A stretch of DNA of 64,000 nucleotides from Lepidodermella squamata (GCA_047495785.1 JBLDXI010000001.1:1550001-1614000), one strand, 5' to 3'; positions 1 through 64,000 are shown, counted from the first letter of the stretch. Notes: a model not told the origin generated them from the sequence alone. A program made the numbers and translations.

Positions 1-698
1 AGCACCCATTATCGGATTGAATCCAAGTTTGAAAGTGTAACTTTTCTAGGCTGTTGACAAATAACTTATAGATATCGTGACTAAGCTTCCTACAAATGGA
101 TAGCCATTCAAGAAACTTCAACTTTGACCCCTGCTTCATTTGGTATGCGCGGAATTCACAACTTCAAAAAAGCATATTTTCATCGCAGTGGGCCGTCAAC
201 TGTCCGCCCCGATTGTTGTTGCTGCGGCTCTTGTCACTGCGTCGACGAAACTAGATTACACCGGGTTAGGGTGCTCCACTTGTCAAACAACGTGACTTCA
301 CAAAATGCTGCGACAGATACCGATACAGAAGTTCATCATCATCATCATCATTTTATTGTTTTCCTTCTGATTGCACCATTTTTTTTTAATTTTATAAAAG
401 AATAACAGTATTTAGGAATGGATTTATAAATGGGCAAAAAGAGGATCGAGCGCAGAAGTAAGGCGACCGTACACAGCATATAAGTATGTTTATTATAGGA
501 TGATGCGCGCAAGGCAAGTTTTATTGTGATTCTCAGAATCTACAATTTATCGAAATGATCACGGGGTATCGAAGAAAAAACAAATCAAGCACAGATTATA
601 TGATTGATTTTCATAGACCGATTTACGATTGCAGCCCGAAGCAGAAAACCGTTGGCTCAAGTTAGTTCGATAATGTTGACCGTTGTTTGGTTGCCGTT

Positions 699-903
699 TC
701 CAATTTCGTTGGTAGAAGTGCGCTCTCAGAGGGCACTTCTACCAGGCGGTTGGCTATCAGGCGGTCAAGATTAAGGCTAAGGTTAGGTTTAGGGTTAGTT
801 TTAGGGTTAGGGGTTAGGGTTAGGGTTAGGTTGGGGGTGGGGTGCCCTCTGAGCCATCTGAGAGGAAGCCCTCTGAGAGCGCAGTTCTACCAACGAAATT
901 GGA
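699..903. mobile_element. MITE-like element with 36-bp terminal inverted repeats enclosing degenerate TTAGGG repeats
   Basis: 699-734 (tccaatttcgttggtagaagtgcgctctcagagggc) matches the reverse complement of 868-903 at 35/36 positions. The interior (771-830) is TTAGGG/TTAGG variants. No clear target-site duplication. Confidence 0.75.
771..830 (+). repeat. Interstitial telomere-like (TTAGGG)n tract
   Basis: ttaaggctaaggttaggtttagggttagttttagggttaggggttagggttagggttagg. Confidence 0.85.
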
Positions 904-1267
904 GGAGGCACAAGGAGGACAGTGAGTTTCGTTCAGTTTGCTGTATTGTCAGGACAACACTCACAAAGCCCTTCTGAGTTTGTTCCTGCTTAACGCCTTC
1001 CCCAGTGGAACTTTATCTATTTTGGCTGCCCATTCGACTTGATTCGGACAAGCTAGTAGACAGTAAGCTTTGCGAAGAGACAGTTCCACACTCAGTGTGG
1101 TGCGAACCGAGAGGTGGAAATTGCGAATTGAAAAATGCTGCGACTTGCAGAAACTTTTTTTCGTTCAAAAATTTACCGCTCAAATGTCATCACATTAAAA
1201 AGTATTATTCATTTCAAAAAATTATTTTATACTAAAAAATATTAAAATTATGTTTTGTAAATTCAGA

Positions 1268-1281
1268 ATTGCCATAGCAAC
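1268..1281. promoter_or_regulatory. RFX X-box upstream of the ciliary gene CFAP47
   Basis: ATTGCCATAGCAAC matches the X-box GTTGCCATAGCAAC at 13/14 positions, about 220 bp upstream of the ATG. RFX control of ciliary genes is established. Confidence 0.7.
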
Positions 1282-1503
1282 GTTGTATACATCGAGGCGG
1301 TTCGGCAATTGTGCTGGGCTCTAATGAGGATTGGCCATCCACTGTATTTCGAAAATAAACCCTCCGCACGCTAATGCTGAAATAGGAGCTTATCCTCTAC
1401 CGAAAAACACGCATTCTCTTCCTGTCTTTTGGTCTTCGAAGTTGAAAATAAATACATACTTATGAGTTGTGCTGTAATCTAGGTTCATTCAACGCTATTC
1501 AGA

Positions 1504-4500
1504 ATGGACCGAACTCGAACAGAAATACCCACATCCGGCGTCTCGGCTCAATTCATTGAAGCCCATGGTGTCCGAATAACACCGGCAAAATTGATATTCG
1601 ATCAATTTGAAGTCAAAGAAACGTATGCGCTCGAAATGAACATCCTAAATATTGCGTCGCACCGCAAGACTGTTCGCTATTATGCTCCTGTTGGCAAGGT
1701 AAACATTCATTTCTTCGCTCAATCATTTGCTATTCAAGCATATTTTTATTTAAATAGGAGTTCAAAGTAAAGGCAAAGACTTTAGAAGATAGCATTTCGT
1801 CTGGTATCAGTCTTCTTGCAACTTTGGAGTTTCGGCCAGCTGATTATGGTACTAAGCGGGATCGTGTTGTCATAACTGTCGATGGAGAGAAAATAGAGGT
1901 TCCAGTCGAATGGTAAATTTTATTCTATACGTCATAGCACATGTTTATCAAAATTTCAAACAGTAACCCGTGTAGACCAGTGTTGGAAGTATCACCAATT
2001 ATTGACTTTGGTGTGCTATGTAGCAACAACAAAATGGTTACGTCTCACCTTGTCATTACAAATACTGGATCAAAACATGGCTCGTTCGAGATAACTTTCG
2101 ATTCTAGTCTACCAGTTAATGTTAACCCGTTGTTCGGAAAAGTCCCGCCGAATTCAAGAACAAAAGTCAAAGTCGAGCTGATAGCTAAACAACAGATTCC
2201 TCGAATCGATTCCAAGATCATGGTTAAACTTGAAGGAATATCTTTACCAGTTCCTGTTACGCTCTCAGGTTCGATTGTAGAGGGAAAGCTACAACTTCTG
2301 AGCACAGACGAGGATAAACAACTGTCATCTGTTCGTTTGGGGGCTGCATATTTCGGGACGGATAGAGCCGTATGCACTGTCCTTTATAACAATAGCCCGG
2401 AGCCCACCGACTTCGTTGTAATTCTGCAAGAGGGAGCACCTGGTCAAGAAGCAGGCAATGACGTCGCTGGCAGCGCTGAAAGTGTACTTATGAAATCTCG
2501 CCGACGATATGACGGAACAGCTGTCGACATAATGAATATCGTATCAACAATACCAAATCAGGGCAGATTGCAGCCTTTTCAAAAAATTCCATTCGTGATA
2601 CGCTTCAGTCCCAATTGGAAATACGCTCCTATTGGTTTTCAGTGTAGCAGCGAGGTACCACCAAGACAAGATTACGCTTTGTACTTGGTTATCGCTCGAG
2701 TTGGTACGGATTTAACCACTTCTCCCGATCTGGACGACCCCGCGAGAGCGACAGCTTTTCACATTGACAGTCGCCTTGAAGTTCCAATATGCGCGTCAGC
2801 ATTGGCTCCTCAGTTAGAGTTGAAGCCTGGTCCAGAAATAAATTTCGGAGATTGTTTGGTATCCAGTCAAATAGTAGTGCCTCTTCAAGTGCGAAACATG
2901 TGCCAAGAATTACCCGCTGCTATTGTCTTCCCGAAAATTGCCCATTTTCGTTGCTCTCCCGATCGTACCAGGTTAGCACCGGGCCAAGAAATAACCGTAG
3001 ATTTGCGGTTTGAACCGAGACATTTTGGCTCCTTCTGCCAACAGCAAGCTGTTGAAATTCTGGGCGAAGTTTTTGATAAAAAAGATCCCTTCTTAATCAT
3101 CTGCGATGTCATTCATCGACAATTTCTCAAGTTGGTCGGAACAAGCAATTCGGTCACTAACAAACCTGTCCCGAAATTTGCTCCCGGCATTACCCCTTTG
3201 ATCACTAATGAAGTTGGTATAAATGGAGATGTAACATGGACTGATGCTCCTGAGTCAAATCTGCTCAGAAAAGCTATAGTTAGCAGCGGAACGGTTGGCA
3301 AAAAAGCCAAACCGAGGGGAAGAAGGAGTGCTGATTCCATCAAAGAATTGGACATTGTCCGCAAAAGTTTACCGGACGGTTCCAAAGTTGCTTTACCAAA
3401 CGATCGTTCCCAGTCTATCGCCCCTTTTAATAGGAAGGAGCGTTTCATCTCGATCTTCACCCGAATCAGTCGCTATAATTACATAGATCCCGACTATGCA
3501 ATGACTGATGTTGAAATGGGTGAAGTAGCAGCTCATCGCCGGTTTTACAAGCGATATATCGATGATATTAAATCGATGAGGCGACAAGTTGCACGTGATA
3601 AAAGAGCGAGCCGTTACGAAAATGAGCCAAATATTGGTCTAGAGCCGAGCTGTGGCATTCATCCGAAGAAACTCACCATCGTCGATATCGAACGCGAGGC
3701 AGACCGACAGAGATCAGAGTATGGAAACAAGGTTACATGGGCTCCTCTGAGTTCCAAGCAGCTAGCTCAAATGGCAATAGAAGCCTCAGGTAAGACTATA
3801 TCTAAAAAGGCCAAAAATATAAAAATTTATATCAACTTCTCATTTTTTAAATTCAGGAATTTCCTCAAATTTACAGAAATTTATTATGTGCTTAAGTGTA
3901 TTGTACTCACATTTTTTTGCATGTATTTCAACTCTTGAGAGGCATTTCGTTCCAAATTGCTACAGCACATTCGATTATAGGAAATTAAAATGAACTCAAA
4001 ACGTGGCCGCCCTAAAACAGTGGATGCCAGTTATCTTCAAAATTGGTATCGCACTTTGGATTTCAGAGAAAAGCGTTGTTCAACAGCGCTTTTATCGACA
4101 CTAGCCCTGAATCGGAAGAAAAATGGAATTAATAGGCCACAGACTACTCCTGCTAAAATAGAAACAGGTGTGAAAAATCACAAAAAGATCACAAAATTTG
4201 CTCGATAAATCACAAGTATTGGAGTTGTTGAATAGAGATTTAATTGCTGACTTGTGAATTTTCAGGAAAGCCTCCTGTTGAAACGATGACACCAGCCCCA
4301 CTGAATTCAGTGCAGAAAGCTGAATGCTCGCGGCGCCTGACCCCTCGCGAGCTGCACCAAGTTACTATCGACCCGGGATCAGTTGAAATTGGCGAAGTAT
4401 GCGTTCGATCCGCTGTCAAGCGCCAACTTTCCGTGCTGAATAACCTGGACCAACACATTTCATTCAAGCTGAAAATTGACTGCCCGGAACTGCGTCAGTC

Positions 4501-7500
4501 AAGCCCTATCCAGGCCGTCGTTCCGCCGCGAAGCCGGGCAGTTATTCCGCTTTGCTTTGAAGCTGACCAACTTGGTCGGTTCCAGCGCTCGTTGGAATAT
4601 ATGATCAACGAAGTGCATCCTGGCCACGTCACCGTAACAGCTGATGTCGTGCCGGTTGAGCTGAAACTCTCGACAAGCCACCTTACTGTCACACCTACAC
4701 CTGGTTTGTCTCCTGAAGCTGGAATTCGAGGTGTTATCACTTTGATTAATAAGCGAAACCGCTGCGCCGAGTTTCAATGGCACCCGGTTTTACAAGATGG
4801 AGTAATTGCATTCTCGATTCGACCAGCTGTTGGAAAGGTCGAAGCGTTCCAAGAATTGGATTGCGAGGTCGTGTTCCACGCGTCATTTTTCGCACCATCC
4901 GAAGCCCAATTCATTTGTCATGTAAAAGATGGCCCCAGGCTGAATTTCGCCTGCTCGGCTAGGCTTGGCCAGTCGAGCTGCGAGTTGATTGAGAAACGAA
5001 TTTTATTCGGAGCTGTCCCTATTCATTTGGTCACGACTAAACGAGCGGTCATTTACAACGGCGGCCCGCATCACGCCTATTTCTGGGTCGAGGAGCCTAA
5101 TCCATTGCCTGGCCTGACGATAACCCCAAATTACGGCGTTATTCCTGTAGGTGGCACTGCCGAGCTTCAAGTCACCGTCCAGCCTACTGGGCAAATGAAA
5201 TTTGACACGAAAACGCTGATTTCCATCCGTGATCACCCAACGTTGGACCTGAGAATCGGCGGTAGCTCCGAACCATCTTCAGTTGATATCGACCTTTCGT
5301 CGTTCAAATTCGCTGGCGGAGTCCCACTTGGCACCTCAGCGACTCTGCCGTTCGTAGTCTCCAACAAATGCACAGTTCGGTCGCAGGTCGTCTTCGATTT
5401 ATCTCGATACCGCGATTTTTCAATCAAAACCAAAGCTGAGCGCATCATACCAGGTGAGTGGTTTGACTCGAGTACCTAATTTTTGAAGCCTATGTAAAAC
5501 CTTGGGAAATATATAGATGCCGATTTCCGTGAGTTTATGTTCACACCTTGCTATATCTTGCGTATATAATCAATCAATTTTTACCCACCTCTTTAAATCA
5601 CGGACTCTTCCCCTTATTAATTGCGCAGAAAATATGATTTATTTCTGCTCAATATCCGAATCAATATCGTCAATAATTAATTTCAAAATTGTACATTGTT
5701 GTCTCGTAATAATCCTATCATTTTGCGGCGGAAATTTCAATTTTTAAAAAATTTCTTCTTATTTGAAAAAAAACAGAGGAAAACACGTACAATTCACTAA
5801 ACCCTGGCAAGTACATGTTGCTCCTGTCAGCAAATGAAAGTACCGAATGCACGCTGATTTTCACGCCGAGTGAAATCGCTAGTTACGATTTTGTGATTCC
5901 GGTCAGTGTCAACGAGACTATGTGTCGACTTCCCCTACCGACTCCTTTGCCGAGGACACCCATCGCAGCCTCACGGCGTCCTTCATCGGTCGTTGTTGAA
6001 CACATTTTGACACCGAAACCAGTTCCAGTCCGGTTGACAACGCCTTGCCGAGTAAATTGCGATTTTTTTCTAAAAAACTAGCCTCCTTAACAATATTTTT
6101 TTCAGCGAGTTACCGTCACTGCGATTCGCCAAACTTTGAAATTATCCTCGACCACAATTGACTTTGTTCTGCCTGTTGGTTACGAACTGAAACGTCGCGA
6201 ATTCATGATTGAAGAGCGCAAAATGTTGACGATAACTAATGTTGGCCCTATCCCGTTAAGGTGGCGAATGGACCTGGCCGCGATTCCCGACACTGGGATC
6301 TTCAAATTTTTCCGCAGTAACGGCGTTCCATTTTTGACGCTTGGCGACTCAGGGACAGGCTTCATTGAAGACTCGCTCGAGCCACAACAATCTCAGGAGA
6401 TTTTAATCATGTTCTGCCCTATTGCGGCAGGCGAATGGAAGTACGACGTGCCGATCTACCTTAACGAGCAAGAGCGACCCTGCCAGTCGTTGCATCTCTA
6501 CGGCTGTGTTCGTCAGCCGAAATTGGCATTCGACCCTGAGGCTATCATCATGGCGCCGGTGCCGCTGCAAACGAGGGCCGAGGCGAAACTCCAGATTTTA
6601 GCTTATGACTACCAACAGCCGACACCAATAAACGTTGACGTGCCGACGATAGAGAGCGAGGCTGGACCTGTTTCGCCGATTACTGTTGTTTTCCCCTCTG
6701 GAAATGTGATTCGGCCAACTGTTGTTGACTCGGATGATGGCTTTAACGAACCAACTTTGCTGTCAGTGATGATTCTCTTCCAATGCGACCGGCCGATAAG
6801 TTTCTCGACGAAATTGGCATTTTACGACGCTGAAGGGCGGCGATTTTCTCTGCCGATTTCGGCAACTGCTGACAACTCCTTAGCAACCAACTACGCTTTC
6901 TTGGCTGCGAATCAAGAGGGAGCTAAAATTGTTTGCGAAGAGGGTAATTTCTTTGAAAAATTAGGTTCGAACAAATTTAACTATGATTTTCTTGCCAGGC
7001 ATGCGGCTGAAAGGTACGAAATCTGCGAGCACTGAAACTGTCAACATGGGAGAGGCGATAATCCTTCGAGTTCCTTCGCACAACTCTCAAGAAGTCACAG
7101 ACCATCGACCCCAGCGGAGTGCAGCGAGCAGTGGTGGCGACTACGGCACAGTCGGGGGTAGGATGAGACCCCCTAGCACGGTGGCCACAACGCCATCGGC
7201 TTTTGACGTGACCATGTCAAGCTACGAACCGTCGAACGATTCCTCGTCTGATTTGACGCGAGACGGGGCTGTCAATCGTAATTTAGCTTCAATGCAGTCG
7301 GAAGGGTCACACTCGAAGCGACCTGATACTATAATGTCGCGAACATTCGGGTCGCTTTTGTTTCCCGAGGAAGACTCTGAGCAAGGGATGTTCCATGCTG
7401 ATGTTCTACTCGCTGTTCAACGCTGGTTTTCCCTTTTCGCCTATCCGATCAAGCCATACCCGGTCAAAGTTCCAACCTCGTTGAGAACTGGCTGTGGCCG

Positions 7501-10500
7501 TGTTGAAGGCATTGTATGGGGTGGCAGCCAACGGACTGGAAACGGGACTCACATGTCCGTAAATTCAGCCGCGGCTAGTTTGAAGAAGGACTACCAAACT
7601 GTGTATCAAATGATTGAGAACTTGTGTGGCCGGCCTATTCCTGGCATGCCTGCTGATATGCCGCTACCGGCTAATCTAGCCGAGCGGGTGAAACAACTTC
7701 ACTGGCAGCATGCGACACTGCTGACCTTCCTTAAAAGTCAGGGCGCGGCTGTTTCTGGGATCAGACCTGAATTTTTGTTGGAACCAGCTGAATTTCGGGC
7801 TTTTCTCGAAATCGCCCATCGACAGGGCCATCCTCTCGCCCCAGCTCTGGGTACATGGGGGTCAGGCCGTACCAGGGAGGAGCGGGATATAGAGGAGGAA
7901 CTTTTCGAAGCTCTATCGAAGCAATCTTGGATGAATGTTTTACTTCAAGTTGTGAAAACCCTCGTTCTATCCCGAGTCACCCCTCGAACTTTGAAGATGC
8001 AGCCGAGACCCGATCGCAATCTCCACATACCAGCCATTAACCCCGACCCGGGCGCTTCGAACTTGTACAGCATCTCTGAGCGAGTTCTGTTAACATGGCT
8101 GAACTTCTACTACGAACAGTATCGCCGGAAATTGTGGGAGAACAGCACGAGAGGCGGTGTCCCTCCGTCAAGATGGGTCGTTAATTTCGACCTTGACCTG
8201 ATTGACGGCCTTGTTTTAGCCGCAGTTGTTGGCGCTTTCGTTCCATTTTTGGTTGACGAGTACCTATCTTACATGTACACTTACCCAGCCACCCCGGAAC
8301 AGTGCCTCCACAACGCCCTGAAACTGATCAGCGCCCTTCGCGCTATTGGGCTGGAATACGATATTCAAGCTATCGAAATCACTGATCCGAACCCAGTTTC
8401 GCTCTTGCTGTTGGTATATGAGCTTTATCAAAAGTTGCCGTTCTACTTGCCGAAGGAAACCGTGGAATTCCGAGGCCTCATGCACTCGGTGTCTACCCGG
8501 CAGATTCGGCTGGTTAACCACAGCGATAAGCCAGTTATTTACCAGGCCTTACTGGTAGGCCGTAATTCGGCTGATTTCCACCTACCAAATGGGAACATGA
8601 TTGCGATTGGGCCCAAGTCTCAATCAACTGTGACAGTCTCGTTCACCCCGCGTTTTCTCGAGCCTGAGGAAGCTGTCCTGGTAGCAGTTGGCCGAAGACA
8701 GCGATCAAATACCGGAACAACCATGGTTTTCACGCTAAAGGGCTTCGTTGACAATATCAAACCATCGGTAAGTCCTTAGGCATTACATCTTGCAAAATTA
8801 TTCATCATTTTTGAAAAATAATAGCAAATTATTGGAAATGCAACGGTTTGTTCTTCATAGCATGAAAATCTTCAGTTTTAGTTTTGTCTATCATTTATTT
8901 ATTTTTGCATGTTTTACGATTCGCCTGACAATTTTTGACTTGAATTCGATTTTTTTGCAGGAGGTCTACAAAATTGAAACACCTTGCTATGAATTGGCTT
9001 CAATGGAAATCAATGTCAGAAACATCAGCGCCAACACGGGTGGAAAGTTCACGGTCAAATTGATTGAATCTCACGGCTCAAACCCGCCGGACAGCGCTAT
9101 GGGCAGCGATTTGTTCCGAGCGATCAAACGAAACCAAAAGCTGCGCAAAAAGAAGCAAGACCACGTGCCGAAGAACGTGAAATCTAAGGTCGACCACGGC
9201 CAGACTAAGAGTAAGGTCCGAACTGAAGATTTGATGCGTGGAATTCGACGGTCATCACTCGCTCGATCTGCTTCGAGTGACCGAAGTGACGGCGAGTCTC
9301 GCGAGGCTGAAATGAACGCAGCTCAGAATGAACAACCGCAACGGTCGTTGAATCAGTTGTTATCGGCTTTTTACACATCGAGCACTCAAATTACCCTGGA
9401 ACCGGCCGGGCAAGCTGTGATCACCCTGCATTTCCTGCCGTTTTCTATCGGCAATTACTACTGTTCGGTTGTTTTGTCGAACGAAGAGATCGGCGATATT
9501 GTCTACGCTGTCAATGCTACTGCGACCCTGCCATTGCCGGATGACTTGTCCAGCTTACCTGCACCTGGTCAGGGCGGGAAAGCGCTGGTCGCCAAAGCTC
9601 AGGGTAGTAATGTTTTGGACTCTCGGGCCTGTCAATGGCTCGCATCTCCTGGCCAAGAATTGAAGGGATCTATTCAAGTCCCATTGACTAACCCAGCCCG
9701 GGAAAGGGCGTTAGTCACGGCTGGTCAACTTCGCCTTAGCCCGACTGAGTACAAGCGCCGCTCAGCTACAAACACCCTGGAATCAGCCACAATCGCCGCT
9801 AATGCTCTAATCACCTTATTAGGCGATAAGGTCAGCTCATCTGAGCTGAATGAATTGCTGTCGACAGCATCGCCGAATAAATTTCACGTCGATAAAACTG
9901 ATTTGGAGCATTTCATTATACCTGATGACGTGCTGGTACCTGGGCACCAGTTCGGGACGAAAACCAGTTCGATCCCCACCCATCTTGACCTACCCATCAC
10001 CTTCGTCGCCCGGACGCCCGGTGTTTACAATTGCGATATCTTACTCGCCTCTTCCACCGACTACCGCCTACTACGCCTTTCTGTCTCCGTCACGCCGCCT
10101 GGCCAACAGGCTGATATTTTGTTCCGAAGCTCCGTCGGCCAGGTTGTCAATCAGTTGATTCCGATATCGAACCCGACCAACTTCCCGTGGTCGCTCAGGG
10201 CTACGATTATCGGCGACGGCTTCAGCGCGCCGGGTCGTCTTCAAGTCGCGGCGCTTCAGGTTGCCAACTTCCCGCTGACTTTCCACCCGACTAAGCCGGG
10301 TGAAAGCGCCGGCGAACTCGTCTTGTCATCAGACGATCCTTCAGTTAACGTCAGGTTCTCATTCCTGGTTAACGGCGTTGGTGAAGACCCACCAGCTCGG
10401 GATGCTGTAGTCATAGATTGCCAAGCTAATCAAGTGTAAGTTGAAACTAAACCAGAATTTGCCCATCTTAATTTTTTATTTCAGGATTGAACATACGGTA

Positions 10501-13297
10501 ACTGTAACGAATCCAACGCCCCGAAAACTGACTTTCAAGGTCTCATGCGACATCGACTGCGTTGTAGGCCCTTCGCTTCTTAGCATTTTGCCGAATCACT
10601 CGAGACCGTACACGTTTTCTTGCCGACCGCTGAGCCGCGGGGTGATAAAAGGAGCGCTGGTTTTCGAGGCGCGATCGGACGTCCTTTTACCCACCTATGA
10701 CAGTGACGGCGATGAAATTCCGGATCCGTATGCTCACGAGGCCATTGACTACGACGGCTTCAGAGTTTGGTTCGACATGAAAATCAGAGTCTCGCCGCCC
10801 CTGCCAGTTCAACACCTTGACATCACCGCATTTTGTCTGGTTTGTTGTAAAATCCTCCTTAAAATCGTGAATTTTATTGTTTTTCAATAACAGCAAAGTT
10901 CAGTGTTGGAAATTGCCATTCGGAACCCTACTACGGAACATTTGAAGTTGACAGCCGCTGTTGAGGGAGATCATCACCTTTCCGGCGTGAGTTCACTCGA
11001 GATCGAGCCGCTCCAAACCGCTGTTTACGAGGTCGTTTATCGCCCGCGACGTGTTGGCCAGTCACGTGGAACCGTCACCTTGTACAGCCCACTTTGCGGC
11101 GAATTCTGGTACGACCTAACCCTGACCAGTGTAACACCCCCGCCAGTCAAACTGCAGTCGATGACTTGCCAACTTGGCCGGTGGACGTCGCAGGTCATTA
11201 CGCTTGAAAACCCAATTTCAGAGTCGATTGCCTTCACTACACGTCTGACGAATACCCTCAATTTCCGAGTCGACGTAGATCCAACGAGGCCACTTATCGT
11301 CAAGCCGAAAAAATCGGTTGATGTCACGTTGACGTTCATACCGTCCGCCCTGGGCATGGGTGAAGAGGGTCAAAACTGCACTCTCTCGTTCAGTTGCCAG
11401 CAATTTGGCGAATTGGTCTACAATGTAGTGGGTGGTGGAACTTTGCCCGAGGTTCAAGAACCTGTTCTACTGATCTCAGAGGTCGGCGCAGCAGCAACAG
11501 TGAACATCCCGTGGAAGAATCCGTTCGATCATCCTGTCAATCTCGATATAACACTGATCGGTAAAATTTTTAAAATTCAGTTAAATAGCTGTAGAATTGA
11601 TTTTGAATGAATCGAATTAAAGAACAAGTACCAGCGAATGAAATCGCTTGTAAGTTTGGTCTCGTCATACACCCGGGAAAAATCACGATCATTTCATTTC
11701 ACGCCCATCTGAAATCACAATCCTTTAATTTATCCTTTCAAGTATATGCAAACATTTGGTTTAATCTCTTTCTCGAATTTTGCAGATCTGGATGAGGAAA
11801 AAGCGCGGATTTATGGGAAAATTCATAGCACTAATAAGGAAGCGGCTAGTCGGCTGGCTGCTTCTGGTGTTATTCCTTCGTCGGAAGATAACAACCGAGC
11901 CGGCGCGGTTTCCACCTCGATGATAGTAGCAGATGGAGCTTTCAGGGTTCTTTCTCGGCCTATCACTGGCGCGTTTGTTTCGCAACGGGGTGCACATTCC
12001 ATCACCGTGGCCTTCACACCAGTCGTTCGACGAGTTCATGAAGCTACGTTGGTTGTGAAGGTGAAGCGAGCTGATGGCCAGCCGTGGAGAATTCCGCCAA
12101 ATGTTTCACCCCACGGAACTAGCGAACTGCAAGATTTGTCATGGCTGTTCCCGCTGAATGGCTTGCCAGACCTTGGCGAACCCGACTGGAGAAAAGCGAC
12201 GATAATTCGAGGAACAGTGGGTATGCCCCTGGCTAGCCGGCTTGAGGCTGCGTTATCTGGTGTCGCCACTGGCCGCGGTCAGCCTGCGACGATGGGGCTG
12301 TGGCTAGAATCAGATCGTAGCGAAAACTTGGCGCTTACTGAGGGTAGCCTAACCGCCGATGAATTCAGCTTCAACCTGCTGTACCCCGACCCTGGATCAA
12401 CAGCGCTACTAAGTCGAATTGTCTCTCTGAAACTAATCAACCAGTTGCAGGATCGGTTGACTGGTTTAGTTGTGCTACGTTTTGAGATTGATTTTATCGC
12501 GGAGAATACTTTCACTCACCGGGCTGAGCTTTTGATCCATTCGTCTGGGGGCGGAATGTGGAAATTCCCGTTAACAATTGCAGCTGATTACCCGCCACCT
12601 ATCGAAACAATTAGTCTGCCAACCTTGGGAAGTGGCCTGGAGTCCGCCGCAACCATCGTTTTGTCAAACGTTTATGAAAAGTATTTTTCATTTATTTGAT
12701 GAGATCTAACACCTAAGAAATTACCTGTTTAGCGACACGATTCCTTTCACGGTCAAATTCGAACCTCTCGATCCCTCGTTTTCTGTTCATCCAGAATCTG
12801 GGTAAGTTGCAGTTAGATTTCGCTGGATTAGGTTATGTTGGATCTTTCATTCAGATTGCTGGGACCCAGTGGAACCATGCAATCCGATGTAAGGCTCACT
12901 GTGAGATTCAGACCAGCTTGCTATGGACGAACGCGTAGGTCGAGGCTTGTTGCCAGGGTAAGATAATTGACGCAAAAATTATATTCATAACGCTTTTACG
13001 TGTTGATCTTAGATTGGTACAAACAAATGCATTGTTTATGAAGTTGAGGGGCTTGGTCCGCAATATGAGCCGCCATCGGGACAAGTCAAGGTCGAATCTT
13101 GGAACCAGATCTATCAAAGCCCATCTACCAATCCAGACTATAATCGCACTCGCATCAATTATATCCTGCAGAACATGACGCTCACTACTACGGGTGTTTC
13201 GAGTCCTATAAAAGGCGCCCGTTTATGCAAAAAGCGGACAAAAAAGCCTTCGTCATCTTTGCCAAAAATTGCTGATGGGAAATCACAACAGTTTTGA
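1504..13297 (+). CDS. CFAP47: Cilia- and flagella-associated protein 47 (ASH/Ig-like repeats plus calponin-homology domain), multi-exon
   Basis: In-frame exons 1504-1698, 1758-1912, 1964-3789, 4266-5453, 5777-6051, 6106-6943, 6999-8767, 8961-10435, 10485-10839, 10894-11560, 11786-12680, 12733-12801, 12855-12957, 13013-13297, all GT-AG. CH-domain motif SERVLLTWLN...RWVVNFDLDLIDGLVLAA and C-terminal TGVSSPIKGA are typical of CFAP47. AATAAA at 13387. Confidence 0.9.
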
Positions 13298-13685
13298 TCA
13301 TCTCATTATTTTAAATTCAACTTAATTTCTGCTAATTTTATTCACATGATTTATCGGCTTGTGATAACAAAATCATTGTTTTTCCCAATAAAGAGTTACC
13401 TGTAGTTTTGAGATGCTTGGTTCCATTCTAAATTTTGATTACCGCAGAAAGGCAGATATCGTCATTTGAAATATGCGAAAACATGACTACGCTGTTGGTT
13501 GGAGGAGATGAAGCTGTCGGCACCGCCGAACAGGGGAAGAGGAAAGGGGCGGAAGAGTTAAAATATCACAATCGAACCAAAAAGAAATAGGTATGTGAGA
13601 ATAAGGAAAGTCGCCCAAGCTTTACAAGTGAATAAGATCAAGAATCAAAGGATAGTCTTGTGTCTTCTTGAATCCTTAACCCTAG

Positions 13686-14986
13686 TGTAACACTAACACT
13701 TGTAATATTGCACTTTCTTCCTCACTCGGTTTAGGCCGCGATAATCAACAACTTCGCGTAAAGTCACATTTTTTTTGTTCACGAACATCGCGAGAGCAAA
13801 CGTACCTTGGTCAGTCATCGGTTCAACGATCATACCTTGAATAACAAAAAGCTCAACTTAATAACAATCATCATCTTCAATTTTATTGCGATAATCACTT
13901 AGCTTTTTCACGTTGATATTGATATTGTTAAAAATTCGAATTGGCTTTCGACGGCCAGACGCGTTCGGGCATCGAGCGCACAAGTGATCATCAGAGCCAC
14001 AGTAGAAACAAAGACCCAGAAGCCGGCGTCTTTCCTTTTCCGCGTTGCTTAGATGCGCCCTAGCAACTCTGCCGATCTCCATCGGAGCAGGTTCAGGGTC
14101 GCTGGTCTTCATTGCAGTTGAAACTTGATTCGCCGAAGGTTCCATTTTAGAAGCGTGGTAAGAAATTGCTGATTGACGATTCGGTTCACGTTGCTTTTCG
14201 GCACGCCGCTCGGACAGCCTGATATCGATTCGATTGGCCTGGTCGGTCAACGCCTTCAGAGTAGTGCATGGTTCGCTGTAAGCCAAAACATCCTTAATTT
14301 CGTCATTCAAACCAAGTCGAAAATGGTGACGCAAAGCCGCATCATTAAAATCCAGATCCGCGCAAATTTGATTGAATTCGGATGCGTAGACCGACACTGG
14401 TCGATTGCCTTGAGCCAGTTTCTCCAACCGATACAGAGCCGTAGCCTTTCGATCGGGATCATCAAAGGCCGCGGCAAAACGAATTTTGAAGGTTTCCCAA
14501 ACATTCAGAAAATCTTCTTTCTTCTCGATGAGCGGCGCAGCCCAGTCGCGAGCCGGTCCAGATAGAAGTGACAAAACCAGGCCGACACACAGCGGTTCAG
14601 TTGAGTAAATAGTCCGATTCATTTTCAGATAGAGTTCGCACTGGTTTATGAAGCTTCGAAATGATTTTCGGTCGCCGTCGTAAGCCGCTGGCCGCTCATT
14701 GAACTTCACAGTTAGAGCCGCAAGTTGGTTGGCGAGAGCTTCGTCTTGCTGCTCGGTCGTAAGTGGAGGCGCTGCCATTGCACACCTATGTTGAGTAGGG
14801 CCAAAGACAATGAATTGATTCTGGTTATTTTGTAAGCAAAACAATAACGCTCTTGGGCAAAATTGATGTTTCTTCATAGAAAATAACCGGAATAAGGAGC
14901 CATGGTAGAAACACGTGTTTATAACACCAGTGATTACGATCACGATAGCGAGAACAATATCAAATATTACAAGTGTTACTGGTACA
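13686..14986 (-). mobile_element. 1.3-kb element with 24-bp TGT...ACA inverted termini carrying a Ty3/gypsy gag and a short RT remnant
   Basis: 13686-13709 (tgtaacactaacacttgtaatatt) matches the reverse complement of 14963-14986 at 22/24 positions. Flanks are cctag and cttag, a probable 5-bp TSD with one mismatch. No LTR direct repeats seen. Confidence 0.7.
13858..14778 (-). CDS. Ty3/gypsy (PEG10/sushi-ichi-like) Gag, 306 aa: capsid domain plus CCHC zinc knuckle
   Basis: Motifs PAAYDGDRKSFRSFINQC, LLSGPARDWA, LAQGNRPVSVYASEF, FRLGLNDEIKD, PAPMEIG, ERRRLLGLCFYCGSDDHLCARC. After the TAA the same frame gives FVNKKNVTLREVVDYRGLNRV, an RT N-terminal motif (about 13693-13857). Confidence 0.9.
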   Translation of the reverse strand: MAAPPLTTEQQDEALANQLAALTVKFNERPAAYDGDRKSFRSFINQCELYLKMNRTIYSTEPLCVGLVLSLLSGPARDWAAPLIEKKEDFLNVWETFKIRFAAAFDDPDRKATALYRLEKLAQGNRPVSVYASEFNQICADLDFNDAALRHHFRLGLNDEIKDVLAYSEPCTTLKALTDQANRIDIRLSERRAEKQREPNRQSAISYHASKMEPSANQVSTAMKTSDPEPAPMEIGRVARAHLSNAEKERRRLLGLCFYCGSDDHLCARCPNASGRRKPIRIFNNININVKKLSDYRNKIEDDDCY

Positions 14987-15725
14987 CTTAGCTACTCATT
15001 CGAAAGTGAAACAAATCCGGACTAATTCTGCCTACTGCGTAGATAAAGTACCGAAATTTTCATAACACAAAACGTCAGGTTACCTTCGGTACTATTGCTA
15101 GGGTATGTTCTATTCGCTAGAAAATGTTGAGTTTCTTCGGTGATGAAAAGTCTGAAAGGAAAGGGTGATCAATGCTTTCAAATCTCATACATTGTCCATG
15201 AATTTGGTACGGTGTGATTTTTCGTCGCAAGAAATACTTTCTACCGTTTGCTTGCCCTCATTAAGCGTAAACAAAATTTCGATTAGGAAGAGTGCCACGT
15301 CGTGGACGCAACTCTCCGGTACACGCGGCGTGTCCCATCCACACTTCACGCTTTCGGACACTGAAAAATCGACGCTCGTTTCGGAGAGCAACCTTGAAAA
15401 CCCATGCGGCTACAAAGGTAAATATTGCATTAAAATTTGGATTTAGTATAAACATTGTAAGTTATTATTGATAATTTATAATAAATCTAACAATAAAAAA
15501 ATTTTGAATATACTTTTGGCGCTAAGCAATCCAAGGCGACGCTTGCGTCTTGCTCCCATCGCTAGTGGCCGATTCGTTGGTGAGAGTTCATGTTTGTAGC
15601 TCCATACATATCTGATAGCCTTGCATGATACTTGTTTGCGGTGTTTGCTATTTCCTGTGATGTTGCCTTTGCATATTTTTTTTCTTATATTATGATCTGC
15701 TTGCGTGTTAGGTTTTTCCTTGCCC

Positions 15726-18700
15726 ATGGACAAATTTAAAGTGGAGCAGACAGCAACAGAAGAACGTAAACCTGGAAGCAATGGGGGAACGAACGGTAAT
15801 TCATCGCGGGAAGAAGGAGGAATGGCGAATGAGTCAGATTTGCTTCAGTCTGAACTATCGCCCTCTGGTAATCAGCAAAATGTTGTCGCCGTTAATGTTA
15901 ACAACATGATCGATAACACCGAATATCGGACACCCATGAGTGAACCTCCAACCTACCAAATGCTGAACGGTCGCCTCAGTCCAGTTCAGTCTGTATTCAG
16001 TCCTCAGCCTGCTGTAAACACTAATGCCCCTCCGAGTGACATTACAAACCAAGCTGGAAACTATGCAACTCTCGCCCCTATCCAATCTCTACCACCCATA
16101 TCGGCTATGACTGATAAGTTTAATAGTCACTCGCAGTCCAATGCCAATGGACATCAATCTGGGCAGTCTTCTGCGCAATCGTCTTCAGCCCCTCAACCTC
16201 CTCAGTTTAATTTAGTTCAAAATGGTCCAACTCCCCAACAATTGGCTGCTTATGCTGGCTATGACGCGTCAAAGCTTGCATCCCTTCCACCTGGGATGGT
16301 TGCAATGTCTCCTATGGCCGTTGCGATGCAAAACGGGTACAATTCACAAACATTCGCTCCCCCAGCTTATCGATACGCCACCCAACTCACTCAGAATGGT
16401 ATGCCGGCTGCCGCTGCTGCAGCAGCAGCCGCTCAGGCAATGGCTGTCGTCGGCAAAATAGATGCAAATAAGTTTACTCAACAGTCTTATGAAGCCTACT
16501 CTGCCTCCGTTGCGCACCAGCTGCAATCACAGGCGCCTCCAACCTCTCAATCCGCTGGCTCTTCGCAGCAGCAGTCTTCGAATATCCACGTACAACAATC
16601 AGTTTCTTCTTCTATGAATGGGCTGCATTCTGGGTCGATGCAATTACATCCTAGTGCCTTGCAGTCTCCATCTCAGACAGGAGGGTCAGCGCAGACGGGA
16701 TCTAGTGGTGGCCATGTCGAATCAAGATCTTCTAAGGTAGGCTTCGATGTTTTTTGTGGAATTTCTGTTATGACATTTTTATTTCATCTTTTTTAGTTAT
16801 CTCAACATCACCATCAACAATCGTCAGCATCTGCTCCAAATGAAATGGAGGAAATTAATACTAAAGAGTTGGCACAACGTATTAGCAGCGAGCTGAAACG
16901 GTACAGCATACCGCAAGCTGTTTTCGCCCAAAGAGTTCTCTGTCGGAGCCAGGGTACACTATCAGATTTACTTCGTAATCCCAAGCCTTGGTCAAAACTA
17001 AAGAGCGGCCGTGAAACCTTTCGTCGCATGTGGAAGTGGTTGCAGGAGCCGGAGTTTCAGCGCATGTCATCGCTACGATTAGCTGGTAAGCTTTATTTTA
17101 TACATAACTGACCCGTTGGGATTTAGGGTGTCATTTGCAAACAGATTTGAGAATATTGAAAATCAATTTCAGCGGTCAAGTCTTATCAATGAAGTTGTAA
17201 TTATAAGACTATAGATTAATCGAATTTAGCGGCATCGGCGTTCATAATTGCGGTTTGTGAGCTTCGATCAATCGGAAAGCTTATTTATGCGCGATCGTTA
17301 CTCATGAATGGAAATCTTAGAGCCACAAAAGTTGATAAAAATAGAGAGCGGCGCGCACAAGAATTCGCGTAATTTTATTGATGGATTGGAATCAATTTTT
17401 TCGATTTTCATTTTGCGGGTGAGTGGCCTGTGCTACACGCGCAATGTATATACTACTTGCAAGTTTGCCGATGAGCGGCGGCGAGTTAGCAGAGTTTTTG
17501 TCGATAATTTTCTGCTCAATGCTCAGACGACACCCCGGCACACACGCACATATGTACATATGTGCATATTGTAAAATTTTCCCACCCTTGTCGATAAGAC
17601 GCTGCTCTGTTGCTCCAAAGCCCAGCAGCAACTCGCCCGGGGTCGATAGATTTTGAGGTTTCGCCAGCTGTGTCTATATAAAAATGAATGAATGACTGAC
17701 TAAAGAACATAGAGAACAATTCTGCGCCGATCGTTGAGGTCTGATCGAACGGTACTCGTATACTCAGTATTACATTTTATCAGCGTTTTATAAATTGAAA
17801 TTCGCTTTTATTTCACTTATTATTTTTTGCTGCGGCCGACAAATTTAACATAAGTAAGTCATATTTATTTTCTTGTAGGCAGGTGGTGTTATTTATCCAT
17901 GATGTAGGATTTACAGTTTATTTATTAGAGAGGGGCATTGTGCCGTCAGCTCGGTTCTGATTGATACTGTTAGGCACAAGGGCAGCTGTCTCTCAATGCC
18001 ACTTTGGCGTGTAGTCCCGCGTTCGCTCGCAGTTGATGTGACGTAGTTTTGGAAGGGTAACAGTAACAGACGTGGGCAGAAGGTGCTCGTGAACTCGCGC
18101 GTCCATATGCTGGCCACGTGTCGCATTACGCAGGCGCGTTTGTTGGGCGTCGACGGGCGGGTGCGGCTTCAAACAGCAATTATGATTAGCGCTCTTTCCC
18201 AGCGCGCACACACACGCACAAGCACAAGCGAAGCCTTCATTTATCGCCCGCGTTGTTATGATAATTCAAGTAACAGATGTCACGCCGTTTATATCACCAC
18301 AGATGAACAGGCGCTTCGTTTTTCGAGGCTTATCGAGTGGCAGAAATCGTCATTTCACAAGGCAAAAGACAATAATAATGGATTGGAAAAAAATTAAGGC
18401 GTATTTTCAAGTCTTTTTTCAGTCGAATTTTTCTGCTCAACTCCGATTTCATTCGCCGTCAGGCCTTTCTGCTTATTATAATTATCATCGTCATCATATC
18501 ACTTGCCGCTTCTTTGGCGGATTTGATTTCGCGCTTGCGATGAGTGATTGTAAATCGGCCGCAGGAGTAGGGTGTTGTAGGTCTACATCGGTCTTCATCA
18601 GTTTCGTTCGTACGTGCCCGCCCGAGTATATACCACACAGCATTCGTTGTCATCACTATTCGCCCTTGTCGTCTTTCGCTTGTATGCAGCGAGCAATGTG

Positions 18701-21146
18701 TTTGTAGACCATGTATAAAATAACGCGCGCGCGCTGCTAGTCCTCGAAATATTATAAAATATAAAATACGCTGCATGTGTATGTATACGCGCGCGTTTTA
18801 GAGCCTGCTTATCGATCGATATTTTATATATATTCTCGCCGCTCGCGCGTCTCGTCTGTACATATGACGGCAAGCGGAGGCAGCAGCAGCAGCTCGCTTG
18901 TTCGCTCCTATATATCACTAGTTGAGGCCCGAAGGCCTCATGTCGCTGTCGCCGTCGTCATCATCATCGTTTTCGCTCGTCATATACACGTACGAACACT
19001 CAGTTTTACTACAACTGTGAAATAGGGGGTGGCTCGTCGTATGTGTGTTTGTTGTTTCTACATTATTATTATTATTTGCATGTGGGCTTCGCTCGCTCGT
19101 CAGGAAAAGCCTGCTTGCTTGCCTGCTCTCGATATGCTATTACTATTATTAGTATTAGTATTATAAAATTTTATGCTCTCAAGTCTTTCGCGATATACAC
19201 GATGATGACGACGACGACGATGGCTATAAAATAGAGTATAAGCGCGGAAAGAGAGATGGCTGATTGGTTTGAAGCTGTTTGTTCACTCGCTGGCTTGCTT
19301 CAAGCTTTCACAGCGACGGCTAGAAAGGAGGCAAGAAAATCCCCAACGGATAGAAAATATATTACACTACGTGATATTATATAAAATATATGAAATATCT
19401 TAATAATAATAATAATAATAATAATAATCAAATGTAGTAGCGACTGACAAGAAGATCCTAGAAGAAAGCGCAAGATACGGATGATTAAAGCAGCGGCGAG
19501 GCTTCAGCCATCCGCCTGCCTGCTTGCCTGTCCGTCCGTCATTTCGCGGTGACAGCTTAAAATTTTGCTGGCACCGCCCGAAGCAATAATTGACTCGAGA
19601 TTTTAGCTGCAGCAGCAGCGGCGTACATCATGTTGTCATCTTTCAGCCGGCTTTATTTTTCGGCGCGCCCGCCTTGAAGCCTACGCTCGTCCAATCTTTC
19701 TCGACAGTGGCGTTGTTTTTGCTGCGCGAAAGCGGGCGGCATCCGTCATAAAAGTTGCATGTGTTGTTATTACTGCAGGAGCAACAGTTTTAACAATAGC
19801 AATAATAAATATAGCCGCGATGATTGGTGGTAGCAATAATGGAAATAATTCACACAAGCAGCAGGCGTTGAAAGGAAAATTCTACCTATTAAAAATTAAT
19901 TTATCTCTAACAAAGCAGGTTATCAATTTTTCATGCACATCGACGCAGTTTGCAAAACACGCACTGGCCGACGAAAAGCAAAAATTACGAGAAAAAAAAT
20001 TACGTGGTGACTAAAATTGGGAAAAAGGTACTTTGAAAAGTATAGGAAATTTTATTGAATGCGAAGAGGGTTTCTATAACTTTTTGTTCTTGTTCGTTCG
20101 AAATTTATTGATATTCATTAATGTGTGCGCTTTGCCACGCCCGTTTGTGTCGTCTAAAACGAACCGGGGCGAGCGAGCGAGTGAGGGAAAAACGGATCGA
20201 AATCTGCGGCGCGCGAGTGTGCGACCACAACATTGATTTCCCATAACTAATCATCGTCTCAGGATGGTCTCCTCTCCTGATATGTAATGTACGCGAGCAC
20301 GACGACGACGACGAATATCGACGAATTATTTCTCGCTCGCTTGCGTGTGTATATGTGTTGAGTATAAGCTGTTTCAAAAAACTATAAAAGTAATGACATC
20401 AGGACGCGCGCATGCCGCGAAAAAGTCGATTGTCCAACAGGTGGTTTCATTCATTCATCACTTCAAGCCGGAGCGTAGTGCGTTGATTGATTGATCCGAT
20501 AGCTCATTGATCGCGAAATACTAAATTGCCGAGTGTGCTACACATATCAAATCTACCATTCGAAAACAGAATCCATCAATATCCTATCGATTTGTTTTAC
20601 AGCATGTCGCCGGAAAGAAGAAGAGCAAATAAAGGAACAAGTCGTGCAGGTCCAACAGCAAGTTCAGCAACAAATGACCGTTGTCTCGCCGCCTGTTGTC
20701 GCGCCACCTCAAACTTCGGTTAGCGTATCAGCTAATGGAGGGCCTAGCAGTGTTAGCATGAGCGGCGTCAGTGGCGGTGGGGTCGACTCGAAGAACGCGA
20801 AAAAGCGTCGCCTCGTTTTCACCGATATTCAACGCCGAACTCTATACGCTATTTTTAAGGTGGGATTTTTCGAAATTTTGAGCCTGGTTTTTTCATGTTT
20901 TATTCGCTGTTTTAGGAAACTAAACGGCCTAGTAAAGAAATGCAAACAGCGATCTCGCAGCAACTTGGCCTCGACGTATCGACCGTGGCGAATTTTTTCA
21001 TGAATGCGAGACGGCGGTCGTTAGACAAGTGGAAGGACGAAAATGGCAACGACAATCGAACCTCGGCAGGCGGTGGGGCGGGGTCTTCTGCTAGCAGTGC
21101 AAGCAGCGGCCATCACACTCGCGGAACGACTTCGAGTATGGACTAG
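15726..21146 (+). CDS. ONECUT: ONECUT (HNF6-family) CUT-homeodomain transcription factor
   Basis: Exons 15726-16736, 16797-17085, 20603-20859, 20916-21146. CUT domain EEINTKELAQRISSELKRYSIPQAVFAQRVLCRSQGTLSDLLRNPKPWSKLKSGRETFRRMWKWL. Homeodomain KKRRLVFTDIQRRTL...VANFFMNARRR carries the diagnostic F48/M50. Start codon is less certain. Confidence 0.95.
19401..19427. repeat. (TAA)9 microsatellite in ONECUT intron 2
   Basis: Direct reading of the sequence. Confidence 0.9.
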
Positions 21147-23966
21147 TCCTAATCAGCATTCATCAAAATATATTGTGCAAAAACCTAAATACTATATAGA
21201 TGACTTTGTTGTTGACTTAATTGATATCGTTGAAAATTTCCGAGAAGGTTCAACCAGCGGGCGTCTGTGATAATCTCATACTATACTTCAGTTCGCGAAT
21301 GAAACAAAACGCCTCCATAGCAGGCCTCGCTGTCGTTTGTTGATGTGAATGAGCGATTTTTCGGATTAAAATATCGTTGAGCGAAGCCGATTGATACGAT
21401 TTTATGATAATGACAATACACAAATTTCCTCGATTTTTTTCTCTTCTTTCGCTGTTGTCTAGTCTCTTTCTTTTACTCATCATCATCTTCGTTCATAATT
21501 TTGCGTTACAATATTGCTATGATAATATTTTATCGATTCGTTGTGATAATTCACGGTGTTCACTTCATTTATTTCGATCTGCACACGAATTCGTGTCGAC
21601 TCACCATGGCATTCGAGTCCTACCTTGATACCTACAACAAAGGCAATATCTTGTTACAAAATTATTTGTTATAATTATCGTGTTGTCTGTCGTTCGCGTT
21701 TTGTTGCGGTTCTGATATCATATTATATCATGATCGGCGTTTCTATATTTTCTTTCTCCATGGTTGTTTATTTTATCTCTTCTGGTCAATGTACAAATTT
21801 ATTTGAAATTTTACGAGCTTTTGAACCTGCGCGCTAGTCAAGGCCGGGCTGATCTTCGAGTGCAATCTAGTCAAGCACGATGTACATAGAATATAAATTA
21901 TTATTCTGAACAAAAATGTCGAAAATACTATCCTAGTCTGATGAATTTCTTCGTGACGGCTCATTTTCTCTGTGTTTTGGACGATTGAGCCTCCTCTACA
22001 AAATGATCTCGCTTTTTTCAAAAAGAAAATTATCGTTTTTTATTATATCTACCCATTCCGTATGAAATGAATGAAGTATATTTATTTGTGTTGTGTTATC
22101 CTTTGTGGATCTGGTCTGTGCAATTTTTTTAACACGAAAAAATATAATTATTAATAAAAATAATAATTTAATGATAGACAAGAGTTGGAAAATCGTTTTG
22201 CTTGATCGATCGAAGTTGATCAATTTTCCACAACCAACCAATGATTTGAGCGTTCAGTTGTTTATTTGAATAAAAAAATTCAACGCCATGTCATCAAAAC
22301 GCGTTTTTATTCCATTTTGAAGAAGTTAAAAAAGAAGAAACAAAACACTGAAGCACTGTACAAGACGCGCTAAATTTGCCTGCTTATCATTATTATCAAT
22401 AATCACTATTTCCTTCGCAAGTCATGAGCTGAGTTAGTTTCCAATGCAAATTTTTTCAGATTTTTCTGCCCTAAGCTTACATGACTAAGGTGGATAGATT
22501 GGTCCACGGTGATGGTAATGAACAGTTCTAGCAGACAGAATAACGGTTACAATAAATGATTGTTTCTTCATAATAATTGATAATCGATACGGTAATTAAC
22601 AAACAGGTACAAGGTGCGTTCAATCGATTCGTACAAGTCAGCAGGCGCGCGACATTGTCGACCACTTCAATTTTCTTGAACAGTTATTTAGATCGAAATC
22701 GAGCGTGGCGGCTTTGTCTTCATCACCTATATCGGTCGTTGCAAGCAAATAGAGAAAACAATAGCACAAATAAATTCATGTTCAAAAATTTCAAAATTGG
22801 GAAAGCACAATGAGTACTAATAATGCTGCTCGATTTCTCGTCAAATTCGTGTATTATTCCGAACAAATCGCTGATGATCAGTTTAGCAATGGCTATTATA
22901 CGCATAATAAGGAAGCCCGAGTACATCAGATGATTAAGAAAGCGACTAGTATACACAAAAATTGTGGCCACCTTGAAACAGTAACCGAGGTCTAACCCCG
23001 AGTCGAGTTATCGGAACGATGTGCTACGTATAAACAGGAACCACTGAGCGAATCATACACCGGACTAAGCGTCTGTTGCAAACAATATCGAGATACATGA
23101 AATTCAAATAAAATCAAGCCGGGTATCTTAATATTATTATGTGTTAATTGTTGCAGTCATGTTCTTCAAAAATGAGAAAACGTTCAAATTGAGCCTCAGA
23201 AATCAACCTCGGATAGAAGTCAGCACCCGTGTAAATTTACGATTTGTCAAGGTGGATATATAGCTCAGATTGAAATTGAGCAAGCAAGTGAATAAAATTC
23301 AGCAGGAAATGTGCTCAGATAATAGCAAAAATTTGCAAAATAATCACCGAATATTGACAAAAAAGAGATCCAGAATTTCAAGGAGATATCTTCCCAATAT
23401 AAGGAAAACAAAGTCCACAAACTTTCGACTAGAATACAACCCGCTGAAACATCGGTTATTCGATATAATTTTTCGGTAACAGCTGAGATCAAATATGCTC
23501 TCAATTGCTGTGAATTGCATGATTCAACTCGAAATATCGTAGTTATTCCAATGAAAATGAAAGTTATCAAATATTCTGATGGCTACTGGTATATCAACAT
23601 GGTACGTAATAAGTAGGCTAAAAATCCAGGATTTTCAAGATTTTCTAATTGTAGCAATGGCATCCAGAAAGACGTCATCAAATTTCACATTCAAAAGTTC
23701 ACATTCGTTCATAATACCACAGGCATATCATAACGATGCACTATCGAATTAATTATAGCGCCAGCTGGGCACGGTGGGAAAACCAAGCTTGCTGTGATGT
23801 GGTGGAAGTAGTAGGAGTTGCATGGCCTTAGGTCTTAGAAAAATAACAACAACAATCATTAAAACCTGGAAACTGATGCGGCTGTGAACACTTTATCTAC
23901 ACCATTTTTATTTCAAATGATTGAGTAGTTTTTCCAACCTGCTGCTTGCGCTTTTCGCGCTCGTTT

Positions 23967-25971
23967 TCAGCGACGGCGCGAGGATCCGCTCGATCCGCCA
24001 CCAGCGCCACCCCTGTCGTCATCGTAGTCTCGACCGCGACCGCTCCGCTCTCGGCTGCGACTCCGCGAACGCGAGGATCGGCGGCGGCTGCTGCGGTCCC
24101 GGCTTCTCGAGCGTGATCTGCGACGGCTTTCCCTATTCAAATCAATTCAAAGAATTACAAAAAACCCGCCTTAATCAAAATAACTGACTTTGTGGCGTAG
24201 TATTTTTCCTCAATGCCGCGAAGAGTGTTTTGAAGCGAATCGATCAGCATTTTGCACCGCTCATCGTTAGCCATCTTCGATTGTTTGATCAGCGACAATG
24301 CCGTGACGAGGGTTTCGATGGCACCAGGAAAGTCACCCGCGGCCGCATCTTGGACGGCACGACTGATCGCAGAGCTGCAAATAGTCTTATTACGAGTTAG
24401 AATTTCATCGGCTTCTGCCTCGCTCAGTCCAGATCCGTGTGCTTGTTGTGCTGCCGCAGCTGCAGCGGCTGAAATGGCGGCCATAAACGGGGTTCCGGCT
24501 TGGCCGAACAACGAGGCAAGAGACGCAGGGAGACCAGCCGCCGTTAGATTGGCAGCGTTTGCTGCTGTTGCCGGGGCATTCGCAGCCTGAGAGGCCGCTA
24601 AGGGGTTGACGGATTGAGCTAGAGCAGCAAGAGGGTTGGCACCAGAAGGTGAGTTTTTGGAACCGCTACCTGGCAAAAGACCAGCCGCCGCTAACTGGGC
24701 CTGGAGATTCGCAGTTGCATTCGCGGCGTTACCAGAGTTGCCACTTCCATTGGAATGGGGAGGGCCCTGCGATTGTTGACCGCCACCAGATGGCATGTTT
24801 GGCCGAACTGCTGGAGTTTGACCAGGCCCACCCTGTGAACCAGCACCAGCGTTTTGTCCACCAGGTCCTTGCATCCGGGCAGCCATAAGTGCCGCTTGCA
24901 ACTGCATTTGGTTGTTCGGTCCTCCTGGAGCTCCACCTTGACCTCCCATAGCCGCGATCATTTGAGCGGCAGCTGCAGGTGCTGATTGGAACATTAAGTA
25001 AAAATCGATGCATTTAAACACTAGTCAAACATACTGAATTGACCAGACATCATGGCAGCCATCATAGCGGGATTTGGGGCACCGAAGCCACCCATTTGGT
25101 TCTGACCTCCAGGCATCATTCCAGGCCTCATAGCAGCCATAGCCGCAGCGGCCATCGGATTGAAAGGGCCACCCATCATACCACCTGGGCCGTTTTGTCC
25201 CATAGGACCATCGCCTGATCTGTCACCGCCACGATGATGACCGTTTTCTCCACGGCCAGGCCGGTTGTCATCACGATCGCGGTCTCCACGATCGAAACCA
25301 CGACCGCGACCGAATTTTCCAGGAGGGCCGCCGTCACGACCGTCTTGGTCACCACCTCCGCGTCCCATACCGTCTTCACGCTGACGTCGTTGAGGTTGGT
25401 TTTGACGGGCTTGATTTTCGAATATTTGTAAATTCATTCTGGATGCCATCATTACTTGGGGCTTTTGACCATGGATCTCTTTTGTTGGTAGGCGGTCTAC
25501 AACAGTCCTGGATGAATTTTCCGAACCAACGGTGACGATTCCGTATCCTTTGGATTGACCATTTTGACGGTTTTCATAGATTCGAACATCAAGAAGATCC
25601 TGGATTCCAAACGACGTTATAGCATCGATTAGATCTTGGTCAGTGGTCCACTAAGGAGCAAGTTTATAGATAGCGTTCTCAATTTCAATATCGCGGAACT
25701 TACCCAGGTTAGATTTCCGACAACAAGATTTAAACGTCGACCACCAGCGGGCCCGATGTTATTCACATGAGTTGCGCTGCGAGTTGATGACAAACGCTAC
25801 AAAGACATCCTTAATCTAGGGTTTATTGCAAAATTGACACCATACGTCTGTTTTGTGATCGTTGCTTCCTATGTCATCGTCGAACCTCTCGTCATCGTAG
25901 TGAGTGTCCTGCTGCAAATCATCACCCTCGCCGGTATCACCGTACAAGTCAATATCACCGTCACTTGCCAT
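23967..25971 (-). CDS. CPSF6: Cleavage factor Im large subunit (CPSF6/CPSF7)
   Basis: N-terminus MASDGDIDLYGD. RRM VGNLTW|WTTDQDL...ENRQNGQSKGY. C-terminal LSEAEADEILTRNKTICSSAISRAVQDAAAGDFPGAIETLVTALSLIKQSK. Final RS-rich exon ends in TGA at 23967-23969. Confidence 0.93.
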
Positions 25972-27042
25972 GAAATAACCTTTTGGTTCTCCCTAGAAAA
26001 ATGTAAAGTGCATTTTAAGAATACGAGCGAGAATAGTATATTAACACTAAGCAAACATAAACCATCAAGGGTAAAAAACACTACTGATAGACGATTTCAA
26101 CATGTAGATAAGGCGATGCACTCAGTGCATAATCGAGTCTCCGTGTCGGGTGTCGGATCAAGGGCTCAGGCAAAATTATACTATAGCCAGAGCTTGATAT
26201 TTGTAATCTGGCACAAAATCGCTAATTGCTACTAAGAAGTTATTTGGGGACTAGGTAAGCACATTATCAACACTGGACGGGTGCGATTTTGATGTTTGAT
26301 GTGCAGTCGAAACTGTCTGTAACCTGCGACTTGACAGGCATTTACCAAATAATATTTGCAGAGGATAGATAGTAGCGTTAATTGGCGAATGATTGGCGAT
26401 TGGCGAATTCAGGAATCAGGAATGAGCGACACAAAGATGGAGGGTTAGCATAATCGACGCTCAGAATGGTGAGTGGTATGAGGATGGGCGCGTCAGCATT
26501 AAATGAGATTTGATGCAAAGGTACAGTTGAAGGGTTTGGGGCCTCTACATGCTTTGATTGTTGTCACTGGCAAAGCTTTTTTATTTGGAAAATATAGTTC
26601 TGTTGCCAGATTTCTGCACCCATTCAGGGGCACGAGTAACTAACGGTTAAGGTGCTGCGCCAATTCTCGACCACGGTTCTTCGCCTTTCGCGGTCTTCAC
26701 CGCACTCCGGAGAAAGCGAAGGCCCGTGAGATTTCCACCCTTAGAAACACTAACCCCTCATATCCAATGGAATAATTCTGTAAAGTTCGAAGTTGAATTA
26801 TTTTATGCTACTAACCAATAAAAATAATTAAAATTATAATACGGTGAAAACGAAAAATCTGTTGAAACGCGCGTTTTTTCGTGCGGGCGGCTCCCTTTTT
26901 CCGGCTTTTCGGTTTTCGGCTTCAGGTTCTCGCTCAGGTAACGAGGAAGTGCGGCTTTTGAATTTCACCTTTCACCTTTGTTAAGATTCTCACCTCGCTG
27001 CAGTCAAGTATAAAGTTTGAGTTTTGAGTACCTGAACATTTA

Positions 27043-28014
27043 ATGGAAGCTGATGAAATAAAAATACCAAATAACCCTGCGGCTGTTTGGGATTGCAATC
27101 AGGGTGCTGTAAGAGCGGTTCGTTTCTCTGCGGATGGCAACTATGTGCTGACACCGGGCAGCGACAAATCTATCAAGCTATGGAGTATCTCTCAGGTTTG
27201 CAGCGGTAATTCTCCGAATGCCATCCACACTTACATGGGTCATGGAGCAGAGCCGCTTGATGTAAAAGCTTCTAACGACAATGCAAGATTGGTTAGCGGC
27301 GGTTCGGATAAACTGGTGCTCACGTGGGATGTTGTCGAAGGATCTGTGCTTTCGAGATTTCGGGACCATGCTGCTCGTGTAAATAGTGTTAGCTTCGGCT
27401 CGCCTGACTCCAATGTCGTTATATCTGGTTCTGTTGACTCGACAGTAAAACTTTGGGATTGCAGAACGCGTCCTTCTCAAGCACTGATCCAAACTTTGGA
27501 CGATGCAAAAGATTCTATATCTCATGTTACAGCTATAAAACATGAAATTATAACATCATCCGCTGACGGTTACGTTAGAATATATGACCTTCGAGCTGGG
27601 CAGCTCTCCGCCGACTACTTGGGCGGCCCCGTCTATTGTGCAACATTAACTCGTGATCACCAGTGTATACTCGCTGCAGCTGCTTCACAGCCTATCCGCC
27701 TCTTGGATAGGGTTTCTGGCAGGTTACTTCAAGAATTCACGGGACATGCCGCTGGAAGTGAATACCAGCTTGAAGCCGATGTGTTCACTGGCGATTCAAT
27801 CATTGTCTCTGGATCGGAGGATGGACATGCATGCATTTGGGACATGGTTCAAGCCAAATTGATAGCAAAGCTGCCTGTAAAATCATCATCTTCGGGCACT
27901 CACAGACCCGCAGCAGGATCGAATGTCGTTCATTCATTATCAACCCATCCGTCGAAAGTATCTTTGCTCACTGCTTCACATCGTTATGTTACTTTTTGGA
28001 ATACCGGCTCCTAA
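27043..28014 (+). CDS. WDR83: WD40-repeat protein 83 (MORG1), intronless CDS
   Basis: 323 aa. CNQGAVRAVRFSADGNYVLTPGSDKSIKLW, HTYMGHG, LWDCR, QTLDDAKDSIS, RIYDLRAG, SGSEDG and VVHSLSTHP follow the WDR83 pattern. Confidence 0.88.
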   Translation: MEADEIKIPNNPAAVWDCNQGAVRAVRFSADGNYVLTPGSDKSIKLWSISQVCSGNSPNAIHTYMGHGAEPLDVKASNDNARLVSGGSDKLVLTWDVVEGSVLSRFRDHAARVNSVSFGSPDSNVVISGSVDSTVKLWDCRTRPSQALIQTLDDAKDSISHVTAIKHEIITSSADGYVRIYDLRAGQLSADYLGGPVYCATLTRDHQCILAAAASQPIRLLDRVSGRLLQEFTGHAAGSEYQLEADVFTGDSIIVSGSEDGHACIWDMVQAKLIAKLPVKSSSSGTHRPAAGSNVVHSLSTHPSKVSLLTASHRYVTFWNTGS

Positions 28015-28074
28015 ACTAAACTGGATAAACTTTGTATCAATTTCTAACGATTTTTTATTGATAGGTGCTTTTAT

Positions 28075-29113
28075 ATGCAAATGCAGAAGTTTAATTTGGA
28101 TTGTTACTACTTTTACGCATCGAAATGCAGCAAGGCAAGATATTTTTAGCTTAATATTGAACGTACTCATGTCAAGTCTGATCATTTAGGGCGATGCTTG
28201 TCCTTATCGCCATGCCGAAGCTGCTCTTGGTTGCGATCAAACCTGTGAAAAGTGGGCAGCTGGAAACTGCTCTGATTTGAATTGTCCTCTTCGCCATGTT
28301 AAAGTCGCAGCTCCGAAATCGCAAACTCCTTGTTTTTACGAAGGCACCCCGTCGGGGTGTCTAAAACAAAACTGCCCGTACCTTCACGCTTCTGCCAACG
28401 GCAGTTCAAACCTGCGACCCGTTCAAACTCATCCCAACCCGAATTTACATCAAATCGTGCTGAATTTAAACGACTCAGACTCAGACGATGATGGCGATCA
28501 AGAGTCAGCTCAAGTTCCTCAGCATCCTTCTCCGAAGAAAGCTGAGAAGCATCAATCTCCGCCAAACAACAACATTTCTAACATTTCATCGACAGTAACA
28601 AACAACAGGCGCGTCATTATACCACCATCAAAAACGAATTCTGTGCCAAGTCGGCCTCAACCAGTGAATGATAACGGAGTTCAAGCAATAGCGGTTCTTA
28701 GTGGCAGGAAGCCGAATGTTGTGAGTAGGAATCTCGCGAGTGGAGATTTGCGGCGAGTATTGACCGGCACCGCCCAACACGTTGACCGTATTTCTCCAAT
28801 GAAACCTCGTCCGGTTGAAAAACCGAAAATAGCGGTGGTGGAAGTAGCCCCGGAAGAGCAAGAACGCCGAACGAATAGGTTAAAGCGGTTCTCGGCGGGC
28901 GGAGGTGATAGCTCCGAGGCGAAGCAGGCCAAGCCGCAAGACCATACAAAACCTGAAAACGAATCTTCGACCTCGACAACAAATTTAGGCTGCAGTCCGC
29001 CGCAAATCGAGCAAAACTCTTCGTCTGCGCTTGAGGACGACCTTCTCGGCGAAATTAGCGCGACAAATTCCGAACACCATTTGGATGGTGATGATTTAAT
29101 CTCTTCATTGTGA
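28075..29113 (+). CDS. ZC3H11A: ZC3H11A-like triple CCCH zinc-finger protein
   Basis: Exon 28075-28134 (MQMQKFNLDCYYFYASKCSK), a GC-AG intron at 28135-28189, then GDACPYRHAEAALGCDQTCEKW...CPLRH...PCFYEGTPSGCLKQNCPYLH. This is the ZC3H11A N-terminal finger array. Confidence 0.85.
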
Positions 29114-29484
29114 TTACAAATAATGCTGATTCCTGTCTGTTTTTCGATCGATTGATTGAGGTGATGAATCAATCACGGCCTTATATGCATTTTATACACG
29201 AGTTTACACCTAGTGTAGCCGTTGGCTTCGTCTCTATTCAACATGTCCTATATTTCATGTAAAAAAATACAGCGGTTTTCAAAAAAATATTCTATGTACT
29301 CTTTGCGCAAAGGAAATCTGCGAGGTAATCGAATACTAACAAATTTGGAGAAATTTTATGGAAGATTGAATAAAATGTTAGAAAAGATGGCTTGTGCAAT
29401 TACTTCACTGAAATATGAACGCCATCCATCTCAAATTTAATTGTTTACTTTTTTCTTAGGTTTTGAATTCATTGGTTGAAATCC

Positions 29485-32204
29485 ATGGATTCATCGACGC
29501 CTTTTAAATGGCTGGACATGCTCGAGCAGGAATTCGATCGAAATTACGCTTTCATCGATTTGTTACTCGATGAAGCTGATTTCGAGGACAGCTATGCTCC
29601 CGATGGTGGAAGCTTAATTCAACTCCGCCAACGGCTTTCTTACGTCTCCGGCGCTTTCGGTCAACTAGTTCACAAAGCCATGACAATTTTTCAAACTAAT
29701 ATAAAGCTCGAGGTGAGTTGAATAATTAATTAAACTAAAGCTGGACTCAAGAGGACATTTATACTGTTTTAAGGTGGAAGTGTCCGCGAGAAGACTTTCC
29801 ACTTTCCCCATCTTTCAATTCCCATATGCGAATAACATGTTTATCACCCTTTTTCAATTTTTTCTAGGCCCGAGTTTTGGCTGCCGAAGAAGATGCGATA
29901 AGGAGCGAAGCCCGGAGTAAAACTCTGGCAGATGAAGTGAAATCACTGCGCGCTCAATTAGCAGCCGTATCATCACTCAATTCGCAAAAGTCGGTAATGG
30001 TCGAGCAGGTTGAACCCGATCCCGAGATTGTCAAAATTCTTGAGGAGGACGCTCAACGGCGCATGTTACAAGCTTTCCGCGCTCAACTTGCCCTTTCACA
30101 CCTAACGCGGCTTCGACAGGAGAATCTTGAGCTGCGGCAGGAGAACTTGATGACGAAATCTGAAACTGAAGCTTTGAAATTGACCCTACGTTACCTGGAC
30201 AAAGAGAGAGCCGGTCGCATCCAGCAAATTCAGCTGCTTTCAAATACGAAAATGCCGGTTGACGAGCGGAATCGCGTATGGGCTCAACTCGAAACGGAAA
30301 TTGCGTTGCAACGGTGTAAAACTGTCGTTCAAACATGCCTTGCTAGACAACCCCGCCCCGCCTCGTCGCTACATTCCGCCGAAAAATTGCTCAATGGCGT
30401 TGTGGCTAAAGAGCCTTATCACCCTGAACCAAATGTCGGTGAGGTTAGATCGGTGAGATACGCGAAACCTAGCGAGAACGGTGCTCTAGGCCTTTCGATT
30501 GTTGGCGGGCGTGACGTTGCACTGCCTATTATTGTTTCATCAGTTACAAACGATTCCCCACTAGCCGGGCAAGTTTTCGTCGGCGATCTGATCAAAACGG
30601 CCAACGGACGCGATTTGACATCAGCGTCCAGGCAGGAAGCGGTGGAGGCGATTGTTTCGCCCCCGCCTGGTTCGGACCCGTCAAAACTAGACTTGACCGT
30701 GTGCTACCTGGGCGGAGCTGAGGATGCGATGTATGATGAAGACTTGATAGCGAACGGCAGCTTGAATTCGTCGCAAAATAACCCGGCTTCGTTGAAAGCG
30801 TCTGGTGATAGCGGACTAGGCTCGGCCGATCCGCTTTTCGAAACCGTTTGGCTACAAAATGGCGAATTGTAAGTTTTCACCAACAAGTTGTTTCATCAAT
30901 TTAAAAATTAAATTGAAATTGAATTAAAATATTAAAAATTAAAATTTTCGCTGTTTGTTGTGCTTCTTCTACAACACTTTTCCTGTCCTAAATGTGATCC
31001 TGTCCTGCAATTATATGTTGTTTTCCTTATACTTTGTCAAGCTTCCCTCTCTTGGGTTTAATAGCTTTTAAATAAATAAATAAATAAATTAAAATTAATT
31101 AAAATTAAATTAAATTCATTTTGATTGGTGAAATGTCAACTCGTCCGCGACAAGTCATCCGGTTACAACTCATCCGCGACAACTCGTCCAACGACAACTC
31201 ATCCGAAATTGAATAAATATATAAATAATTATTTTTAGCGACAACTCATCCGGTGACAACTGATCCGGCCCGGCCGAGTTGTCGCGGATGAGTTGTCACT
31301 AAAATTAAATAATTAATTATTTTTTAATTATTTTAACTTTGGGACAACTCGTCCACGGACAAGTCATCCGCGACAACTCATTCTGAATTTACCAATAAAT
31401 GTCATATTTCAAATTTCGGATGAGTTGTCCCTGGACGAGTTGTCCCAGAGTTAAAATAATTAAAAAATAATTAATTATTTAATTTTAGTGACAACTCATC
31501 CGCGACAACTCGGCCGGGCCGGATGAGTTGTCACTAAAAATAATTATTTAAATATTTATTTAATTTCGGATGAGTTGTCGTTGGACGAGTTGTCGCGGAT
31601 GAGTTGTCGCGGACGAGTTGACCGCGGATGAGTTGACGCCCCACGTTTTGATTTATTTTGATAATTTTAGTTAATATTCTTCAATATTTTAATTAATTAA
31701 TTTAATTAATCCATTTTTTTTAATTTCAGATGGCCTGCGCTGCATTCCGGTATCGGCGTTGGCCCGCCCACTGCTAATTTTTTCCAGTACTCAGTTGAGC
31801 CGATTCAACGTCTCCAAGCGCCTGAAATCCTAGCCGATAACCTAATCGCTCTGCCCCAGGATGAAGTTGTGATAAACGAGCAAGGCCTGAAGGCTGCATC
31901 TGTTGCTTCAGCGTCGTCGCTGTTATCAAGCGGCCGGTTCAGCGCCTCTGGTCGGACTGCGGGCGGATCAGTCGTCACCTTGAAACATAGCGTTCAACCG
32001 CGTGATGACGAACAAGTGGTCGATTTTGTCGCTAATTTGAATTCAGCGCACTACCCTTCAGATCTCTCAACCTCGAACAATTCTAACAACAACAATACTA
32101 GTAATAGCAAATCAAATGCAAGTCAGAATGGCGAAAATGGTTTCAACACAGATTCTCAGAATTTTGAATTTTTGAGCGATATCGCGTTTTCTGCTGACGT
32201 TTGA
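29485..32204 (+). CDS. GOPC: GOPC/PIST-like coiled-coil plus PDZ protein, paralogue 1
   Basis: Exons 29485-29712, 29868-30868, 31730-32204. Motifs FKWLDMLEQEFD, YLDKERAGRIQQIQLL, WAQLETEI and PDZ loop LGLSIVGG. Confidence 0.85.
31127..31645. mobile_element. Foldback/MuDR-like non-autonomous element made of nested inverted repeats, in GOPC-1 intron 2
   Basis: The element is one long imperfect palindrome built from about 14-bp units (gacaactcatccgc / gcggatgagttgtc). It is flanked by the 8-bp direct repeat ttttgatt (31119-31126 and 31646-31653). Confidence 0.8.
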
Positions 32205-32895
32205 TTGAATTTATTCGATAAATCTATTTCACTCTGCCTTAACTTTTGCTGCTGCTGCTGTGTTTGGTTTGAGCCTCAATTTTTACGGTCTGGGCTATAA
32301 TAATAGACACATTTTGCGATGCACTCACCTTGAAACAAGTCATGTTTGTATAACTTCTCGCCTTGTACTTATTTTAAGGTGGACCACTGTCTGTCTTAGC
32401 GCGTGTTTTGCTGACTTCGGAATTCATTTGTGATTTTTTGGTTATTTATCCCTGTTTTTTTCTTCGGAAAGAAATACCTTCAAAAAATGCAGTTTTTGTG
32501 CAATTATCTGTTTTGACTTCCGCGCTGAAAATCTTCAATTATTTTCTTGATATTCAAGCATAAAGATGCAGAGGAAATATTACATATAAATAGCGCTCGC
32601 GGCCTGATTCTAATTTATATAAACTGATTATATTATGATTAAAAAATTGTTTTTTGAACCAATGAAATAAAGCTGAGAGACGCTTTGTTGTTCAATAATG
32701 ATATCCGATTTCGTGGCGGCATAGTCAGGCTTACCTTCAGCCGGGAGCCTGATTAAATATTCACACGCAGATACAGTTTACTATTTACTCGCACTGGTCA
32801 GTGACGTGAGAGAAATAACACACAGCTCGTTATCCGATTCAGGCAGTAACTTATTCACTAAAACACCGTGTAGTATTTTCACAGCACATAACTTC

Positions 32896-34513
32896 ATGGC
32901 GGCGATAGTAGCAGAAAATGCCGGTAATCACTGGCTTCGTTTGATAGAGCAGAAATTCGATGGACATGGTGCAAAAGCGAAAACATTGGTCCAAGATAAG
33001 TCTATCGATATTGCAGCCCTCAAACTTCAAATCGATAAAATGGCCGAATCTTTCGTCCAGCTTGTTCACAAAACTGAAACGCTATTTCAAGAGAACATCC
33101 AGCTTAAAGTATCCACCTTAAATTTACGATAAAATATTGCGATTTAATGCAATTTTTTTAGGCCGAAGTATTTAGAGCGGCGGAACCTAATTTACCTAAA
33201 AGCGGAAATTTTGATATGGAGGAGAATAGCTTGGAATCGTTGAAGTATAACTATCTAGTCACAGCAGCTCGTTGTCACTGTTTGTCGGCCGAAAATGCGC
33301 AACTTAAGCGAGATCTATTTATTGCCAAGTCCGAAATCGAGGCTCTTCATTTAACGGTGCGATATTTGGATCGAGAGCGTGCCGGCAGGGTTCAGCAATT
33401 GCAACTGGTTTCGAAATCCCTGAGCCCGGACAATAACTACCAATTACTTACAACAGCCGAGCGGGATCGACTTTGGTTTCAAATAGAGGCAGAAATAACG
33501 CTGAATCGAGCCAAAGCCTACGTCGCTCGATGCTTGCTACAACTGTCAAATCAAAAATTTAAGAAGCAAAGCTCTAAACCGGTGCAGCTACTCCCAGCCA
33601 GTGTGATTAAATCATGCCCTCAACAGACTCGTCGAGTAGTTTTTACGAGAAGTCACGATAACGAGCTCGGGCTGGCGCTAGTCGGCGGGAAAGCTCACTG
33701 CCTACCCGTTTTGGTCGCCATGGTTACGGAAGAATCGCCCCTTATTGGCAGAGTTTTCACAGGCGATGCGCTGTTATCTGCGAACGGTTACGATCTGACA
33801 AACGCTACGCTTCCGTTGGCGGCCGATGCGATTGTCAGGTGTGATCAGAACAAGCAGTGCGAGCTGATTGTCAAAAATATTGGCTACGACCTTAGCGTGT
33901 TTGATGAAGAAAAATTCGAGCCCAAAACGGAGACAACAGCCGAGCTTAAACCTGCGGAAAATGAATTTCTGAAAATTCAAAAAATGTTAGTTTCAGCTCG
34001 TAAAATGTCTCGAAAAATTATTGATTTTTTTTCAGCCTGGAGGAGAGTTATCGGAATCCATTTGAATACGAACTTCAAGATGACAACGATGACGACTGCT
34101 TTTTCTACCCTGTAGAGCTTCCGTTTGTGACAGACAAGTTTACGATACCTGAGGTGCTTTCAAAAAGCAGCACAGGCTTTTCGACCCCCTTCACGGCGTG
34201 TCTAGGCAGCGAAAGCGGCCTAGATCAAGCTCCGGTTGAAGACTGCACAGATTTCGACGCATCTAACCCATTTTCGACTGATTATACCGCAATAACCTCA
34301 GCGCCTCAATCGCTGCCTGAGAACTCGCAACAAAAGCCTGTTAACAGCAGCAAATTGACGACGAAAAGTAAAACAATTCAGCCAAACGGCGATAAGTTTT
34401 CTAAAAATTATTTCTCACCCATAACTCAACAACAGGATGAAATGACAGCAGGTGATGATAGTAGTAATGCCTTTCTAACTAACAACGCATTCTCAGCCGA
34501 TGTGGTATTTTGA
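32896..34513 (+). CDS. GOPC/PIST-like protein, paralogue 2
   Basis: Exons 32896-33108, 33162-33985, 34036-34513. Motifs HWLRLIEQKFD, FVQLVHK, YLDRERAGRVQQLQL, WFQIEAEI and PDZ loop LGLALVGG. Confidence 0.8.
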
Positions 34514-34860
34514 TTTTGAAAATAAATTGTGATTTAAACGATGGCTTTATGCCACCTGTAATTGCTTCGGTTTTGGGCGCACTTTGTTCGAACTTTTCCC
34601 ATGTGATTCATGTCGGAAAAAATGCTATGGCTATGATATACGTCAGAGCATCAGAACTGGTCACGCTTGGCTTACAATCGCTTGCCGCCGTCGGAATATA
34701 ACGCCGATATTGTACAGGTGTGTTGTTATAAAATGCTTCGCCAAATTTGCGTTTAATGATCCTCGAAAAACACGCTATACTGTGTAGTGTTGTAATATCT
34801 CACTGCATCAAATCGAAATGCGAGTAATTTATGGCGCTTAAGTATAGATAGCAGCAGCGA

Positions 34861-36784
34861 ATGGCGATAACTTACAACGACATTTGCAATGTGACGGTCA
34901 ACGTCACCAACGTGTATCTGCCGATTATGGCCGCCCTCGCGATGACGCAGCAATGCCCGGCCGAACTCGCCCGCCTCGAGGTGTTCTTCAACCACTCGAA
35001 GAACGACGTTCGCGAGGTTATCGAACTGCTGTACGAAAATGACTTCAAGCACGAACCTGACGTGACTTTCCGCCATTTTTTGTCGCTGCACCCGTTTATG
35101 ATGGCTGTTTTCGTGATTGTCGTTCTCGCCGTGATTTGCAACGGCCTCTGCTTGTCGGTAATGTTCCGAATTCGCATGACGCTGTCCGGCCATAGACTCT
35201 TCATCATGAGCCTATGCGCCAGTGATACTGTGGTGTCGATTTTCATCATTTTGCATCTTCGCCAGCAGTTTCTCAACGATCAGTTGACAGCTCCACCCGA
35301 TAAAAATCTTTGCAAAGAAAATGTAATTTTTTTTTAATTATTCCGAAATTTAAATTTTATGCTTATTTTCACAGTTCGTCATCTCTTTCAAATATTCCGG
35401 CTATTTACTGTCTTTGTTCAATCTAATCGGCATGGCGACTGATCATTTTATCGGCATACTCAGGCCTCTTTACTATTGCCGATGGATGAGTACGAAAAAT
35501 ACCACGATCGCCATAGTTATTATTTGGATTGTTGGCGGATTTATTGGACTCGCTCCTCATATTATCGCAATTTTAATGTCAATTACTATGAATCGGTCAT
35601 TGAGGAAATATTGCTTCCTAACCATGCAGGTAAAATTCATGTTCAGCAAACTAAAAAATATTTTTTAATTTAATAGTAATTAATAAACAATTTTTTTCTT
35701 CATTTTCTAGTTTGCGGACTATTATTACCCGACGATTTTGATCATCTCGACGCCGGTTGCTTTCAGCATAATTTTCTTTTGCTATTGGAGAATTTTTCAA
35801 AAAATCGGCGACCTTCATCGCCGATCGCCGCGCCTATTGAGTCAAATCGAAATTCGGAAAGCAACAATCACAACTCTCATAATTATCATAACTTTTACTA
35901 TCTGCTGGTTACCATGGTGTTTCTACGAGCTGTATCTTATTATTTACCTACGAATGCTGAAAGTTCCACACCAAGATGTGCAGTGGACAGATTTAGTGTT
36001 GGTCAACAAAATCGCCATGGTTCTGTTGAATTTCAACGCGTTAGCCGATCCGTTGATCTACACATTTCGAATGGCGCATTTTCGAAATCGAATGGCCCAC
36101 GTGCTATGCATCGAAGCGATCAGGCAACGGCTGCGTCGAAGTCGCGGCGCTATGAGCCTCTCAGGCCTTGCGCACCTTAAGCTAATAACGCACTCGGGTG
36201 CTCCGAGGGACGCGTCGCAGGGTGACTTCAATAAAACGCGCGCGCAGTCCAAAGATAGCGCGCAGTTGATGATGCGAGACGCGCCCACCGCTGCGCAGTT
36301 GATTACCAGCGTCGATGCTATCGTGTCATCGCCGGTTAACAACGGCGTGATACGCTCGATGACGCCGCCGAACACGATGACGACAACAACGAGCTACGCC
36401 GGCTCCGGGCTGGCAACTGGTAACCAAAGTGCGGCAACAATAGGTGGCCTAATCATTAATAACACTTCGCGTTCAGGTTCTGGCCAAAGCGACCAGCTGC
36501 CGATTGATGAGTCATCCCGGCTCATCCCGCCGCATCTCACGCTGGAGAACTGGCAGGAGGAGGATCAGCGGTTGGACGCAGGCGACGAAGCTGCTGCGAT
36601 CATAACGAACCCTGATCATTTGTTAGCTGACAGAAATTCGGCGATTCGACGAAGCGATGGCGTGTTCTTCGAAGACAGTACCTCTACTCCAGATCAGGAA
36701 AAATTACCCGAACCGCCCTCGCCTCTTCCGTCTTTGAATGACAGCCGCGATTCGCAAGGCAACATTCAGGACTCTTCAATATGA
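34861..36784 (+). CDS. Class A (rhodopsin-type) orphan GPCR
   Basis: Exons 34861-35322, 35375-35629, 35711-36784. Seven hydrophobic segments with SLCASD (TM2), DHF in place of DRY, CWLP (TM6) and DPLIY (TM7), followed by a long disordered tail. Confidence 0.88.
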
Positions 36785-37051
36785 TCTATATTTAAAATTT
36801 GTGAAAAATTATCCCGAAAAAAATTCCTGAACATTGTTGTCGATGACGCAAAGCTCGCGTCTAAAAAAATAATCAATAAAAATAATAAAAATATTGTTTG
36901 CAACAGGTGTGGAATTAATATCGCATTATTAGGTACTTGATGTCTATTCAGATGTAGCGATATGTCGCGATCCTGGAGTTCGGTATGCGTGTCGCCCCGC
37001 CTAATAAATACCGTAATATTGGCACAGAGTCGTGTCATTTTTTCGCTTAGA

Positions 37052-39139
37052 ATGAGCCATTTTTTTCCTATATTGCTCTCGCTATGTCTTAGCTTATTTG
37101 CCTCAACCACGGCGCATGTCGATCAATGTTGGTCTTGCCCTGATCAGCAGCTTGGCTACATGTCCGCTGCTAATCGAACTTGCAACAGCCCACAGCAACA
37201 AAAATGCCCGGCAGACTCTAAACATTGCATGGTAAAAAATAGTAGAAAATTCCATAAAAACCCTAAAAATTCGCGAAATTTCAGTATTCAAGGGAGCCGT
37301 TTGGCCACTATTTAGCAGCAGCTATTTCCGAAGCTGCTGAATGGCTGGAGAGTTCTCGAATTTTCCTCGTCGACGAAGATATCGGCCTACCGAACGACAC
37401 TCTGAATTGCATGATCGAGCAAATGTTGGAGCTGAGGCGAAATTTGACCGATGTCCTCAAGCCATCTTGTAAACAGTTGGACAGTTGGTTGAAGGCGAAT
37501 AACAAGTCGTCCAAGTCGCCGAATTCCCGCCGAGCTGCAACTGTAAACGACGCTATGTTCATGTGCGACCCGGTGGGTTGGAAATTCTGCGACGCGGCCG
37601 TTGATTTCGGCGGCTGGGTGTGGCAAGCGGCTGATTTGGACAGCAAATGCATGTATCCGGTCAATTACCCGGCTGTCGAAGATTACGAGGCGGATGAGAC
37701 TGGAGGTGGGGACGACAATAAAGCGAGCAGCTCGGAGGATTTGGGCAAAAAACGGCTACGACGAGCGGCTGTGTCTTCTTCGAAAGGAGGTATTGAATGT
37801 TTGAACGATGATGACAATAATATTAAGGCCAAGGAACCGTTTTCGCCCGATGCTACGCGTCCTCCAGTTACTACAACGACAACGACCACAACCACCACTA
37901 CAACCACGACTAGAACTACGACCAGGGCTAAGACTTCAAACGCGACGACAAAAGAGCAAACTTTCACGCCACCGTCGATGTTGCGACTTGGTGGCACTCA
38001 CGTGATCAGCGGGAAAAGTGCGGCTTTGGTCTCTGGTGTCGCAATCAGTATTGAGCCAAGGTTCAGCAAAGACCAGGCTGATGTTTTAGCTGTGCTTCAA
38101 TCCCGTAATTACACTAGTTGGAACAAGCAGGCTGATGCTCATCGATGCGTGGATACTATGCTCTGTCTGCGTACTATCTTAGGTCTAACCAAAGTGTAAG
38201 TCAAATAATAATCTCGACAAAACTTTTCCAAGTTTCAGTTTATTTGGATTTTCGGGTCGCCTAATTTCTGCTAAAAATTCGCAGAAATTTCAAAAAAATT
38301 GGAAAGTGCGGCAGTTATAATAATTATCCGAAATTCAGATTAAAAGACACATAAGAAATCCTATTATTACAGCGTGTCCCATAAGTAACGCAAGCAAAGA
38401 AATTACACGGAAAAGGGTTCAGAAACTACAAGTAACCAAGTAACATGGCCAAAATCCTTTGAAAAATTCATAAAATCAGGAGAACTGTAATCACATATGT
38501 CACTTGGTAACGGGATTAAGACAGTCCGGAGAAATGTGGTCCAACCGGGTAAAATACCGAAAATTACCGAACCAGCTACCATCGGGGTTTCCCGGGTTTT
38601 CTGCAGTAACGTTTTTATTTCTTCGGATAAAGATGGAATATTCTCACGGTAGGTTCAGTATAATAAAATTAGTTGAATTTCTTACAAAAAATATGCCAAA
38701 TTTAACTAGTATTTAAAAAAATAGTTGCGCAACTTCTTGGACACGCTGTAAGGTTTACTGAAGGTATCTTATGGCTATTTTCCATTATTTCAGTCATACT
38801 GGACGATTTTCATGTTGCTCTTGGAATAACTGCAACCCGGGGCCTTCTCCGAGTTCAGCGATGCTACGCGCTGGCAACAGCCCAAGTGAAGGTCGTGTTG
38901 GTGGGCTTGATTCGCCGAGTACGAATCGACCAACGCTGAATGACTCACCAGCCGGCGGGGCCAGTCAGGCGCAAAATACTATCAAGCCTACCAAGCCAGT
39001 CGCGCCGGCCGGTGAACGACCTGAAAAATTAAGGTCTACTGAATCACCGGCCAAATCGTCATCAACACCGAGTAAAACCAGCCACTGGAAAATCGTCTCA
39101 TTTTTTGCATTTTTCTACCATTGCTTCACAAGATTTTGA
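37052..39139 (+). CDS. Ly6/uPAR (three-finger)-like protein 1 with very large loop inserts
   Basis: Signal peptide, then CWSC..C..C..C. Exons about 37052-37231, 37285-38195, 38794-39139. Ends the domain with CCSWNNCN, followed by a Ser/Pro stalk and a short hydrophobic tail. Confidence 0.7.
38370..38748. mobile_element. Tc1/mariner-type MITE in an intron of Ly6-like gene 1
   Basis: Left end TA|cagcgtgtcccataagtaacgcaa, right end ttgcgcaacttcttggacacgctg|TA: imperfect TIRs with a TA duplication. Confidence 0.75.
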
Positions 39140-39375
39140 GACTACAATAATTATTATCCGCGAAATTATTTTGCATTTTATTAGCGTAATATCATAAAAA
39201 TAGTAGTAGTAAAAAAATTATTAATTGCCTGCGTGTGTTGGTCAACATGAGCAATATAAATATTACACTCTATTTGGCAACCGTATGTCGTCGGCCTCAG
39301 GTAATAAATTCAGGTGGGGGCGAACAGTGCGTGGACCATTTCGGTCAAGTGACACCACTAGACAGTGCAATCGCA

Positions 39376-39382
39376 TATAAAA
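39376..39382 (+). promoter_or_regulatory. Putative TATA box of Ly6-like gene 2
   Basis: TATAAAA about 60 bp upstream of ATG 39439. Confidence 0.4.
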
Positions 39383-39438
39383 AGATCACTGCGGGCCAAA
39401 TCTGTCTGCTCTAGCAACAAAAGAATAACAAGCTTCAC

Positions 39439-40291
39439 ATGGCAACTCGGCAATTTCTATGCTTAAGTTTAGCTGTTGGCGTTGTATCGGCTTTGAGGTG
39501 TCACGTCTGCCCAGATGACCCATTTGGAGCTAACGGTTGTACGTTCCAAGAAGCTGTTCTTCAAGAGTGCGGCCCTTCTTTAGGCAGCTTACCCGAATTA
39601 GCTTCGAGCAACTCAAATACCTTATACCGATGTTTGGTAATTTTTTACAATTTAATTTTAAATTTTAAAATTTTTGTTCTTATTTCATAAGCACACTCCT
39701 CATCGAGACATTTTCAAAAACGCAGTTTTGAAAGCAATCGGCTATTTCCAGCAACTGCAGAAGTCAGCTAACCCGTCGGCAAGTGGAGCAAGATTTGGCC
39801 TGTCGCCGTCAAAGCGGGATTATTTGGCTTGTATCCAAGTTTTGCAGGAAGCCCATTCGAACCTGTCGATACCGTCGCCTCGAAACACGCGCTTCGTTTT
39901 TCAGTGCGACACCTCGGACGTGTGCCGAGCTGGCAACATTGAAAAATGGGTCATCGACACGATCCTAGCGAAACCTGAGTGCCAAAAAGTAGCTGGTATT
40001 GACATTGATTTGAAAATAAGAAAAATGGCGCAAACTGGTGTTTTGTGCTGCGATTTTGACGGATGTAATGGCCCGTCTTATTGGATGAGTAAGTTGATTG
40101 GGATGAATGCTGCGGAGAACGAGACCACCTCGACTTCGACGTCTACAACAACTTCGAGAGTACCACCGAAAACGACTTCTACTACAACAACGACAACGAC
40201 TGTTACTTCGCCTACGACAAGCGAGCGTCCTCAAGAAAAGATTGTCGCTAAAAAGCGAAAACTTATTCAATTAGGTTGGTCGACTGATTAA
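39439..40291 (+). CDS. Ly6/three-finger-like protein 2 with Thr-rich tail, probably secreted
   Basis: Exons 39439-39636 and 39692-40291. Signal peptide, LRCHVC...CCDFDGCN, mucin-like tail, no hydrophobic C-terminus. Confidence 0.78.
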
Positions 40292-40637
40292 GGTGTATTT
40301 TACAATTATTATTATTAGCAAAATAGCTCTTTTCCGACGAATAAAAAATAAAGTTGTTAACTCCAATTTCGAGTTTTGAAACTTGAAGTCTTATATAGTT
40401 ATGGGCGTATTATATTCAAGTCCGTGACGGATGCACCTTTAAGACTATATTAACGTCATATAAGAACGGATCAGCTATCAGCTAATAAAAACGACTTTTT
40501 TGAAGGAGGAATGAGGGTGGATAAGCGGCAGATCAACTCAACATTTTAATATATAAATTAATAAAAAACTGGATATCTGTCGCTAAAAATAATTTTACTT
40601 CGATTCTTTTCCAGTAAGAAACTAATTAAAGTTGGGT

Positions 40638-42173
40638 TTAAAATTTGCCGTCGAAGCTTTTGGACCAGCCAGTCAGGCCTACGCCAACTATCGTAAGAGC
40701 TGATGCGAAGGCAAGAGCCAAAAAGCTGCGAATACCAGAGATCTCTCGAAGTAGAAAAACACCGAAAATTGACGAAATAACAGTTGGAAATGTCCCGATA
40801 ATCGGAAACGTCACGGCTACCGACAAATTTTCGTTTGCGACAAATCTGCGGAAATATATAACGAAATTTGAAAAATTCTTGAAAAATTTCCGAAAAATTA
40901 CAAAGCAACTGTAGCGATGCCCCATATCACGCCTGAAACAGCGGCTGGTACTATCACCTTTTTATTGATAATAGGCTTCGGATTAGTGACGTAGTAGGTG
41001 AAGAAGATGAGGGTTGACATCAAATAAATGCCCGAGTATTGAGAAAAGACATAATCAAGCCCTTTGAATAGAAATAGAAACTTGATTAGCTATTAAAAGT
41101 GACGAAGTAATTGCAGTGAACTTACCACTTCTGGAGGATCGATATCCTTTGATTACAGTATGTTCTCGAACGTAATTCCACGGGATGAAAGCGGTTCCGT
41201 AGAAGACGCCTTTAAAAAATGAATTGATTAGGGTTGAATAACTGATTTCGATTCAAATCGAACCTGCTGCGATAGCTAAGGTTAAACCGATCCAGCGTCT
41301 ACAGCTCCGAGTTAAATGCCCCAAAAATACGTAATCATCAGGAATCACAGGTTGAGCGTCCTCGGCGGTTGGTGTTGAAATTAATTTCTGGGCATGTCCA
41401 TTGCTCGTAGTCGAAAGACCATTTGTTGCTCGGTAGAACTGACTAATCGACTGCCTAGCTTCGCCATTTGCTTGAATTTCATGACCAACAAGGCCAGTTT
41501 GACTACTCTCAGCATCTCCGGCTTTGAGGCCTTTCTTCGCAGGGCGGACAAAAGAGAAGCTCACGGCCCTGTAACATCGGTTAAAAATTGATAACGCGAA
41601 AGTTGGTGGAACTTACGCGCAAACACAAATGAAAACACCGACGTAGTTGAGGATAGCATTTTTCGGTACTTGAGGGCACATGCCAAAATCACCTAAGCCG
41701 AACCGACTCACTCCCCACCCAACTATTATGGATGTACAGTTCCATAGTGTAGCGCCAATAGGTATTCCAATCAGTTGAATGACTGGCGCTACACAGGCAT
41801 AACCAAGCGCCCATAGCGCACCTCCTATAACGGTTATTGAGTAAAATTGAGGGTCATTTCGATTAAGCTGGACGACGAGTCCGACCATCCACACACTGCT
41901 GCAGAATACCCATTGCATAAAAAATCCATCGTAGACGTGGCAGGTCTTCAACGGGAGGGGAGCAAGGCCGAAGAAAAACACCGCTACAGCACAAGCGATG
42001 TAGCCTAATAGGAGTGGCGGAGATTCGGCGGTGTGTTGGACGGACTCGACGGTATGCTCACCCTGATAAGGCCCTGTCCAGTTAAAACCGCACGGTATCC
42101 ATTGGTAATCTTCGTCGAAATTAAGCTGTATTGACGGTGATGATGAATTCAGTATATCAGTCTCAGCAAACAT
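40638..42173 (-). CDS. TMEM144: TMEM144-like (DUF1632) multi-pass membrane transporter, copy 1
   Basis: Motifs LLGYIACAVAVFFFG, DGFFMQWVFC, GGALWALG, LWNCTSIIVGWGVSRFGL, NYVG, LDYVFSQYSG, NENLSVAVTFPII, REISG. Multi-exon. Confidence 0.85.
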
Positions 42174-43414
42174 GTCTATTAAATGAAAGACGATTATGAT
42201 AAGGGGAAAATCTAGTTCGTTAATTGCGGAAATCAACAGAGCGATTTAAATGTGTCAAAATTTTCGGACTTGATTAGCACTATTGGGTTATATAAAGTGC
42301 GCATTTGAAAATCACGATTTTAAAGGGGCGTTTTTCATTTGGGAGTTGAGTACATCAGCCAGGCCTCGATATTTTTTGACTATATTGCCCTATTTATCGT
42401 TTAATGAATGAAATTGGGACTCATTAACAAGAAATTGATGTAATTTTCTGAACTATCAAAAAGTCTTTTAAGAAAACGGCACGAAGCGGAAATGACTCCG
42501 GGAATCGTAAGCAAATACTACATAAATGTGGCCTCTAATATACGTAATCTATGGGCGGAGGCGGATTTGCATTTAAGGGAGCCATGTGATGATTTTAATG
42601 GTCGATTAAAATAAAAGTATCCTTGTTAATAATGATTGTCCGCATGCGAAGAACGCGGGAGTTTTTATTCGCGAGCTGATGATTCCGCGATATATTTATG
42701 CATAAATAGCCGGTACAGAACCAGCATGAGTCAACGCGCGTAGTTGCCTTCGCAACGGTATAAACGAGCCTGAGTCACGTGAAGCTAGGGCAGGAAATGT
42801 TGATAGCTCGTTATTTAGGTCGGAAGGGGAAAAATAAATCGATTAGTCTAATAATAATAAAAATGCGTATAATTTTCAAGTAGGCGCGATGTTTTTGTCG
42901 CGCAGGTCATTTCAGCATAACTACTACTACGGGTATTATAATTAAAAGTAAACCGTTGTTCGGATATTTTTAAACTGCCCGTCGCGCCTACGGATGTTCG
43001 CGAGCCTCTGCCATTCATAAATTTATTATGCGTAGTCCCAAAAGATAGAAAAAATCGAACAATAATTACACGCGATTTTTTCGATGCGTCTGACGTTAAT
43101 TATAAGCGCATTTTACGCTCAAATAATTAGGATGAATTGAACGAACAGCATAATTGAATGATAATTGCATAATTTGAGGCCAGTCCGATGCACTCGAAAA
43201 ATCGCTTAAGCAAAAAATTCGGAACAAAAAATACGTATAATAAAATAACCCGGCATATATTTGACCGCGGATTGCACCCCATCGAGTCTAAGTATTGACT
43301 ATAAGATTGACAGCAGCTTGACAAAATGCTAATTAGGAATATCAGGTGTTCGACGAACGTGACTTCGGATCGGTTCGGGTTGCTAAAAAATACCAAGTTG
43401 AGCGGAAAAGAAGG

Positions 43415-44150
43415 ATGAATCAACACTATTATTTATTAGCGAAATTGTTATTGGCTTTATTTTTTGTTGATACTTCACGGTCGCTGCAGTGTTATTCCTG
43501 CCCCTATCCTGGCAACAGCGGTTGTGATTTCTCCGAAACTAAGGTTCAGCTTTGCCCTAGTTATAGAAATCATGGTGGAACCCCAAGATGTGCAGTAAGA
43601 ATTGATTTCGGTAAAATTGGAAAAATGATCAAATAATTAATCTATAGTATGGCCTGGCGCCCTCCTCTCCAAAAATGTATGAATCCGTGTTAAGGGAAGC
43701 TATTGGAATGATACAAAGCAATGCTAGCTTGTATTCCGATCAATGCTTGGCTTTCAGGCTTAATAATTTCCTACAAACTGTGAATGGGCTGAGCGAAAAT
43801 CCGATCAAGTCAACATTTACCTGCATTTCGAGCTTACTATGCGGCAGTTACAGCATTGGCGACTACATCGTTCGAAGTCTGCGTGACGACTGCACGGCTG
43901 CTAATTCAACCCTATTCGACCTGATAGAGCCTGTTCTGCTGGGACAACAAGAACCACTCATGAAATCAGTGTGCTGCAACTGGAATTTGTGAGATCGATA
44001 TTTTTAGATTATTCTTATCCACCTTAATTTCGAATTTTCAGATGCAACAAACCATCCACAGCGTCAAAGTCCTTTCCCAGCCGGATAATATTCCTATTAG
44101 CTCTTGGATTGTTTACTTGGACCAAGATTAGCAATAAAATAGCACAATAA
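43415..44150 (+). CDS. Ly6/three-finger-like protein 3, probably GPI-anchored
   Basis: Three exons. Signal peptide, LQCYSC...CCNWNL|CN, hydrophobic tail RIIFLLALGLFTW. Confidence 0.78.
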
Positions 44151-44243
44151 TGCTAAAAAATTAACAATATCCGTCGTTTATTCGAGGTATCATAGTTTTA
44201 CACTGAGGACATGAAATCACAAGGTTATCACAAATTTGCTCGC

Positions 44244-45620
44244 TCATATTGGTTCTGGCTGGTAGCCCTTTGACCAGCCCGTTAAACCGACGCCGATTAT
44301 GGTTAGGGCAGACGCCAGTGCCAGAATTAGAAAGCTTCGGAGACCGCTGATTTCGTGAAACATAAATATACCGAAAAATGCGGCTATAACACTTGGCAAA
44401 GTGCCAATTATTGGATAAGTAATCGCCACCGATAGAATTTCGTTCGATAGGAATCTATGCAAAATAATGTAAAGCTGATATAAGCTCCTATCATCAGCAG
44501 ATCAAACTTACAAAGCAACAGTTCCTAGGCCCCATAGGATTCCTGATATTGACGCGGGCAGGATTAGGGATTTGCAAATTATTGGCTTCTTTGAGATGAT
44601 GAAGTAGACGAGAAATATTAGGCTGGATGCGAAAATAATCCCGCTGAATTGCGAAAATACGTAATCGAGTGCGCTTCTCGAGGCTCTTTGTCCTTTCACG
44701 ACGGCGTGTTCGCGAACAAGATTCCACGGGATAAAAGCTGATCCGAAGAAAAATCCAGAAATAATAGCCATTGCGACTCCGAGAAGATGCCTGATCTTGC
44801 TGGAATGGACCTTTTTCAGAAAAATATAATTTTCAAGGTAATCGGAATCCCGCGAATCGGGTTTCGCCAAAAAAGGTGGCTGGCTATAGGAATGGATATC
44901 TCCATTCCCGAGAAATCCGTTGTTGTTGGAAGTAGTTTGATGAATGTGATGACTAGACAAAATGTTAATTTCAAGATCTTCCGGTGTATCAGGTTTTTTT
45001 ATGCATAGCTTCAAAAGTCTAAGATCTGTTTGCACAAAAGTGAAAGCAAATGCCCTGTAAAAAAATTGAAATTTTGCCGTTTAACTGTAACATTGAGTTG
45101 GAAAAACTTACGCTACAACGCATATGAAGACGCCGATTGAGTTGAGAAATTCGCTGTTTGGAGCATGAGGACATAGACCGAAATCGCCTAAACCGAACCG
45201 GCTTACTCCCCACCCGAAAACAATCGACATACAATTCCATAGCATCACCCCGATAGATAGTCCGACTAAATTCATAGCTGGAATGCACAGGGCGTTGCCT
45301 AGAGCCCAAAAAACCCCTCCAACGACGGTGAGCGAGTAGAATTGAGGGTCTCCCCGGGTCAGTTGGACTACGAGGCCAACTAGCCAAGCGTTAATGCATA
45401 CGACCCATTGCGCAAACATTCCGTCGTAGGTTTTGCATAGCTTCAACGGAACCCCGTTACATCCGTAGAAAACAACAGCGGCTGCACAAGCGACGTAGCC
45501 GAAGAGAAGGGGCGGCGAGTCGGATTTGCCGTGCATTGACGACGTTTCATCGCCCTGAAATGGGCCCGTCCAGTTATAACCGCACGGAATCCACCTTAAA
45601 CCGCTGCTTTGGTTAGACAT
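44244..45620 (-). CDS. TMEM144: TMEM144-like transporter, copy 2
   Basis: Same motifs as copy 1, including the shared N-terminal WIPCG(F/Y)NWTGP(Y/F)QG, ALDYVFSQFSG and NEILSVAITYPII. Confidence 0.85.
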
Positions 45621-46027
45621 TTTTTTCGCTCAATTTTTCATCAAACATATTTTCATATCTTCGTGACATATCTTCGTAACCGGTCTCATTTTATAATATA
45701 ATATCGTCTATAAATCAATTTTGTTGTTATACCAAGAAAGCCGTCTTATCAAGGCCTTAATTACGCGTGTTTTTTTCACGTGTGTTTTCTTTGCGTGGGA
45801 TAACAATATCTTCCAGGTGACAAAAAATGTATAACTATTATTATGTATGATGCGCGTTATGAAGCGTAGGCGAAAGCTCATGCTGACTACCTGCGACATT
45901 AACTACTGTTTTTCACGAATATCGCTAATGCTACGCATTTCAAAATTGCAGCAGGGACGTAAATTTATAACAGACTTCAACGTAACCTAAACACGTTGCA
46001 TTAATTCACTCGAAGAAAGCTGATGAG

Positions 46028-48826
46028 ATGAGGGCAGTAGCCTGTTTGTTTTGGATTACAGCTGCCATTTGGCTTCCTCATCAGGTTAAATAACTCATTG
46101 TTCAATTAGATTTTCCTAAAACAGGCTTTACAGGTACATGGATTGGCCCTCTGCGCCTTACCGCAGCCGGAAAACGGGGAAATTCTTATGAATGGAACAA
46201 TTGCCGTGGTTAATACAACCATATCGGTGGCGAACGGGTCTGAAATCGTCCTAACTTGTTTTTATGGATACAAAGAGTTAAATTTTACGACCTCAATTGC
46301 TGCGACATGCCTACCGACCGGTCAGTGGTCGTCCGCACTACCAGAATGTCTCAAACCTTCAAAAATCAGTGCTGTTCAGGTAGCTTATTTCCATCTCACC
46401 GGTCTATTGAAGTACCCATTTCTTATTTAGAATTCTACAGCTGAATTCGAGGATGATGTTGAGTTCTCGCCGGTCGAGATGAATGTTACAGAATCTTCTT
46501 TACGCATGCAGGATGGAACAAGGCAGGCTAACAGTGTTGAGTTCGAAACAGCTTGTGGTCCTGCTCCGAGCATTCGCAACGGGAAAGTCGCGATTACAAG
46601 CTCAGCGACGGGAGAGGTCCAATGCTCGACCGGATACTACTTCGACGGCAGTATCAAAGACGTGATTTGTACATCAGCTGGGAATTGGTGGTTGCCCCCA
46701 GGCGATTCGCCATGCAAGCGTAATGAAAGTGTCGCAACAACTCGCGCGTCTTCCCCATTCAGGATTAAAACAGTAGCCTCTACAGCTAGCACTACTACCT
46801 CAACAAGAGCAGGTCTCGTCGCTAACGATAAGTTCCCAATAGATAAAGTTCTCCAAACAAACTACTCCGCTGCAACCAACTCGGTGCTAAGCTTCGTTTG
46901 CAAGATGTCGCGGTCCATTCCTGATGGTGTCGTCTATAATGTTTCCCTCGGCGAGGTGAATGCTGATGGGTACGCATCTTCTGGTTCAAAGATCCGGTTA
47001 GTTTGTTTGAAACCGGATTTTTCCGTTCGATATGGCTCTGATATAACGACATGTCTCGCGGATGGATCATTCTCGGAAGAGTTCGGGACATGCACCTTAA
47101 ACATTAGTAAGATAATTCCATAGGGATTTGTTACCTCGGATTTTAATTTTCGAACATAGAAACCACACCGATAACTCAAAAGACTACAACGACCACTACT
47201 GCGCCAAAGGATTGCCCGGTGCCTCAAATTGAGTTTTCGACGTTCAATTTTACGAAGAAGATCTACGGCGGGCAGAAGGTACCACTGGAATGCGTCAATG
47301 GCTATCTAGCCTCAGGAACGCAATGGAGCATCTGCCACTTCAACGGCACATGGTCGAACGAGTTCGGCACGTGCATTAAAGACGGTATGTGAAATCATGC
47401 GGTATGTAGTGTATGACTTGCGAAAACTCTTGATTTCAACCTCAAACACATATAGACATCTTCGATGCTGTCTTCAAACGGCGGTTGCAGGATCTCCAAG
47501 CTTTGATAGCCGCTGGTTCGAATGTGAATGCGACTGATAAAGACGGATGGACGGCTTTGATGTGGGCGACTTCAATTCGAGACCAGCAGGCTTTCCAACT
47601 CTTGCTCAAAAGTGGCAGCGACGTCAACGCGAGGAACAAAGCTAATTCAACTGCCCTTTTGTTCGCTGCGAAAAACGGAGATACATCCTCGGTTTCTCAA
47701 TTGTTAGCCAATGGTGCGGATGTGAATTCGGTTAACATGTTCGGATCAACGCCTCTCCTATTCGCAGCAAGAAATGGATACTCTGAAACGGTGGGCGTCT
47801 TGCTAGACTATGGGGCTGATGTCAAGGCCCGAGATGAAGGCGGGGATTCTGCTTTCCTATGGTCTGCTCGGATTGGGAATTTGGATATCATGAGGCGACT
47901 TCTCGCGAATAATGCAAGTGTCAATGAGCAGAATAAGGACCGTGAAACTGCCCTTATTATCGCGGCGAAGAAAGGCAACGCTGATATAACCAAGTTCCTG
48001 TTAACCCATGGGGCCGATACGGAGGTCGTTGATGTTTTTGGGATGACAGCTGAGAACCACGCTGATTCTAATGGCTTCGTGAAAGTTTCATCTTTCTTGA
48101 AAGCTAGGGCCAACTCCAAAGAAGTTTCTACTACGTCATCTCTCCAGCTTAATATCACGACTCAGCCACCGACCAGAGCATCTAGAACTACTAAATCAAT
48201 CATCAACTCTACCGTTTCAAAGGCATCTGCAACTACAAAGTATACCACAACAACAGTAGAGGCTCGGAGCATGACTGTTCCAATCAATGAAAGTCTGACC
48301 TCCAGCCAGACTACCGTGGAGAGTATCATCACCTCAACTTTCCCTACAACACAGTCCTCTCTTGAAACTGTAATAACCGAATCAACGTATTCCAGTGTAG
48401 TTATTGATGAGACTACGACGACGACTCCAACCTCAGAACAAGCAGTAACCGATGCCGTTAGTTCAACATCTGCAGTTGTATCAATTTTTCCAGAAAACTC
48501 CGATTCGGCGTCCACCATTCAGCCGTCAACCGAGGCTGATCTCTCCCTCAGTACCGAACTATCGTCAACGACAGGCGAATCAACAGAAACAGACCCTACA
48601 GCTTCAGGTAGTTTGATCACAACATCGTTTTTGACGAATTTATCTTCATTCCTAATTATAAGGTGTTCCAATTACCTCAACCCAAAGCAGCACTGAAACC
48701 TCTGACGTCACAGGCAGTACACTTTCGATTGATATTACAACCGAAACGACTACCGCAACCCTCGACAAGCTAGTGGATGAATCTGGTTCGAATTCAACGC
48801 TAGCCTCGACGAGCTCTGCAGCTTAA
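46028..48826 (+). CDS. Signal peptide + 4 sushi/CCP + about 7 ankyrin repeats + Ser/Thr tail (paralogue A)
   Basis: Signal exon MRAVACLFWITAAIWLPHQ; four CCP modules; a phase-1 intron at 47385-47455 joins CCP4 in frame to the ankyrin exon; TAA at 48824-48826; AATAAA at 48861. No transmembrane segment. Confidence 0.78.
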
Positions 48827-49107
48827 CTTGAATTAGTCTCAACTCGTTTGTAAAAATGCCAATAAAGTAATAGCCATTTGAAGGCAGTCGTTTCTCGCTC
48901 TGGTATTACCTCTTGAAAAAAACTGTTCGCACTTGAGGCGAGTAACAAAAGGTTACTGTTTACCTTTCATCGCGGCTGTTGAGAAAAAACTCGAGTTAGC
49001 CTCTGTGAGCCTTTGTGAGCCGAAACAAAGAGGATTTGAACTGCTAAAACCCTTGCCGGTACATTCATTCAGCCGTCTATTTGATCTAAGAAATTTGGCA
49101 ACCCATC

Positions 49108-51255
49108 ATGGTCGGGAAAATAATAGGAGTAATCCTGCTATACGTCATCTGTGCGATTGATGCTCAGGTATCATTTCCCACCAGTTCCGCCATAAAATGA
49201 CATGGATTCACATTTCAGGACAGAAAAAATTACTGCGAGCTACCTCAATCTTATGATGGGAAAATCTTTACTGTTTCCCGCACTGATTGGTCTGGCAACG
49301 TGCCATCTGGGAGTTACGCCTCGGTCGTTTGTGGGCCTGGCTTCTCGGTGGTGGATGGAGCTGTAACAAGCTACTGCATCAATGGAACATGGCAAGCCAC
49401 TTTAGGAGATTGCAAGAAACTGCAAGGTATATACGATGATGCTTATGAATGCCTATGAACTGACTTTTCGTTTCTAGGCTCAACTGCCGACTGTACTTCT
49501 TCTGTGACGATTCCCAACGGCAATTTGATGCCCACAAGCGAAGCTGGATCGTTTAGGATTCAATGCAACTCAGGTTACTCGTTATCTGGGCTCGGCTACG
49601 TCTACTGCTATGCCGATGGAACATCTTCTACCCCGGGAACCTGCTCATGGCTAACAAGTTTGTATTTTGTACCCAATTTTCTAGGCAAATCGTTTGATTT
49701 GAAACTTCAGCAACTGTACCGACCCCGACGATGACACAGCCAACTCCACAACCCCGAAATATGGTTTTTGATTGTTTCTCTCAACTGAAATGCCTTGTCA
49801 TTATCTATTTTGCAGTGTTATTCAAGTAAAATTGATAATGGAGTGATTTCAGCGAGTGGTGTTGCGACAACCACCAGCCAACGCTTCGGCCACGCTCCTG
49901 GGACTACGATTTCCCTAACTTGCAACCGAGGTTATGCTCTAGTTGGCGCATCCACCGCCGCCTGTAGATCGGACGGTTATTGGACGCAATCTCTCGGCAA
50001 TTGTCAACCCCTCCCGCCTAGTGAGAAAAATGGTCAGAAATAGCTTCGTGAATTATAGTCCCTTTTTCAATAGCCACAGCAGTCCCTACTACCAAAAATC
50101 TATTCCAATTCGGAGGCGGGCCCAACTTACCCCAAGCATCTATGCCGCCCGTCAACTACTGCTACGTCCCAGAGATGCCCTACGGCACCATCTTTGTGGC
50201 AAGCACAGGAGGGGCGAATCGCAACACTGCTCGGGCTAAACTGTTCCACCGTATCGCTCCAAATACAGCGGTAACCATATCCTGCGACGATGGCTATACT
50301 TTAGCCTATGGAAACGGTCAAAGCATCTGCAGGGATAACGGAGTTTTCTCAGTACCTCTAGGCGACTGCATACCTATTTCAAGTACTCATTTTTTGAAGA
50401 TTTTTCAGCGGTAATTGTTCTCTTGTTACAGCCACCCCTCGTACCCCTAGGACAGCTCCTCCAAATAGGGTAGCTATTGATATAGTTATGACTACAACCC
50501 CTCGGCGGACGACCGCATCGCAGCAAGATCTTGCCACATCTCTGATAGATGCAGTCAAGCGAAACAACGCTGCCGATGTCAACTCTTTGATCAACACGAA
50601 GAATGCGAATGTGGAGACAAAGGATAACCAGGGCAGCACTCCTCTTCATATTGCGGCAGCCAATGGTTACATGGCTATTCTTCGATTGCTCCTCGACAAG
50701 GGCGCGAGCCTTGAAAGCCTGGATGGAGCAGGCGCTACACCTTTAATCGTCGCTGTCACAAATGGGCAGCAGGAGGCTACTAGGTATCTTAGTTAATAGT
50801 TTTGAATTACTTTTAAGGTGGAATTTTTAAGGCTGCTTCTAGAGAGAGGCGCTAATGCTAACGCTGCGAACTCAGCTGGTCTATCGCCGCTTGTGATTGC
50901 GGCAGCCAAGGGTTATGCTGGAATTGTAGCGCTTCTCGTCAACTTCAAAGCCGATATAACAGCCCGCGACAACCAGCAGGCGATTGCGCTTACCTTAGCC
51001 GCTAAAAATGGCTACACAGACGTTGTCACCGCGCTGATTTTGGCGAAGTCTGATGTGAACGTGCAAGACAGCTCGGGTACTACGCCGTTGATGTGGGCGG
51101 CGAAGAATGGCTATGCTGACATCGTTTCGCTACTTCTGAATGCTCGCGCTGACAGAAATCTCAAGGATAACAATGGCTACACAGCTGAGAATTTGGCGCG
51201 CAATAATGGCATGAACGATATAGCGGATATGCTTCAAGCAAGTTCCAGAAAATAG
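49108..51255 (+). CDS. Signal peptide + 4 sushi/CCP + about 7 ankyrin repeats (paralogue B)
   Basis: Signal exon MVGKIIGVILLYVICAIDAQ; CCP modules starting CELPQ, CTSSV, CYSSK, CYVPE; ankyrin repeats GSTPLHIAA...GTTPLMWAA...GYTAENLA. No transmembrane segment. Some internal splice sites are uncertain. Confidence 0.75.
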
Positions 51256-52371
51256 CGCGAAAAATCGCCAACACGAAAAACTTTGTAAGGAGATTTTAGG
51301 AATGCATGTATGATATAGAAAAATGCAATAAATTATACAAGGCTTAAAAAAATGAAAAATATCATATCTACGTTATAGATTTCAGTTGCCAAGTCGAAAA
51401 GTTATAGGAGAAAATTAGGAATCGATGAATGAGCTGTACTGTATCTGATTCAAGCCTAATTGATTTCAGCGTTTGTGTGGGAGCATGCAGCAGAAGTAGT
51501 CGATATCGTGATGACTTGTCAAGTTCAATTAAACAGAAACATGGTACCTATTTCTCCGTCCATGTTTCAATTTTGATATTATTAAAAAACCGATGCAATT
51601 GAACAGAATAATTTCTAGGCAATACTGAATAAGGCTATGTTGAATAAATAGAACGGCCAAGTTCTATAATACTAGGTGCACTTATCGATCGCTTGGTGAC
51701 GAACATTAATGACTAGAAGGTACGTAGGCCCTAAAACTTCTGAAACAAACGAAAAATTGTCGGACATGAAAATTTCATTTTGTGACTTTCTTTATTGCTC
51801 TGTGCCGTTTTGCGTGACCCCAATTTATCACAAGCTAATAATTCCCGCAACGATATTCAACGTGAATAAAAAATTTCCAATATAATAATTTTTTGCTAAT
51901 TTTGTGTAATGAAGAGCCCCAATTAAAATTAAGGCAACCCACGCCCAGAAAATAATGAGTGTCAATTACTAGGTTAACAAAAAAACCGGACCATAATAAA
52001 ATCCAGAAATCGCAAAAATTATTACTATAATAAATAATGAAGTGTTGCTAAAAATAGCTCTAATCGGCGATGTAGATGTCCTATGAAAAGGTAATCCGAG
52101 CACGCACCTGGGTAGCCCAAGTCTGGTGGTTGTTTTTGGGTTTTCAAACAGCTGATTGTAAAAAATAATAACAATATAATAAAACCGCACGTGCTGTATT
52201 CTAAGCAGCCTAGGCATGAGACTGGTTGGGGCACACTTTTCGCCAGCCAAGTGGCGCACGTTCCGAAGATAATTTTCACTCTGCTAATTTTAAGCCTCGT
52301 TTGAAGAGCTTTATTCTCGTCCACGCAACACCGATCTCCATTACCTACCTGTGCCTAGCCACAACTTTGTG

Positions 52372-53151
52372 ATGAATGGAATCTGCCAATGTCGCAACTA
52401 TTTACTATCACCTCCAAGCATAGCTAATTTAGCAATTTATTCAACTGGTAAGAAAATTACCCCCAAGTTATCAGGAGACCTTGGTGACTCATCTTTCTCG
52501 ATGATTTTTTCTAGCTTTGATCATTTTATTTTATGCGACGTCAACTTCCGCTGATCCTCTGGCTAAACAACGGAGAACAGGCCAGTTACAATATTGCCAT
52601 AACCTAGGGCTTCGCTGTTGTTTCAGCTCAGAAAGAGTAATTTTTTTATTTTTTTACTAATTCCGGCCATGAAATTTTTTCTAGAAAACTGGATTCACAA
52701 TTTTTTTCAAATTTCTGCTGAATTCCTTGAGAAAATAATGCTGCAGTTTCAGGGTCGATTTTAGAAAATTCTAAAAAATCCACCTTAATTTTATTGTAAA
52801 TGTTTGAGCCAATCGAATATGTTTGAGCGGGTGAAGGTATCGAAAATAATAATTTTCAAACATATTTCCACCCTGTAGAACGATTAGGTCCTGACACAAA
52901 TCAGTGATCTTTGATAATTTTTCATTTTTTTCATTTTTTAGAAGAAGTGTTGCGGACGAGAATATAGCTGCGGAGAATGCATGCGGCGGGGATACTGCTC
53001 AGCCGCGGCTGTTTTTATTGGCCTGGCGAAAGCGCAACGGTTAGACGACGATGTCGAATTGGAACAAGAAAAACACCTCGAGTTGGCCGAATCGAAGAAG
53101 CTTTTCCATCAACCGGACACAATTCATAAACGATTCGTTTTCGTGAACTAG
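52372..53151 (+). CDS. Small secreted cysteine-rich (knottin/ICK-like) prepropeptide, 135 aa, 3 exons
   Basis: Exons 52372-52447, 52515-52636, 52942-53151 splice in frame. They encode a signal (LAIYSTALIILFYATSTSA), then DPLAKQRR, then TGQLQYCHNLGLRCCFSSERKKCCGREYSCGECMRRGYC, then an acidic tail. Confidence 0.7.
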
Positions 53152-53732
53152 CGAAATTTCTTAGCTATTATATAGAAAAAATATCAATTTCATATTATAC
53201 TATCATCGACAACGGTGCCATTTTCTAAAAAAGTTCAGAAAACCGACAAATTGACTAACATATCTGCTTGTGATCTTTCGGTTCGATTCAAACTATAGAT
53301 TCTCCTCGAGTTATACAACTATTATTATCGCCGTCATTTCAGCTTAACTTTCAAAGAAACTTTCGCATCTCATCCTTGTTTCAATCGACAGGAATCTCAA
53401 AAACATTATCATGCTTTAAATCAAAATTGAAATGAAGGTGATTAGATTTTTTAAATAATGTCGTCTGAATTGAGTCGAGCCTTCGATTTGACAAACGAGA
53501 CATTAATAACGAAAAATAAAACATCAACTGCCGCATTTTCTCGCTTTTTTCAATACGGTTTAACCATTAATAATCGCGTTTAATTACATCGGAGTGCGGG
53601 TTACACGCGCACGCCCCGTGCCTGCTGAATTTTATTACTTTGACCCATATTTTCCGGCATTTATCACTCTCATGTGGGTCATCTTAAAAGCTTGTGGTAA
53701 ACACGATTTTCATGTAGATTTTGCTGACGGAA

Positions 53733-55113
53733 ATGATGAGCATCACAGAAGAACAGATGAAAGTGGCTACTGATTACGGCGCGTGGTTGCTGAAATACTA
53801 CGATTTCCCACCGGCCGGTCAGGAGTTTGCACGTGATCTATTCGCTCGATCGCATGCTCAGAACATATCGTTCAAGTCGCTGGAAGAGGCAGCCTCTGAC
53901 CCGCAGCTGGAAACGATTTTGCGACCGGTTTTGGCGAGACTTCGCGCGGCTAGGGCTGAAAAAACCGCTGCGCCCCCGCACACGCCATCGCCTGAGAAGC
54001 CGTCGTCTTCGAAGCAGCAAATGCTGGTGGTGACGAAGCCAGCCGGCGCGTCGACCCCTAGCCCGATCGCGGCGACGCGTCAAACAATTCATGAGCAGCA
54101 ACCAGCACCGCCGATGGCTGTTGCGAAGCGGCTATCGCCACTTTCTGTTCCACTTTCTAAAGGCGCGAAAAGACAAATGGTAGCTAGCGACGCGAGACCG
54201 GCTGATCTGTCTATTCCGAAACCAGCCAAGAAATCGGTCCGATTCGACTTGCCCGATAGCCTGCCGCCGCCGCCGAAGCAGGCTAACGCCAGTCCTGTCC
54301 CGCCGCCCGCTCAACCAGTCCAGAAGAACGAACGCATATTGGGCCCGTTGAAGATCAATGCCAATGTCGCAGCCTACCTCAATAGCGTAAGTTGAAATGG
54401 TGAAATGGTGAAGTTGAAATTATTGAATGATAGGTCCTGGGCAAGGAAACATAGGAAATTAGATTTAAATGTTAAACTTTAAGATGTTTCAATAAAAATT
54501 TAAATTTTGAAATAATTTTGAAATTAATTTTTGAAGTTAAGGGAATTTTTCAGGCGTTTGAAATGCATCCAATGGCTACGGTAGAACAACTGCAGGTGTT
54601 CGCCGATTACCTGGGCACCCATGTCAGCGAGGTGGCCCATTGGTTCGAACAGAAGCGGGACCAGATGATATCAGCAGCTCCAGTGCCAGTATCTAAACCG
54701 ACCAAGTCGAAGGCCGATAGCAAAGTTGCTGCTGGTCCAACGAAACCTGCTAGCCCTCGCAATCAATCAGGGAGCAAAGCCGATCTGAAAGAGGGCGATC
54801 TTGAGATTCTTGAAAAGGTATTTAATTACCAATTTTATTCAAATTTTCATAAGCTGATTTCTTTGATTTTAGGAATTTGCTGATTGCCAGGATCCACCTG
54901 AGAAGGAATTGAAACGAATTGCCAAGCTAATAGGTTCCTCGCTGCCGATGGTGAGCAATTGCGGAAATTTAAAATTTTGATTTACTTTTTTTGCGATATC
55001 AGGTTAGGGTTTGGTTTGCTAATCGCATGCAACTGGCTCGATTCAACGCGATGAAACCGGCAGCTGCGAAGGCCCCGCAGGGCGAAAAAGCAACGCGTAA
55101 ACGAGGCGGCTGA
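53733..55113 (+). CDS. Divergent double-homeodomain protein 1
   Basis: Exons 53733-54386, 54554-54817, 54873-54950, 55003-55113. HD1 is YLNS|AFEMHPM...VAHWFEQKR and HD2 is ILEK|EFADCQDP...M|VRVWFANRM. Confidence 0.72.
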
Positions 55114-55289
55114 TTCTGAGATACAATTCAATTTGAAAACGAACTCTAATTTTCTAGCTGATTTCTATCAATTTTGATTATTTTTCTACGAATTCTGGCA
55201 TAGTCTGAACACATCATGATTCATTTGTTATTTTTCTACCAGTTTTTCCGTTAATAAATCTCATTCAATTTTAGTCTTTTTTCTTGAAA

Positions 55290-56826
55290 ATGGAAGATCA
55301 GAACCGGTTGTACGCCCAGTTCTTACTGTACTACGACTGGCTGCCTCGAGAATTAAAAGACATAGCTTTGCTGAATTTCACTTCGAAATACGTCTCAAAT
55401 TCTTCCGCGAAATGGAGGGAGATAAAAGCAGTTGAAAACCAGCCGATTCAATCGAAAGCCGGTCATTACCCACGCCCTTATGTTTTCAAAGGTGATATCG
55501 GCTCAACTGCCAAAAAAGTTGGCGAATCTAAACGAAAAAGATCGGCTAAAAGACCTCGTAGTTCTGCGACTGGAGGAGCGAAGAAGAAAAAGAGGCCTCG
55601 CGTGGTATCTCAATCGATCAAAAATCAGTCTACGGCACCGGAAATTCATCCCGCAAAGGCTGGGAACAGTCTCGTTGCCGAACAGCTTGTGAAGAAATTG
55701 GAACAAGTGGGTAAGGCCAGCAACGTCGAAAAGCTGGAAAAAGCTGTAGTCGAAGTGAAACAAGTTGAAGCTAAAACCGTTAGCAGAAAATCTCCGCGGG
55801 CTAAATCCGAGCAGACCAATTTAATTGAGAAGGCTGGGAAAAAGAATGAAGTTGTCGATAGCCAGCGAAGATCTTCGAGGCAGTTGGCGAGGAAGACCAG
55901 CAAAGCGAAAGAGGTTGCCCCGAAAACGGATCCACGGCTTGAATCTCCTCAACCTGTCGTGAAGGAACCATCGTTGGGTTCAGAAATCGATCGGTCTAAA
56001 AAGCCGAAGCTCAGCACTTCGATTGAATTCGGAAAGGATGGCTTGAATCTTGATGGGAAGCTAAGTAATGCCGCCGAATTGCCTGCCGAAGCCGTTAAAT
56101 ACTTCATTCAGGTAAGGCTAAGGATTTGTTGCAGCATTTATCATTGAAAAATTGGCGATAGAAATTTCAAGATTCTCGAAACTTTGTTGAGATCTCGAAT
56201 ATTTAACAATTTTTATTTGCAATCAGAACTTTCGAAAGAACCCGTTTCCACATCAAAAGCGAATTTCAAGCTTGGCAAGTCGATACAAGCTACAACTGGG
56301 ACAAGTTTGAGCATTATCGACATCATATTTTCCCCTTGGAAATTTTTCATTTTTCCCCATTAAGGTGGCTAATTGGTTCTATTATCATCGCAAAGCCCTG
56401 AATATCACCAGCGAAACTTCGGTGGATGAAATTCGTCGTCGAACTGCCGAAGCTCACCCTGAGAGTGACTGCTCTCTATCTCCGGAAAATTCCGTCTCGT
56501 TAAATACCCTTCCTAACGCTAATGCAGTGGACAAGCCACTGGTTCTAGCCCCGGTTAAGGCTGATGTGAGTTATAAGCTGAACAGCCGAGCCGTGTTTAA
56601 CGGCTATGAAAAACGCACTTTAGACGACGAATATCGCAACATTGCCGGGCGTATTCCGACGCAGAGTGACTACAAAGCTCTCGCCGCAAATCTGTCTACG
56701 ACTGAACGCCGGGTTAGTTATCAAGCAATCTGATGATTTTCCCGAATCCGGTCAATGTTATGATTCCAGATTGCATACTGGTTTACGTTGCGAAGATGGC
56801 GCGAATTCGCTCCCGAAGTGAACTGA
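55290..56826 (+). CDS. Divergent double-homeodomain protein 2
   Basis: Exons about 55290-56111, 56227-56304, 56365-56712, 56770-56826. HD1 is FIQ|NFRKNPFP...Q|VANWFYYHR and HD2 is RAVFNGYEKRTLDDEY...R|IAYWFTLRR. Lys-rich linker with NLS-like KKKKRPR. Confidence 0.72.
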
Positions 56827-57606
56827 TCGAACAAGCGCAAACTATTTTTTCGATGATTTTATTTTTATTATAAATTTAATAAACCACGATATATTGAAGC
56901 ATGAATCGGAAGGTCTCTTGGAACACATCTGCAAGGCTTTGGCAATTTTTACCGTATGTACGGTGTATCATGGTAAAAAACAGCGTTTTGCGTCAGAGAT
57001 GCGAAAATAAGATGCTATAAATTAGCCAATGATTATTGAGTTGATGTGCGCAGGTGGATCTGTTACATAAGGCTGTATAGTCAGCGACACTATGTATATG
57101 GCTCTCTGTCCTAGTGCCAGCTATGTGCGAAAAGGCGTGGTTGTAATATACAAAAACGCAAAATAATGCGGGTTAGTCATACGAGAACGTTTCACACTAT
57201 ATAGAGGCGCGTCCTCCAACGGGGCAATTTTTTTGTACCGATGTATAATGAGAACTAGTCATGATACCAGCTTAATGATAGCTCTATTGAGATAGCCCTA
57301 TATCCGAGTTTTTCAAACACCTTTGCAGTCAGAGAGGGACGAGTAAGGGACACAAAAATTAAGTTATTATTCAATTTTTCTCATCTTTACGTGCTTAATA
57401 CACTGATGACGCTTCATATTATTGTATTGGTCGTAGGTGTATTTTTTGGAGCGCACCTACAAGCAGCTGAAAAAACTAAAAAACGATCGGCACTAGACTT
57501 ATTCCTTGAAATTATTTGCACTGCCCATCATTTTATTATCTTCATTCAAATTTACGGAAAATTTCTTGTCATCTTTGTAGTTTTTAGGCGATTGTTTTTA
57601 GAAATA

Positions 57607-58292
57607 ATGCGAGCTGCGTTTGTTGGTGGAATTTTTCTGGCCTTGGCCTGCGCCAATCAAGTTTCGGCGCTTCAATGCTACGCCTGCAAATCAGGCTCTG
57701 GCAATGCCCTGGCGACGTGCAAGCAAAGCGACGCCATTAAAGTCACCTGCGAGAGTAGCGAAAATCAATGCGCGGTAAAAAAAATCGAATTTTCGAAATT
57801 TTAATTTCCAACTTTGAATTCCCAGGCTTCTAAAAGCCCGACAAAAGCAGCCGTGAAAAACTATTTCGATCAGGCGATTGCCAAGGCGACTCCCGTCGCT
57901 GAAAAGTTAAAAAACACGACTTGCCTCGATGTTTTGAAGCTGTCAAGCGATAATGTTCAAGCCCTTCTTCCGGACAACGTCACAGGCAACTCGTACGGCT
58001 GTGCGAATAAGGAAATTTGCGAGGGCTTCAAATTATCGGCGATCTTGGCCCCGGTTTGCCCCGCCGATCAATACGGCGAAGTTCACACGATCATGAACAA
58101 CCTTGAAAAAAGCGTAAATTTAATTTCGATTTTTCCGATTTTTGCACTTCGAAAATAATTTTTTAGGCTGCCGTGATCTGCTGCGGAACCGATTTGTGCA
58201 ACAAGTACAACTCGGCTGCTGGAACCAGCATCCAGCTTCCTTTCTTTGTATCGGCCCTCGTTCTGGCATTCCTGTTCATCAAGTCAAACTAA
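57607..58292 (+). CDS. Ly6/three-finger-like protein 4, probably GPI-anchored
   Basis: Signal peptide, LQCYAC...CCGTDLCN, then NSAAG and hydrophobic LPFFVSALVLAFLF. Three exons. Confidence 0.82.
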
Positions 58293-58488
58293 TCAAAACT
58301 ACATCAGATCTTCCATCAATCGCTGTTATATGCATTAAAATTTGCAGTTATTTAATTTAGTCATTTTTCGTGTTGTGTTTTGTGCGCTTACTGCTCATAT
58401 TTTATTCCAGATAGTTAATCACGCTTTCGCTATAAAAATATATAAAAATATTTGATTTTTTTATTGTTAGTAGGTTTCTTAATGTAAG

Positions 58489-59239
58489 ATGACGGTATCG
58501 TCTTCCGGCCTGGCACTGTTGATAGCTATTTTGCTGTCAAGAAAATCATGGGCGTTACAATGCTGGACATGTCCCATCGACTCATCAAATTGCCAGCCAT
58601 CGATAGTTGTGTTAACAACGTGCGAATCTAAGATGGATAGATGCATCGTAAAATCTCTAAAATTTTATGATAAATATATTAATTTAATTAAATTTTAGGT
58701 TAAGCAACCCCCATTAACCACCAAGGTGACTATGATAAAAAATTCGGCTGTGTCAGAGGCTGCGAAAATCGATGGTGAAAAGGGGTTGTGTTCCCTTACG
58801 ATAACTGCTGCCCTCAATAAACTGCCCACTGTCCCACTCGATAATCGCTACATTTACAGCTGTGCCGCCCAATCGAATTGCGAAGTACTCAATATCGTTC
58901 AAGGTCTAACCTCTAATCAAAATACAAACTGCCCGTTGCCGAAGTATGAGAGCGCGATTAACTACCTCAAAGAGCTGGAAACTAAGGTGGGTAGTAACAA
59001 TTTGTTTTCAAATTTAATGGCTAATATTCCAATTTATTTAGGTCTATAGCTGTTGTTCAACGAACGGTTGCAACACTCACGCCGTTTCGCTATCGATAAT
59101 AAACGCCTACGTCAATGGTTCAAATGCGTCTAAAACGAAGAACTCGGCGTCTCGTGAAAATGGCCGAAATTACTGGTTGTGTCTCCATTTATTCGTTATT
59201 TTAGTTCCGATAATTTCACTGCCTTCACTCAATGCATAA
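58489..59239 (+). CDS. Ly6/three-finger-like protein 5, probably GPI-anchored
   Basis: Signal peptide, LQCWTC...CCSTNGCN, hydrophobic tail WLCLHLFVILVPII. Three exons. Confidence 0.8.
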
Positions 59240-59442
59240 AATTGGTGCAAATGATAATAATATTCTCGTGTGTACTCAGCCTATCACTCATTTGTTTGAA
59301 ATTTTTGAGTGCTACTAAAAAAACTCTACTAAAAAAATGTGATGACGGAAATGTTTTGGTGAAAATAAAATGGAGTTGGAAATTCTTAATTATTCCGTTT
59401 CACTTAAATTTAAAATCACAATAAGGTATTTCACCTGACAAT

Positions 59443-59651
59443 GGGATTAACGAATTCCGGATAAATTTGGCGAACTGGGTAAAATACCGAACAATTACCG
59501 AACAATTTACCATCTGGATTTTCCTGGTTTTCTCCGGTAATGTTTTATATTTTTTTGTTAAATCGGGGATAAATGATCAAAGATTCTTCTATTAGTTTCA
59601 ATTAAAAAATATTAATTTCCTAAAAAGGTTGCGAAATGTATGGGACACGCG
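59443..59651. mobile_element. Degenerate partial copy of the 38370-38748 MITE family
   Basis: gggattaa...gggtaaaataccgaa.aattaccgaac...ggttttct aligns by eye to 38512-38620. It ends in the TIR-like ttgcgaaatgtatgggacacgc. Confidence 0.6.
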
Positions 59652-59889
59652 CTGCTGTATTGCCTTAAAGATTGCCGCCAAGTCATTATAACGCGAAGAT
59701 TCCAGGTGCGCGCAAGCTGTTGGGGACATTCATTATTGGGCAATATCGTCAGTGTGAGGCGCTAAAGTAGTCTACATGGCTACTAGCTGGCGACATGGAA
59801 AATTCCCAGACTATGAATTGGAAGGTCCCAACATCGATCTTCCCCCTTTCCACAGTTCGCACTGCGCTTCGTTTTACTCAATCCTTAAA

Positions 59890-60136
59890 ATGCTTCGGCT
59901 GATTGCAGCTATAACGTTATTCTTGTCTCTCAAGTGCAGTAACCATGTTTTGGCTCTGACATGCCGCGATTGCTACCAGCAAACGGACGATGAAACGGGA
60001 TATCTCTGCAAATTTCATGAAACCATCGAAATGAATTGCTTTAGTTCGGAAAATCAATGCACGGTAGTTTGCTACCATTTTACAGTGTGTCCGTCAAATA
60101 ATATGAGGCTATTTATAGTCCAAAAGCAACAGCAAG
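59890..60136 (+). pseudogene. Ly6/three-finger-like gene 6, truncated or interrupted just after the start of exon 2
   Basis: Exon 59890-60063 encodes a signal plus LTCRDC..C..C..CT, followed by the family intron at 60064-60118. Exon 2 begins SKSNSK and then loses similarity; no CC..CN exon occurs later in the window. Confidence 0.55.
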
Positions 60137-61111
60137 CGTGGCGCGTGCCAGATCTGGCGTCTCATTTTTTTCATGAGATGCAAAAAATAATACATCAATA
60201 AAATCTAAAGCTTTATTTACTACTGCTAGTTAAAATTTGTATGCATCGGCTAGTGTTGATGGTTAAACTTTCTTCGTCTTAATTCTTTCAGGTGATAGAG
60301 AAGGTGATGTTCTGACCATCATGAATGCTCATATTTTCCTCTTAACGAGCCGCGCCTTTAAAAAATTATCTTAACTATCAGGTTCATCTCCGTCATCATC
60401 ATCTTCTCCCTCAGCCGTTTCAGTTTTTTGTTTTGCAAGGCCCATTTTGAATTCGGCCATGGCCAGTTTTACAAACCGCTTTTTTGGAATCGGGTTTCCC
60501 CTTTTTCGCGTACATCGACTTGCCCATCGACTTGGGTCTTCAACAGCCGCGTGACAGTTTCTAAATTTTGTTTCGTAATCTTGCATGTCTAATTTAATAA
60601 CTGCCGTTGAAGCATAAAATGCAACAAATGCAACAAATGCAGTGAAAGCAACTAAAGCAGTTTCCATTACGACCTGGTAATCTGTTTGAAATAAGTTCCG
60701 CGTTTTGAAATGAAGGGGTAATGTCGCTTTCGCCAATTTGTGTAGCATCCGGGGCGCTATCGGCTAACCGTTATATACGTGAATTTCACATACCCGCAAG
60801 AATACGTCCAATGGCTAGTACAAACAGTTTTAACTGAATTGGATCAGAAAATTTGCTATTAAATCGCAGTTAAATGGTTATATTTTTTCCAGATATTAGG
60901 TTGACATTGTTGCGCGTTTGATCTTATTGCATGAATATTCAGGGCAACTCGTTGTCCCCAAAACTTTAGTAATGTACAAAGCTCGCAGGTGAAAATCCCG
61001 AAGCTAACGCTTTCGTTCCGAAGAATGTTCTTTATCTTGATTAAACAATACAAATTTTGGCGGAGCAATAATTGATATTATTCCAGCAATGAACAACAAT
61101 AGCTGTACTAT

Positions 61112-64000
61112 CCCAGGAGAATTAGGGCTTTTTTAATCGGCCAAGATCAGCCAAGATCAACAAAGACTATTATCTTTTATGATCTTGGTAAGTCTTGGAA
61201 AGATTCTTGTAGACGCTTTTTAAGCCAATCTAAGTAAATCTTGGAAGATATTAAACGAACTTGGAAGAAATACCTGAAAGCCGAGATATTTAGTTCTATA
61301 AAACAATCCGACGTTTTTCAACAATGTAGCTCACTTGAAAACGTTCTTAACGCCGCAAATTTGATTGCGTCCTGAAAACGCCCAAAAACGTTTAAGTCCT
61401 AAAAACCTGCAGCAAGTTATAATTAAATATAAATGTTTAGCATTCAATTTATTTTGAAAAATATTTATCAGTAACATTATTTTAATAATTATATATAAAT
61501 AAATAAATTGCAAGTATGAATGAATTTTTTGAAATTCGAAATTCCAACGGTCCACGTTGCGGTTTGCGGTGGCCTCCCTAATTCTCAACTCATACTCACT
61601 TCTGGTAACACGTAGCACTAGTTTTCCCGTAGCGATACATATCTCGCGTTATACATCATGTCGAAACTCGCTCTTAGAGCTCCATTAAAACCATCGTTAT
61701 CATTCATTACTTCTCAATTTTAGGTGAAATGGTTAGAACTAATAGGCTTGGTAGCGCAGCGCAGCCGACGTCTACCTCCGCTGTCTATAACCGTAGCGGC
61801 CGTCCAGCTGCTCCTAACTCGAATACGCAGGAACATGCGGCGACCAGCGGCGATGGTGCAAACTCGTTACCTCCGACAAGTCCAGCAGACTCATCTTCAA
61901 GTAATTACCAACAAGGTTTGCTTTTCTTCTACCCACGAGCGTGTTATTATACTACGTTATGTTTAGATTCTCTCCAAGCCAGTCAAAATTCTCCTCCACT
62001 GCTAGCTCATGATTCTTTCCTTGGCCAACAAGGTCGGTGGCACTGTTTTAATTTCGCTTATTTCTCATCTGCTCGTATTATTAATAGAACCAAGCGACAT
62101 TGCATCTCTTCCAGACATTGATAACCACGGCATAATCAATGATGGTGATGGGGGTGTTGACTATGACCATGCTGAAAGGGCTCCCAGTAACTCGTTCGAT
62201 GCCGATGATCATCTCATTGACCTTGGTATTTACTTTGTAAATGTCTTGTGTTGTTTATACATCGTAACTTTAGGAAATGGATCGGCTAATTTTGCTGAAG
62301 ATCTGGACGCCATCCATTTTGACATGGTTGAGTTTTTTGCAGAGCACCTATCACTGCTGACTGGCATGTCAACGGGGTGCAGAATTTTTCAGTCTTACTG
62401 TCGAAATTTCGGCGTTGATTCTGGATTTGTGAGCGATTTGCGCAAGATTCTGCGACGTGATGGCATCATCGTACCTGACTGTGCCGAGGAAGCTCGTCGA
62501 ATCGGCCGTTTGCTAAATTCGGAAGTGTTAACTCACTGCATCGAATGCAGCTGCGCAGCTGATGGTGACATTTGTCGAAATGGCGATTGCTGCTATCGGG
62601 GCGAAGATCACGCGAACAATTCGAAGAAAATTCGGATTGTTTACTGTCACGTCTCCCATCAATTGGGCATGGTCATTCGTCGAAATCGTCATCTTTTCGA
62701 CGAAAAAGATCAATCAATCTCAATCAATCTCAACACAGATGGGGCACCTCTGGCGCGTAAGAATCGCCTGGCAGTTTGGCCTGTTCTTGCCACAATCAAT
62801 ACAATTCCTACGCCGGCCCGCTTCAAGAAGCGTAACATGCTATTGCTCGGATTTTGGTCTGCAGTGAGAAAGCCGAAGGACGAGGTTGAATGGCGATTCT
62901 ACCTGGAGCCAATCTTGAAGGCGATTCGGTCTACCTATGTTTTGCGAATCGAAGAAGAGGTCACGGTCACTGTTAGGATGAACATCAATGTTATAATTGG
63001 CGATCTTCCTGCATTGGCCGCGATTCTCAATTTCATTGCACACAACGGGCACTGGGGCTGCTTATTCTGCTATCAAAAAGGCGAGAAACTTACCGAGGCT
63101 GAGCTGAAAAAGGTACTAGTTCGCAAGTATCTTGCTGTGCCAGCCGAGCAAAGGACAGCGGAGTCGTTTGCGGAAGATCGGCGGTTACGCCGCCATGGAT
63201 GCAAAGGAGATTGCTGTTTCGACGATGATGAGGATGTTGTTCTTCCAAATCAAGTCGGCATTGATTACGTTCATCAATCTATCGAGGTTAGTTTTTTCGC
63301 CTATTTCTTTATTAATTTCTTAATAATTTTAATTCCAGGGTGTTTACAAAAATTTCATCGTCCGCTGGCTTCCTCCAAACCCTATGTTAGGACTCGAAAG
63401 CCGCACCGTACTCGAAGATTCCATTGCTAGAATGCAACTGCCCGTTTGTATGGAGTCTCTGCGTCTGCCCCTGTTGAGTCATTTCGACAGTTCGTATCGT
63501 GCGAAGCATACGAAGGTGCTAGTTCTTATCCTCGGTCCGCCCGCTTTGTACCGACTACTCTCTGACGCAGTCTACTTCCATTACATCAGCTACACTCTCG
63601 CCATTCGACTGTTGCTGAGTCCAGCACTGCCTGATACTTTCGAAGAGCGCGGCGAATACGCCGATCTTGCCTATCGCCTCTTACGACTGTACCAGAGAGA
63701 GCTAGGGAGTCTTTACGGCCGAGACAGCGAAGTCCAAAATCCTCACCTCGCCATGCACTTACCGGATCGCGCGCAGCTATTTGGTCGACTCTCGGAATTT
63801 TCCACTTTCACATTTGAAGGAATGATCGCCCATTTGAAAAAGTGCTATCATGGGACACGCTATCAAATCGAGCAAATGGCCCGCTTTGCCGGGTTGAAAA
63901 TGTTGCTTGAAGAAAAGCCTCTTCCTTCGAATTCAAAGCTGTCGACAGCTAAAATTCCTCGCGAGATCCGCAAGCTGCTCGAAAACAACCCGGGCGGCGA
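61112..64000 (+). mobile_element. EnSpm/CACTA (CMC superfamily) DNA transposon, left portion
   Basis: Putative CCC terminus (cccaggaga) followed by ccaagat/tcttgg subterminal repeats, then the transposase gene. The left boundary is tentative. Confidence 0.6.
61729..64000 (+). CDS. EnSpm/CACTA-type transposase (Transposase_21/DUF4218-like), spliced, runs off the window
   Basis: Introns at 61916-61966, 62033-62087, 62226-62273, 63287-63338. Motifs NTDGAP...VWP, GDLPA...HNGHWGCLFC, IDYVH, YG...NPHLAMHL...GRLSEFSTFTFE. Open to the end of the window. Confidence 0.88.

Follow-up and report, generated by a model that had tools for sequence, protein, structure and literature searches.

The six genes described here, on the + strand of a 64,000-nucleotide stretch of Lepidodermella squamata DNA (the whole of which was analyzed and is called the window), raise the question of what becomes of a Ly6/uPAR (LU) cysteine framework when long segments take the place of its fingers, and whether such genes belong among the LU proteins at all. 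The three-finger or Ly6 domain is a textbook all-beta scaffold, known from snake toxins, CD59, uPAR, TGF-beta receptors and Lynx proteins.

Gene models and cysteine pattern

The first exons have their ATG starts at 37052, 39439, 43415, 57607, 58489 and 59890. In six out of six genes they encode a signal peptide and then C-x-x-C..C..C..C (alignment A2), and they end in phase 0 at a GT donor placed exactly one codon past Cys5. All six starts put forward in the first-pass annotation, with this common pattern and intron position, are real. The introns of genes 2 to 5 are short (51-55 nt), with GT..AG ends and intact frames. A motif scan finds CC-x4-CN closing the domain in genes 1 to 5, the five genes that had been called complete.

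Gene 4 consists of exon 1 (57607..57774; A2 alignment, splice and frame check), a 96-aa exon 2 with four predicted helices (57826..58113; AlphaFold2 model m8bc4e48c2565, alignment A5) and an exon 3 with CC-GTDL-CN and a GPI-type hydrophobic tail (58167..58292; motif scan, splice and frame check). In gene 5, exon 1 (58489..58647; A2 alignment, splice and frame check) is followed by an exon 2 of 96 aa (58699..58986; exon-2 profile, alignment A5) and by an exon 3 that carries CC-STNG-CN, N-glycosylation sites and a hydrophobic tail (59042..59236; motif scan, splice and frame check). The closing motif of gene 3 is interrupted by its second intron (53 nt, phase 2, GTGAGA..TTTCAG): exon 1 (43415..43594; A2 alignment, with a weak Pfam CD59 match) and exon 2, which holds the helical segments as far as CC-NWN (43648..43988; exon-2 profile, splice and frame check), precede an exon 3 with the rest of the motif, L-CN, and a hydrophobic tail (44042..44150; motif scan), and the junction restores CC-NWNL-CN. 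Gene 2 has two exons, 39439..39636 (A2 alignment, splice and frame check) and 39692..40291 (exon-2 profile, splice and frame check), the second encoding both helical segments, CC-DFDG-CN, a poly-Thr stalk and the stop. An AATAAA lies shortly 3' of this stop, and inspection of the sequence 3' of the gene found no hidden GPI-tail exon; gene 2 is regarded as a secreted form because it lacks a hydrophobic tail. In genes 1, 3, 4 and 5 a GPI-type C-terminal tail is present, as judged by eye, suggesting that these products may be GPI-anchored; both GPI-type and secreted forms had been anticipated, as had the low identity between the genes.

Gene 1 departs from this plan. Its exon 1 (37052..37231; A2 alignment) encodes the signal peptide and Cys1-Cys5, and exon 2 (37285..38195; exon-2 profile, E 2e-28; GTAAGT donor) the helical segments, Cys6 and Cys7, extra cysteines and an acidic plus poly-Thr low-complexity stretch. 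Exon 3 (38794..39139; motif scan; TTTCAG acceptor) encodes CC-SWNN-CN, a Ser/Pro-rich stalk and a hydrophobic tail. Joining exons 2 and 3 across a 598-nt phase-2 intron restores the frame and yields 478 aa with no internal stop. A gene 1 devoid of CC..CN was considered and is ruled out by the third exon at 38794. As its domain has 16 cysteines and includes a mucin-like poly-Thr stretch, gene 1 lies outside the simple scheme set out below. Gene 6 is a lone first exon (59890..60063; best exon-1 profile match, E 2e-22), a gene fragment or pseudogene, with neither an exon-2 match nor an open continuation downstream anywhere in the 64-kb window.

In the LU head the disulfides pair cysteines 1-5, 2-3, 4-6, 7-8 and 9-10. 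As annotated, genes 2 to 5 have 12 domain cysteines, the ten canonical ones in canonical order and two extra. Cys5 and Cys6 are 73, 60, 60 and 56 residues apart in genes 2, 3, 4 and 5, respectively; the 50-70 residues expected for this segment hold for genes 3 to 5 and are exceeded in gene 2. The distance from Cys7 to CC, expected at 35-45 residues, is 41, 44, 36 and 39 in the same order. The four cysteines of exon 2, i.e., extra Cys A, Cys6, Cys7 and extra Cys B (residues 33, 59, 65 and 78 of gene 4 exon 2), are invariant in 13 of 13 family members from within and outside the window (alignment A5) and are found in both metagenomic relatives. Alignment A3 was kept, and A4, which includes short exon-3 fragments, was dropped, as it misplaced Cys6 and Cys7 against CC..C.

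Predicted structure of the long segments

The AlphaFold2 model of gene 4 exon 2 contains helices at residues 7-28, 32-47, 62-74 and 80-95, with an overall pLDDT of 75.9 and a pTM of 0.66; the helices themselves score about 80-92 (the first pair ~90), and confidence drops below 50 around Cys6 and Cys7. In the only full-length model, that of an intronless paralogue (L002:2222-2767), four helices are placed at 70-85, 94-108, 131-143 and 150-163 (pLDDT 85-93), along with a finger-1 hairpin (30-33/45-48); pLDDT is 53-73 in finger 1 and under 60 at the CC..CN end. Both models were built on shallow alignments (13-27 rows, some of them exon fragments). The model that the ESM Atlas itself gives for P0001, a metagenomic relative, is poor (pLDDT 0.50).

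On these predictions, the long segments appear to be helical rather than disordered, in agreement with the first-pass annotation, which had also expected a three-finger core with a helical bundle. The helical part of that expectation is borne out at high pLDDT, whereas the core is not seen: the head has low pLDDT, fingers 2 and 3 are predicted helical, and finger 1 alone forms a hairpin, at low confidence. The "inserts" in the fingers are better put as a predicted replacement of fingers 2 and 3 by helical hairpins. Residues 64-168 of the paralogue model match only four-helix bundles at Z 6-8, a range that the fold-search tool calls common for helical bundles (VIA Z; rmsd about 3-4 Å over 85-100 residues, 3-12% identity), and no three-finger structure occurs among the fold matches of this full-length model. 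Foldseek gave only generic four-helix bundles for either model, and no match with E < 0.6.

In both models extra Cys A opens helix 2 and extra Cys B comes just past helix 3, so that both are at the hairpin turns distant from the head. A sixth disulfide between them is most likely, since both are invariant and sit at the hairpin tips and the cysteine count is even. The helices are amphipathic by eye, and an alternative is that they adopt no fixed bundle and are flexible, or bind lipids or membranes much as apolipoproteins or saposins do, with an LU core of short beta fingers and extra cysteines that pair differently or intermolecularly. AlphaFold tends to pack isolated amphipathic helices, which would suit this alternative, as would the low confidence around Cys6 and Cys7 and a pTM of only 0.56-0.66 for the two models. 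However, the same four helices recur in two independent models, the bundle matches are compact (about 90-100 residues, rmsd 3.1-3.5 Å), and both extra cysteines are invariant and at matching hairpin tips; we consider a set of loose helices unlikely.

Probable kinship with Ly6/uPAR proteins

When compared with solved structures, the exon-1 profile has uPAR domain 3 and CD59 as its ten best matches (E 0.013-0.07). Pfam matches are mostly LU-type and all sub-threshold (CD59, UPAR_LY6, Toxin_TOLIP, QVR): CD59 matches gene 3 exon 1 with E 5.9e-5 (23 bits vs a cut-off of 33.9) and UPAR_LY6 the full-length relatives with E 0.012-0.02 (15-16 bits vs 24.8). In a scan in which the window genes were taken exon by exon, no curated LU model (PF00021, PF00087, PF25152, PF17064, PF16975) reaches its gathering score, and profile-based surveys of invertebrate Ly6 proteins could therefore miss such genes. 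In the ESM Atlas, those neighbors of P0001 that have a Pfam family belong mostly to three-finger-clan clusters (0.81-0.88). These signals are weak but consistent, and from them we infer kinship with, and descent from, LU proteins.

Conversely, the genes might constitute an independent cysteine-rich helical family, in which C-x-x-C and CC-x4-CN are convergent or exon-shuffled and the fold is a disulfide-stabilized four-helix bundle with a small N-terminal hairpin. The failure of every LU model to pass its threshold and the purely helical outcome of the fold searches speak for such an origin. So does the exon-2 profile, which matches no LU protein, whether in 1.84 billion proteins or in the sequences of solved structures; the solved-structure search with this profile and P0001 returned nothing relevant. 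Gene 2 exon 2 alone likewise has no LU-like neighbors in the ESM Atlas, a search of low recognition that is uninformative. Against it, three kinds of search place most of their weak matches in the LU/three-finger clan; all ten canonical cysteines are preserved, in the usual order; and canonical LU genes of the same genome share the intron position, the terminal CN and, as judged by eye, the GPI-type tails. We find an origin outside Ly6/uPAR improbable.

The gene family and known systems

About 20 related loci are present in the genome. The window's own genes, from which the exon profiles were built, are matched with E 1e-18 to 1e-32, and other loci genome-wide with E 1e-5 to 1e-9; judged on these sequence matches, a chance origin of the pattern is excluded. 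Same-family loci about 4-23 kb past the end of the window are also matched, and the members align with invariant cysteines. The six window genes are separate paralogues, more divergent than those beyond the window's end, and they include forms that set them apart from the latter: the putatively secreted, mucin-stalked gene 2, the 16-cysteine gene 1 with its internal mucin stretch, and the lone-exon relic gene 6. Paralogues of the family share 15-43% identity; for the window genes, identity to gene 4 in exon 2 is 11-43%.

Close relatives elsewhere are absent: a profile search of 1.84 billion proteins recovered only two, a neighboring gene pair from an uncultured relative. No described family with such inserts emerged from the searches, a metagenome locus scan with P0001 gave no confirmed relative, and no description of the helical-finger layout with an extra cysteine pair was found in the libraries and literature searched. 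The genes appear intact and maintained, with open frames, GT..AG introns, a dN/dS of 0.2-0.8 between young paralogues, and an orthologous gene pair retained in another species at 30-39% identity. That exon-1-like and exon-2-like ORFs come from different genes, or that several copies are pseudogenes, and that no 12-cysteine protein is made, would be in line with gene models drawn here from genomic sequence alone, the single exon of gene 6, the unusually long intron of gene 1 (598 nt vs about 53) and a word-index protein search in which the gene 4 exon-2 ORF had no match, but it is very hard to credit when the exon order and the 51-55-nt GT..AG introns with matching phases recur in genes 2 to 5 and in paralogues on other contigs, exons 1 and 2 are fused in one open frame in two paralogues and in P0001, and dN/dS is below 1.

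We favor, with moderate confidence, a lineage-specific LU offshoot in which fingers 2 and 3 have been swapped for a stapled four-helix bundle. On this reading exon 1 still encodes finger 1 and cysteines 1-5 behind the signal peptide, and the last exon supplies the closing CC-x4-CN of the LU head and, in most cases, a GPI-type tail. The change would lie in exon 2, where finger 2 (Cys5-Cys6) and finger 3 (Cys7-Cys8) would each have turned from a beta-hairpin into a helix-loop-helix hairpin; the two hairpins would pack up-down as a four-helix bundle, held at its base by the disulfides of the LU head. The extra invariant cysteines, one opening helix 2 and the other following helix 3, would lie at the opposite end and most likely staple the hairpin tips through a disulfide. 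The products, predicted to be secreted or GPI-anchored, would probably work outside the cell as modules that bind or assist membrane partners, by analogy with other Ly6 proteins, their specificity being set by the fast-changing helix surfaces.

In broader terms, this would be a natural beta-to-alpha conversion within one superfamily, with the LU head and finger 1 kept and fingers 2 and 3 turned into a stapled four-helix bundle, and an undescribed extracellular scaffold, so far in one poorly sampled invertebrate lineage with about 20 genes; we see the case for this as evenly poised. If true, it would show how far the LU scaffold can be remodeled, with the cysteine head kept and two fingers made into a helical bundle, and it would offer a naturally occurring hybrid fold for structural study. 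If the helices are a variable binding face, the family would give a little-studied animal a compact library of disulfide-locked binders on its surface.

The predicted bundle shares its up-down four-helix topology and similar size with plant pectin methylesterase/invertase inhibitors, bacteriocin immunity proteins, talin rod bundles and de novo four-helix designs. In contrast to the present genes, none of these generic bundles is grafted onto an LU-type cysteine head, and there is no sequence relation. The genome also has canonical Ly6 genes with 10 cysteines (e.g., L009, contig C32), which are matched by the exon-1 profile and end in CC-NYDG-CN. Their exon-1 layout and the phase-0 intron one residue past Cys5 are the same, but Cys5 and Cys6 are only about 15 residues apart, and both the extra cysteine pair and the long helical segments are missing. 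Canonical LU domains measure about 60-90 residues and are mostly beta (PMC13719153). Like Ly6/uPAR proteins such as CD59, uPAR domain 3, Lynx/Ly6 and the insect Quiver/Boudin-type Ly6, the present proteins have a signal peptide, an L-x-C-x-x-C start, ten cysteines in canonical order and a CC-x4-CN end, and they are single-domain, tailed in GPI fashion or secreted as judged by eye, and encoded in tandem clusters; unlike them, they have a domain of about 135-170 residues, with fingers 2 and 3 predicted as helical hairpins and a sixth cysteine pair at the tips.

Gene models and genomic neighbourhood

The Ly6-like gene cluster is a real feature of the window. Gene models were rebuilt from the sequence for all six loci (genes 1-6, starting at 37052, 39439, 43415, 57607, 58489 and 59890, all on the + strand) in a eukaryotic assembly of 121 Mb in 151 contigs with introns of about 52 nt. 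In line with the first-pass annotation, each begins with an ATG and a hydrophobic signal peptide followed by L/V-x-C-x-x-C..C..C..C (exon-1 alignment A2), and in all six exon 1 closes at a GT donor one codon past Cys5, in phase 0. The 12 domain cysteines and two long inter-cysteine segments reported for genes 2-5 were likewise recovered: these genes have an intron 1 of 51-55 nt (GT..AG), and each of their domains contains exactly 12 cysteines; 56-73 residues separate Cys5 from Cys6, and 36-44 separate Cys7 from the CC pair. The additional cysteines in these two segments are referred to as extra Cys A and extra Cys B, respectively. In genes 4 and 5, exon 2 spans 96 residues and the next intron, also phase 0, lies 4-5 residues ahead of the CC, while in gene 3 a phase-2 intron interrupts CC-NWNL-CN. 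Gene 2 has a single intron and no second one, and its C-terminus is a poly-Thr stalk with a basic tail, followed by AATAAA. Hydrophobic C-terminal tails are present in genes 1, 3, 4 and 5.

The earlier description of the genes holds overall, but not in the details of genes 1 and 6. Gene 1 reaches CC-SWNN-CN via a 598-nt phase-2 intron (GTAAGT..TTTCAG), and its predicted product has 478 residues and 16 domain cysteines. Its exon 2 contains an acidic stretch and a mucin-like run of about 14 threonines (approximately 37700-38000), placed within the cysteine domain, after extra Cys B and ahead of the CC, whereas the similar poly-Thr run of gene 2 lies past the domain. Gene 6 consists of a first exon only; no exon-2-like frame was found downstream of it.

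Directly upstream of gene 1 lies the last exon of a rhodopsin-type GPCR gene (35738-36784, + strand; 7tm_1, E 1e-8); the tail that it encodes is long and rich in Ser/Thr. Two genes of the TMEM144 transporter family (Pfam PF07857) are located on the - strand at 40558-42236 (E 1e-36) and 44244 to about 45500 (E 2e-16). As one stands tail-to-tail after gene 2 and the other tail-to-tail after gene 3, the arrangement suggests that a two-gene block, a Ly6-like gene with its TMEM144 neighbour, was duplicated as a unit.

Paralogues and relatives of the family

Searching the genome with exon-1 and exon-2 profiles made from the window genes identified further loci a short way downstream of the window (1.618-1.636 Mb of its contig) and on the contigs C19, C63, C25 and C32, for a total of about 20 related loci, some of which are canonical short Ly6 genes. 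In an alignment of 13 exon-2 members (A5), the sole invariant columns are extra Cys A, Cys6, Cys7 and extra Cys B. For young paralogue pairs dN/dS is 0.2-0.8; in pairs of window genes, synonymous sites are saturated. At the downstream locus L002, a gene-4-like paralogue (L002:1251-1949, C1:1634750-1635448; exon 2 identity 43%) no longer has the first intron, its exons 1 and 2 being fused, and carries 20 additional in-frame residues directly ahead of the CC, where intron 2 normally lies; these residues may be an intron retained in frame.

Outside the genome, an exon-by-exon Pfam scan of the window genes gave a sub-threshold CD59 match on gene 3 exon 1 as its sole match, and a word-index protein search with the gene 4 exon-2 ORF gave none. 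When the A5 profile was run against 1.84 billion representative proteins, three matches came back. Two of them are relatives, namely P0001 (E 1.4e-5) and P0003 (E 4.5e-4); the remaining one, a protein of 1941 residues, covers only 17 profile positions and was taken as spurious. The genes of P0001 and P0003 adjoin each other on environmental eukaryotic contigs of 24-50 kb from ENA metagenomes (ERZ27332993 k141_25033 and ERZ23486764 scaffold_2200), which also encode GPCR, ANF-receptor and sushi-ankyrin genes. Both proteins keep the extra cysteines, and they are 39% and 30% identical, respectively, to a neighbouring gene pair at L002. This pairwise sequence resemblance identifies them as an orthologous pair of the L002 genes in another species, an uncultured relative of Lepidodermella squamata.

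In a 2026 survey covering Ly6/uPAR proteins from 22 animal phyla, LU domains are given as about 60-90 residues long and mostly beta; neither helical fingers nor Gastrotricha are mentioned (PMC13719153). No description of a helical-finger Ly6 variant was found in the literature searched. Pfam, the profile search and the literature searched gave no described family that carries the inserts.

Predicted structure of the inserts

Two sequences were folded, both with shallow alignments: a complete intronless paralogue of 182 aa (L002:2222-2767; 27-row alignment A3 of family fragments) and gene 4 exon 2 (96 aa; the 13-row A5). The first model (mean pLDDT 71.6, pTM 0.56) has helices at residues 70-85, 94-108, 131-143 and 150-163 (pLDDT 85-93) and a finger-1 hairpin at 30-33/45-48 (pLDDT 53-73), with the CC..CN end modelled poorly. 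The second (mean pLDDT 75.9, pTM 0.66) has helices at 7-28 and 32-47 (pLDDT about 90), 62-74 and 80-95; confidence falls below 50 only near Cys6 and Cys7, whose partners lie in the absent exons. Both models thus predict helical rather than disordered inserts.

In both, extra Cys A lies at the start of helix 2 and extra Cys B right after helix 3. From the head, the chain runs out along helix 1 past Cys5 and back along helix 2 to Cys6, then out again along helix 3 past Cys7 and back along helix 4 to the CC; with this topology, the modelled positions put both extra cysteines at hairpin turns distant from the head. A disulfide between Cys A and Cys B would staple the two "fingers" together at these distal turns.

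Foldseek gave no match better than E 0.6 for either model. With VIA, residues 64-168 of L002:2222-2767 matched generic four-helix bundles at Z 6-8, a range rated common for helical bundles. No three-finger proteins were among the fold matches of either model.

Probable kinship with Ly6/uPAR proteins

Among sequences of solved structures, the top ten matches to the exon-1 profile built from the six window genes all belong to uPAR domain 3 or CD59 (E 0.013-0.07). The full-length single ORFs P0001, L002:2222-2767 and L002:1251-1949 match UPAR_LY6, Toxin_TOLIP, CD59 and QVR, all under the gathering scores, and the family falls short of formal LU membership. ESM Atlas neighbours of P0001 with a Pfam family belong mostly to three-finger-clan clusters (0.81-0.88, a level that serves as a lead only). 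Together with the CC-x4-CN end, the order of the cysteines, the GPI-type tails and the intron position common to canonical Ly6 genes of this genome, these weak and mostly concordant matches make an LU gene the most likely ancestor of the family.

The family is best described, from the models, as a putative scaffold of LU origin whose fingers 2 and 3 would have turned into helical hairpins, together forming a bundle. The first-pass annotation had proposed an LU core with a disulfide-linked helical subdomain: the segments are predicted helical and no described family carries the inserts, so two of the three findings that would have spoken against it did not emerge; the third concerns the putative three-finger core, which has no match in the fold searches. 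By analogy with other Ly6 proteins, the products are proposed to act outside the cell, at its surface, in binding or accessory roles for which the divergent helix faces would provide specificity.

In two canonical 10-Cys Ly6 genes of the same genome (C32:2820500-2826500), about 15 residues separate Cys5 from Cys6, and finger 3 contains a Lys-Arg site. Canonical Ly6 genes likewise have a phase-0 intron one residue past Cys5, and this pair and the helical-finger family have both exon-1 layout and intron position in common.
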